64,000 nucleotides of DNA from Octopus sinensis (lineage: Eukaryota): NCBI RefSeq assembly GCF_006345805.1, contig NC_043009.1:66898001-66962000 (forward strand). Direction: 5' to 3'. The translations under genes were made by a program, and so were the position numbers. Every line of letters starts with the position of its first letter. The stretch's first letter is position 1. The notes under the pieces are model-generated. The model worked only from the letters and a program-made list of their open reading frames with translations, was not told the origin of the DNA and made no database searches. Positions 1 to 64,000 of the stretch are shown here, one piece after another.

Positions 1-46
<46 letters not shown>
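1..46. repeat. (AC)n microsatellite
   Basis: Pure AC dinucleotide run at the window start. Confidence 0.95.
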
Positions 47-47
<1 letters not shown>

Positions 48-286
48 AATATACACGCTTTAAGATCAACAAAGGAAAATGAAAGAAATATTGATTTCTA
101 AACTTGGCACATGTCCAGCAATTTTGTCGGAATGAGTATGATAGATTAAATCGATCGCAATATTTGACTAGGACTTTATTTTATTCATCCTGAAAAATAA
201 AAGGAAAAAAATACTCCGACGGTATTTGAACTCACATCGTAAAGGGAAGTAAGTAAATACAGCGATGCACACGAAAAGGAAAGTAA

Positions 287-367
287 TAGAGGGTGTCCAT
301 AAATTATCTTTACAAATTCCACATATAAATTGTGGAAGTTCTAAAGATAATTTACGGACATCCTGTA
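287..367. mobile_element. Tiny Tc1/mariner-type MITE (81-bp hairpin)
   Basis: TA-gagggtgtccataaattatcttta ... taaagataatttacggacatcctg-TA. Inverted termini resemble CAGGGTGTCC Tc1/mariner TIRs; inner ttccaca/tgtggaa also pairs. Confidence 0.65.
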
Positions 368-673
368 TTAAAAGGAATTCATCAACTGAGAAAAAAAAAC
401 AGCCTCAGTTGTTACTGGAGTTATCTCCCTTCGCCACACTATATTGACTATGGTGTTATCATTTGACAAGTAACGTTTTGAACATATAACTCTGTTGACA
501 GTATGAAATAATGTAACATATGTAGTTATTTGATAGTTAAACACTATTATTGCTATTGATAATATATATTTATTGCAAACACACATTGACATTTTGTTTG
601 ATAAATTAATTTTATTTTTTAAAAATTAGTATCCATTTCATTAATATTTGCCTATCACTGAAATATGTAAAAG

Positions 674-860
674 TACGAGGGTGAGTCAAAGAGTAATACT
701 ATTTTGTTTAGGACAGGTATAATTACCAGCACAGGAACATGTATCATACATCAAAATGAAGCTGGTCCTCTGTGGATCACATCTCTACTTCTCATCATGG
801 TCACCGTTTCTCTCAATAGCAATGTTCCACCTTCGAATGAGAGCATCAGCTGCCCCACGG
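674..860 (-). mobile_element. Mariner transposon 3' end remnant (TIR plus transposase C-terminus)
   Basis: TA-CGAGGGTGAGTCAAA terminus at 674. Minus strand encodes ALIRRWNIAIERNGDHDEK*, matching the mariner C-terminal L..RW..CI..NGDY.EK pattern. Confidence 0.6.
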
Positions 861-2063
861 ATATCATTATGGTTTCGACACCTTGGCAGTACCATTCAAT
901 CCGACAGTATCAACAATACTAAAATAAGTTTTGTTTGGGAACAAGCATACATATGTATGTATGTACGTATGTAAGTTTACAGATATACATACATGCACGC
1001 ATACACCTGTGTACATATATATATATATGAATGTATGTAGGTGTGTTTGTATGTATGTTTATGTATGTATATTACATAAACTAGGAGAAAACCTCCCGGC
1101 GGGAGAGTGTTTCTCCTAGTTTTATCGGTTGTTGGACGTTAGATAGTTAAAAAGACATCATTTATTTCTGTCGAAGACAAATATCAGGTGACTGGCGAGG
1201 TGGGGGGTGAGGGTGGGTGATAATAAACATCGAAATAAACTAGAAACGACAGAAGACATGAAAAATGCAAAAATACGTTTCTTAACATCAAATAATCAAC
1301 AACAACAAAAAAAAAACAAAAAGTAAAAATACTTCTCTCAACTGTAAAGATGAAACGAGAGAAGAATACGTTTATTGACAGATACTCGAAGCTAAAAATA
1401 AATCATGAAATATTGTGGTTGATCGAGGGACTTGGTTGACTGTATGGAATCGGATTTTGACTCCTTTTGTAGAATTACGCAGTTTTTATCCTTTTACATT
1501 TTGTCTTTCTTTTCTGAAAACAACAAGTGACCTTTTAAAGGCGACTGAGATGCTAAGGAATGCCCACTTTAATAAATGTTGCTATGAGATAAAGAGGAAG
1601 CCTGATCGTTTGGTGTTGGTTTGTTGCTTTATCTTTTCAGTAGACTATTTGTTGGTTTATCTTTATAATAGACTCGAAGCGGCTTCTGATTTATATGTTT
1701 CTTCCAGTAGAACGAATTCTTTTACAATAGAACGTTTTTCATATTAATTTTTCAAAAGTCAATTCCGGGTGTTGTTTTACAGAATGGAAACCCCAAGACA
1801 TTGAGCTCTTTGGCAGATGCACAGAAGGATACACATTCCAAATAGTAGCCAACGAAGGAACCCCTATCTGGTGTCTCGCCCTTTGAGAAACAGCAGCTAA
1901 ATCTCCCTCAAATTACATCTTACCATTTTAACCGAGATATTTTCTTGTTTTTTTTTCAAACCTTGCGAGGGTCATATCCCCGAAGCAGTTCTTTACCATA
2001 ATATATTTTTTAGATAACCCTGGTTGAGCCTCGAAAATGAAAAAGGGAGATTATTTTTTCCAA

Positions 2064-2534
2064 TTATAGAGTTGCGCCCGGTGCCGCTTTAGGAGCAGTT
2101 GCCTCCGAGTTTTGTTGTTTCTTTTTGGTTTTGTTTTTTTCTTGCTCATTTAGACAGAAAACCGCTGAATGGTTTTTACTGCCATTTATGTAGCAATTGG
2201 GCCTTGTTGCTTCGCTGCTTAGACTTAAGGTCTTCCTCTCAGCGCGCGCTACAAAGCACAACTCGTAGTCATGAGAGTTTGTATGTCCGTTTGTATGTCC
2301 CGATATTGACTGTTGGAGGTCCCGATATTTTTTTGTTACTTCCTTAATATTATGAAACCAGTTTATAGGAAAGTGTGTCCTGTACAATTTGGGTTTGCAC
2401 TTTACCACCCCCCCCCATTCCGTCCTCTCTCTTTGAAGACGACACAAATAACATACACTTTCCTTCTTCCAATGAGCAAAAATTCCCTCAATTATCTGCG
2501 AGAACTTCCTCCAGATGTTCCATGAATGAAACAA
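2064..2534 (-). pseudogene. Decayed gag-like ORF1 of a non-LTR retrotransposon (zinc knuckle)
   Basis: RPNCYINGSKNHSAVFC is a degenerate CX2CX4HX4C; a near-identical motif occurs at 49189-49242. Confidence 0.4.
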
Positions 2535-3254
2535 GGAACATTAGAATTTTAGTACTAGGGCGATGACCTGCCGCAGCTCTCAGCAGACATTTTCAAATAT
2601 CCGATAACAACAACTGTGTTGTGCTCGACATTAAGTTAGAGTAAGTGAGCAAATCTTTAACTTTGAATGGTCTAACCAATGAGCAAACTTCTACTGCATC
2701 TGGTTACTGAAGCGAAGGATTTCAGGTTCTGTGAACCGAGAAGCGATACGCTGTTGAAGAATAGCACAAATGGGGCGCAATACATAATTTTGTCATTTCA
2801 TAGCCATAACTTTACTGAGTTTAGAGTTTTAAGACTTTAAAGAAGACGCAAGCACAAAGACTGGCGCTTGTTGTTAGAAGTGTAATCGAGGAAGCACAGA
2901 GATGCACGATTCCAAAAAGGTCCTTTTTATAACAACCGCCACCTCATGTAATACATCTTAAAGAAAATGGATAACAAACCTGATTCCGGTGGGGCTTTGA
3001 TCAATTTTCGACAATATCGATTATCATTACACAGCCGCTCTCCTCAAAGCATCCAGTTTCCTTCCCGTTTGCAGAGGCAGAATTGCTTCAATGTGCAACG
3101 CCATCGGCTCGGTGATCTGAGTAAATGACCACGCAGCGGAACCGTTTCGAATCACTCGCTAGGTCCACAAGGGTATCCTAAAAGTCAACGTGTGCCAACA
3201 TTCTAAAGAAATACGACATGGTGGCAGAAGCAAAGATAAACCAGAACAAGCCCG

Positions 3255-3468
3255 TTGGTACTTGGCTTGCCAGTCGGCAGTTGGCTTGCCTATCGGCACT
3301 TGGCTTGCCAGTCGGCACTTGGCTTGTCAGTTGGCAGTTGGCTTGGCAGTTGGCTTGCCAGTTGGCAGTTGGCAGTTGGCTTGCCAGTTGGCAGTTGGCA
3401 CTTGGCTTGCCAATCGGCACTTGGCTTGCCGGTTGGCAATTGGTTTGCCAGTCGGCAGTTGGCTTGCA
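3255..3468. repeat. GC-rich minisatellite, ~19-bp unit TTGGCTTGCCAGTYGGCAS built from 5- and 7-bp subunits
   Basis: About 11 degenerate tandem units read directly. Confidence 0.9.
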
Positions 3469-3875
3469 GCTCTATTGATGGAAATGTAATTCCAGATTAA
3501 ATTAACGTGTAACTGGTTGAGTATTCCACATATAAGTTTATTCTTAACATAATTTCAAAACCGAATCAGCGTATGACAAAAGCGGCTTTTCAATTACTTG
3601 TACGAACCATTCAACAGGCTTCCATGCAGTTTCCTACCATTCCGTTCCGCTCACAAAGATTAAGATAAACCGAAGTTCTGGTAAAGATACTTGCTCAAGG
3701 TGCCATGCAGTGAGATCGTGTCCAGGATTTCATGATTGCAAACCATTAAGACATAGCTCTGTCCAAAGTGAAACGCACGCGCACGCATACACATACGGAT
3801 AGATAGGTAGATAGATATATATACATATGTATGTATATTATTTACATTATTTACATTTGACGGATATAGAACTAC

Positions 3876-3906
<31 letters not shown>

Positions 3907-3923
3907 CATACATACATATATAC

Positions 3924-4028
<105 letters not shown>

Positions 4029-4041
4029 ATATATTGTGTGT

Positions 4042-4378
4042 GAAAGCGCGTGGCTCAGTGGTTAGAGCGTCGAGCTTACGATCGTGAGGTTGTGAGCTCG
4101 AATCCCGGACCGGGCTGCGTGTTGTGTTCTTGAGCAAGACACTTTATTTCACGTTGCTCCAGTTCACTCAGCTGTAGAAATGAGTTGCGACGTCACAGGT
4201 GCCAAGTTGTATCGGCCCTTGCCTTTCCCTTGGACAACATCGGTGACGTGGAGAGGGAAGGCCGGTATGCATGGGCGACTGCTGGTCTTCTATGAAACAA
4301 CCTTGCCCAGACTTGTGCCCCAGAGAGTAACTCTCTAGGTGCAAACCCATGGTCAGTGTCTGACCGAAGGGGGTCTCG
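4042..4378 (+). mobile_element. tRNA-derived SINE (family C)
   Basis: A box TGGCTCAGTGG and B-like box GAGCTCGAATCC; near-identical copy at 36461-36785; flanked by (TA)n. Confidence 0.85.
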
Positions 4379-4431
4379 ATATATATATATGTATATATGT
4401 ATGTATGTATATATATATGTATGTATGTATG

Positions 4432-4488
<57 letters not shown>

Positions 4489-4594
4489 TATATATATAAT
4501 ATATATATATATACATATATATATATACATACATACATATATATATATATATAGGTATATATTTATATTTATACACATACATGATATAATATGT

Positions 4595-4885
4595 GAAGGC
4601 GCGTGGCTTAGTGGTTAGGGCATTTGGCTCAATATCGTATGGTCGTAAGTTCAATTCCCGACGGTGCACTGTGCAAGGCACTTTATTTCACACTGCTCCG
4701 CTCCACTCAGCTGGCAAAAATGAGTTGTACTTGTAATTCAAAGGGCCAGCCTTATTACACTGCGTGTCACGCTGAATCTCCCTTAGAACTACGTTAAGGG
4801 TACTCGCGACTGTGGAGTGCTCAGCCGCTTGCACGTTAATTTCACGAGCTTGCTGTTCCCTTGATCGTATCAGCTGGTCGTCGTA
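4595..4885 (+). mobile_element. tRNA-derived SINE (family D)
   Basis: TGGCTTAGTGGTTAGG A box and AGTTCAATTCC B box; body shared with the tail of 39413-39760. Confidence 0.8.
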
Positions 4886-4896
4886 TCCGTGTGCTC

Positions 4897-4930
<34 letters not shown>

Positions 4931-4936
4931 GCACAT

Positions 4937-4992
<56 letters not shown>

Positions 4993-4994
4993 AT

Positions 4995-5044
<50 letters not shown>

Positions 5045-5047
<3 letters not shown>

Positions 5048-5343
5048 AGGCACAATGGCCCAGTGGTTAGGGCAGCGGACTCGCGGTCATAGGATCGCGG
5101 CTTCGATTCCTAGACCGGGCGTTGTGAGTATTTATTGAGCGAAAACACCTAAAAAGCTCCACGAGGCTCCGGCAGGGGGTAGTGATCCCTGCTGTACTCT
5201 TTCACCACTCTTTCTCTCACTCTTTCTTCTGTTGGCCTGCTCGCTTAACCAGTGAGGTGGCGTCATTTGAAGGCTAAAACAATGCGAAGGCATTGTGACC
5301 AGCGATGTGTAACAACATCTGATTGTCTGGTCGGTCACGTGAT

Positions 5344-5350
<7 letters not shown>
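5045..5350 (+). mobile_element. tRNA-derived SINE (family E)
   Basis: TGGCCCAGTGGTTAGG ... TTCGATTCC; the head recurs at 39413. Confidence 0.8.
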
Positions 5351-5396
<46 letters not shown>

Positions 5397-5507
5397 GATG
5401 GATAGACAGATATGTTAAAGTTTGGTTTTATGTTCAGTTATAATAAAACAAATTTCAAGCTAACGTGATGCTTTACTCTCTACTTCTGTAGAGTACAAAT
5501 TTATTAT

Positions 5508-5860
5508 TCTTAAATAAGAATATGATCGACAGTGACTTCGAAGTTTCGGCCTTAACTGGCTGAATCTTCGAAGTCACTATTTAAGAATAATTATTCTATA
5601 TATGTATTTGGCTCAATATCGTATGGTCGTAAGTTCAATTCCCGACGGTGCACTGTGCAAGGCACTTTATTTCACACTGCTCCGCTCCACTCAGCTGGCA
5701 AAAATGAGTTGTACTTGTAATTCAAAGGGCCAGCCTTATTACACTGCGTGTCACGCTGAATCTTAAATAAGAATATGATCGACAGTGACTTCGAAGTTTC
5801 GGCCTTAACTGGCTGAATCTTCGAAGTCACTATTTAAGAATAATTATTCTATATATGTAT
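5508..5860. repeat. 100-bp direct repeat (5508-5607, 5761-5860) flanking an exact 158-bp copy of 4622-4779
   Basis: Base-by-base identity read from the sequence. Confidence 0.9.
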
Positions 5861-6009
5861 ATACACGCGCGTGCGCGTGTGTGTGCGTGTGTGTATGTGT
5901 GTGTGTGTGTAAAAAATACGTATCTACATATGTAAAAAGCGCAGAGAAGTTCGATTCTGGTAGTTATTGTACCCATAATTTTAAAACTCAACTTAGTCAC
6001 AGATAAAAC

Positions 6010-6603
6010 GACAGCAAGCCAAATTTTGGTTTTCCGTCGATTGGAAAGGAGATCATCCTTCGCGTTTGTGCTTGTTCTGTAGCTATAAAATGCCAGACAA
6101 ACCAATGCACTTCTTCATAAGTTCAATAGGCATCTCAAATCTAAACACTCCGACCTTCAAGGAAAAGATTCAAATTATTTTAAAAGATTCCGCAGAACAT
6201 CAAACAAAACAGGCAAATAGTCTGGCAAAAAGTATCTGTAACAGTTTCTGCAAAAGGTCAACTTTCTTCGTATGAAATATCTGTATGATTGCACACACAG
6301 GGGAAAAAACAAATGTAGTCACGTACTTAGACGAAGTCAATTATCTTGCTTTGCATAGAGAAATTTTAAGACAATGCTAGATCAAACAGAACGAGAAATG
6401 CGTAAAATTCCTCTCTCAAATGGTACAGGCCGCGGATGCGTTTTGGAGTTGTCTGCTGACATCGACAAAAATGTCGGCCGTAATAAGCTCCGACATTACA
6501 AGTTGATGAATCAAGAAGACATTGCCAACAAGACGCGGTTATTGGCATTCATTCCGTTTTATTGATGGAGATCAAATACCAAATCAGTTTCTGTTGTTGC
6601 TGT

Positions 6604-6662
<59 letters not shown>

Positions 6663-7110
6663 TGTCGTTGTTGTTGTTGTTGTGTTGTTGTTGTCGTTGA
6701 AAACAAATGACATCACTACAAAGAGTAAAAACATTGAATTAACCACTTTGAAAAATGTGAATAGCCATGGCCGCTGTGCGTCGGTTTTGTACCAATGGCG
6801 ATCCTTCAATGGCTGGCTTTATGAAATAACTGGCAACACTTGTTAAAAAGCAAAAGCAAAAAAAAAAAGAACCCGTAATGTTATTACAACTCATTGCTTT
6901 TTACAGAGAAAGGAGGTCTTGATTGTAAAAGCATTCAGAGTTAAATTGAAACAACTTTTAGATCAAGCTGTCAAATTGGTTAATTTTATTAAAAGCAGGC
7001 CATTAAAGACTCGTTTGTTTGAGGACATTTCTATTGACATGAATTCGCAGCGCTGACGCTTATATTTACGCACAGAAGGGCTATGGCTGCCAAACAAGGT
7101 GCCCTGCCGT
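6010..7110 (+). pseudogene. Decayed hAT (Buster/Charlie-type) transposase, interrupted by an (AGT)n/(TGT)n microsatellite at ~6590-6700
   Basis: Frameshifted motifs KFNRHLKSKH, IPLSNGT, VDES..DIANKTRLLAFI, CTNGDPSMAG, TTHCFL, LLDQAVKLVNFIKSRPLKTRLFED and LYLRTE. Confidence 0.85.
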
Positions 7111-7626
7111 GTCTACGAGCTCTAAACAGAGCTTCTGGCACGTTTTTGTTGGGTTTTTGCTTGTGTTTTTTTTTCGGTTTTCTGTTCTTTTTGTTGTTGT
7201 CTTTTAAAGAGAAAGTCAAAAACACCTTTACTTAAATATCGTCAATGCGAATTTCATGAGCATATTTCAGCCCCCTTAACACACAAGGTAATCATGGAAA
7301 TATCCTTAAACCTACAAATTGAGTGGCAACGTTTCAGTAAAAGATGGTAAATTAGAATAGAAAGGCGAGAGATGGTAGTATTGATCTTAAATTTTGGCAC
7401 ATGGACAACAATTTCGATCCCATGCTCAGCTGGTACTTATTTCATTGACCCCAAAAGGATTAAAGGCAAAGTCGACCTCAGCGGCATTTGAACTCAGAAC
7501 GTAAAAATGAAGACGGGCGAAATGCCGCTAAGAATTTTGCATTTAATAACTCTAGATAAGAAGCTGAGCTTTTATTTCAATCATTAAATGTAAAATAATG
7601 ACTCTGTTTCAAACTCTTTCATGGAA

Positions 7627-8030
7627 GGCGTAGGAGTGGCTGTGTGGTAAGTACCTCGCTTACCAACCACATGGTTCCGGATTCAGTCCCACTGCGTGGC
7701 ACCTTGGGCAAGTGTCTTCTACTATAGCCTCGGGCCAACCAAAGCCTTGTGAGTAGATTTGGTAGACGGGAAACCGAAAGAAGTCCGTCGTATATATGTA
7801 TATATATATGTGTGTGTGCTTGTGTCTCTGTTTGTCCCCCAACATCGCTTGACAACCGATGCTGGTGTGTTACGTCCCCGTAACTTAGCTGTTCAGCAAA
7901 AGATCCGATAGAATAAGTACTAGGCTTACAAAGAGTAAGTCTCGGGGTCGATTTGGTCGACTAAAGGCGGTGCTCCAGCATGGCCACAGTCAAATGACTG
8001 ACACAAGTAAAAGAGTAAAAGAGTAAAGAA
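7627..8030 (+). mobile_element. tRNA-derived SINE (family A, internal microsatellite, AAAGAGT tail)
   Basis: GGAGTGGCTGTGTGGTAAG head; many copies in the window. Confidence 0.85.
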
Positions 8031-8159
8031 TATATCTTTTGGAAATTTTATCTTAACAAGAATTGGTTCCTATGTCCATTGGTCGTGAAATGAAAATAGA
8101 AAATCAAATATGAGGCTTTTTTATATATCAGAATAGTTTTCAGTATTTAAAACATTTTA

Positions 8160-8550
8160 CCTTTCACCTTTTACTTGTTTCAGCTATTAGAGTGGAGTCA
8201 TGCTGGGTCACCTCTTTGAAGAACTTTTGGTCAACAAATTGACCCAAGTACTTCCTGTTTTTTAAAGTCTGGTGCTACTCTATCAACTTTTTTTTACCGG
8301 ACCGCTAATTTACGGGTACCTAAATGTACTAACACCGGCTGTCAAGCGGTGCGTGAGGACAAATACAGACACAATGACACGCACACATATATACATATAT
8401 ATGACGGGATTCTTTCATATTCCGTCTACCAAATTGCACTCACAAGTGCCCGAGGCTGTTGTAGAAGACACTTGTCCAAGGTGCCACGTAGTGGAAGTGA
8501 ACCCGGAACCATGTGGTTGGGAAACAAACGTCGTACCACATAGCCATGCC
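8160..8550 (-). mobile_element. SINE family A, diverged copy
   Basis: Reverse complement of 7627-8030 motifs. Confidence 0.75.
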
Positions 8551-8590
8551 TAGCACCAAAGTTTTGTGGAATATTATTTTCTTCTCTGAA

Positions 8591-9160
8591 AGGCGACGAG
8601 CTGGCAGAAACGTTAACACGCCAGGCGAAATGCTTAGCGGCATTTCGGTTGTCTTTACGTTCTGAGTTCAAATTCCACCGAAGTCGACTTTGCCTTTCAT
8701 CCTTTCGGGGTCGATTAAATAAGTACCAGTTACGCACTGGGGTCGATATAATCGACTTAATCCGTTTGTCTGTCTTTGTCTGTCCTTCTGTGTTTAGCCC
8801 CTTGTGGGTAGTAAAGAAAGAGATATTTCGGTTGTCTTTACGTTCTAAGTTCAAATTCCGCCGAGGTCGACTTTGCCTTTCATCCTTTCGAGGCCGATAA
8901 ATAAATACCAGTTACGTACTGGGGTCGATCTAATTGACTGGCCCCTCTCCAAAAATTTCTGGCCTTGTGCCTAGAGTAGAAAAGAATGCTTTGCGATATT
9001 TCGTCTGTCTTTACGTTTTGAATTCAAATTCCACCGAGTTTGACTTTGCCTTTCATCCTTTCGGGGCCGATAAATTAAGTACCAGTTGCGTACTGGGGTC
9101 GATCTAGTTGACTGGCCCCCCTCCCCAAAAATTGCGGGCCTTGTAGCTAGAGTAGAAAAG
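8591..9160 (+). mobile_element. SINE family B: one head followed by three tandem body units
   Basis: GAGCTGGCAGAAACGTTA head; TTTACGTT(C/T)T...CCTTTCATCCTTTCG...TACCAGTT repeated at ~8650, ~8835 and ~9010. Confidence 0.85.
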
Positions 9161-9290
9161 ATTACTTTCTTCTCTGAGCAACACTAAATACAAAATTAAA
9201 GAATTTACAACTGAGAAAGAAGGAAGAATCCATTTGTATTTTTGTCCCAAACACTGAAAAACACCAAGGCTGCTTATCGCAGAAGCAGAA

Positions 9291-9632
9291 TTAACCCTTT
9301 GAATGCGGAAATCGGGTATGCTCGCTCAAACTATTATCCCCGTTACCTGTGGAAAGCGGGTTATACCACCAACAGCTTTGAAAAAAGCCTCTCCTTTCGC
9401 TACAAGAGGCAGAGATATTCGACTAAAACTCTTTCCAAGAGGTTTTCTTAATTTTTTTCATTTATCTAATTAAATATCTCTTTACAGAACAAGAATCAAC
9501 TACCTTTAGTATCTACAGGTGATGCTAAAAATTTATTGCAGAAGCAGAAATTGTCAATTCTAGTTTTTGGTGGACAATTTAACATCATTACGGGAATGAC
9601 AGTGAAATTCAATTACGGAGTCAAAGGGTTAA
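9291..9632. mobile_element. piggyBac-type MITE
   Basis: TTAA-CCCTTTGA ... TCAAAGGG-TTAA, i.e. a TTAA TSD with CCC/GGG termini; 334-bp non-coding body. Confidence 0.7.
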
Positions 9633-10029
9633 TAAAGCCAAATTAGCAATTACTTTTTTCCTGTTTTTCGGAGATTTTCATTAAAATTAATTGCTTTGTT
9701 TGGTTTGGTTTCTTGTTTTTAACTTTCCGCGGGAAATCAGTAGTTTGTTATTTCATCCTCAGTACGCCACGAAGACAAATAGAATGAGAACCTCTGTGAT
9801 AAACAGAAGAGTTAAGAGGGGAGGCGGAGAGAAGGAGAGGACACTCTGTAGAGGCTTAAAAGAGTATTAATTAAAGACAAATATCATTGGGAAATATTAC
9901 TATTTCGCTTTCTTCTAATATCCACAGCGTTAAGTATATTAACACTGACTTAACTATTAGTTATCCACCGGAAAGAAAAACACAAGAGATATAATTTCAA
10001 ATAAGCTATGTAAAACTCTGTTAAGAAAT

Positions 10030-10099
<70 letters not shown>

Positions 10100-10101
<2 letters not shown>

Positions 10102-10345
10102 GGAATAAACACATAAATGTGAAACAAGGTGGAAAAAAGAGTACTCAAATACCAGTGGTAGAATAATATGCTTTATTTAAAGCAGCAGAAAATTCAACAA
10201 AAGCTGTTACTCTGAGTTTTCCGTTGCCGTTCGTCGGACAGTCTTTGCTAGAATTTTGTAGATTCCAGCAAAAACTGTCCGACGAACGGCAACGGGAAAC
10301 TCAGAGTAACAGGTTTTGTTGAATTTTCTGCTGCTTTAAATAAAG
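10100..10345. mobile_element. Penelope-like terminal repeat pair in inverted orientation (~180-bp hairpin) within (TA)n
   Basis: Arms ~10166-10255 and ~10263-10345; another copy at 58842-58971; each arm carries a hammerhead fold. Confidence 0.7.
10275..10312 (+). ncRNA. Minimal type-I hammerhead ribozyme-like motif (core CCGACGA, U4C); mirror copy 10204-10241 on minus
   Basis: ctgt-CCGACGA-a-cg gcaa cg-g-GAA-A ctc a gag U-A-acag. Confidence 0.6.
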
Positions 10346-11002
10346 TATATATATATATAACAATTGCAGCGTGGAAGGTGTTTATAAGCCATTTAAGAAA
10401 CACACAAAAGCCGTTCGATTCACTTCAACATTTAAGTTTAATTTGTCAAAATATTTTCGTCGCTAAAATCCGCGACCTGTTCACTGACAAAGTCCGTGCT
10501 GCATCTAAGAAAGTAACAGTAAGTTCGTCATATATATGTACGTATGTATGTGTGTATGTATGCATACATGTGTGTATGTATGTACGTATGCATGTACGCG
10601 CATACGCCTGTGTATGCATGTATGTATGTATGTATGTATGTATGTATGTATGTATGTATGTATGTATGTATGTATGTATGTATGTATGTATGTATATATG
10701 TATGTGTGTGTATATGCACGCACATACACTCTATAAAACATAAAGCTATAAACCTGTAGCGATGGATGGATGTAGAGTGACCACTCATCACAAAGCTATC
10801 AAATTTCAACTTCCTACGGCCGAAGCTAGAAAGTGATTTATGACGCTTACTCCCAAAACTATACCCTAAAATCTATTATCAGATTTTTATCTCTATATCA
10901 CAGAACTATTGTTTTACTATTGTGCGTATGTATGTATGTATGTGCGTATGTATGTATGTATGTATGTATGTATGTAGTATGTATGTATGTATGTATGTAT
11001 GT

Positions 11003-11182
11003 GTGGCAGTCTACAAGGGATCCTTAGGGGAGCTTAAGTTGAACATCCTATCAACACACCCCACCGATGCAATGTTGAGACAGGTCACAGAAGCTGTTTG
11101 TATACAAGAATACAAACCTACTCTCAACCGAAAGTCCGAATGGAATAACATCCAGATCCCATTCAGAAGGACTATTCTATAA
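11003..11182 (+). pseudogene. GIY-YIG endonuclease C-terminal fragment of a Penelope-like retroelement
   Basis: LNILSTHPTDAMLRQVTEAVCIQEYKPTLNRKSEW matches the PLE R...EA..I....P.LN motif. Confidence 0.75.
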
Positions 11183-11729
11183 CCAGCCCTCTCTCTCTCT
11201 CTCCCTTTTACCTGTAGTCCTTACATACGGGTTGCAACGCGTATGTGCAGTTATATACAACGGTATGAGCAGACGTTGTTTGATACGAACAGTTGCACCT
11301 AGGCGTTGTATCCATTCACGGTTAGACGATGATGAGAGGAACAAACACACACCCACACACATATATATATGTGTTTGTGCGTCTATACAAACATATATGT
11401 AAATATGTATACAACCTTCAGCAAAGTAACAGTCATGTACACAACTTGGACGGACACATGCCAGTACACGGACATACGTTCACATACACATACACATGTA
11501 CACACTCTCACAGACACATCTGCCTATTCTCCTAGACACTCACATACATACGTAGCACATGAATACAAACATACATACATACCTACGTATGGGCATACAC
11601 ACGTACATACGCACGTACATGTACGCACACACATACATGGGCACATGCACACGAGCGCGTATACATACATACGCACATGCGTACGTATGTACATACACAC
11701 ATACATACATACATACATACATACATACA

Positions 11730-11763
<34 letters not shown>

Positions 11764-12194
11764 CATACGCACATACATACATATATACGCACAATAGTAA
11801 AACAATAGTTCTGTGATATAGAGATAAAAATCTGATAATAGATTTTAGGGTATAGTTTTGGGAGTAAGCGTCATAAATCACTTTCTAGCTTCGGCCGTAG
11901 GAAGTTGAAATTTGATAGCTTTGTGATGAGTGGTCACTCTACATCCATCCATCGCTACAGGTTTATAGCTTTATGTTTTATAGAGTGTATGTGCGTGCAT
12001 ATACACACACATACATATATACATACATACATACATACATACATACATACATACATACATACATACATGCATACACAGGCGTATGTGCGTACATGCATAC
12101 GTACATACATACACACATGTATGCATACATACACACATACATACGTACATATATATGACGAACTAACTGTTACTTTCTTAGATACAGCACGGAC

Positions 12195-12244
12195 TTTGTC
12201 AGTGAACAGGTCGCGGATTTTAGCGACGAAAATATTTTGACAAA
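12195..12244 (+). ncRNA. Minimal type-I hammerhead ribozyme with G3-C8 swapped core (GUGAACA); mirror copy 10442-10491 on minus
   Basis: tttgtca-GUGAACA-g-gtcgc ggatttta gcgac-GAA-A atat U-U-tgacaaa: 7-bp stem I, 5-bp stem II, palindromic stem III. Confidence 0.7.
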
Positions 12245-12304
12245 TTAAACTTAAATGTTGAAGTGAATCGAACGGCTTTTGTGTGTTTCTTAAATGGCTT
12301 ACAA

Positions 12305-13373
12305 TCATCATCATCATTGTTCGACCGTGGTCGAGACAATGGAATTTACCATGTTGCGCCAGACTTCACGGTCCATCATAGCATTACGGAGGTCCTGTTG
12401 CTGGATGCCTGTATCCCTGGAGATTACATCAGGGTAGGAGAGTGTGCGCCCTCTGGTTGTTGCGAGTAGATGGCTTCCAGAGGAGAAGAGAGAAATTACC
12501 TTTTTCAGCTCTACAACAATGTCCAGCAAACTGGACTCTCCTACCCTTCACAAGAGATGACACAGGTGGTAATTTCCCATATATTTGCATTTTAGTTGGA
12601 TGGCGCCTCCACGAGAGATTTTGAGCTCTCATAAGGAGGCGAGTGTAGGTTCCATCCAACCGCTCTCAAGCTTCTTTGATAACGTCCAGGTTTCTGAGCC
12701 ATATAGTAGGATTGGTTCGACTGTGGCTTTGAATATTTCAAGTTTGAAGTCTCTACTTAGATTTGATGACCAGATCTTATGCATGTCATTACAGGCTGAC
12801 CAGGCCATACCCTTTCTAGTTAGAAAGTCTTTTCCAGATGATGATATGTATGACCCAAGATATTTATAATCAGAAACCATATTTAAGGGCGCATTGTTGA
12901 GAGTGTGGATGATGCAATCACTGTTGGACAGGCACTTGTTTATGTATTCAGTTTTGGCCTCATTAAGGTAAAGACCTACACAATTTGAGGCTTGTTCAAG
13001 AGATTGTAAAAGAGACTGGGCATTGGAGAGAGAATCACTGATAAGAGCGATGTCGTCAGCAAAGTCAGTGTCTGTCAAGTACTCAGCTGGGTGTCTGGAA
13101 CTTCTTCTTGGTTTTATTTCAAAGCCCTTGCCAGAGATGGTATCAACTGACATACGTAGCACATAATCAACAACAATGATGAAAAGAAATGGGGCGAGTG
13201 TGTCTCCCTGCAGTATTCCGGCCTCGATCGAGAAAGATGATGTTTCTCCATCAGGGGTTAAGATGGTTGAAGACGTATCTGTGTAGAGGACCTTGATGGC
13301 AGAAATAATTTTGTCTGGTATCCCATAGAGCTTAAGGATTTCAAACATCTTGCACCTATCTACAGAATCGAAC
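12305..13373 (-). mobile_element. 5'-truncated RTE-like LINE (reverse transcriptase C-terminal half) with (TGA)n tail and 8-bp TSD
   Basis: AFDSVDR, GILQGDTLAPFLF, DFADD, YKYLGS and ILLYGSETW; frameshifts near 12650 and 12490; TSD GCTTACAA at 12297-12304 and 13374-13381. Confidence 0.9.
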
Positions 13374-14211
13374 GCTTACAAACACCTTCCACGCTGCAAT
13401 TGTTTTCGTTTCAGCACACGATCTCAGATCAAATTACTTGCTATGCGAGTACATCTCAATATATATATATATATGTGTGTGTGTGTGGTGTGTGTGTGTG
13501 TGGTGGTGTGTGGTATGTGTGTGTGTGTGTTATGTGTGTGTGTATGATGTATATATATATATATATATTATATATATATAGTATATATATATATATATTA
13601 TATATATATCAAAGGAGCAAAAATACTGGTATATATTTATATATAAGTGCATATAAGTATGTATCATTGTACAAGAAAAGAGCATATTTCGCAGCCGAGA
13701 TGATGTAAAATCTTGAAAAGTTGCTGGTGTGCAAATCGCATCTAGTCTGGTGCTTATTGTATTATATAACTTCAAATAGATATTGCGTTGACACTAACAA
13801 TCCATCACATAATACAGCTTTAATAGATCGGCTCCCTCGTAATTTAAAAATATGGTCTACGCAGAAAGCAGTCATTGGAAGAAACATAAATAATACTAAT
13901 AAATACTAACATACATCACTCAAGCCGTATATTTTGGAGAAGAGTTTTAATACATATCTTATTGCATGATATAAAGAAACCTTAATCAATATATTCCTAC
14001 AGGATATAAAGCATCAATGCGTCTATATTCATAAGAACACGATTCATGCGACTGTTAGCTACATCAACCGATAGTAAAATCCACGACTGACTTACGTTCG
14101 CTGTTGTAAAGGAATTGTGTTTTTATGCAAGAGTAACATGTTAGCAAATAATTATGCATGAAATACTAACCGCTTCCATTACCCTGGAAATCTTTTGAAT
14201 ATCGGTTTCAG

Positions 14212-14412
14212 ATTTCGGCACAAGGCCAGCAGTTTCGGGGGAAGGGGTAAGTCGATAACATTGAACTCGGTGCTCGACTGGTACTTATTTTATCGATCTC
14301 GAAAGGATGAAAGGCAAAGTCGGAAAACGGCGGAATTGCGACTTGGAATGTAAAGACGGGCTAAATGCGGCCAAACATTTTGCCCGGCGTGCTAACGCTT
14401 CTGCCAGCTCGC
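14212..14412 (-). mobile_element. SINE family B copy
   Basis: Reverse complement of the 8591 head and body. Confidence 0.75.
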
Positions 14413-14448
14413 AGCCTTTGTGGGGGATTTCATTTGATATATATATAT

Positions 14449-14480
<32 letters not shown>

Positions 14481-15469
14481 CATGCGTCAAGCATATTTGA
14501 ACTTGTAATAAGCTTGTCTTTCACAACAAAATTGACTGCCTCGATGCCTATAATGTCGGACACCATTTCTGTGAAGTTGTCTGGCATAGGCCAATACGGC
14601 TCTCCTTCATCACATTTTGAACTGGTTGCCCTTCCGAAAATGAGACCGAAACCGGCTTTTCTGGAGGAAACTTTCGCTAAATAAAGAAGTCAGACATTAA
14701 TAGGTCCTCAATTAATCTAAATTGACCAAAACCCCAATAAAACTAGCTGCGATACAAACACCCTCATATTTTGAATCGCATGATGTCATGAAGAGAGCTT
14801 TTCAGAATCGCACATCTCTTTGCGTTCGTAGACATTCTTGCCGACCACAAGTGCCAATCTTTTTGCTGCGCCTTGGACAAAATCATAAACTCAACATTCA
14901 GCAGAAATAATAATGAGAAAATGTTTCTAATTTTGTATAATGTGAGTTATAAACAGCGTGAATACGAAGAATAAAAGGGAAAAAAAACAATATTTATAAG
15001 CAATAAAGCCAGAAAGACAAACAAAGCAACGACGACAACAACAACAATATCAACATTAACATAAACGTTTGGTTGGTTGCTACCTGAGGAAATTATGCCT
15101 GAAGACAGAAGGAAGCATAAATCTTCTTCTTCCGATTGTTGCCGTTTAATGGTCCAGAAATAACATGACAAAAATTAGCCCACGTTGTCTTTTCCTATTT
15201 CTTTCTCTGCGTGCGTTCATTATTTCTTTCAGTGAATGTATCTATGCGTGTGTGTGTGTGTGCGTGTGTGTGTGCGCGCGTGTGTGTGTGTGTTATTTTT
15301 ATGTTCTTATTATATTTTTTTCATTTCACCCCGTAAAACAGTTACCTTGAAAGTGTGTGGTGACGGTGAAGTGGAGAGGGTAGCAAGGTAAGGGACGGGG
15401 GTGGTGTACTGGTTCGGGGGGGGGGTTCTAATGGCGGATGACGTTGCTGTAGCTGTTCTTGTTTTTGTT

Positions 15470-18428
15470 TCGGTGGTGGTGGCGGCGGCGATGGAGGCGG
15501 CGGCGGCAGCGACGGTGTGGCAGTGGTGGTGGTGGTGGTTTCTGGTGGTGGTGGTGGTGGTGCTGGTGGTGGTGGTGGGGTGGTGCTTGTGGTGGTGCTG
15601 GTGGTGGGTGGTGTGGTGGTGGTGGTGGTGTGGTGGTGCTGGTGGTGCTGGTGGTCGGTGGTGGTGGTGGTGATGGTGGTGCTGGTGTGGTGGTGATGGT
15701 GGGTGGTGGTGGTGGTGTGGTGCTGGTGGTGCTGGGGTGGTGATGGTGGTGGGTGGTGTGGTGGGATGGTGGTGATGGTGCTGGTGGTGATGGTGGTGGT
15801 GGTGGTGATGGTGGTGGTGGTGCTGGTGGTTGGTGGTGGTTGGTGCTGGTGGTGGTGGGGTGCTGGTGGTGGTGGTGGGTGGTGGTGCTGGTGGTGGTGG
15901 TGGCTGGTGGTGGGTGGTGGTGGTGGTGGTGGTGGTGTGGTGGTGATGGTGGTGATGGTGCTGGTGCTGGTGGGATGGTGGTGCTGGTGGTGCTGGTGGT
16001 GGTGGTTGGTGGTGGTGGTGCTGGTGGTGGTGGTGGTGGGTGGTGGTGGTGGTGGTGGTGGTGATGGTGGTGCTGGTGCTGGTGGTGAGGTGGTGATGGT
16101 GGTGATGGTGGTGATGGTGTGGTGGTGATGGTGGTGCTTGTGGTGGGGCTGGTGGTGGTGGTGGTGGTGGTGGTGATGGTGTGGTGGGTTGCTGGTGGTG
16201 ATGGTGGTGCTGGTGGTGCGGTGGTGGTGGGGTGGTGGGTGGTGGTGTGGTGGTGGTGGTGGTGCTGGTGGTGCTGGTGGTGGTGGTGATGGTGGGGCTG
16301 GTGCTGGTGGTGCTGGTGGTGATGGGTTGGTGATGGTGGTGCTGGTGCTGGTGGTGATGGTGGTGATGGTGGTGATGGTGTGTGGTGCTGGTGGTGATTG
16401 GTGTGGTGATGGTGGTGCTGGTGCTGGTGGTGGGGTGGTGATGGTGGTGATGGTGGTGCTGGTGCTGGTGGTGCTGGTGGTGATGGTGGTGATGTGTGCT
16501 GGTGTGGTGGTCTGGTGGATGGTGGTGATGGTGGTGATGGTGGTGATGGTGGTGATGGTGGTGCTGGTGGTGGTGGGTGGTGGTGCTGGTGGTGGTGTTG
16601 TGGTGGTGATGGTGGTGCTGGTGTGGTGGTGGTGGTGGTGGTGGTGGTGATGGTGGTGGTGCTGGTGCTGGTGGTGATGGTGGCTGGTGGTGCTGGTGGT
16701 GGTGGTGGTGGTGGTGCTGGTGGTGGGGGTGATGTGTGGTGGTGGTGGTGGTGGTGGTGTGATGGTGGTGCTGGTGATGGTGGTGCTGGTGGTGATGGTG
16801 GTTGATGGTGGTGCTGGTGCTGGTGGTGATGGTGTGTGGTGGTGGTGCTGGTGGGGTGGTGGTGGTGGTGATGGTGGTGATGGTGCTGGTGGTGATGGTG
16901 GTGCTGTGGTGATGGTGGTGGTGGTGGGTGGTGGTGATGGTGGTGTGGTGTGGTGGTGATGGTGGTGTGGTGGTGATGGTGTGTGGTGGTGATGATGGGG
17001 GTGATGGTGGTGATGGTGCTGGTGGTGGTGGTGGTGGTGATGGTGGTGATGGTGTGGTGGTGATGGTGGTGATGGTGGTGATGGTGGTGCTGGTGCTGGT
17101 GGTGATGGTGGTGATGGTGGTGTGGTGGTGTGGTGGTGCTGGTGGTGCCGGTGCTGGTGGTGCTGGTGGTGATGGTGGTGATGGTGGTGCTGGTGCTGGT
17201 GGTGTGATGGTGGTGCTGCTGTGGTGGTGGTGGTGGTGGTGGTGGTGGTGATGGTGGTGGTGGTGGTGTGGTGGTGATGGTTGGTGCTGGTGCTGGTGGT
17301 TGCTGGTGTTGCTGTGGTGATGGTGGTGGTGTGGTGGTGGTGTGGTGGTGGGTGGTGGTGATGGTGGTGGGCTGGTGCTGTGTGGTGGTGATGGTGGTGC
17401 TGGTGGTGCTGGTGGTTGCTGGTGTGGGTGGGTGTGTGGTGGTGGTGGTGGTGCTGGTGGTGGTGGTGGTGGGTGGTGGATGGTGGTGATGGTGGTGATG
17501 GTGGTGCTGGTGGTGGTGGTGGGTGGTGGTGATGGTGGTGGCTGGTGGTGATGTGGTGCTGGTGGTGATGGTGGGCTGGTGGGTGGTGATGGTGGTGGTG
17601 GTGTGGTGGTGATGGTTGGTGTGGTGGTGGTGCTGGTGGTGATGGTGGTGGATGGTGCTGGTGGTGCTGGTGGTGGTGGTGGATGGTGGTGGTGGTGCTG
17701 GTGGTGCTGGTGGTGGTGGTGATGGTGGTGATGGTTGGTGTGGTGCTGGTGGTGCTGGTGGTGCTGGTGGTGGTGGTGGTGCTGGTGTGCTGGTGGTGCT
17801 GGTGGTGGTGGTGTTGTGGTGGTGTGGTGCTGGTGGTGATGGTGGTGATGGTGGTTGGTGGTGGTGGTGGTGTGGTGTGGTGGTTGCTGGTGTGCTGGTG
17901 GTGCTGGTGGTGCTGGTGGTGGTGGTGTGGTGGTGGTGCTGGTGGTGATGGTGGTGATGGTGTGTGGTGGTGGTGGTGGTGGTGGTGATGGTGGTGGTGC
18001 TGGTGGTGTGATGGTGGTGGTGGTTTTGCTGGTGGTGTGGTGGTGTGGTGGTGCTGGTGTGGTGCTGGTGGTGGTTGCTGGTGGTGCTGGTGGTGGTGGT
18101 GGTGGTGGTGGTTGCTGGTGGTGATGGTGCTGGTGGTGGTGGTGGTGGTGGTGTGTGGTGTGGTGGTGCTGGTGGTGCTGGTGGTGGTGGATGGTGGTGG
18201 TGGTGGTGGTGGTGGTGATGGTGGTGGTGGTGCTGGTGGTGCTGGTGGTGATGGTGGTGGTGGTGATGGTGTGGTGCTGGTGGTGCTGGTGCTGGTGGTG
18301 GTGCTGGTGGTGATGGTGGTGGTGGTGGTGCTGGTGGTGCTGGTGGTGCTGGTGCTGGTGGTGGGTGGTGGTGGTGATGGTGGTGGTGGTGCTGGTGGTG
18401 CTGGTGGTGCTGGTGGTGGTGGTGGTGG

Positions 18429-18459
<31 letters not shown>

Positions 18460-19706
18460 GGTGATGGTGGTGCTGGTGCTGGTGGTGGTGGTGGTGGTGG
18501 TGGTGATGGTGGTGGTGGTGCTGGTGGTGGTGGTGGTGGTGGTGATGGTGGTGCTGGTGGGGGTGGTGGTGGTGGTGCTGGTGCTGGTGGTGGTGGTGGG
18601 TGGTGGTGATTGGTGGTGGGTGGTGCTGGTGGTGATGGTGGTGCTGGTGCTGGTGGTGCTGGTGGTGCTGGGGTGGTGGTGGTGGTGGTGGTGGTGTGTG
18701 CTGGTGGTGGTGGTGTGGTGGTGATGGTGGTGTGATGTGGTGTTGGTGGTGGGTGGTGTGGTGGTGATGGTGGTGTCTGGTGGTGATGGTGGTGTGGTGG
18801 TGATGGTGAGGTGCTTGTGGTGGTGATGGTTGGTGCTTGGTGGTGGTGGTGGTGTGGTGCTGGTGTGGTGCTGGTGGTGCTGGTGGTGCTGGTGGTGATG
18901 GTGGTGCTGGTGGTTGATGTGGTGCTGGTGGTGCTGGTGGTGGTGGTGGTGGTGGTGCTGGTGGTGATGGTGGTGATGGTGGTGTGTGTGGTGGTGGTGA
19001 TGGTGTGTGGTGGTGATGGTGGTGGTGGTGGTGATGGTGGTTGCTGTGGTGGTGATGTGGTGTGGTTGTGCTGGTGGGGTGGTGTGGTGGTGGTGGTGGT
19101 GATGGTGATGGTGGTGGTGATGGTGATGGTGGTGCTTGTGGTGCTGGTGGTGATGGTGCGTGGTGGTGTGGTGGTGATGGTGGTGGTGGTGGTTGCTGGG
19201 TGTCGTGCTGGTGTGTGGTGGTGTGGTGGTGGTGGTGGTGGTGTGATGGTGGTGGTGGTGTGGTTGCTGGTGCTGGTGGTGGTGTGGTGGTGTGGTGGTG
19301 GTGGTGGTGATGGTGATGGTGGTGCTGGTTGGTGTGGTGCTGGTGGTGGTGGTGGTGGCTGGTGATGGTGGTGGTGGTGGTGGTGGTGGTGGTTTGGCTG
19401 GTGGTGGTGCTGGTGGTGGGCTGGTGGTGCTGGTGTGGTGGTGGTGCTGTGATGGTGGTGCTGGTGCTGGTGGTGCTGGTGGTGCTGGTGGTGCTGGTGG
19501 TGGTGGTGGTGGTGTGGTGGTTGGGGGTGTGCTGGATGGTGGTGATGGTGGTGGGTGGTGCTGTGTGGTGGTGGTGCTGGTGGTGGTGCTGGTGATGGTT
19601 GGTGCTGGTGATGTGGTGTGCTGGTGGTCTGTGGTGATGGTGGGTGGTGGTGGTGGTGGGTGGTGGTGGTGGTGGTGTTGGTGGTGTGGTGGTGGTGGTG
19701 GTGGTG

Positions 19707-19737
<31 letters not shown>

Positions 19738-22700
19738 GGTGGTGGTGCTGGTGGGTGGTGGTGTGGTGATGGTGGGGTGATGGTGGTGGTGTTGAGGTGG
19801 TGATGGTGGTGCGGTGGTGGTAGGGTGGTGGTGGTGCTGGTGGTGGTGGTGGTGGTGGTGGTGGGTGGTGGTGGTGGTGGTGGGGTTGGTGGTGGTGGTG
19901 GTGGTGGATGTGGTGGTGGTGATGGTGGTGGTGGTGGTGGTGGTGTTGCTGGTGCTGGTGGTGCTGGTGGTGTGGTGGTGGTGGTGGTGCTGGTGCTGGG
20001 TGGTGCTGGTGGTGCTGGTGGTGCTGGTGGTGGTGGTGGTGGTGGTGATGGTGGTTGCTGGTGTGGTGATGGTTGGTGGTGCTGGTGGTGATGTGGTGGT
20101 GATGGTGTGGTGATGGTGGTGCTGGTGGTGTGATGGTGGTGATTGGTGGTGGTGATTGATGGTGGTGATGGTGCTGGTGGTGTGGTGGTGCTGGTGCGGT
20201 GGTGGTGCTGGTGATGGTGGTGCTGGTTGCTGGTGTGTGGTGGTGTGGTGGTGGTGGTGGTGATGGTGATGGTGGTGCTGGTGCTGGTGGTGCTGGTGGT
20301 GCTGGTGGTGCTGGTGGTGGTGGTTGGTGGTGGTGGTGTGGTGGTGGTGGTGGTGGTGGTTGGTGGTGGTGGTGGTGCTGGTTGTGGTGGTGCGGTGGGT
20401 GGGGTGTGGTGGTGGTGGGTGGTGGTGGTGATGGTGGTGGTGGTGCTGGTGGTGATGGTGGTGCTGGTGCTGGTGGTGCGGTGGTGCTGGTGGTGCTGGG
20501 GTGCTGGTGTCTGTTGGTGTGGTGGTGCTGGTGGTGATGGTGGTGCTGGTGGTGCTGGTGGTGCTGGTGGTGGTGGTGGTGCTGGTGATGGTGGTGCTGG
20601 TGCTGGTGGTGATGTGGTGCTGGTGGTGCTGGTGGTTGGTGGATGGTGGTGGTGGTGTGGTGGGATGTGTGATGGTGGTGCTGGTGCTGGTGGTGGTGAT
20701 GGTGGTGATGGTGGTGCTGGTGGTGGTTGGTGGTGGTGGTGCTGTGGTGGTGGTGCTGGTGGGTGGTGGTGGTGGTGGTGATGGTGGTGGCTAGGTGATG
20801 GTGGTGATGGTGGTGATGTGGTGATGGTGGTGGTGCTGGTTGCTGGTGGTGATGGTGGTGCTGGTGGTGCTGGTGGTGGTGGGGATGGTGGTGGTGGTGA
20901 TGGTGGTGCTGGTGCTGGTGGTGATGTGTGTGGTGGCTGGTGAGTGATGGTGGTGGTGGGGTGGTGTGGTGCTGGGGTGGTGGTGCTGGTGGTTGACGGG
21001 GGTGGTGGGTTGGATAGATTGGTGAGTGCTGGTGCTGGTGGTGTGGTGGTGGTGATGTGGTGAGGGTGTGTGGTGCTGGTGGTGATGGTGGTGATGGTGT
21101 GGTGATGGTGGTGCTGGTGCTGGTGGTGCATGGTGGTGATGGTGGTGTGGTGCTTGATGGGGATGGTGGATGGTTGGTGAGGGTGGTGATGGTGATGGTG
21201 GGATGGTGGATGATGGTGGATGATGGTGGCCTCAGGTGATGGTGTATGGGTGGTGATGGTGGTGATGGTGGTGATGGTGGTGTGGTGGTGCTGGTGGTGG
21301 TGGTGGTGGTGGTGCTGGTGGTGCTGGTGCTGGTGGTGATGGTGGTGATGGTGGTATGGGGTGGTGGTGGTGGTGTGATGGTGGAGTGCTTGCGGTGCTG
21401 GTGGTGATGGTGGTGCTGGTGGTGATGGTGGTGGGTGGGGTGGTGGTGGTGCTGGGGTGGGGTTGGTGCTGGTGGTGGTGGTGGTGGTGGTGATGTGGTA
21501 TGGGATGGTGCTGGTGGTAGTGCTGATGGTGTGGTGCATGGTGGTGATGGTGGATGGTGGTGTGGTGATGGTGGTGATGTGGTGGTGCTGGTGGTGTGGT
21601 GTGGTGGTGGTGATGGTGGTGTGATGGTGATGGCTGGTGATGGTGGGGTGTTGATGGTGGTGATGGTGGTTGGTGGTGCTGGTGGTGTGGTGGTGGTGAG
21701 GGTGTGGTGCTGGTGCTGGTGGTGATGGTGGTGATGGTGGTGATGGTGGTGGTGGTGATGGTGGTGCGGTGGTGATGGTGGTTGATGGTGCTGGTGGTGG
21801 TGGTGGTGATGGTGGATGTGGTGCTGGTGGTGATGGTGATGATGGTGAGGTGGTGATGGTGGTTGCGGTGATGGTGGTGATGGTGGTGGTGGTGTGCTGG
21901 TGGTGCTGGTGGTGGTGGTGGTGGTGCGGTGCTGGTGGTGCTGGTGGTGATGGTGTGGTTGATGGTGGTGCTGTGCTGTGTGGTGATGGTTGGTGCTGGT
22001 GGTGGTGGTGGTGGTGGTGGTGGTGGTGATGGTGGTGGTGGTGTTGGTGGTGGTGATGGTGGTGCTGGTGTGGTGGTTGTGGTTTGGGGATGGTGGTGAT
22101 GAGGTGGTGGTGGTGGTGGTGGGTGGTGGTGATGGTGGTGCTGGTGCTGGTGGTGATTGGTGGTTGCTGGTGGTGCTGGTGGTGTGCGGTGGGGTGGTGG
22201 TGATGGTGGTGTGGTGGTGCTGGTGGTGGTGGTGGTGGTGGTGATGGTGGTGATAGGTGGTGTGCTTGGTGGTGGTTGTGGTGGTGGTGGTGGATGGTGG
22301 TGCTGGTGGGTATGGTGGTGCTGGTGGTGATGGTGGTGTGCATGGTGGTGATGGCTGGTGGTGGTGGTGGTGGTGAGTGATGGTGTGTGTGGTGGTGAGG
22401 GTGGGGATGGTGGTGATAGTGCTGGTGGGGATAGTGGCGGTGGTGGTGATGGTGGTGGGGTGTGATGGTGGTGCTGGTGGTGGTGGTGATGGTGGTGATG
22501 GTGGTGATGGTGGTGCTGGTGGTGTGGTGGTTGATGGTGGTGGTGGTGGTGGTGATGGTGGTTGATGGTGGTGATGGTGGTGGTGGTGGTGATGGTGGTG
22601 GTGGTGGTGCTGGTGGTGATGGATGGTGATGGTGTGGTGGTGGTGGTGGTGGTGCTGGTGGGATGGTGTTGAGTGATGGTGTGCTGGTGGTGATGGTGGT

Positions 22701-25700
22701 GCTGGTGGTGGTGGGGTGATGGTGGTGATGGTGGTGGCGTGGTGTGGTGGTGGTGGTGGTGGTTGGTGGTGGTGATGGTGATGGTGGTGATGGTGGTGGT
22801 GATGGTGGTGGTGGTGAAGGGTGGTGATGGTGGTGGTGATGGATGGGGTGGTGGTTGATGGTGGTGTGGTGATGGTGGTGCTGGTGGTGGTGAGTGGTGT
22901 GGTGTGTGTGTGGTGGTGGTGGTGTGTGGTGGTGATGGTGATGGTGGTGGTGGTGGCTGTGTGGTGGTGGATGGTGGTGGTGGTGGATGGTGGTGGTGGT
23001 GGTGGATGTGGTGGTGGTGGTGATGGTGGTGGTGGTGGTGGTGGTGGTGATGTGGTGTTGTGGTGTGATGTGGTGCTGGTGGTTGATGGTGGGTGGTGGT
23101 GATGGTGGTGATGGTGGTGATGGTGGTGATGGTGCTGTGGTGGTGGTGATGGTGGTGATGGTGGTTGGTGGGTGATGGTGGTGATGGTGGTGATGGTGGT
23201 GGTGGTGGTGGTGGTGTGTGGTGATGGTGGTGGTGTGGTGATGGTGTGTGGTGGTGCTGGTGCTGGTGGTGGTGGTGGGTGGTGGTGATGGGGGTGGTGG
23301 TGCTGGTGGTGATGGTGGTGATGGTGCTGGTGGGTGGTGTTGGTGGTGGTGGTGATGGTGGTGGTGGTGCTGGTGTGGTGGTGGTGGTGGTGGTGATGGT
23401 GGTGGTGGCTGGTTGCTGGTGGTTGTGGTGGTGATGGTGATGGTGGTGGTGGTGGTGGTGGGTGGTGGTGGTAGGTGGTGTGGTGGTGGTGCTGGGTGGT
23501 GATGGTGGTGCTGGTGATGGTGGTGCTGGTGGTTGCTGGTGGTGGTGGTGGTGCTGGTGGTGGGTGGTGTGGTGGTGGTGGTGGTGGTGGTGATGGTGGT
23601 GGATGGTGGTGATGGTGGTGGTTGGGTGGTGGTGGATGGTGGTGATGGTGGTGATGGTGGGGGTGATGGTGGTTGATGGTGGTGATGTGGTGATGGTGGT
23701 GGTGTGTGGTGATGGTGGTGTGGTGGTTGGTGTGGTGCTGGTGGTGCTGGTGGTGCTGGTGTGGTGTGGTGGTGATGGTGGTTGATGGTGGTGATGGTGG
23801 TGATGGTGGTTGTGGTGGTGGTGGTGGTGGTGGGGTGCTTGGTGGGGGCTGGTGGTGCTGGTGCGGTGGTGGTGGTGGTGGTGATGGTGGTGGTGGTGGT
23901 GATGGTGGTGTGAGGTGGTGATGGTGGTGATGGTGGTGATGGTGGTGCTGGTGGTGATGTGGTGGTGGTGGTGCTGGTGATGGTGGTGATGGTGGGGGTG
24001 GTGTGTGGTGGTTGGTGGTGTGCTGGTGGTGGTGGTGATGGTGGTGGTGGGTGGTGATGGTGGTGGTGGTGGGTGGTGGTGGTGGTCTGGTGGTGGTTGG
24101 TGATGGTGCTGGTGGTGGTGGTGGTGGTTGGTGATGGTGGGTGGTGGGGGGTTGTGGGTGGGTGGTGCTGGTGGTGATGGTTGGTGGTGGTTGTGGTGGT
24201 GGTGATGGTGGTGCTGGGATGGTGGTGTGGTTGGTGGTGGTGGTGGTGGTGGTGGTGGTGGTTGGTGGGTGATGGTGGGTGGTGGTTGGTGGTGGGTGGT
24301 GCTGGTGGTGGTGTGGTGGTGGTGCTGGATGGTGATGGTGGGTGCTGGTGATGATGGTGGTGGTGGTGCTGGTGATGGTGGTGATGGTGCTGGTGGTGCT
24401 GGTGGTGCTGGTGGTGATGGTTGGTGGTGGTGGTGGTGTGGTGGTGGTGGTGCTGGTGGTGGTGCTGGTGTGGTGGGATGTGGGTGTGATGGTGCTGGTG
24501 GTGGTGATGGTGATGGTGGTGATGGTGATGGTGGTGCTGGTGGTGTGGTGGTGGTGTGGTGGTGGTGGTGGTGGTGGTGTGGTGGTGGTGGTGTGGTGGT
24601 GGTGGTGGTTGGGGGTGGTGGTGGTGGTGGTTGGTGGTGGTGGTGATGGTGGTTGGGGTGATGGTGGTGGTGGTGGTGATGGTGTGGTGCGGTGGTGGTG
24701 GTGGTGGTGGTGTGGTGGGGTGGTTGGTTGGTGGTGGTGTGGTGGTGTGATGGTGGTATGGTGGTGGTGGTGGTGGTGGTGGTGGTGGTGGTGGTTGTGG
24801 TGCTGGTGTGGTGGTGGTGGTGGTGCTGGTGGTGGATGGTGGTGGTGGTGGTGGTGGTGGTGTGGTGGTGCTGGTGGTGGTGGTTCTGGTGGTGTGTGGT
24901 GGTGGGTGGTGGTGGTGCTGGTGTGATGGTGGTGGTGTGGTGATGGTGGTCTGGTGTGTGGTGGTGGTGGTGGTGGTGATGGTGGTGCTGGTGGTGATGG
25001 TGGTGCTGGTGGTGATGGTGGTGATGTAGGTGGTGATGGTGGTGCTGGTGGTGATGGTGGGTGGTGGTGATGGTGGTTGCTGGTGATGGTGGTGGTGGTG
25101 GTGGTGCTGGTGCTGGTGGTGGTGATGGTGATGGTGGTGGGCTGGTGCTGGTGGTGCTGGTGGGTTGGTGGTGGTGGTGGTGTGGTGATGGTGGTGCTGG
25201 TGCTGGTGGTGTGGTGGTGCTGGTGGTGCTTGGTGGTGGTGGTTGGTGGTGGTGATGGTGGTGGTGGTGGTGGTGGTTGGTGGTGGTGGTGGTGGTGCTG
25301 GTGCTGGTGGTGCTGGTGGTTGTGGTGGTGTGGTGCTGGTGGTGGTTGGTGGTGATGGATGGTGGTGGTGGTGCTGGTGGTGATTGTGGTGATGGTGCTG
25401 GTGGTGCTGGTGGTGATGGTGGTGCTGTGGATGGTGCTGGTGGTGATGGTGGTGCTGGTGGTGTGGTGTTGGTGCTGGTGGTGGTGATTGGTGGTGGTGC
25501 CTGGTGATGGTGTGGTGCTGGTGGTGGTTGTGAGGTGGTGCTGGTGGTGTGCTGGTTGGTGGTGGTGGTGGTGGTGATGGTGGGTGAGGGTGCTGGTGGT
25601 GATGGTGGTGCTGGTGCTGGTGCTGGTGGTGGTGCTGGTGCTGATACTGGTGGCGGCGGTGGTGGTGGTGACGGCGGCGGCGGCGGCGGTGGTGGTGGTG

Positions 25701-26040
25701 GTGGTGGTGGTGGTGGTGGTGACGGCGGCGGCGGTGGTGGTGCTGGTGATGGTGGTGCTGCTGCTGGTGCTGGCGGCGGCGGCGGCGGTGGCGACGGCAG
25801 CAGCGGTGTGGTGGTGGTAGTAGTGGTGGGGGAGTGGTGGTGGGGGTGATGATGGGGTGAATGTGGGGTGTAATGGTGGTGGTGGTGGTGGTGGTGGTGG
25901 TGGTAGTAGTGGTGGTGGTTGTGGCGGTGGTGGTAAAGGTAGCGGAGGGATGGCGTTAGGAGTGATGGCGACGGTGGTAGCGGCTATAGTGGGCGGGTGG
26001 CGGTGGAGGCGGGCGGTTGGCAGTTACAGTAGTGATGGTG
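15470..26040. repeat. ~10.6-kb degenerate (GGT)n trinucleotide array with GAT/GCT/GGC variants
   Basis: Continuous GGT-based repeat, G/T-rich on the plus strand, with many 1-nt phase shifts. Confidence 0.95.
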
Positions 26041-26467
26041 ATGAATGATGGAATTTTCTACGAGAATACCTTACTCCACCTGGCGGGTATCAAGAGAAGT
26101 CCGGACTTGCAAAAAGCAAATTCAATATGAACATCATCATCATCATCATCATTGTTCATTATTTGTTGTTTTGTTTTCTCGTTTTCCTTGTTTTTATATA
26201 TATATATATAAAAGGTTTTCTTTAAGTATTAGAAATAGTTTTAAAAAAGTTTTTTTAGCTACTATTTCTAATGAGTTCAGTATGCGGCAAAGTAATTTAT
26301 TTTACTAAGCCCTTTTATATAATGTAATAATTTGAATTCACCTTAAATGGTCCCTTTGCATACTGAATACTTGGTGAAATTGATTAATAATTAATTAATT
26401 TTACCCTCAATTGTTGAAATTATATATATATATATATATACATATGTATATATATATGTGTGTGTAT

Positions 26468-26557
<90 letters not shown>

Positions 26558-26559
26558 CG

Positions 26560-26740
26560 CTAGCCACTACACATTCTTTATTTTATCTCCTTGTTTCTTT
26601 CTGTGTTCCTTTCTGTGGAAGAGCGTAGGCTCGAAAAGTTAAAGACATTTTCACTTCCCGAGTGTTAAACTAATACATCTGTTTGTTGTCTACACCACCT
26701 GTCTTCGTCTTTTGTTATTTTGTGAATTCTCCCCCTATAT
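26560..26740 (+). mobile_element. Short Penelope-like terminal repeat family with hammerhead-like motif (core CUGUGGA) at 26609-26644
   Basis: Near-identical copy at 36305-36462 and truncated copy at ~45775-45818; flanked by (GATA)n and (TA)n. Confidence 0.65.
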
Positions 26741-26769
26741 ATATATACATACATACATACATACATACA

Positions 26770-26805
<36 letters not shown>

Positions 26806-27005
26806 CCTCGTGTGTACCGTTGGCGATTTTTTTTCCTCTGTCTTCCTTCACTAGGTCTTTGCTTATCCTATGTTTCCGACGAAGAGCTCCGCTCGAAACG
26901 TTAAACCCTCCTTCTTTCCTTCTTTCCTGAGCGTCCAATAATACTATATTTGTTCCACATCCTCGCGTTGCTGTGATTTTTGTGATTTCTTGTTTAGATT
27001 AATTT
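26806..27005 (+). mobile_element. Short Penelope-like terminal repeat with hammerhead-like motif (core CCGACGA) at 26872-26906
   Basis: gttt-CCGACGA-a-gagc tcc gctc-GAA-A cg U-U-aaac; flanked by TA/TACA repeats. Confidence 0.6.
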
Positions 27006-27394
27006 TATATATATAATATATACATCCACATACAGGAGTGGCTGTGTGGTAGAATAAGTCCTGGGGTTGATTTGCTCGACTAAAGGCGGTATTCCAGCAT
27101 GGCCACAGCCACATGACTGAAACAAGTAAAAGAGTAAAGAGTAAAAGAGCGTATCCGTGACTATCCACTTCTCTCCAGACAATAAGCCTCTTGCTTTCCC
27201 TAATGGCATGTCCGTTTTGAGAATCCTTGGTCCTTGAGATTATTTTCCCTTCTCTACAAGGAACTGATCTCAATTGCCATTTAGTAATTGTGACACCACA
27301 GCCTCAAGAGGAAGAGATAATTTCAATAAATCAAGAATTTATGCTGTATGGTATTTGATAGACCTGTATTTGCCTACCATTTATGTTTTATCTT

Positions 27395-27631
27395 TTATTT
27401 CTTTCACTCATTAGACTACGGCCATGCTGGAGCACCGCCTTGATGAAATGTTTTTGACAAATGAATCGAGCCCAGCACTCACTTTTTTTATTCCTGGTAC
27501 TTACTCTATCGGTCTTTTATGTTGAACCGCTAAGTTACAGGTACATGAACACACCAACGCAGGTTATCAAACAAGAGTGGTGCATAAACATACGTACGTG
27601 CGCGCGCGCATGCACACACACCCCGCACGCG

Positions 27632-27689
<58 letters not shown>

Positions 27690-27864
27690 ATATATATATG
27701 TATGTATATATATATATATATGTGTGTGTGTGGTTTGTTGTATATATATATAAATTTTACATACCCACCAACATTGAGCCAGTGGACATGATTTACTGGC
27801 AACTACGGGTGTCTACCATAAGATTTATTAATTGTCACACACACCACACACACACACATATATA

Positions 27865-27904
<40 letters not shown>

Positions 27905-28130
27905 TATATATATATATATATAAATTATATATACATAAATATATATATATACATATACATATATTTATACAGGCTTCTTTCAGTTTCCGTCTACCAGATC
28001 CAATTCATAAGGTTTTGGGTGGCCCGAGGCTATAATAGAGACAGTCGTCCAAAGTGCTCTGCGCAGTGGGATTGAATCCGGAGCCATGTGGATAGGAAGC
28101 AGGCTTCTTACCACATATCCACGCCTGCGT
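27395..28130 (-). mobile_element. SINE family A with expanded internal microsatellites
   Basis: Tail at ~27400-27570 and head at ~27970-28130, on the reverse strand. Confidence 0.7.
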
Positions 28131-28179
28131 CCATATAAAACCCAAGTATATATATATTTTATTTCCTTTTCCGGCCTCT

Positions 28180-28640
28180 GTGTGCGTCTGCGTTAAAAGC
28201 CATAGTTTAGCCTTTTCTAACGTTCTTTGGTGTTGGTGGCAAGAAGGGCGATGGTGCAGTCTGTAGGAGCCATATTTTATGCTTCTTGTTTTGGAGCCAG
28301 GAGACAGATGATTCCAAATGATTGATGTAGACTTGCAGAAAATTATACAGCAGCGTTTGGAGAACGTTGGAAGGAAATTAACGTAATGACATCTGCATAT
28401 GTGACTGCATGTCTGCTTTGTGCATTTGTGAAGAAGGTCGTGTCGGTTTGGGTTAAAAAGGAGTGGATGAGAGGCGGCTCCTTGCAGTACGTTCATTCAG
28501 GAAATTGCAAATTCTAGATCTGTTGTTTTTGTGTTGTATATAAGCTTGGCGACCCGAGAGATGGTTTGCTTGCCAGCGTTTCTCTGTTGTCTCTTAAGGA
28601 GGTGTTTGAATATTTTGTGTATAAGTTGCGGATATCACAT
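28180..28640 (-). pseudogene. Highly decayed non-LTR reverse transcriptase fragment
   Basis: VLQGAASHPLLFN...HDL (resembling GVPQGS.L.P.LFN) followed in another frame by VTYADVITL (resembling YADD). Confidence 0.5.
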
Positions 28641-28714
28641 GCAGGAACTTGTGATATGAAAATAACACTCACACAGCGATATTTACTCTCTTTCTCTCTA
28701 CCCCAATCTCTCTC

Positions 28715-28766
<52 letters not shown>

Positions 28767-29458
28767 ACATAGATGTGCACACACTTACACACACACATAC
28801 ACATACACCATACACACACTCGTAGTTCCTGCTGTGTGTAATTATACAGGTGATATATAAATATGTGTGTGCACGTATGTATGTGCATATATGTAAGTAA
28901 ATACACACACACACATATATATGCATTTATATATATATATATGTATATATATTATATGAATGATGTATGCATAAATTATATATATATATACACACATATA
29001 TATATACACATGTATGTATGTATAGATACTACGCACACACACTCGCCTATATAAACTTCTATAGATATCCATGTGCACACAAATAAACATATACAATTCC
29101 AAAGTGTATGCGTATGTACGTGTGTGTGTATGTGTGTGTGTGAGAGCGTGTGTGTGTGTTCACGTGTGTAGATGCGGGTGTGCAAGTCACTATGTCTGTA
29201 AACGCGCAAGAGAGCGAGCGTAGTTACATGTGTATACCCAGCTGAGGGTATTCGTATACGGGTAAGAATTCTTGTTTGTGTATGTGATTGTGTGTGTTTG
29301 TGTGTGTGTGTGAGTGTATGTAAGTACGTATCAGAGAGAGAGAGAGAGTATGTGGTATGTGTTAAAGCTTTACTTTGTTCCTAACTTCAGAGAATACTGT
29401 GACAAGATAACCTTTGGCCCAGATGTTGTTCCAAGAAATCAGGAACTGACCGGATATT

Positions 29459-29514
<56 letters not shown>

Positions 29515-29872
29515 AGAAAGACGGTTAGAAACGGGTAAGTGAGAGAGAAACGGTTAGAATAAGAGGCAACACTGTGAGAGACCGAGCAGAAAAAGGAAGG
29601 GTAGAAACAGGCATCTTTATTTAAGGACTATATCCGTCTCTTTCATTTGGAGTTGTTTCTAGACTATAAGACCATACACACACACACACACACACACACC
29701 ACACACACACACATGCATAGACGCACGCACAGATAAGTGCATACACACACACACACACACACATACATAAACGGACAAACACATAGAACATGTATTTGTG
29801 TGTTCGTGTCTATCTCACTCTTTTTCATATATACATACCCACTTATGTTTACATATACAAACACACACACAC

Positions 29873-29920
<48 letters not shown>

Positions 29921-29986
29921 TATATATATACTTACACACTTTCACATACAAAGACACACACACATACACTCTCTCTCTCTCTCTCT

Positions 29987-30035
<49 letters not shown>

Positions 30036-30534
30036 CAGACATACGTTTGTGTGTATATGTGTGTATAATCGTGTGTGCGTTTGCATATAATGTGTGTGTA
30101 TGCTGTATGTATATGCATATTGTAAATACATGCATGCATGAATGTATGTATGTATGTATCTACTTATGCACGCGTGTATATACATATAAATGTTGATCGG
30201 GTGAAGAGGTCATATATTCAGAATTTAGCGAGAAGATATAATATTTGTAATAAGATGGCGGCGAAGAAGCGCGGAGACAACGGAACAGTGTATGGATAGC
30301 AGTGGTGGTGGGGAGGGGTATTGCGTTTCCCCTCTCACTTGGTCCAGAGTTCAATTATGACCTGAACCGATTTCACATTGCAGTCGTCTAGGAAACGGAC
30401 CGGCATCTCTACCTTCTTGAAATAGCAGTTATGTCCTACTCAAATCACGCGCTTGATCCGGAAGAAATGAACGATCCATTAGGACAATGTAGTTCTGGGT
30501 AAAGAAAAAAAACTGTTTTAAAATTTGAGATTAC

Positions 30535-31066
30535 ATAGACTGTATTTTACGTAGGATATGGGCAGTTCCCATGAGAACTATCTTTTGAATTTCTGCCATT
30601 TTGGGGTTTCCCAGTATCTGAGCTAGGTAGGAATCAGCCCCTTTTGCTATCATTCTTAGGGCACCTATGACAACAGGTATTGTTTTAGTCATGAGGTTCC
30701 ACATTTTGCTAATTTATGCTTCAAGATCTTTATACTTGATCAGTTTTTGGTAGATCTTGACAGATACATTTATATCGATTGGGACAGTCATATCAATGAG
30801 GAGGCATGATTTTTGTCTGAAGTTTTTCAATATAATGTCTGGCCTATTTGCATCTATCTTCCTGTCAGTTTGAATGGTGAAGTTCCAGAGCAGTGAGATG
30901 TGATCATTTTCAAGCACTGGTTTGTGTTCCTACCAGTTTTTATCATGGGGCAGGTGTAGGGTTTTTGCAAATTACCCAGTTAATAGATTGTGCTGCTCTA
31001 TCAGGCCTGTTGAGATACTCTGTTGGCGCAAGAAGACTTCACATGGAGACATGATCAATGGTTTCA
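30535..31066 (-). pseudogene. R4/Dong-like non-LTR retrotransposon 3' fragment (CCHC remnant plus restriction-like endonuclease)
   Basis: ETIDH, LLWNFTIQTDRKIDANRPDII, LIDMTVP, KYKDL, IPVVIGAL and IQKIVLMGTAHILRK. Confidence 0.85.
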
Positions 31067-31355
31067 TTATTATTAGTTAGTAGTTTTATTTTTATAGCGT
31101 GCGTTCACTTCACTACCGAGCGCAGCTCTGTGTGCCTTGGGTATGTGCTGTGATTTGTTGTGATGCTCTGATGGTTACTGTATTGAAAGTGTTTTGCATA
31201 GGATGTGGGCAGTGCCCAGTAGTGCAATTTTCTGTATGTTATATGCGTTTGTAAGTCCTGGTGTTTTTGTTATGTATTTCTCTGAATATTTTTTATCATA
31301 CTTGATGCGCCTACTATGATAGGAATTGTTTCTGTTTTTAGATTCCACATTCGTT
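31067..31355 (-). pseudogene. Second R4/Dong-like 3' fragment
   Basis: MWNLKTETIPIIVGA ... IQKIALLGTAHILCKTLSIQ* followed by a TAA-like tail. Confidence 0.75.
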
Positions 31356-31604
31356 TCACATAAAGGCGACACGGAGGGTGATGGTCATCTTTCTGAAGAA
31401 TCTAAAGGTACCTGCAAGAATCGTATCCTCCTTTGTGAGGCAAGCAGTCCTATCTGGGTATAATATTGCTTCTCCTTTATCAGAGGCAGGATGAGAAAAG
31501 GAACCTTAAAAATAGTGTTACCTTCAACAAGCTTGGCATTAACTGCAGATGCCTAGCTTTCCAGATTGTTGCGGTCAACATGAATATAGAAGAATGAGGG
31601 GAAC

Positions 31605-32025
31605 ATGCTAAGCTTTGGTTGTTGGAATGTAAGAACTTTACAAGACGGCAAAGACAGTCTAGAAAGAAAAACAGCATTAACAGCAAACGTAATCGGCTCA
31701 TATAATACTGAGGCGAGCGAGCTGGCAGAAACGTTAGCACGCCGGGTGAAATGCTTAGCCGTATTTCGTCTGCCGTTACGTTCTGAGTTCAAATTCCGCC
31801 GAGGTAGACTTTACCTTTCATCCTTTCGGGGTCGATAAATTAAGTACCAGTTACGCACTGGGGCCGATGTAATCGACTTAATCCGTTTGTCTGTCCTTGT
31901 TTGTCCTCTCTGTGTTTAGCCCCTTGTGGGTAGTAAAGAAATAGGCTCATATAATACTGATATTCTTGCTCTAAGTGGAACCAGGCCTGCGGACGTTGGT
32001 GAATTACAAGTTGGAAGTGGTTATA
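31605..32025 (+). pseudogene. RTE-type LINE apurinic endonuclease N-terminus, split by a SINE
   Basis: LSFGCWNVRTLQD...ERKTALTANVIGSYNT | DILALSGTR...GSGYT. Confidence 0.75.
31712..31943 (+). mobile_element. SINE family B, full length with 17-bp TSD
   Basis: TSD GGCTCATATAATACTGA at 31695-31711 and 31944-31960. Confidence 0.9.
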
Positions 32026-32088
32026 CATCATCATCGTCGTCGTCGTCATCATCATCATCATCATCACCATCATCATCATCATTATTAC

Positions 32089-32124
<36 letters not shown>

Positions 32125-32193
32125 CATTATTATTATTATTATTATCATTATTATCATTATTATTATCATTATTATTATTATCATCATCATCAT
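32025..32193. repeat. (TCA)n/(TTA)n compound microsatellite
   Basis: Read directly. Confidence 0.95.
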
Positions 32194-33565
32194 AGAAATA
32201 CTTATAAATGGCTTTGTAAGCTGTTATATACACGGGCACCCATGCATAAACCTTCCATGTACATGATTTCTCTCGGGCGCAGTTTTCTCCTGCATATATT
32301 TATTTAATCGGAAAAAAAAAACTTCTTAAATATCACTAGTGGAATTTCAGGGATTCATCGTATCAGATAATGTAATATATGTATGTACATTTAGGCATGA
32401 GTATATTATCTTTGTTTTTGTGGCAGCGGACTTGAGGACGATGCGTTCAGTAAACACTTCTAATAAAGATCCGTAACTTTGCGAACCTCTGGTTTAAGAT
32501 CTAATTTTTTTTACTCCAAATGAATGCTTGATTGATAAGATGCAATTTATTTGAGAAACAATCGCATTTCGCTCTCCTCTTCTAAATTTCTGGACTTGTG
32601 TCTATGTTAGAAATAACCATTATTATCTTCCTTTGTGGGTAGCGAACTGGTAGAATCGTTAACTTGTCGGAAAAATTGCTTCGCGGCATTTCGTCCGACT
32701 TTACGTTCTGAGTTCAAATACAGTCGAGGTTGACTTTGGCAGTCATTCTTTCAGGGTCGAATAAATAAGGATCAGTCTATCGCTAAGGTGCTGCAATCCA
32801 TCAATCTCTTTTCCCCAAACAGGGTGCAGTGGCAAGATATAGTCAGTAAAGGTGTTGATGCGGCTGTGTGTATATTATTACAAGAGTTCATATAGAGATG
32901 AAAGAATAAACTCAAGATCTATATATTTACTACATAAAAATATATTCTATTTCCTGGTCGATGATGATACATAGAATCAAGATGTAGAACCTTGTTGAAT
33001 GAAGTAATCTACGCAAGAAAGTTTAGAGATAGAAAATGTAGAAATAACAGCTAAGTGGTGGCTTTCAGTCATGTGGCATAGAGAAATAGATGGACATAGC
33101 AATGACATGAATGGCTCTAAGTCTAATCAACTAAGAAGCGAAGAGCAGGGTTAGTAAGCTGTTTTTATTAATGGAACGCTAGACATTCTAGAAACTTCCA
33201 AGAGAAACACTAAGCTTCTTGAATAATTAAGAATCACGTCTCATGACATATATGCTTCGAGAAACTTAGTAAAGGGAGGTTACTCTATAATCTTTCTGGC
33301 AAGGGAGACCATTCAACTATTTAGCTACCTACACCACATCGTCTGAGTTGTGCTATAGTATTGAGAGGCGATTGTGTATATTTTGTATTGGTTGCATTTC
33401 ACTATTGATCGGGGATTGCACAGTAAATATTGTATGAATTGTACCATAGTATTTAGAGGTGGCTGTATTGGATACGTACCGAGTGGACTGTGAGTAGAGT
33501 GATTGGAGCTGATTATAGAGGATGTACGATTGTGAGAGGTTTCATTGTATTGGCTGGTGATTGTC

Positions 33566-33790
33566 CAGTGGTTTTTCAATCCTTTTTTTTTTACCTATGG
33601 ACCCCTTTTTTTAACTATGGACCTATGGACCCCTTAAATTCTTATTCTACTCAGGCGGACCCTCATAGTCATTTGATGTTTAAAAAATCATATTATTATT
33701 TTTTTAGAATTAGATATTGTTAGGAATTGTAAATAAGAAAATTAAAATATTTTGTATATTGTAGAAGAATAAGCGATTTATTGCAAATAT
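33566..33790 (+). mobile_element. hAT-type non-autonomous element, one end only
   Basis: CAGTGGTTTTTCAA terminus with repeated ATGGACC subterminal motifs; the partner end was not seen. Confidence 0.4.
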
Positions 33791-33791
33791 A

Positions 33792-33989
33792 GGTGCAGGA
33801 GTAGCTGTGTGGCAAGTAGCTTGCTTACCAACCACTTGGCTCTGGGTTCGGTCCCACTGCGTGGCATCTTGGGCAAGTCTCTTCAACTATAGCCTCGGGC
33901 CGACCAAAGCCTTGTGAGTGGAATTGGCAGATGTATGTGTGTGCGCGTGTGTGTGCGCGTGTGTTTGGTGTGTGTGTGTGTGTGTGTGT

Positions 33990-34037
<48 letters not shown>

Positions 34038-34252
34038 CGTGTGTGTGTGTGTGTGTGTTCCTCTACCAACGCTTGACAACGGATAATGGTGTGTTCACGT
34101 CCCTGAAACTTAGCGGTTCGACGAAAGAGACCGATAGAATAAGTACTAAGCTAACAAAGAATAATTCCTGGGGTCGATCGATTTGTTCGACTAAAGGCAG
34201 TGCTCCAGCATGGCCGCAGTCAAATGACTGAAACAAGTAAAATAATAAAAGA
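33792..34252 (+). mobile_element. SINE family A
   Basis: Homologous to 7627-8030, with a (GT)n interior. Confidence 0.85.
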
Positions 34253-36304
34253 ATATCAAAATCTTCCACGAACTCCAAGTGATCACATGACCCCAGTTGT
34301 GAACCTTTGCTGAAGGTTGTGCTGTGTGAATATGTGCTGTGCAAAATATGAGATCCGTGCATTAGAGTTTATTTTGGAATGGTAAGTCTGTGAACTTTTG
34401 TATTCTTCCTAATGAAGTCTTTTTTTTTTTTTTGCTTGTTTTGTGTTCTTTGCTTTCATACTGAGTGCACCAATAATTACTGATGGTATTCTGTTCTCGT
34501 AATTCGTATTTAGATCATTTCTATTTCCAGGTCATTATACTTTGAAAGACTTTCGGTTCCTACCCGGACGCTGTTTAAACCGAGAGGAACCAGAGTGTTT
34601 ATTAGAGTACATAAATTTTCCTTTCTATCTTAAATTGTCATATCTAGAAGATTAATTTTGACCTCTTTGTCAGTCCTGACAGTTGATAGTCGCATCCAGG
34701 GTTTGGAATGTGTTTACAGTATTGTTTCAGTGTTCACGTGGAAAATTCCGAATACTTCCCAACGGACGCATAGCCAGCCATGTCTGGAGATAGATATCTG
34801 TAGACATATTCAGTCTTGGCGAAGACGAGACAGTGAGAAATTATTGTATACTTTATATTTATGGCTTAGTCTGAAAGTTAGCGTCTTGTTTTATTATTTT
34901 ATTCTGGAAGTTCACTTAACGTCCAATTTATAATATTATCTCTGTAGTTTACGACTACGGTGGCTCGTGTATTTATGCCTGTAATAATATTTCTTGCATT
35001 GATTCTGTTTTTAATCGTAGTCTGACTGTTCTGTAAAACTCGTTTCTAATTTTCTCCTTCATTTATATATGTTGTATCTTATCAGTTTCATCTTCTTCTA
35101 AATACTTTTAGAGGTGGTTCTCTTGTAATTCTCTGATTTCCATGTCTGAATCGAATGTTGTATCGTTTTAAGTTTTAATTAATTTGCCTTTGTCTCGTTT
35201 GTTTAATCGCATATTAATTTTCATATCACTTATTGAATTCACTGACAGCTTTTGTCAAGTGTTTCAACTAGAGTTTTGTCTTTTGCATGAAGTTTTAAAT
35301 CATTCACAGACATAGACACAGGCATGGCTGTGCGGTTAAGAAGCTCGCTCTGCATCTACGGGGTTTGGGGTTCAGTCCCACCGCATGGCAGCAAGTTACC
35401 AAGATAATATTGGCGATGATATGAGAGAGAAGAAATAGAGACAGAGAGGAAACAGAAGAAATTATGTTGTTAATGTAAGAAAGTACAAATTGGTAATTAG
35501 ATTGAAAAGTGGAAAGTCGAAGTCAGTGTAAAGAGAAAGAGTGTGGTTTTGGGAGAGAAGCGAGAAACCGGAGATGAATAATTAGGGAAGGAGAAAGGGT
35601 GGGTATAAAACAAGAAAAGATGGAGTGGGGGAAGAGAAGACTAAGCTGACAGATAAATCAGGAACACAGGAGAGGGTTGTGTAAGAGGAAGGATAATGAG
35701 GTGGAGGGTAAAAACGAGAAGGAAACAACGGATAAGAGAAGAGAAAGGTAAAAACAAGAACAGTATAAGGGTATAAAAAGCAGTATAAGGGTATAAAAAG
35801 AATGGAAAAAGGGAATGGACGAGGAAGCGGTGGATTAGCCACTAAATCAGCGTTTGACAGCATATTTATGGAGATATTCGAAATGAGAATGTCTACAGAA
35901 TATTTTTTAGGAACTTCAGTGAAAGATACATACACGGATTCGTACATTTAAAACTGGTTAAAACATTTAAAATAATTAAAATAATTTCGAGTCTCTTAAA
36001 ACAATTAAAACAATCTAAATGATGAGGTTAAAACACAAAATGTATAATACAATTTAATGCTTAAAACTTGTTAATAGAATTTCAAATAATTTAAATTCTT
36101 GGATCTTCTTTTCCATAACACTGAGTAATTATTGCGTTTTGGTTTTTTGTTTACTTATTTGTTTTCCATTTTGTAGAACGAATTTGTTTCTACAAGAATT
36201 CTACTCGGTAGCTTGAATTGATGCAACAAATGAACCGGAAACTGAGAGCATTAAGAATCTTTTCCCTGAAGTAATTTTTAAAAAAGGTTGCAGATATGAG
36301 AATG

Positions 36305-36462
36305 TAGCCACTACACATTCTTTAGTGTTTCTTTCTGTGGAAGAGCGTAGGCTCGAAACGTTAAAGACTTTTTCACTTCTCGAGCGTTATACTAATACAT
36401 CTGTTTGTTGTCTACATCACCTGTCTTCGTCTTTTGTTTCTTTTTTTTGTGAATTCTCCCCT
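36305..36462 (+). mobile_element. Penelope-like short repeat with hammerhead-like motif at 36330-36367
   Basis: tcttt-CUGUGGA-a-gagc gtag gctc-GAA-A cg U-U-aaaga; copy of 26560-26740. Confidence 0.65.
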
Positions 36463-36785
36463 GGCTCAGTGGTTAGAGCGTCGAGCTTACGATCGTGAGG
36501 TTGTGAGCTCGAATCCCAGACCGGGCTGCGTGTTGTGTTCTTGAGCAAAACACTTTATTTCACGTTGCTCCAGTTCACTCAGCTGTAGAATTGAGTTGCG
36601 ACGTCACTGGTTCCAAGCTGTATCGACCTTTGTCTTTCCCTTGGATAACACTGGTGGCGTGGAGAGGGGAGGCCGGTATGCATGGGCGACTGCTGGTCTT
36701 CCATAAACAACCTTGCCCAGACTTGTGTCTAGGAGGGTAACTTTCTAGGTGCAATCCCATGGTCATTCATGACCGAAGGGGGTCA
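36461..36785 (+). mobile_element. SINE family C
   Basis: Near-identical to 4042-4378. Confidence 0.85.
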
Positions 36786-36787
36786 AG

Positions 36788-36837
<50 letters not shown>

Positions 36838-37193
36838 ATTTAGGAAAACAAATTTTCAAATCAATCAGATTTAACCCTACAGCGTTATATGCATCTACAC
36901 ATCGTACTTTGGGGTCTTATTTATCGTATATTTAAATATTTATCTATAAATATACAAACTATCTGATAAAAGTCAATATTAATTCAATTTTGGGGGATTA
37001 ATCGATATGTGGGTATTCTATTTCAGATAGTACAGAAATAACCCAATGAGTATATCTGACAGTAAACTCATGGTATCAGTTTGCACATCACGAAATAATA
37101 CTTAAAGGATATAAATATAAGTATTAACTAAAGTATGATATAATTAATGAAGTATATATGAAGGAACTACACGTGTTTCAGTATTGGAAGATT

Positions 37194-37248
<55 letters not shown>

Positions 37249-37257
37249 ATATATATA

Positions 37258-37273
37258 TACATACATACATACA

Positions 37274-37328
<55 letters not shown>

Positions 37329-37808
37329 TCAATTTTGGGGGATTAATCGATATGCGGGTAGATTATACCCATATTTATAATCCCCTATAAATACCCATAG
37401 ATCCCTGCTATCTTCTTCCTCAAATCACCATTTTAGTATCACCAAAAAAAAAAGGAAGATATGTATTTGAATTTTTCTTGTATGTCACATTTAAACACAG
37501 ACATTTTTATTCTGATGTTTAATCTTATATCTCACATTCTGTATTGGACATATACTTGATTTTACATGATTGATATATATACTAATATTTATAGTGTATA
37601 ATTTATAAATTTTAATTCTTAATATTACAAAGTATAATTTTTATTCTTATTTTTAATTCGTAATTTTTATCTTTAATGTCTAATTGTATTGCTTATTTTA
37701 AAGGGATGTAAAATTAGATATATAATATTTTGAAATAGAACCCGAAGATGTGTTGGAATAATTGTAAATCTGACGATTGCATATATGTATAGTCGTGAAT
37801 ATATATAT

Positions 37809-37859
<51 letters not shown>

Positions 37860-38329
37860 CGACTATACATATATGCAATCGTCAGATTTACAATTATTCC
37901 AACACATCTTCGGGTTCTATTTCAAAATATTATATATCTAATTTTACATCCCTTTAAAATAAGCAATACAATTAGACATTAAAGATAAAAATTACGAATT
38001 AAAAATTAAGAATAAAAATTATACTTTGTAATATTAAGAATTAAAATTTATAAATTATACACTATAAATATTAGTATATATATCAATCATGTAAAATCAA
38101 GTATATGTCCAACACAGAATGTGAGATATAAGATTAAACATCAGAATAAAAATGTCTGTGTTTAAATGTGACATACAAGAAAAAATTCAAATACATATCT
38201 TCCTTTTTTTTTTTGGTGATACTAAAATGGTGATTTGAGGAAGAAGATAGCAGGGATCTATGGGTATTTATAGGGGATTATAAATATGGGTATAATCTAC
38301 CCGCATATCGATTAATCCCCCAAAATTGA

Positions 38330-38384
<55 letters not shown>

Positions 38385-38400
38385 TGTATGTATGTATGTA
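37258..38400. repeat. ~1.1-kb near-perfect palindrome (arms ~550 bp) centred on (TA)n at ~37800-37856
   Basis: 37327-37800 is the reverse complement of 37856-38331 with only a few substitutions and homopolymer differences. Confidence 0.95.
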
Positions 38401-38402
38401 TG

Positions 38403-38436
<34 letters not shown>

Positions 38437-38462
38437 TGTATGTATGTATGTATGTATGTATG

Positions 38463-38501
<39 letters not shown>

Positions 38502-39009
38502 CTGCTTCCTTGAACAAACGATATCTCTGCCCAACAAGAATCATTCTGTTGACTCACAATGTTATTTAATTTCTAACCAACGAACGATGGCTTCCCCTCA
38601 AAAAATGCGCTACAATGATTATGAACAGGATTTGCGGATGGCAATCTGCCGTTTTAGGTGTTTTCAGAGAAAAGATAAGTGGAAGGACAATACCTCGCTC
38701 AAAATCCATAGAATTAAATAAATTCTCTTTGGAATATCTGAACTGACAGGCAGCCTGCTAAACAGCAACTGTTACACCAGCAAGAAAGAAAATAAATTGG
38801 AACCGTTAGAACCAATTCTTACATTCGTATGTTACTTGAAATATAGATTTCTCTCTCTTTTTATAAAACTTATGAATATAAACTATGAACTTAAATGACT
38901 TTTTATTTGGTCAAATATTTCCATCAAATTGTCTCTCTGCAAACATCACCTATAAACTATTTCTCACTTTTCGAAAATGTTAATTTTTTCTTTTTGTTTT
39001 CTCTCTCTC

Positions 39010-39069
<60 letters not shown>

Positions 39070-39310
39070 TCGTAATAGATCCTTAATTACTTCGCACTGA
39101 AGAGATTCGACCAAAATTGAAATAATAGCTTCTATTAAAGATGAAACGAGAATAGAGAAAACAGATCAAATTAAATAATAGAAAGAGTTGTATTATTCCT
39201 CCATTTCATTTATTCCACTAACAAGAAAATAGAATAAGATTCCTAGCAAGATATTTCCTTCCCTTGCAAAGAAAAGGAACAATCAATGAAATATGAATTA
39301 TATATATATA

Positions 39311-39361
<51 letters not shown>

Positions 39362-39412
39362 ATATTGTGTGTGTGTGTTTGTGTGGTGTGTGGTGTGTGT
39401 GTGTGTGTGTGT

Positions 39413-39760
39413 GGAGGCGCAATGGCCGAGTGGTTACGGCAGCGAACTGGCGGTCGTAGGATCGCCGTTTCGATTCCCAGACCGGGCGTTGTGAGTATTT
39501 ATTGAGCGAAAACACCTAAAGCTCAACGAGGCTCCGGGAAGGTGGCGAACTCTGAGGTACTCTTTCACTGCAACTTTTCTCTCACTCTTTCTTCCTGTTT
39601 CTGTTGTACCTGTATTTCAAATGGCCAGCCTTGTCACACTCTGTGTCACGCTGAATCTCCCCCGAAAACTACGTTAAGAGTACACGTGTCTGTGGAGTGC
39701 TCAGCCACTTACACGTTAATTTCACGAGCAGGCTGCTCCGCTGACCGAACGCGTAGGAGT
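39413..39760 (+). mobile_element. SINE with family E head and family D tail
   Basis: Head matches 5045-5170; tail matches 4730-4860. Confidence 0.75.
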
Positions 39761-40371
39761 AATCGCTACCAATTACAAATGCGAAGGGGAGATAATATCA
39801 AGAATGAAGTATTCTCTCAAATCGACAAACCGTTAAGGAAAAGACAGTCTGATTGTCAGAAGACAAGCGGACAGCTGTGCGTATGTATTTCTGCCACAAT
39901 GGGCGTCATTAGTACAGCATTTATTCTGATTTATCTTCTTATCATCTTGAAAGGACAAGCACCAAATTTGAACATTGTGAGCTAGGAGGAATCCTGGAGC
40001 TAAATGCCACTACGTAATGCTACAGGTCTCAACGTTTCCATCTACGGTAAAAAGACACAGCTACTGCAAAAGCTTAAGTTGCAAAGGCCCAGAAATTTTA
40101 CTTAGTCGAAAAGCAAAACCATCGGAAATCTGCGTGTAAGGGATGCAAGCACATGCAGAACTTTGCTGAGTGTGCCCCAGCATGGCCACAACTCACGCAT
40201 TGAAAACAGCAGAAAAGTGAAAACGAAACACACTCTCACGCACACACACATATGTATATATGATATATATGTGTGTGTGTGCCTGTGTCTGTGTGTGCGT
40301 GTGTGTGTCTGTGTGTGCGTGTGTGTGTGTGAGAGAGAGAGAGAGAGATATACATAATACATATATATATA

Positions 40372-42079
40372 CACTACCGTCAGAAATTAATTAGTACCCT
40401 TGATTTGCTCTTCACTCAAGGTATGTGCTGTCACCTAGTGGCCATATCTCGAACTATTGCTTTGTTGCGAGTTCACCGTTGCGCAGAACGATGACATAAC
40501 TTTGTTTGCAGAGCGGTTTGAAAGTCTACAGCCTAATGATGTTGACATAGCAGTGCAACAACAACTTGGAGTGCGGATGCAGACAAATCTTCCTCTGTTT
40601 AATAGATATAGGTAGCGCCTCGCAAGGACCGAAATTACACCGTACTAAGTTTTCTCATCGTGTAAGACGTTTTGAACAGCTCGTAGGTTAATTGATTTGT
40701 GTATTTGCAAGATTTTTTTTCCTCACAAATTCTCCTACACTCTGCTTCGTGACGTCACTTCCGGTTCACAAAACTTTCTGTTATAAATCAAATAAGGTGA
40801 GAAATTCTGCTTTCTTTCTTTTTTGCTTAATGAATAATAACTCATAGCAGTTTTGTTATAGCATAACATTATTCAAATGAATAGTTTTAATGAAAATAAC
40901 TGGTTTTTATCGTTCATTCCTAGATGGGCCCAGACCTCGCATGACCTTGGAGAGACGGTACGAGCTGCTCTCGTGGCGTGGGAAGCTGTCGGAGGAGACT
41001 GCAATAGCCAGAAACTTGGTGTAGCCAGGCGCACAATTCAGTGCTTATTTAAGAAATACGAGGAAACCGGATCAGCAGCTGACAAAAAGGGTAGGGGACG
41101 GAAGAGGCTGACGACCCAGCGGGAGGACCGGATGCTGATCCGAAAGTCACTGAACAACCGAAGGGCAACGAGCCGGCAACTGGTGGAGGAGATGCAAAAG
41201 CAGTTGTCTACAACCACCGTCAAGACCAGATTACTGGAAGCTGGTCTAAAATCCTGTAGGGCCGCCTGTAAGCCGCTCCTTACAGCCCAAAACCGGAAGA
41301 GGTGGCTGCTCTGGGCCCGTGCCCACAAGACATGGACCGTGCAGCAGTGGCAGACAGTGATGTTCACTGACGAGTCGCGATTCAGTCTCGTCAGTGACAA
41401 GCCTGTCCATGTGCGACGCTGCAGGGGTGAGCGCTTCAACAAAGACTGCATTGCTCCCACCATGAAGCATGGTGGGGGTTGTCTGATGGTGTGGGGGGCG
41501 TTCAGCTACAGTGGTGTTGGGCGGCTCTATGCCGTCGAAGGCAACATCAACGCAGCAAAGTACGTTGAGATAGACGCGGATGCTGCCCTACCCTCTGCGG
41601 ATACCTCTTTGGTGGCGAGGAGTACGTGCTCCAGCAGGACAACGCGCCTTCCCCACACAGCCAAGCTCACAACCGGTTTCTTCAAGGACCATGGGGTGAC
41701 GGTCATGGACTGGCCTGGCCAGTCACCTGACCTGAACCCTATTGAGAACCTCTGGAGTCGATTGAGTAGGGATTTGAATGTGCAGCAATACAGGAACCGA
41801 CACGAGCTGTTTGGGGCACTTCTTGCTGCATGGAGGGCCATCCGCACAGTACCTGCAGGCACTCATAGACAGCATGCCGGCCCGTAAGCAGCTGTCATTG
41901 CTGCCAAAGGAGGAGCAACAAGATATTGACTAATTTCACGATTAATAACAATTATGTGGTGTGCTGGGATATGTTTTAATAAATTTTTGATTAAAAACGA
42001 TTCGTTTCTGATAATAAGTTAAGAAAATGTAAGAAAATGTAGAAATTTGAGAAGTGCTAATTAATTTCTGACGCAAGTG
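40372..42079 (+). mobile_element. Full-length Tc1-family DNA transposon (~1.7 kb)
   Basis: 26-bp TIRs (cactaccgtcagaaattaattagtac / gtgctaattaatttctgacgcaagtg, 3 mismatches), TA on both sides, internal transposase. Confidence 0.92.
40924..41929 (+). pseudogene. Tc1 DD34E transposase with a few frameshifts
   Basis: GRGRKR, KPLLT, VMFTDESRF (D at 41369), QQDNA in a shifted frame (D at 41638), WPGQSPDLNPIENLW (E at 41744) and AVIAAKGGATRY*. Confidence 0.9.
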
Positions 42080-42096
42080 TATATATACATATGTGA

Positions 42097-42371
42097 TGCT
42101 GGTGGTGGCGGTGGCGTGGTGGGCGGTGTGGTGGGTGGGTGGTGGCGGTGGTTGTGGTGGGGTGGTGGCGGCGGCGGCGGCGGCGGTGACGGTAGCGCGG
42201 TGGCGGTGGCGGCGGTGGCGGCGGTGGCGGCGGTGGCGGTGGCGGCTGAGGTGGCGGCTGAGGTGGCGGCGGTGGCGGCGGTGGCGGCGGTGGCGGCGGT
42301 GGCGGCGATGGTGGTGGTGGCGGCGGTGGTGGAGGTGATGTTGCTGGCGGTGGTGGGGGTGCTGCTGATAC

Positions 42372-42402
<31 letters not shown>

Positions 42403-42430
42403 GGCGCAGCTGATGCTGATGCTGCTGGTA
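42097..42430. repeat. (GGT/GGC)n trinucleotide array
   Basis: Read directly; G-rich on the plus strand. Confidence 0.9.
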
Positions 42431-43192
42431 ATAGGGAGGGGTGGCAGTTGAAGTGGTGCTTACTGCCAACATCATTTAGACGAGTAAATTTTTTTACTTC
42501 GAGAATTATCCTTGTTTCTTAAGGCGAACAAGGATTCATTTTCATTTTGGATTTTATTCCAAACAAGGGCTATAATTAACCATTTTCCAATGTTTAACGC
42601 CACCCAGCCACCCACCCCACTACCGCTAGGAGCCAACAAGGTCGGTTTTCTGAGACGTTCCCATTTCCATTGTATTTTTATCGTCTTACTGCAAGCCTTG
42701 AAATGGCTCCTTGTTTTACGGGAACTGCCCCCGAAAGAAACTAAAATGAACAGAGCAAAACTGTTGCTAAACAAAAAAACTTTAATGAACAAATAAGCAA
42801 ACAAATAACAAAAAATGGCAAACTAATAACATTTTGGGGAAAAGAACACGCCATAACAGCAACAACAACAACAACATTACGTATGCTTTTGCTTTGCCAA
42901 ATGAATTTTGCAAATAATAACTAAGTGCAATCGATCGCAAATGTTCCTTCGAAGAAAGAGGCGCGAGATATGGAACATTTTGTTGAAAGAAGTAAAGCTG
43001 TCGGCATTATTTTCGCGAGATCGTCGCCAACCTACGACGGTCTGTCATGGAGTCGTGCAGCATACCTACGCAATCTACTCTTGGCTCGTATTTGAATTTA
43101 TTTCTAAACTGATTCACACCTCTTTCTCCATTTAAAGCAGCAAATCGGTTTTTAGGGTCCACTTGATACATTGCTTCGATATCACATTGAAA

Positions 43193-43284
<92 letters not shown>

Positions 43285-44777
43285 CACCATTCACTCACCA
43301 TCTTGTCTCTTTGACACATAAACGATCACCCACTCCAACCGCTCTCCATACACACACACACAGACATACACAAAGAAACGACACACACATATAACACCAA
43401 CACTGTCACACGTTACCCCTTTTCTCCACGTACACACACGCAGAGATACATATACACTTACACCGATGTACATTCACCCACGCATACACTCGCACACACA
43501 CACACACTTACTCACACACACACACACATCCCTCCTCCCTCACCCGTTCCTGTTTTACTTGTCTACTCTGTGGGTCACACCTTCCTTGTCACCGAAAAGC
43601 TTTCTAACGCACACATCCCTACACACACTACATCTATTACTTACTGCCCTTTACTCTCCGCTCTCCTTTCTGAAGAGATTTTTCTTTCGATCTCGCCATA
43701 TTATTTCACACAATGCACTTTTAACCAACTTTTCGGCAACACACGTTCCTGCCCTTAACTGTTCAATACTCCTACCTCTTCTCGATAGATTTTACCAGGT
43801 TCTCCTCCGTGTGAATTCTAATTCTTTACCGTCCTTAGACGCTCCATCAACCCCTCCGGAGTTTTTACTAGTTTTGTAATTTTTAAAAAAAATCATTTCT
43901 GTCGCCCTTTTCTTCTCTTCACAAAACTAATAACTTTTCTTTCTTTTGCTCATTTTAGTTTTAACCTTTCTTCCGTCTAAAACCGTTTCACATTCATATA
44001 TTTGTACACCCATTTATTTACCACACCCTTCACATTCCCTCTTGCCTTTCCTCAACTATACCTTTTGCACACTCCGTTTAACCTTCCTCGACTCTTTACC
44101 AGTGATTTATAATTTTTAAATATTTTTTCTTTGACTTTTCTTCTCGTAGAACTTATAATATTTTTTTTTCTTCAGCGTAAAAAAGTCTCACACCTTATAC
44201 CCTCGCTCACACATACACATCTATCAAACCTTTCACATTCCACTTGCCTTCCCACTCGCCTCGCGCTCGCTAACGCATCTTTATATCAACGCATTCTTCA
44301 CACACAAACATTAACACACCACTAACCTATGCCAATACACTTTCACACTTAAGCACTTATACACATCCCTCCCCAAAAAATACACACACCAGTCTCTCAT
44401 ACGCCTGCATCCAGAGACAGATACACTCCTATACTTAAACATGTTCACCTGCACCCGCTTCCTTTATTTTCTTCTCCAGGTTACTGACCTCTCTTCTGTT
44501 TTCTTTCTCAATGACTAATCCTTTTTCTCACTCCTATACTTTTCTCTTTCTATTGATGAAGGTCTAACGTCCGAAACGTTAAGCCTCCCTCTTTTGTCCT
44601 ACTGTGTAGTTTTTTTAGCAATTCACCGTATTTATAGTATAAGTGTGTATGTATGCATGTATGTACACATTACTGTGCATGCATGCATGCATTTATATAT
44701 TTTTGTATATGTATGCGCGTGTGTGTACGTTTTTGTGTACGTATGCGTGTATCTATATATTTTTGTGTACATGGAGC

Positions 44778-45078
44778 GGTGAAGGCGGGTGACCTAGTGG
44801 TTCAGCTGTTGCATTCCCGACCGCAATGTGGTTTTCATACCCGGATCGGGCTGTCCGTTGTGTTCTTGAACAAAACCTGCAAAGCACCTCATTTCACGTT
44901 GTTCTGCGATCACTCTTCGATATCTGACGTGTTGCACGCCATACACCCGTACATGTAATGTCAATTTGATGGACGGAGTGAGCTAATGCACACTTGGTCC
45001 ACTGTAAAACAGATCATCTACGCAGGCTGTTCGGCAAGAAATATCGGAAGCCTCATCAGTCGTCAACAAGACTCCATA
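44778..45078 (+). mobile_element. Diverged tRNA-derived SINE abutting the gap
   Basis: GTGAAGGCGGGTGACCTAGTGGTT head and TTGTGTTCTTGAACAA body motif. Confidence 0.6.
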
Positions 45079-45178
45079 NNNNNNNNNNNNNNNNNNNNNN
45101 NNNNNNNNNNNNNNNNNNNNNNNNNNNNNNNNNNNNNNNNNNNNNNNNNNNNNNNNNNNNNNNNNNNNNNNNNNNNNN
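45079..45178. other. Assembly gap (100 N)
   Basis: Run of n. Confidence 1.
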
Positions 45179-45356
45179 TGGTGCACTCGTACTGCGAGGT
45201 TTACTGTACCTTGATTATAAAAAGAATTAAAGCATTTAGGAAATAACCAACTTCAGATTTGACATCTATGCACTCAAATTAGGTAATAATAAGTGTTGTT
45301 ATCAATGCAACAAAAATCTTGTCGACCAGTGTCAGCTGTTAATCAACACACACACA

Positions 45357-45450
<94 letters not shown>

Positions 45451-45459
45451 ATATATATA

Positions 45460-45659
45460 GTGATAAAAATGGTAAGACAACAAAATAATGAAAGAGACCT
45501 CGATATTATGTAGATAGAGGAATTTATCTGTAAATGTAATATGTGACAATTATCCGATGACGGATAACTGAAGAGATGACGGCGTGGATTTCCACCTCGG
45601 CATCCGAAACTCGGAGTTCATCGTGGCTACCGAATAATTGTCACATATTACATTTACAG

Positions 45660-45661
<2 letters not shown>
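45460..45661. mobile_element. Penelope-like inverted terminal repeat remnant with hammerhead-like motif (CUGAAGA 45568-45574, GAAA 45606-45609)
   Basis: 27-bp inverted repeat at 45527-45553 / 45634-45660 enclosing CUGAAGA-gatg..catc-c-GAA-A ctcggag U-U; stem I is imperfect. Confidence 0.5.
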
Positions 45662-45725
<64 letters not shown>

Positions 45726-46167
45726 TATAGATATATATATATATATATATATTATATTATATTATATATTATATATTCTCCTATTTATTTCTGTGTTCCT
45801 TTCTGTCGAGAGCGTAGGGTGTGTGTGTGTACGTGTATGTGTATCTATGTAAGTATTATCAGGCGCTTATTTTTAGTTTAATTTTAAGACTGTGTGACCA
45901 TAAATTTTTCAGATGGGCCATATCACCATGTGAGAGGTGTCCAAATTTCGAGAAAAAGGAGTATGTTGAATTGCTTAAACTCTAGAGCTTACAGAACGAA
46001 ACTAACCTTAGATTTGAATTCAACACGCTCAAGCGAGTGAAGAACAAGTGCTGGTGTTAATGCAACAAAAACTGTGTTTCCCTGAGTGATGACATAACAG
46101 AAATAATGTAACCCAGAACAGGCAATACAAGAAACAATACTTTATATATTTGCTTAATCAGTGGTTG

Positions 46168-46239
46168 AGTAGAATGGCGTAGTGGAAGTGTGCTGGACCC
46201 ATAACCTAAAGGTCCCTAAAGCGACCCTACACTCTGCGA
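46168..46239 (+). pseudogene. Initiator tRNA-Met (CAT) pseudogene or tRNA-derived fragment
   Basis: 72 nt, agtagaatggcgtagtggaagtgtgctggacCCATAACc...ctctgcga, colinear with eukaryotic tRNAiMet; T-arm/B box destroyed. Confidence 0.7.
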
Positions 46240-47033
46240 AGAATTGGGTGTTATTTTTGATAGTTAATTCATCGCAAATGAATTGTCTACAAATATGCCA
46301 ACCATATACATGTAGACCTCTAGAGGATTAGGTACAAATTATATTGTGCAATAGAAGTTTATATGGGGGTCAAAGGGTCACCAACTGACCAGGCAGCACC
46401 AAAACCCATGTAACGTTGTGGGCAAGGGTGACAACAACAACAACAACAGGACTTTTCACTTAGTATTTAGGATTTTATAAAATTTCGCGAGAACGTAAAA
46501 TAATTCTTTTTGGAAACGAATCTCGAAGCGCACACGAAGCTATAAATAATAGCACGTGATATCCCTTTTGAATAGGAAAAGTTGAAGGCAAGTTTCATTC
46601 TTTTCTATTCAAAGGGTTTTTCAACCCAACATTTATAGCTTTATACTTGCTTCGAGCTGCATTCCAAAATATATGCGGACAAGCATACACACGCATACAC
46701 TCACACACACACATATATATATATGTATATATATTTATGTGTGTATATGTGTGTATGGATGTATATATATATGTATATATATATGTGTGTGTGTGTATGG
46801 ATGTATATATATGTATATATAAATGGATGTAAATATATATATATATACGGATGTGTCTATATATATATATATGGATGTAGATATATTATATATATATATA
46901 TATAATATATCTATACTATATATATATATAGATAATATATATATATATATATAATATATATATATATATAGACTTTTATCTATACGTTTATCTATATATA
47001 TGTATGTATGTATGTATGTATGAAGGTATATCC

Positions 47034-47093
<60 letters not shown>

Positions 47094-48699
47094 CATATAA
47101 AATTTAGTCAAACCGAGTCAGAAAAATACTAAGATTTTAACATTGAAAACCTTATCAATTTCAAAATTTAAAATTGGACAGTTTACAAGGCATATACTTA
47201 TCAAATATAAAATACTGCAAAACAAACTGGCAGACAGGGAAAAGGAAGAGAAGCAAAATAAAAATAAGATATGAAAGATTAGGTGAAGAGGAAGAATAAA
47301 ATATAACGAACAGATAAAAAGAAATGCGTAAAAAAGAATACGAAGAAAGATATATGAGAGGGAGGCGGAAGGCAGCCTTGGAAAAGTACGAAACAATAGA
47401 AATGTGTCTCCAAGCGTTACATTATAATGTGTACACACGTATAGATACAATAATCTTGGTTGCTTGTGAAAAAGGCACGTATGTATATATTTAAGAGGAA
47501 AAGAAATTTCAGAAAAAATGGCTGCAAATATGTAATATAAAAATGTGAAAAATGGAGGCGGAAAGGAATAGAATGAAGAGAGGAGGATGTTGGCGAAGAG
47601 GAAAATGGTGAAGGTGTCTATGTAAACGGGGTGGAGGGAAATAGAGGTATGAAGTGTGCATAGAGTTTGATATAAGAATTGTGAAAAATAGAGTGACACA
47701 AGAGCTGAAGAAGATTTTTTAAAAACGGTAAGAATAAAGAGAAACGGAGGAAGAAAATGGAGAAACACATAAATATCAACAATGCAAGAGAAAAGATTCA
47801 TCAGTACTTATATAATATGTAAAAATCAATAGACAAAACAATTGCAAGTTCTTTTGTTTGCTTTTTCTTTTCTTTGCCTTTTTTTTTCTCGATTCTGAGA
47901 AAAGAAGATTCCAGTTTAGAAAAAAGTCTACAATACGACTTACAGACGAAATGCCTTTAATAACACTTAGCGCACAGAGAAAAAGCCTTTGACACAAAGT
48001 TACGAGTTATAAAGGAGAACTTTAAATATTCAAATAATATTCAAAGCACTTCAAAAGAACATTCAAAAAATCATCCGAAAAATTTCGTAGCGAAAAGCGG
48101 AAACGAGAAACTCGTGGCAGCGAATAGAATCTTAACATGTTATGCTTATCATTATTAGGAGTCTTATTCACTGCTGACGAAGTAGACGTGTTTTTTAACA
48201 AATCTCTCTTCGAAGCGAGGATTTTATTCAAGTTTTTAACCAAAAATACTCGAATGCAAATAACTTCAGGCAGTTTGGAGTCTCCCTTTACAGGAGCCAG
48301 TTAAAGAAAAGGTTTGTGTTTTATTTTTAGAGAATATTTTATTTATTCCTCTCACGTCCACCAACAAGAAAAATGGCTATGAACATCACACGCCACTCTC
48401 CCAAAAGGAAAACAGAAAATGTACAAAATAAAGCATTTCACTCAAAGAAAACAAGCAAAAACAGAATACTGATTTCATTGCGACGCAAAATATTAATAAC
48501 ATGTACAACCAAAGACATCTCAGACATTTTAACTCGACCAAATGGAAATATTGTCAACAACAACAACAACAATAACCACGTTAACAACGATAGTATGCAC
48601 ACACATATTGATTCGAGTGTAAACACAAATAAACGATAAATTGACTTTCTCTCATGTTCCGTCCAACAGGAAAAGCCCTGATATGAAACATTTTCCTGA

Positions 48700-49300
48700 A
48701 AGATCAAAGACTTAGAAACATTTTAGACACCGAACTGGGGCCAGCGTTCCACAAGTAATTACAGAGGCTCGTCGGAGGAGAAAAATACCGTTCCTCTGTC
48801 TCGCAAAAGAGACAACAGGCTTTCTGGTCCCGTCCAAATTCGATTTGGAGACATCCCTGGCATATTTTTAAATGAAATTTCTTTCGTCGAAAGGGAGAAG
48901 ACGGGGTGAAAACCCAAATCCAAACATTAGGTGAGACAAGCTACCTGTAAACTAATTTCGCAGGATTTAGGAAGAAGAAAGTCGAGGATGACCACCAGTG
49001 ATAGCAGGGAAGAGGTCAATTCTTGACCTTCATGGCAAAATATGGACAGGTAGTCGGGGCTGATGTACTATTTAGCGATATGTGGTGAAATTGAATCATT
49101 ATAAATACACATGTCCTTATAACAATACCAGAACTGCATCTGGAGAGAGGATGCCAAGAGGATAATCCTAAAGTTCAACATACAAAGTAGACAACCTAGC
49201 TGTTACCTATGTGGAAGCAAAAACCATCCAAAACTTTCTGTGCAGAAAGTTCAAAAGAACCAAAGCAACGACAAATCTTGAAGGTACAACTTATGAATCG
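48700..49300 (+). pseudogene. Decayed gag-like ORF1 remnant (zinc knuckle)
   Basis: FMAKYGQVV ... RQPSCYLCGSKNHPK(T)FC with a frameshift before the last Cys. Confidence 0.45.
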
Positions 49301-49929
49301 GCGAATGAAACTGGCTTATCTTCATTACAAAGAGTGCGCCATGGGTTCGTAAAATATCCCCTCTCAGCCACAACCAGCGAAGAGAACGCGCTTGTTGTAG
49401 GTATGCGTCTGTAAATTGGTGGAGGGAGATAGGGAGACGTTATTTGCCCCAGTGGTAAGAATCTCCATGGTTTTGTATGGCTTCCACGAACGGTGTTCGG
49501 AAATCTCCCACCCAGCATTAACACCAAAAGATTTCCTTTTCTTATTAATACTGCTTCCGTCGCCAAAATCACTTTTTGATAAGCCTGTTGGCTACTTGCG
49601 AACATCCGTATCTGAAAAGACGCTGATATTCTACATATCGCAACATTGAGATTTGACTGGCATGCCGTAACTGGACGCTTCTCATTTATGATTTCAAGTT
49701 GAATGAAATCACGTGATATGGGAATCTCGTTGCCAATGACAGATCATTCCCGTCAGCTACGATCTAAGTGTGTGCTTTTATACACCAAGCGCCCTTATGC
49801 GAAGGTCTCTCAAGGCTAATAACGCAGTATTCGGTGCTCTAACAAGACGTCCGTGTTGAGTTTAATGTAAAGTTTATAGGTTTTGTTTGTTTTCAGCCCT
49901 CGCTTTTGGGTTACCTATTTCTGGATCTT

Positions 49930-50140
49930 CATTTTATTTCTTTTATTTGTTTCAGTCATTTGACTGCGGCCGCGCTGGAGCACCGCCTTTAGTCGAGCAA
50001 ATCGACCCCAGGACTTATTCTTTGTAAGCCTAGTACTTATTCTATCGGACTCCCTTGCCGAACCGCTAAGTGACGGGAACGTAAACACACCAGCATCGGT
50101 TGTCAAGCGATGTTCGGGGTACAAGCACAGACACACAAAC

Positions 50141-50184
<44 letters not shown>

Positions 50185-50194
50185 CATACATAAC

Positions 50195-50226
<32 letters not shown>

Positions 50227-50442
50227 ATATATATATATATATATATATGTACATATATATATATAATATATATATATTATATATATACAATGGGCTTCTT
50301 TAGTTTCCGTGTACCAAATCCACTTGCAAGGCTTTGGTCAGCCCGAGGCTACAGTAGAAGACACTTGCCCAAAGTGCCCCGTAGTGGGACTGAACCCGAA
50401 ACCATGTGGTTGGTAAGCAAGCTACTTACAACACAGCCACTC
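49930..50442 (-). mobile_element. SINE family A
   Basis: Reverse complement of 7627-8030 with an internal (CA)n(TA)n. Confidence 0.85.
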
Positions 50443-50846
50443 CAATTGCGAGTTATCCCCCTTCCTGGTCGTCCTTGACAATGATATCATGTCGGTTAGC
50501 CTTGATTTCCCTGTCAGTATCGATTTCCCGTGTCTTGGAGTACGGTTGCTCACTCTCTCTCATTTTCGGAGATCTTTTCTATGTTTTCTTTTACCATTCC
50601 CTTTCGTTTGGCATTTCCTAATGCCCAGAATATGTCAACCCCGACTCTGTCGTTCTTGTGAACGTATTCTTTCTTAGCTAAGACTTGACCGCCAGTGACG
50701 GTGTGGTTATTTGCTTCTTGTTACTGGGGTCAATATATTCGACCAGGCCCGCCCACAAAATTTCAGGCCTTGTGCCTATGGAAGAAAAGATTTGCCAAAC
50801 CCCAATTCTCTCTTGTGTTGTCCCTTTTCGTTAGTAGTAGTAGTAG

Positions 50847-51057
50847 GGGCGAGCTGACAGAATCATTAGCACGCCGGGCGAAATGCTTAGCGGCATTTCG
50901 TCTGTTTTTACGTTCTGAGTTCAAATTCTGCCGAGGTCGACTTTGCCTTTCGTCTTTTCCAGGTCGATAAATTAAGTACCAGTTGCGTACTGGAGTCGAT
51001 CTAATCGACTGGCCCCCTGCCCAAAAATTTCAAGCCTTGTGTCTGTAGTAGAAAGGA

Positions 51058-51058
<1 letters not shown>
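50847..51058 (+). mobile_element. SINE family B followed by (TTA)n
   Basis: Homologous to 31712-31943. Confidence 0.85.
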
Positions 51059-51104
<46 letters not shown>

Positions 51105-51118
51105 TTATTATTATTATG

Positions 51119-51170
<52 letters not shown>

Positions 51171-51447
51171 TGAGAAAAATAGAGTAAGAGATGGAAGAGA
51201 GGATAACATTAGACACGACAGGTATCAATCTGAGGCAGAAAAAAATAAACACGCTCCAATATGTGTGCGCGCGCATATATATATATATGTGTGTGTGTGT
51301 GTATGTTGTGTGTGTGTGTGTGTGTGTGTGAGTGTGTGCATAAACATACATATAACTATATATATGTATATATATATACATATTTATAGAGGTGTGTGTG
51401 TGAATGTATATACGTGTGTATGTGTGTGTATGCATGTGTATGTATAT

Positions 51448-51481
<34 letters not shown>

Positions 51482-51589
51482 GCACACACGTCAGGCGGAA
51501 GGGCGTGTGCAACGAAGGCGATATAACATTGACGGTGAGATACGGTGGTGGCGGGGGGGCATGAATGCCGAAATAGTGCGATAGTGAAG

Positions 51590-52170
51590 TAGGAAGGAGG
51601 GAGGGGAAAAACAGTGGGAGAGAAAGGCGAGAAGAAGAGGAGGGGGAGGAGAAGGAGAAGAAGAAGGAAGAGGAAAAAGGAGGAGGTGGGGAGAGGAGGA
51701 AGAGGAAGAATAAGGAGGTGGGGGAGAGGAGGAAGAGGAAGAAGAAGGAGGTGGGGAGGAGAGGAAGAGGAGAAGGAGGAGGAGGAGGAGGAGAGGGAGG
51801 AAGTGGAAGAGCAGGACGAAGATGATGGATATGTGGAGGAGGAGGAGGAGGAGGAAGTGGAAGAGGAGGAGGAGGAGAAGGAGGAAGTGGAAGAGCAGGA
51901 GGAAGAGAAGAAGGAGGAGGAAGAGAAGAAGGAGGAGGAAGTGGAAGAGGAGGGAGAGAAGAAGGAGAAGGAAGGGGAGGAGGAGAGGGAGGAAGTGGAA
52001 GATGGAGGAGATGAAGAGAGGAGGAGGAGAGGAAGGAGGGGAGGAATAAGAAAGAGAGAAGGGAGGAGGAGAAGTGGACAGAGATGGGGAGAGGGAGAGG
52101 AGAAGAAGGAGAACCTAAGGAGGAAAGAAATGTGAGGAGGAAGAAGAAGAAGAAGAAGAAGAAGAAGAAG

Positions 52171-52200
<30 letters not shown>
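51590..52200. repeat. Polypurine (GAG/GAA) tract ending in pure (GAA)n
   Basis: About 600 bp almost devoid of pyrimidines on the plus strand. Confidence 0.9.
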
Positions 52201-52201
<1 letters not shown>

Positions 52202-54368
52202 GGTATACAGTGAGAGAGAGAGAAGTGAAAGAGATAGAGAAACATTGAAAAAAGAGAAAAAAAAGAGTGGTGGTGGTGGTCGTGATCGTCGCCGTCGTCG
52301 TGGTGCTGGTGCTACTGGTGAAAGCGGCGACGGCGGCGGCGGCGGCGGCGGTGGTTGTGGTGGTTGTGGAGGTGGTGGTGGAGAAGGAAGGTTGCAGCGG
52401 AGAAAGATAAAGGTTCGGTGGATGATGAAAGTCTGGATGATTTATTAAAAGATAATAAAGTGTAGCGGTGGTCCATATATGGCCCCCCAGGTCAAATAAG
52501 AAATAAATCCCTTCACTCGTTCACTTTCCTACACATCATCGAGAATTTCACATTTAATTCATGGCTTCAATACACTTTCAATGATCACTCTTACTCTTTC
52601 CACCTTTCCTTCCTTTCTCTTCTCCTTTTTATTCTTTGTTGTTGTTGTTGTTGCTGTTGTTGTTGTTTTTATTTGTTAGTTTTCTTTTCTGTTTGTTTGT
52701 TTGATTTTTGTTCTTTTTCATCATCGGAATATTTTCAGATTAACACATTTTTCATTCTCTTATTCTCTCTTTCTCTCTCTCTCTTTCCCTCACTCACTAT
52801 CTTTATCTGTCTCTCTTTCTCACCCCCTCTCTCTCTCTCTCTCTTTCCCTCACTCACTATCTTTATCTGTCTCTCTTTCTCACCCCCTCTCTCTCTCTCT
52901 CTTTCCCTTCGTGCCACTTTCTGTCTATCTTCTTCCCTCATATGTCTCTCTCAATTTTTCAATCTTTCTCTTTTCTCTTTCCATTTCTTCGTTTTTCCAT
53001 ATCTCATGAACTCAGTCACTCACACACAAACACACAAACATCCACACAAACACACAAACACACACACATGCACACACACACACACACACATACACGCACA
53101 CATGCACGCACACACATACACGCACGAGCACATTTAGAGCTGGCACATCTGCTATTCTCTCGCTCTCCATAATCTCTCATTCTCTCATTCTCTCCCGTTT
53201 GTCATTTTGTTTCTTTCTCCAACACACATTCCAGATTAAAATATCATTCATTTTCCATCTCTCTGTCTGTCTCTCTCTCTCTCTCTTCTCTTTCTCTCTC
53301 CATGTATATGTGTGTACACATGGACTGTGTAATATAATTCATATGTGTGTGTGTGTGTTTACACATACATACATACATACATATATATATGCGCATACCT
53401 ATAAACCACACTGTAGTTTAAATATTCGTTGTAATGCTGCCTAGATTTTTTTCCTAAACCTTATTAATAAGCGTTTCCCCAGAAGATCTTTTAATAAAAA
53501 TCGTGTTAAAGGGTACTACAGTTGCACCAAAAACTTCGCTTATTCCATCCCTGTAGCCAGCATAAAAAGAAGACATTTTTGCAATATGAATGCAGGACAC
53601 TCTCTTTGTGATGAAATTTCATCAAATCTGATATCTGTCCCTTCAAATGTTTGTGCCTTTGCAATTTCTTGGTTGCATTCGCTCTTAAAGATGACAGAAA
53701 AACAAATAAAAACTATAGGTTATGTAGTGAGAACCCTTTTAGCACACTCGAAAAGCACACCCTAAAGAAAACATTAAGGTTTATAAGACGAAATTCGTCG
53801 CGTGTCTCCTCACAATAAATTTCCCAGCACTTGCGACCTCTGCTTCTCGGAGAATTACAACATTCTCTTACACTTTCTCCAATGGAAACAGAACTAAATC
53901 AATCGGAATTGGGGATTCTTTGCAGATACTTCCTTCAATGATGAAATTCAAACTGGCTAACACATTTTATTTCTTACATAATGGAGTCATCATACCCTGA
54001 AAGATGGTCGTATATTTTTAAATATACATTTATTTATTAAAACTAAAATATCATAAGCAAGAGTCGCTTTCACTGAACATGATACATAAGACATGAATAG
54101 ATAGAAAGTATCACGTCTTTTGAGCTTGTTAATATGAATGTGAGATATTTTTTAGAATTTTTTTCTGCAACTAACCAATCATCAGTGTATTTCGATGTGT
54201 TTGTGGATATTTTTGCTACGATATTGTCACGCTACTTCCTTACTATCACAAATATTCTTATTTAAGAATAATAAATTTGTACACAACAAAAGTATAGAGT
54301 AATCCATCAGATTACGGTAAAACTGGTTTTTTTTATTACAACTGAACGTAAACATACACCACACACAC

Positions 54369-54416
<48 letters not shown>

Positions 54417-54440
54417 TGACAGACAGACAGACAGACAGAC

Positions 54441-54487
<47 letters not shown>

Positions 54488-54930
54488 CATGTAAAATATA
54501 TGTGCGTGTGTACGTGTGTGTATGCATGTGTGTGAGTGTGTGTGTGTGTAAAATACATTGGGTAATTTATACGTGCTTATATTGCCAATTTTCAATGTCT
54601 TAATACATTAAAAGCTAGGTTTTTTACCCCCAACCCTTCATTTTTATATTTCTGAGCTTGCACATCTCTTCCCACCATTTTCTGATATGTTGTTATATGA
54701 ATAAATGAGACCACAAGGATCCATTTATTCATGTAACTTCAGTTTCGCTGCATACAACGGACAAATATTCTAATTTCGAGCGACAAGGGATTTTTACGTT
54801 TGAAGAGGGAGAAGCAGTTGATGACTCCCAAATGATTTCTAGCACCGGTAGCACTTGCCCAAGGTGCCACACAGTGGAACTGAACCCGGGACCATGTGGT
54901 TGGTAAGCAAACTACTTACCACCCAGCCAC

Positions 54931-55460
54931 TGGTATTTGTATATAAGCTTAAAGTTTATGGCGATCACCGTGCAACGACTAAAGAAACTAGTCTAATAAT
55001 GGGGCCGGTTTATATACCTCATTATTAGACTATTTTCCTTAGTCAATACACGGTGATTGCTATAAGCTTTTAGCTTATATAAAAATACCATTATTATTAC
55101 TTACAAGATTGTAAAACTCAGCGACGTATAACAAAACCAGTCGCACTGAAAGCACGAAGAAGCTTGTTTACAAAAAACAACTACAAACCAATAGAGTTCT
55201 TAAATTTGATACGAACAGAGAGGCTAATTCGCTGGTGTAATGGTAACACACTTGGTTGCATTAACAAAGGAATGTGGATTCGAATCCCATGTGGACAGGA
55301 AACCCTACTTTTTTTCTGTCGAGGGCTTAGATGCCCCTTTATTAGACTCTTTTCCTTAGTCATTGCACGGTGATCACCATAAGCTTATATCAAAATATTA
55401 TTATTATTTACAGGATTGTAAAACATGGCGCCGTATAAAAAAACCATTCGCATCGAAAGC
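54931..55460. repeat. Composite repeat: ~160-bp hairpin (54931-55090), diverged direct repeat (55020-55155 / 55335-55460) and central tRNA-like segment
   Basis: Inverted and direct homologies read directly. Confidence 0.7.
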
Positions 55461-55574
55461 ATATATATATATATATATATATATTTATTTATTTATTTAT
55501 TTATTGTGTGTGTATGTCTATAGCATATTTATTCTATGTGCTCGTACGATTGCGTCAAAATACTATATTTAGAC

Positions 55575-55873
55575 TTAATCGACAGTCTACATTCTACATT
55601 AATTTACCAATATAGCAAATAGAATATTGCCTTCAAAGGTCTCTTTCAGTCCTATACACACACATATACATGCACACACACTCACAGACACGCAGACACA
55701 CGTAGAAATAAACGCACAAAACACGCGCGCGCGCGCTCGTCTAAACATTAACATTATTACATCATATAACCCAACATCGAAGCCAAATGCGGATTCAAAA
55801 ACAACTTCCCCTACACATACAGCTCTTGTGCTGTGTGTGTGTGTGTGTGTGGCTGTGGTTGTGGTTGTGTGTA

Positions 55874-55916
<43 letters not shown>

Positions 55917-55995
55917 ACGACTGAAAGAGGCCCTTCGAGGCAATGTCACATTTGCTATGTTGGTGAACTAATGTAGAAAGTGTGTTGTCGAATAA
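55575..55995. mobile_element. Foldback/MITE-like element with ~80-bp diverged terminal inverted repeats
   Basis: ttctacattaatttaccaatatagcaaat...tctttcagtc versus gactgaaaga...atttgctatgttggtgaactaatgtagaa. Confidence 0.6.
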
Positions 55996-56494
55996 AGCAC
56001 TTTGGTGCATTTGTATATGCATACAGGGTAGAAAGGGGAGGAGGAAGAGGAGGAGAGAAAGTGGTGGAGGAAGAGGAGGAGAGAAAGGGGTGGAGGAGAG
56101 GAGGAAAGAAGTGGAGGGGAGGAGATGCTGGACACAAGTGTGTGCATGTGTGTATTTGTACATGTGTGTATTTGTGCCTGTGTGTGTGTGTGTGGATTAC
56201 ACCCGTGTAATATATCATCGGCCAATAGGTGTCGGTAAGAAGCAATAATGGTGCAGCGATACGAGTGACCTCCCTTAGTGTGCAATAAATCCTGCACCTG
56301 TTCACCTGCACCGGCGTCTGAGGTGAAGTGCTACGCGCCAAGCGCACACTCCAATGAGTCTTATTGATTCATAGATTCACCGTCTTTGGCGAAGGTCTGG
56401 CAATGGGGGAGGTCTAACTACGGTAGCTGCAATTATATATACGCACATGCGTGTCTATACCTACATATATACATACACATATATAAATATACAT

Positions 56495-56529
<35 letters not shown>

Positions 56530-56655
56530 ATATATACATACATAACTTTCACACATTTCACACATACACATATGTACATATATCTGTGCGCTATGTTGCA
56601 AATATTGTATCTATCTATCAATATCTACGACTATCGATCATATATATATATATAT

Positions 56656-56686
<31 letters not shown>

Positions 56687-56909
56687 TATATATGTATATA
56701 TATTATATATATGATATATATGATCTGCGCTGCGCTTTGGTTTTGCATGTATATATGTACATATACATGCTTCATTTTATTACATTGAACGGAACAAAAT
56801 TCGATACACTGTAAGACCTAAAAAGCTAATCTACATATACGTTATGTGTGCGAGTATATGTGTGCTTATACACACACACACACACACCACACACACACAC
56901 ATACACACA

Positions 56910-56971
<62 letters not shown>

Positions 56972-57050
56972 TGCATATATATATATGCATATGATACATA
57001 TATGCATATATATACAACATACATCATGCGTACATACGTACAAATATGTA

Positions 57051-57098
<48 letters not shown>

Positions 57099-57823
57099 TA
57101 TATATATAATATATATATACTATAATATATAGAGGGAGGTGAATGTGTTGTTTTGCATGTGTGCACGCATGTATAGTGTATTGTATTTTGCGTGTGTCTG
57201 TGTGTGTGTTTGTAGGTGTATGCATTGGCATGTGTGCGCATGTATATTACATCCGGTTACATCGTATGCGATGTATATACATCATCTATATTTGTCTCAT
57301 CCAATTGTCTGCTCATCTGAATTCTTCGACGGTCCATATTTACTCTCTCCAACCTAACCAAATACTTCTGAGCGGAAGCAATGTATATAATATACACACT
57401 GCAAATTCAATATGAGTATATTAAATCTAGGCAAGAATCTATGTTCATTTATGTTGACTTTAGTTGAACTCATTCAGAAACCGCAAACATTTGACAAACA
57501 ATAAGCACACACGCAAAACGAAAATAATATCAGCCATTATCAACTAATACCACACACACACAACACATACACACACACACACACCACATACACACACACA
57601 TATATATATATACATACATACGCAAGCGTGTGTGCCTGTGTATATATATATATTATCGACAAATCCTAAATACACACATATATGTACATACATATGCAAG
57701 TCTGTGTGTATATAGATATATATAAAATATATATATATATATATTATTGACAAATATCTACGCCTTTGTCTCCCTCTCCAACTCTCTCTTTCTCTCTTTG
57801 TATATATATATGTATCTATGTGT

Positions 57824-57855
<32 letters not shown>

Positions 57856-58380
57856 AAATGTATGTATATTAATATAATTTTTATATATATTGATATTGAT
57901 ATTAGTCAGTAATTGGTAATATATTTATCAATTAATGTCTATGATATGTGTGCGTGCGTGTGTGTGTATGTGTGTGTGGTGTGTGTGTGTGTGTGTGTGT
58001 GTACAAAGAGAAAAGGGGAAAGGTGAGAGAAGGAGAGAGAGGAAGAGAGAAAGAAAGTCACAAACATACGATCTTAGAAACGCAGTTATTAGTGGGAAAT
58101 GGATGATGTTGTGTGGTGGCGGTGGTGGGGGTGGGGGGTGTATGTGCTTAGTATTGGTTGTTAGATCGCATGAAGACGGTAGCGTCCCGAAGTTTTAAAG
58201 CGGACTTTCACAGTACTTAAGGAATCAAATGACAAAATGGCGGTGTGTCACGTGATAATGGACGTCACCAAATCGCGTGTTCGATTCCCTGACCAAATGG
58301 TGCGTTGTGATTTTGAGCAAATCATTTCATTTCACGTTGCTCTGCGATCCCAGCGACACCTGACGTGTGCTGCACCATGC

Positions 58381-58841
58381 GCATACATACATACATACAT
58401 ACATACATACATACATACATACATTCATACATACATACATACATACATACATACATACATACATACATACATACATACATTCATACATACATACATACAT
58501 ACATACATACATACATTCATACATACATAATACATACATTCATAATACATACATACATACATACATACATACTACATACATTCATACATACATACATACA
58601 TACATACATACATACATACATACATTCATACTACATACATACATACATTCTACATACATACATACATACATACATACATACATACATCATACATACATAC
58701 ATACAATACATACATACATGCAATACATACATACATACATACATACATACATACATACATACATTCATACATACATTACATACATACATACATACGTACA
58801 TACTACATACATACATACATACATTCATACATACATACATA
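58381..58841. repeat. (TACA)n tetranucleotide array
   Basis: Read directly. Confidence 0.95.
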
Positions 58842-58971
58842 CGGCAACGGGAAACTCAGAGTAACAGGTTTTGTTGAATTTTCTGCTGCTTTAAATAAAG
58901 CATATTACTCTACCACTGGTATTTGAGTACTCTTTTTTCCACCTTGCTTCACATGTATGTGTTTACTCCGG
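58842..58971 (+). mobile_element. 5'-truncated copy of the 10100-10345 Penelope-like repeat (3' half of the hammerhead retained)
   Basis: cggcaacggGAAActcagagTAacagg... nearly identical to the reverse complement of 10100-10229. Confidence 0.8.
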
Positions 58972-58994
58972 TATATATACATATATATATATTA

Positions 58995-59392
58995 TGCGCA
59001 GGAGTGACCCAGTGGTAAGAAGCTTGCTTCCCAACCACATGGTTTTGGGTTCAATCCCACTGCGTGGCACCTTGGGCAAGTGTCTTCTACTAAAGCCTCA
59101 GGCTGACCAAAGCCTTGTGAGTGGATTTGGTAGACGGAAACTACAAGAAGCCCATCGTGTATATATGTATATATTTATGTGTGTGTGTCTTTGTCCTTCT
59201 CCCACCATCACTTGACAACCGGTGCTGTTGTGTTTACGTCCCCGTAACTTAGCGGTTCGCCAAAAGAGACCGATAGAATAAGTACCAGGCTTAAAAAATA
59301 AGTACTGGAGTTGATTCATTCGACTAAAAATTCAAGGCGGTGCCCCAGCATGGCCGCAGCTTAATGACTGAAACAAGTAAAAGATAAAAAGA
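58995..59392 (+). mobile_element. SINE family A
   Basis: Homologous to 7627-8030. Confidence 0.85.
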
Positions 59393-61317
59393 TACCACTA
59401 CTAAATTCACTGACAAGGCTTTTGATTGATCCGGGGGAAATGGTAGAAAGCACTTTCTCAAAGTGCCACGCCATAGGATTGAACCCGAAATCACATGATT
59501 GCAAAGCGAGCTTCTTAACCACACACACCCGCGCCCACGGATTTTGCTTGGTTTTGTTTTATTTCTTTTTTTTTTTTTTTTCTCTGAACTATTTGTTTCA
59601 CCTGGCGATAATTATCTCTGTTAAAGACCGTTTGTATTTTAATCAAGTCTTCTGCTGCGATACTTAAGCTATGAGCAATGTGACGATTCTAAGAAGAGAA
59701 GAATTTACGGAGAGATCCATTCCTCTTGTAAACGTTTACAACAACGTCTCGAAGAAGTTAGAAGCGACAACAAACATGGTTGACATGCTGTAAATAGGAG
59801 CGTTTATCAGCGCCGGAAATAGGATCAGTGACCTTTAACTAATGATTCGCAGACAACAGCCTGTGAATTGCGATAAATAATCTTAACCGTTATATCTACT
59901 TCATGCGATTAGTGTTCTATGATATTTTGTACAAGCAACTCCATTTGGATCGCAACGTTGTCGATATGCTAAGAACTGCTGCCAAAAGATAATAGATAAA
60001 ATCTGTACAAATTGGTTTTGCCGAAAGCGTTAATTAATGAAATACATTTTGCAGAAACTGAATTCTTCCACTTTTATTCCAGAGAAGCAGTTGACTCGCA
60101 CAAAACAAAAAAGGAAAGGAAACTACGTCGTTTGTACTGAAGAGAATCTCCACGTTTCTGTTGCAAAGACAAAAGCAAAAAAGAAAAGGAAAAGCAATCA
60201 CGCTGCTGCAATCACTCAGGATTGTGAAATCGATATTTTCCATACTTTGACAATTTTTACCTGAAGATGTCGTGGAAGTAATTATTTCTCTACCTGCATA
60301 AACTGACGTTGGTTGATGTACGCTCTTGTAAAATGAGCGCTCTTCTGCGTTGCCTTCGATCCCGTTAAAAAAAATATTCCTGCTATTTCCAGTTTATGGA
60401 GCGATGATATAAAGAATTCTTTCTTCGCTTTCTTAGAATTAAATATCACACGCCTGCTAAAAATGTCTGTTAAATGAAATAATATCTTTGTTGTTCTTCT
60501 TCCTTCGTCGAAAGAGAGGACACCTTCCTATTGCTATTTGAGTAGATAAGAAATCCATAAAGAGTTGTCACTATTCGAACTGGCTTTACACCGAAACGGC
60601 CCAGTTTTTCTTTATTTCAATGTCAGAGACTAACATACGTAGCTGAGAATTATTTAGGACCAAATTTATCTGTTTATTATACAAAATTCCTTCCTCTTTG
60701 TAGGATTGTTTCGATGCAGAGTCAATATATTTTCCCCCATATTGATCCGTTTTCAATTTTTATCTTCGTCAAGACTAGATAATCGAAATATCTCTTAGCT
60801 GTTAAGTCTATCCCGAAACTTCAGGCGCATTCTGTCGGAGCTTACCGCAGTTGACATGGCGATTAAGTGACCGAAATATTTTCCCTGAACGGGTGGCCAC
60901 TCCTTTGCAAGATTAATTCCCAGTTGCCACTTCTGCCTATTTTCACGAAGGAAACGTGAAGAGAAGCATTTTGTTTAAGAACACAGTGCACCGCCCAGTC
61001 TGCAAGACGAAACCACTAGAATCGTGATTCCAGCACTCACCACCAGGTCATAAATAAATATTTCCTCATGAAGATTCGCTTGTCTTTAAGAATAAGAATG
61101 TGTTGAAGTTAAAGTTTAAGAATAAGAATGTGTTAATGTCGAAGTTGTTTTTTCTTTTATGTTTAATAAATATTTCAGATATCGTGTGTGCGTTGAAGAT
61201 GTTTCAGCTTCTCAGAAGAAGAATTTCTGTTTTCTATTCCACGCCAATTGGTTAGGAATCGTTAGACTAAATCTAATATTCACAGTTTAGCCATTCACAC
61301 ACATTCGACCGCACGCA

Positions 61318-61348
<31 letters not shown>

Positions 61349-61405
61349 CATACAAAACGAACATATAAACACGCACACTCATATACATGTGTGTGGAGTG
61401 TATGC

Positions 61406-61458
<53 letters not shown>

Positions 61459-62339
61459 TATATCATATGTGTATATATGCCACATGCATACAGTCACATT
61501 TAATAGTATACACACCTGTAAACACACAAAAGAACTGACAAACAGACGCCCACACGCACACACATGGCACATCGACACACTTTTCACTTTCACGCACACA
61601 AGCATACAGTCATACACTTACAGAAACACATACACACACACACACACACACACCCGTACACACACATCAATATATCTGAATGAGTACAATAACGATTCTT
61701 TTACTGGTTTCCACAAGAGGTTGTGGCCATGCTGGGACACCAGTCAATGCTCTCATACATCGTATATATATTTTTCAATTAGATTAATGTGTATATGTGA
61801 GTGTGTATATACATACCTATACATGTATAGATATATACATATAGTTTGATTTACACAATTTAGAGTTATGGGTAACCAATAGTTTCATACATTGGAGATA
61901 TATTCTAGGCAGGTTTTAATAACACGCCTGGCATCTCCCGGCAATCTTCGGGCTCTGCTCACATGGCTTATACAAGTTACAAATCAGGACAACAAAACTC
62001 ACGAGAAAAAACAAGAGGAAGGTGGATGCAAAAAGCGGAAGGGTGGAAGAAACGGGAAACGAAAGGTAAAAGGAAAGATAATTATAGTTATGTCCCCTTT
62101 GGCCGTAAAGACATAAAGCCAGTTGGTGTAGAATCAACGGAATAATGGATCTAAAGTCTGCGATACAGCTGCTCAATCTAGATATATATATATATTGAAA
62201 TGAGGAGTCGACAACTGATGAAGGGTCGCTTTCTGTGTTTACTTGTTTTCCATTTTTTCATCGCTGTTTACGTATTTAACTCGTTTGTTTTCGTATTACA
62301 TGTTATTTACACAGTTAGTGACGTCCTATAACCCATATA

Positions 62340-62388
<49 letters not shown>

Positions 62389-62397
62389 ATATATAGA

Positions 62398-62454
<57 letters not shown>

Positions 62455-62536
62455 CATACATATATAAAAATTAACAGAATGAGATAAAAAAAAATCCAAG
62501 GCTGTGAACAGTTTTCAGAACATTTATAAAGAGAAG

Positions 62537-62584
62537 GTCTTACAGCTGTTTCCGGAATATTTTATATAGCCCTTCATCAGAGAC
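62537..62584 (-). ncRNA. Minimal type-I hammerhead ribozyme, canonical core
   Basis: gtct-CUGAUGA-a-ggg..tcc-g-GAA-A cagctg U-A-agac; palindromic stem III ACAGCUGU and GUA triplet; lies in a ~160-bp insert between microsatellites. Confidence 0.75.
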
Positions 62585-62617
62585 GGTGCGAGATAGTGTT
62601 TAATAGTTATTATCGAA

Positions 62618-62663
<46 letters not shown>

Positions 62664-62724
62664 TATATTATTATATTATTAGTTAATTGAACGCCACGTA
62701 TCCATTTCCAAATATATATAATAT

Positions 62725-62758
<34 letters not shown>

Positions 62759-63569
62759 ATATATCTATATATATATATACAACACACACCACATACATAC
62801 ATACATACATACATACATACATACATACATACATACATACACCACACACACATACCCATACATATGTGTGTGCATGCGCACGAGTGTGTATATTTGCACG
62901 TACGTCTTTGCATATGTTAATGTTTCTATGTTTGCTGTTTAAGTATGTACATGCGTTCGTGTGTATGTGTATGTTGGTGCAGCATGGACAAATGATAACA
63001 AGTTCGTTTCATACTCATTTGTCCCGGGTTCGATCCCACTATGTGACATCTCGGTTAATTTTCTTTTCTCCAAAGCCTTGAATTCACCTAAAACTTGTGA
63101 ATAGAATTTGGTCGACAGAAACTGCATGGAAGCTCCCTGGATGGGCTGCACATGCAATTTCAGGATTCAGTTTCGCCATTGAGTGTGTCCCCCCCCCTAT
63201 CAACTCAACATTGCTTATACAGCTCTGCGGTGTGTAACACCGTTGACCTCTATTGGCAATGTCGAAGTGATTGCAGAACAAACGTAAAATGAAGCGTTTT
63301 GCCCAAGAACACAACGTACTGCCCCGGTGCAGGAATTGAGATCACGATCAGCTCCCTAACCACTAGGCCACACGTCCTCATATACATGCCTTTTAAATTG
63401 AAGACTATTTTCTCTATATAAGAATTGCCTAACTTTGTATATTTGTTAGATTTAGTTTGATTTAGTTTGAAGTTATGTCATGCTGAGGATTCCAAAGAAA
63501 GATGGAATACGTGTCAACCAAAACTAGAGACATGTTTCTACTCCTTACTATATGTAGAAAAAGAAATAT

Positions 63570-63730
63570 TCTTTTCTACTCTCGGCACACTGCACGAAAT
63601 TTGGTGGGGGAGGGGCCAGTCGATTAGATCGACTCAAGTACGTAACTGGTACTTAATTTATCGACCCCAAAAGGATGAAAAGCAAAGTCGAACTCGGCGG
63701 AATTTGAATTCAGAACGTAGAGACAGACGA
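63570..63730 (-). mobile_element. SINE family B body
   Basis: Reverse complement of the family B core. Confidence 0.75.
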
Positions 63731-63875
63731 AAAGAAAAAGAAATATTAAATATTAAATGTGTATGTTCTGTACACCTTTACTCTTTAAATTTCAAACTTC
63801 GAAACATGCCTCAAATTAGCTTAATCTAGAAGGGATTGTCTCCCCTACGATATGATCAACAGGGATACATATCAC

Positions 63876-63953
<78 letters not shown>

Positions 63954-64000
63954 ATGCTATCCAATCATCTCGTTCTTGGTCCCCTCCTAAATCTACTGTG

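Follow-up and report, generated by a model that had tools for sequence, protein, structure and literature searches.

The short repeats with hammerhead-like folds in the window (64,000 nt of Octopus sinensis, GCF_006345805.1, NC_043009.1, 66,898,001-66,962,000, forward strand) are best explained as truncated or inverted 3′ ends of the pseudo-LTRs (pLTRs) of several Penelope-like elements (PLEs). Each family has its own minimal type I hammerhead motif, three of them with fixed core changes, and the motifs probably cleave full-length transcripts at a slow rate, either as a dimer or aided by the element's own protein; we give this reading as a whole a probability of about 0.7. The overall phenomenon has been described before, and what is added here are the family-fixed cores: G3-C8 in family B, U4C in family D and part of family A (A2/A3), and A6U in family C. 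Judged from sequence, it is unusual to see changes in the predicted catalytic core fixed throughout entire families, among them one that is intact and very abundant.

Hammerhead motifs in the window and in an independent sample

Motifs were searched with a relaxed descriptor (G5 fixed, at most two core changes, stem I with at least 4 Watson-Crick pairs, stem II, GAAA and a palindromic helix III). Six were found in the window (10275+, 10442-, 12195+, 26872+, 36330+ and 62537-; Table 1) against a mean of 0.13 and a maximum of 2 in 30 local dinucleotide shuffles. As the descriptor was written after these sites had been seen, an independent sample is the fairer test, and 80 pieces of 10 kb (0.8 Mb) gave 17 motifs against a shuffle mean of 1.6 and a maximum of 2 (5 shuffles). 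Strict CUGANGA fitted only 3 of these 17 and missed 14, with about 1.6 of the motifs expected by chance, so that a count based on CUGANGA falls several-fold short in this genome; the initial annotation had rightly predicted dense motifs that a strict search would mostly miss. A permutation test on stem I (36/36 pairs) was dropped as circular, because the descriptor itself demands stem I.

At least six distinct hammerhead elements had been proposed from twelve cited sites. Six of these sites are intact minimal type I motifs, four are damaged copies (10204, 26609, 45568 and 44553), 58842 has no core, and 37742 was rejected, as no GAAA follows it and it lies in an arm of an inverted repeat. The order stem I, core, stem II, GAAA, palindromic helix III, UH, stem I′ was found in the six intact window copies and in the family majorities; stem I, broken at 45568, is intact in family E overall. 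The quoted core strings stand where they were placed except for that of 58842, which is absent. That each element would have a different core was overstated: the cores of E and F fit the strict CUGANGA form, CCGACGA occurs in both A and D, and the UUGAUGA of family G is a minority form (C3 in 17/28 copies, majority core CUGAUGA). B, C, D and G have an additional base behind A9. In A and F stem II is flanked by one additional base on either side, in E by one on the 3′ side only.

Table 1. Hammerhead motifs and associated features in the window
Feature	Position	Strand	Description
Family A inverted arm	10100..10243	-	Extends to pLTR 3′ end
Family A damaged motif	10204..10241	-	A instead of G12
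Family A motif	10275..10312	+	Core CCGACGA (U4C); stem II of 2 bp with GNRA loop; palindromic helix III; cut predicted after A10308; forward arm in an inverted pair of pLTR ends
Family B inverted arm	10360..11005	-	Intact motif at 10442-10491, core GUGAACA
Family B PLE ORF, last 60 codons	11000..11179	+	GIY-YIG domain end, 88% identical to P0001
Family B 3′ UTR and pLTR	11180..12290	+	Internal (TACA)n is part of the element
Family B motif	12195..12244	+	Core GUGAACA (G3-C8 swap); stem I of 7 bp, stem II of 5 bp; AAUAUU as helix III; cut predicted after U12237
Family C1 motif	26609..26644	+	Core CUGUGGA (A6U), damaged helix III (AAGU for ACGU); element ~26557-26736
Family D motif	26872..26906	+	Core CCGACGA (U4C), intact; element ~26807-27005
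Family C1 motif	36330..36367	+	Core CUGUGGA (A6U), intact; element end 36461
Inverted repeat, 1.27 kb	37197..38461	.	One arm contains cited site 37742; not a hammerhead
Family G motif, old	44549..44584	+	Cited as 44553; decayed (U3, broken stem I)
Family E motif	45563..45625	+	Cited as 45568; canonical CUGAAGA, long stem-loop II, broken stem I; preceded by inverted arm of the same element
Family A 3′ end	58842..58992	+	Starts inside stem II, without catalytic core
Family F motif	62537..62584	-	Canonical CUGAUGA, 8-nt perfect helix III palindrome; element ~62476-62615

The families had been called unrelated. The 3′ flanks of C, D and G align outside the motif (z 3.6-10, 300 shuffles), and all other pairs gave z of at most 2.1. 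The reported association with microsatellites held: counted within 40 nt of the query 3′ end, one was present at 29/30 loci of A, 24/30 of C, 29/30 of D, 26/30 of F, 15/30 of E and 1/30 of G, against a background of 12%. Among the best 150 of 329 Rfam matches in the window, most were microsatellite matches to miRNA models.

It is highly improbable that the atypical cores arose by chance matching or by mutation of single copies within AT-rich repeats. Such an origin does apply to 44553 (U3 in 7/28 copies), 10204, 26609, 45568 and 37742, and Rfam gave no hammerhead among the best 150 of 329 window matches (E up to 10) nor, at gathering score, in the PLE loci L230, L231 and L353. Against it stand the enrichment over shuffles in window and sample, the fixation of cores within families and the covariation described below; for families B, C and D it is already refuted.

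Association with PLE pseudo-LTRs and open reading frames

Within a PLE pLTR, some 100-130 nt separate the motif from the 3′ end. Two full pLTR-ORF-pLTR elements were found, with the motif present twice in each, 3.4 and 4.5 kb apart. The unit of family A (L230) measures 3,381 bp and has RWK, DKT and CxxC/CxH motifs, no CCHH and a frameshifted ORF. That of subfamily C2 (L353), a sister of the C1 subfamily present in the window, measures 4,508 bp, with a 1009-codon open frame between pLTRs that both contain CUGUUGA, an RVT_1 match (E 1.3e-7) and a GIY-YIG match below the curated cut-off. The L353 endonuclease gave 14,554 first-look candidates, the 150 scored being at 90% or above; the A6U element of family C is one of the most abundant PLEs here. 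For family B, L215 holds an 839-codon open frame with YVDD, a CxxxCxxC linker and a GIY-YIG-type end, and the motif lies about 1.07 kb behind the stop; P0001 gave no Pfam match. In family E (L231) the pLTR runs into the start of an RWK-bearing Hydra-type ORF. The link is thus direct for A, B, C2 and E, in agreement with the proposal of PLE-type minimal type I motifs, and weak for F, where it consists of one decayed endonuclease remnant (E 3e-7), a first walk upstream having met microsatellites only. Subfamily C1 and families D and G were placed in PLE pLTRs by pLTR homology only, with no ORF-linked copy among 30 loci each.

Further apparent ORF links proved to be chance neighbours and were discarded (C in L232/L066, F in L233/L166, F-like in L318, E in L149 and L225, G in L189, L199 and L202). 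Family B also occurred in contigs from 4 runs of four other organism codes (the kind of run being guessed); at its core positions 12202 and 12207 these contigs held no other letter, at thin coverage.

Arrangement and ends of the copies

Same-strand neighbours within 1.5 kb were rare: 0/30 in B, one pair in A (241 bp), one pair in E, 1 each in C and F, and 5 in D, at least one of which is a cross-match to C. Inverted partners were common (A 17/30, E 12/30, F 9/30). Retrozymes are expected to form head-to-tail tandems in which every unit has a hammerhead; none occurred in the loci of A, B, C, D, E or F. Neither did copies of A, C1 or D show a pile-up of 5′ ends at the predicted cut, 1/29 in each case ending within 5 nt of it. 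Most copies are PLE ends, truncated or inverted, that lie beside (TA)n and decay neutrally.

These results bear on the proposal, made in the initial annotation, of a retrozyme-like, non-autonomous population. We regard independent elements of this kind, amplifying through their own ribozyme, as a poor candidate for the short repeats as a whole: A, B, C2 and E form the ends of elements that have an ORF, head-to-tail arrays are absent, dispersed copies decay neutrally, and the motifs are minimal, whereas retrozymes are described with the canonical type (PMC7229834). C1 and D are short and bounded in length, the unique sequence common to their copies reaching only about 130-140 nt before the predicted cut; together with the lack of an ORF-linked copy among 30 loci each, this makes a non-autonomous origin possible for those two, and a pLTR origin of retrozymes is put forward in a 2026 preprint (10.64898/2026.07.22.740005).

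Constraint on the motif and its core variants

A core of CUGANGA or with U3-A8 is present in E, F, A1 and the majority of G, and absent from B, C, D and A2/A3. Positions 3 and 8 are Watson-Crick paired in 9/9 multi-copy clusters (7 C-G, 1 G-C, 1 U-A), a pairing that the descriptor did not demand. A6U is kept across four subfamilies of C while position 7 varies, and is found in both pLTRs of the open 1009-aa element; U6 is fixed in 24/25 scored C1 copies.

Because sets of copies anchored on the motif are biased, subfamily comparisons were redone with copies picked by flank or ORF. Between C1 (30 loci picked by flank) and C2 (5 picked by ORF), 0/31 constrained columns, 1/5 free columns (N7) and 61/168 flank columns differ (p 7e-6). 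Between C1 and D the differences amount to 4/31, 5/5 and 92/164, the four constrained ones being a compensatory stem I pair and positions 4 and 6. Stem covariation between families, anticipated from the first reading, was seen in the C/D/G rows, with 87% of cells paired, 5/8 pairs showing double changes and a score of 0.407 vs 0.206 when shuffled (13 hand-picked, related rows). Motif-anchored and hence biased copies gave 0/41 vs 17/103 for B1 against B2, and no signal of constraint for A1 against A2 (2/33 vs 8/119) or E1 against E2 (3/38 vs 13/83). Non-CpG change in dispersed copies was similar in motif and flank (C1 4.4% vs 3.9%, D 1.9% vs 1.7%), as in neutral decay. The motif has therefore been under constraint between subfamilies, yet decays neutrally in dispersed copies.

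In folding of isolated strands, stems I and II formed the minimum-energy structure only in B and the two C1 copies. Predicted dimers paired through helix III only for A and F. Both outcomes count against the favored reading.

Possible activity and role of the variant motifs

PLE hammerheads cut poorly alone. In one study catalysis was dispensable in vitro, catalytic mutants of an Anolis motif inserting without impairment (PMC11167929). It is conceivable, if unlikely, that the repeats have the same PLE origin but that cleavage has been lost in the variant motifs, most of all in those with A6U, with the fold retained as a structural signal, either to a PLE protein or for initiating reverse transcription. 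Insertion without catalysis would fit such a signal, as would copies that do not end at the cut and the fixation of U6 in C1 and in an open, abundant element, though changes of A6 are described as damaging (PMC3088659, PMC9901934). What speaks for catalysis is that G5, the G8/C3 pairing, A9, GAAA, the UH site and a free N7 match the catalytic consensus across subfamilies, and that the only fixed alternatives at positions 3 and 8 are Watson-Crick ones, which support chemistry.

Data on such variants come from other hammerheads. Among natural hammerheads, U4C, A6C and U3-A8 are known, with activity that is either lowered or kept (Perreault et al. 2011, PMC3088659), A6C cutting at <0.1 per min; A6U and natural G3-C8 are absent from the passages of that paper covered here. 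In the papers covered, G3-C8 appears as an engineered rescue only (PMC11167929, PMC9901934, PMC3884650). The C3G/G8C change partly rescues a PLE hammerhead that needs protein for cutting (PMC11167929). In a full double-mutant scan no other change within the CUGA region gave a rescue; the low activity of all other CUGA-region mutants (PMC9901934) argues against good activity of U4C and A6U. Accounts of natural G3-C8 or A6U, and of hammerheads with octopus retrotransposons, were absent from the literature covered. A study by Lunse et al. 2017 reportedly deals with small hammerhead variants linked to PLEs and could contain these cores, so that the variants may already be on record.

We favor slowly cutting pLTR motifs of PLEs, for which the following course can be envisaged. 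The GIY-YIG endonuclease would nick (TA)n-rich DNA, and reverse transcription would start at the pLTR end and usually stop early or flip strands; nearly every insertion would then have the motif, whether working or not. Two pLTR copies of one transcript would pair via the palindromic helix III and be cut after H17, and the copy that gets reverse transcribed would mostly be uncut. G3-C8 is predicted to be active as a compensatory pair, and U4C and A6U to be slowed versions. More tentatively, successful autonomous PLE lineages may cut RNA in vivo with fixed cores that by the consensus ought to be crippled (A6U, U4C) or that are known from engineering (G3-C8), the core requirements being relaxed by the element protein or the pLTR dimer. 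If so, strict searches would have missed most PLE ribozymes in such genomes (as with the 14/17 here), perhaps also in PLE families reported without them, and the A6U element would allow a natural test of how far PLE hammerheads need to cut at all.

In this one genome, intact or near-intact elements carry natural variants that can be matched against each other: canonical ones (A1, E, F), compensatory ones (B with G3-C8 and two U3-A8 families) and ones predicted to be damaging (C with A6U, D with U4C). Fixed through four subfamilies while N7 drifts, in a highly abundant PLE, A6U could separate cutting from a structural role.

Comparison with known systems

Earlier publications cover the occurrence of many diverse minimal hammerheads in one genome, the additional base behind A9 and the targeting of (TA)n, as well as the general picture of minimal hammerheads in metazoan PLEs (Cervera and de la Pena 2014, PMC4209133). 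The motifs here share with those described in that paper the type I topology, the palindromic or missing helix III, the extra base A9-10.1, the pLTR location, thousands of mostly single copies, many families per genome and, in some families, U3-A8. They differ in the family-fixed G3-C8, U4C and A6U, none of which appears in the text and supplement passages covered, in the extra base on both sides of stem II in A and F, and in the lack of a G10.1-C11.1 closing pair in A.

Families A and E resemble the Hydra-clade PLEs described by Craig et al. 2021 (PMC8557442) in RWK, DKT in place of DKG, (TA)n insertion, partial-tandem and inverted structures and, observed for A only, a C-terminal endonuclease without CCHH. 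Unlike the canonical hammerheads given in that paper, A subfamilies carry U4C, and the linker of A is CxFx5C (two copies) vs CxCx5C. On RWK, DKT, no CCHH and (TA)n insertion, A and E were assigned to this clade by motifs, not by an RT tree. Family C may tentatively be called Neptune-like and B Nematis-like, by features and not by a tree. With Neptune and Nematis PLEs, C2 (DKG, Cx4CxxC) and B (DKS, Cx3CxxC) have in common a CX2-5CxxC linker and a CCHH endonuclease (PMC8557442).

Non-LTR retrozymes (PMC7229834; 10.64898/2026.07.22.740005) are likewise short and non-coding, have type I hammerheads and are kin of PLE pLTRs. In those descriptions they form head-to-tail tandems with a hammerhead per unit and are expressed as circles, whereas the copies found here are solo or inverted.

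Motif density and individual sites

The repeats of the window are a real and dense set of hammerhead motifs of the pseudo-LTRs (pLTRs) of Penelope-like elements (PLEs), ordinary in kind, with core variants fixed by family. With a relaxed type-I hammerhead descriptor, six intact motifs were found in the window (G000:C13:66898001-66962000) as compared to 0.13 in 30 local shuffles. The same descriptor gave 17 motifs, versus 1.6 in five shuffles, in a sample of the 17 largest contigs made up of 80 stretches of 10 kb taken at fixed intervals (799,900 bases). The net sample density of about 19 per Mb extrapolates very roughly to 50,000 motifs in the 2.72 Gb, microsatellite-rich genome, and the window exceeds this density four- to fivefold. 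Twelve sites had been proposed as hammerheads in the initial annotation: six are intact and four (10204, 26609, 45568 and 44553) damaged, the core is absent at 58842, and 37742 is not a hammerhead. Its expectation that a strict CUGANGA search would miss the atypical cores was borne out, only 3 of the 17 sample motifs fitting CUGANGA.

Features of the window
Feature	Position	Strand	Remarks
Family A sites	10275, 10204, 58842		
Family B sites	12195, 10442		
Family C sites	26609, 36330		
Family D site	26872		
Family E site	45568		
Family F site	62537		
Family G site	44553		
Family B ORF, last 60 codons	11000-11179		
Degenerate (GTG)n array	15523-25934		10.4 kb
Inverted repeat	37197-38461		1.27 kb; arms 96.5% identical; centre (TA)n, tails (ATAG)n/(TATG)n
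Tc1/mariner-type transposase frame	40862-41884	+	341 codons; HTH_Tnp_Tc3_2, DDE_3
LINE reverse transcriptase fragment	12632-13375	-	RVT_1
SINE-like repeat, two copies	36462-36787, 4051-4426		tRNA-like head
Assembly gap	45079-45178		100 N

No ORF or hammerhead was seen in the inverted repeat, and ARAGORN called no tRNA in the SINE-like heads. One SINE-like copy lies between the 3' end of C1, the window's own subfamily of C, and its (TA)n; the insertion carrying the LINE fragment breaks the 3' end of a family B copy near 12290.

Core variants

Copies of A, C and D were collected genome-wide with queries confined to the flank behind the motif, which left the core unselected. Family C carried U6 (core CUGUGGA, A6U) in 24 of 25 scored copies, five of 30 not being scored, and D carried C4 (CCGACGA, U4C) in 23/28, the remainder mostly showing CpG decay. 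In A, C4 was present in 11 of 22 copies and marks subfamilies. The G3-C8 core of B, GUGAACA, occurred in all 30 best matches, a set biased by a query that included the core; of 17 loci that were encountered by chance and are more divergent, 12 had it and none had C3-G8. Families E and F have the canonical core and G has CUGAUGA in the majority. First-look candidate numbers, which are lower bounds, range from at least 30 (G) to at least 2,359 (F). Family C comprises at least four subfamilies, all with U6, that differ at the free position N7 (G 11, U 10, A 5 and C 1 of 28 clustered motifs). At another locus (L372:1288-1322), a motif resembling that of D has the canonical CUGAAGA core, which suggests that U4C arose inside the D lineage.

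Linkage to Penelope-like elements

The proposed link to PLE ORFs is direct for four families. A pLTR-ORF-pLTR element of 3,381 bp (locus L230), which bears Hydra-clade motifs and whose ORF is frameshifted, has family A as its pLTR; the B motif follows an 839-codon open RT-linker-endonuclease frame (L215) at a distance of about 1.07 kb; a 1009-codon open frame (L353) has C2, a subfamily very abundant in the genome, on either side; and the E pLTR continues directly into a Hydra-type ORF start (L231). One element's protein has as its best named relative a predicted RT protein of Octopus vulgaris (54% identity). F, with a 3' UTR of more than 1.3 kb, is linked weakly, by one decayed Hydra-like endonuclease remnant upstream. 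For C1, D and G, none of the 30 loci of each was linked to an ORF, but their flanks are homologous to the C2 pLTR (z 3.6-10). Since unique sequence is common to C1 and D copies only as far as about 130-140 nt ahead of the predicted cut, these two may be short non-autonomous derivatives. Overall, we consider it highly probable (about 0.9) that the repeats are PLE ends.

Copies are solo or inverted and seldom tandem, the inverted-plus-forward arrangement of the family B ORF end being typical. This speaks against the retrozyme-like reading of the initial annotation, which was tested on tandem arrangement. The reported microsatellite association was confirmed, copy ends adjoining microsatellites much more often than the 12% background, other than in the old family G. 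Only 1/29 copies in each of A, C1 and D had a 5' end near the predicted cut, i.e. these ends are uncut.

Elsewhere in the genome, PLE ORF remnants 40-55% identical to P0001, a PLE ORF protein, occur at L232, L233, L246 and L284, their pLTR motifs not being identified. Two U3-A8 families with helix III ACCGGU were seen at L318 (near 6730, minus strand), L226, L293:8748 and L113; in one of them the motif follows a Neptune-like ORF at a distance of about 0.7 kb. Other families, which the window lacks and in which the palindrome of helix III is longer, contribute hammerhead-like motifs at L328:176, 2543 and 9695, L294:5581, L283:1273, L195 and L068.

Constraint on the motif

Between C1 and C2, none of 31 constrained columns differed versus 61/168 flank columns. 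Between C1 and D, 4/31 differed, namely the two columns of a compensatory pair in stem I and core positions 4 and 6, versus 5/5 free and 92/164 flank columns. Young subfamily pairs of A and of E gave no constraint signal. Stem covariation was found, with double changes at five of eight pairs in a hand-picked C/D/G alignment of related rows; of 500 shuffles, 29 gave as many double changes and none equalled the covariation score. In each of the nine multi-copy clusters from 2.0 Mb of genomic loci, position 3 pairs with position 8, and one of the two U3-A8 families sits behind a PLE ORF. By these comparisons, those of A and E apart, the motif is constrained between master lineages. Within C1 and within D it mutates at the rate of the flank, and few copies are unchanged over it (4/26 and 6/28); the dispersed copies are thus not under selection.

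Putative mechanism and cleavage

The observed parts of the mechanism are where the motif lies, its presence twice in full elements, the constraint acting on masters, the neutral decay of copies and the uncut 5' ends. By analogy with PLE biology (PMC4209133; PMC11167929; review PMC6765202), the endonuclease would nick (TA)n-rich DNA, and reverse transcription would start from the end of the pLTR and be subject to early stops and inversions. A slow cut after the predicted site H17 would involve pairing of two pLTR motifs via helix III, or help from the ORF protein. RNA folding lends this only partial support: the predicted minimum-energy monomer has the hammerhead stems in B and in C, and a dimer driven by helix III is predicted in A and F only. 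In a full scan (PMC9901934), G3-C8 was the sole double change in the CUGA region that rescued activity, other changes there giving low activity; B therefore probably cuts RNA, and C and D would be either slow cutters or folds retained for binding. It seems reasonably likely that the canonical and G3-C8 forms, at least, cleave; for A6U this is least certain.

Comparison with known systems

The literature searched, which did not extend to Lunse 2017, the most pertinent paper, or to one PMC4209133 supplement, contained no account of G3-C8 or A6U in nature, whereas U4C and A6C have been recorded as natural variants (PMC3088659). Retrozymes are defined by a tandem arrangement that the present copies seldom show. 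(TA)n targeting and inverted structures were already described for PLEs by Craig et al. (PMC8557442). In PMC4209133, Cervera and de la Pena already described the extra base after A9, the palindromic helix III and the U3-A8 variant, which their first descriptor missed and which two families have here. They reported thousands of heterogeneous, mostly single minimal hammerheads per genome, probably derived from truncated PLEs.
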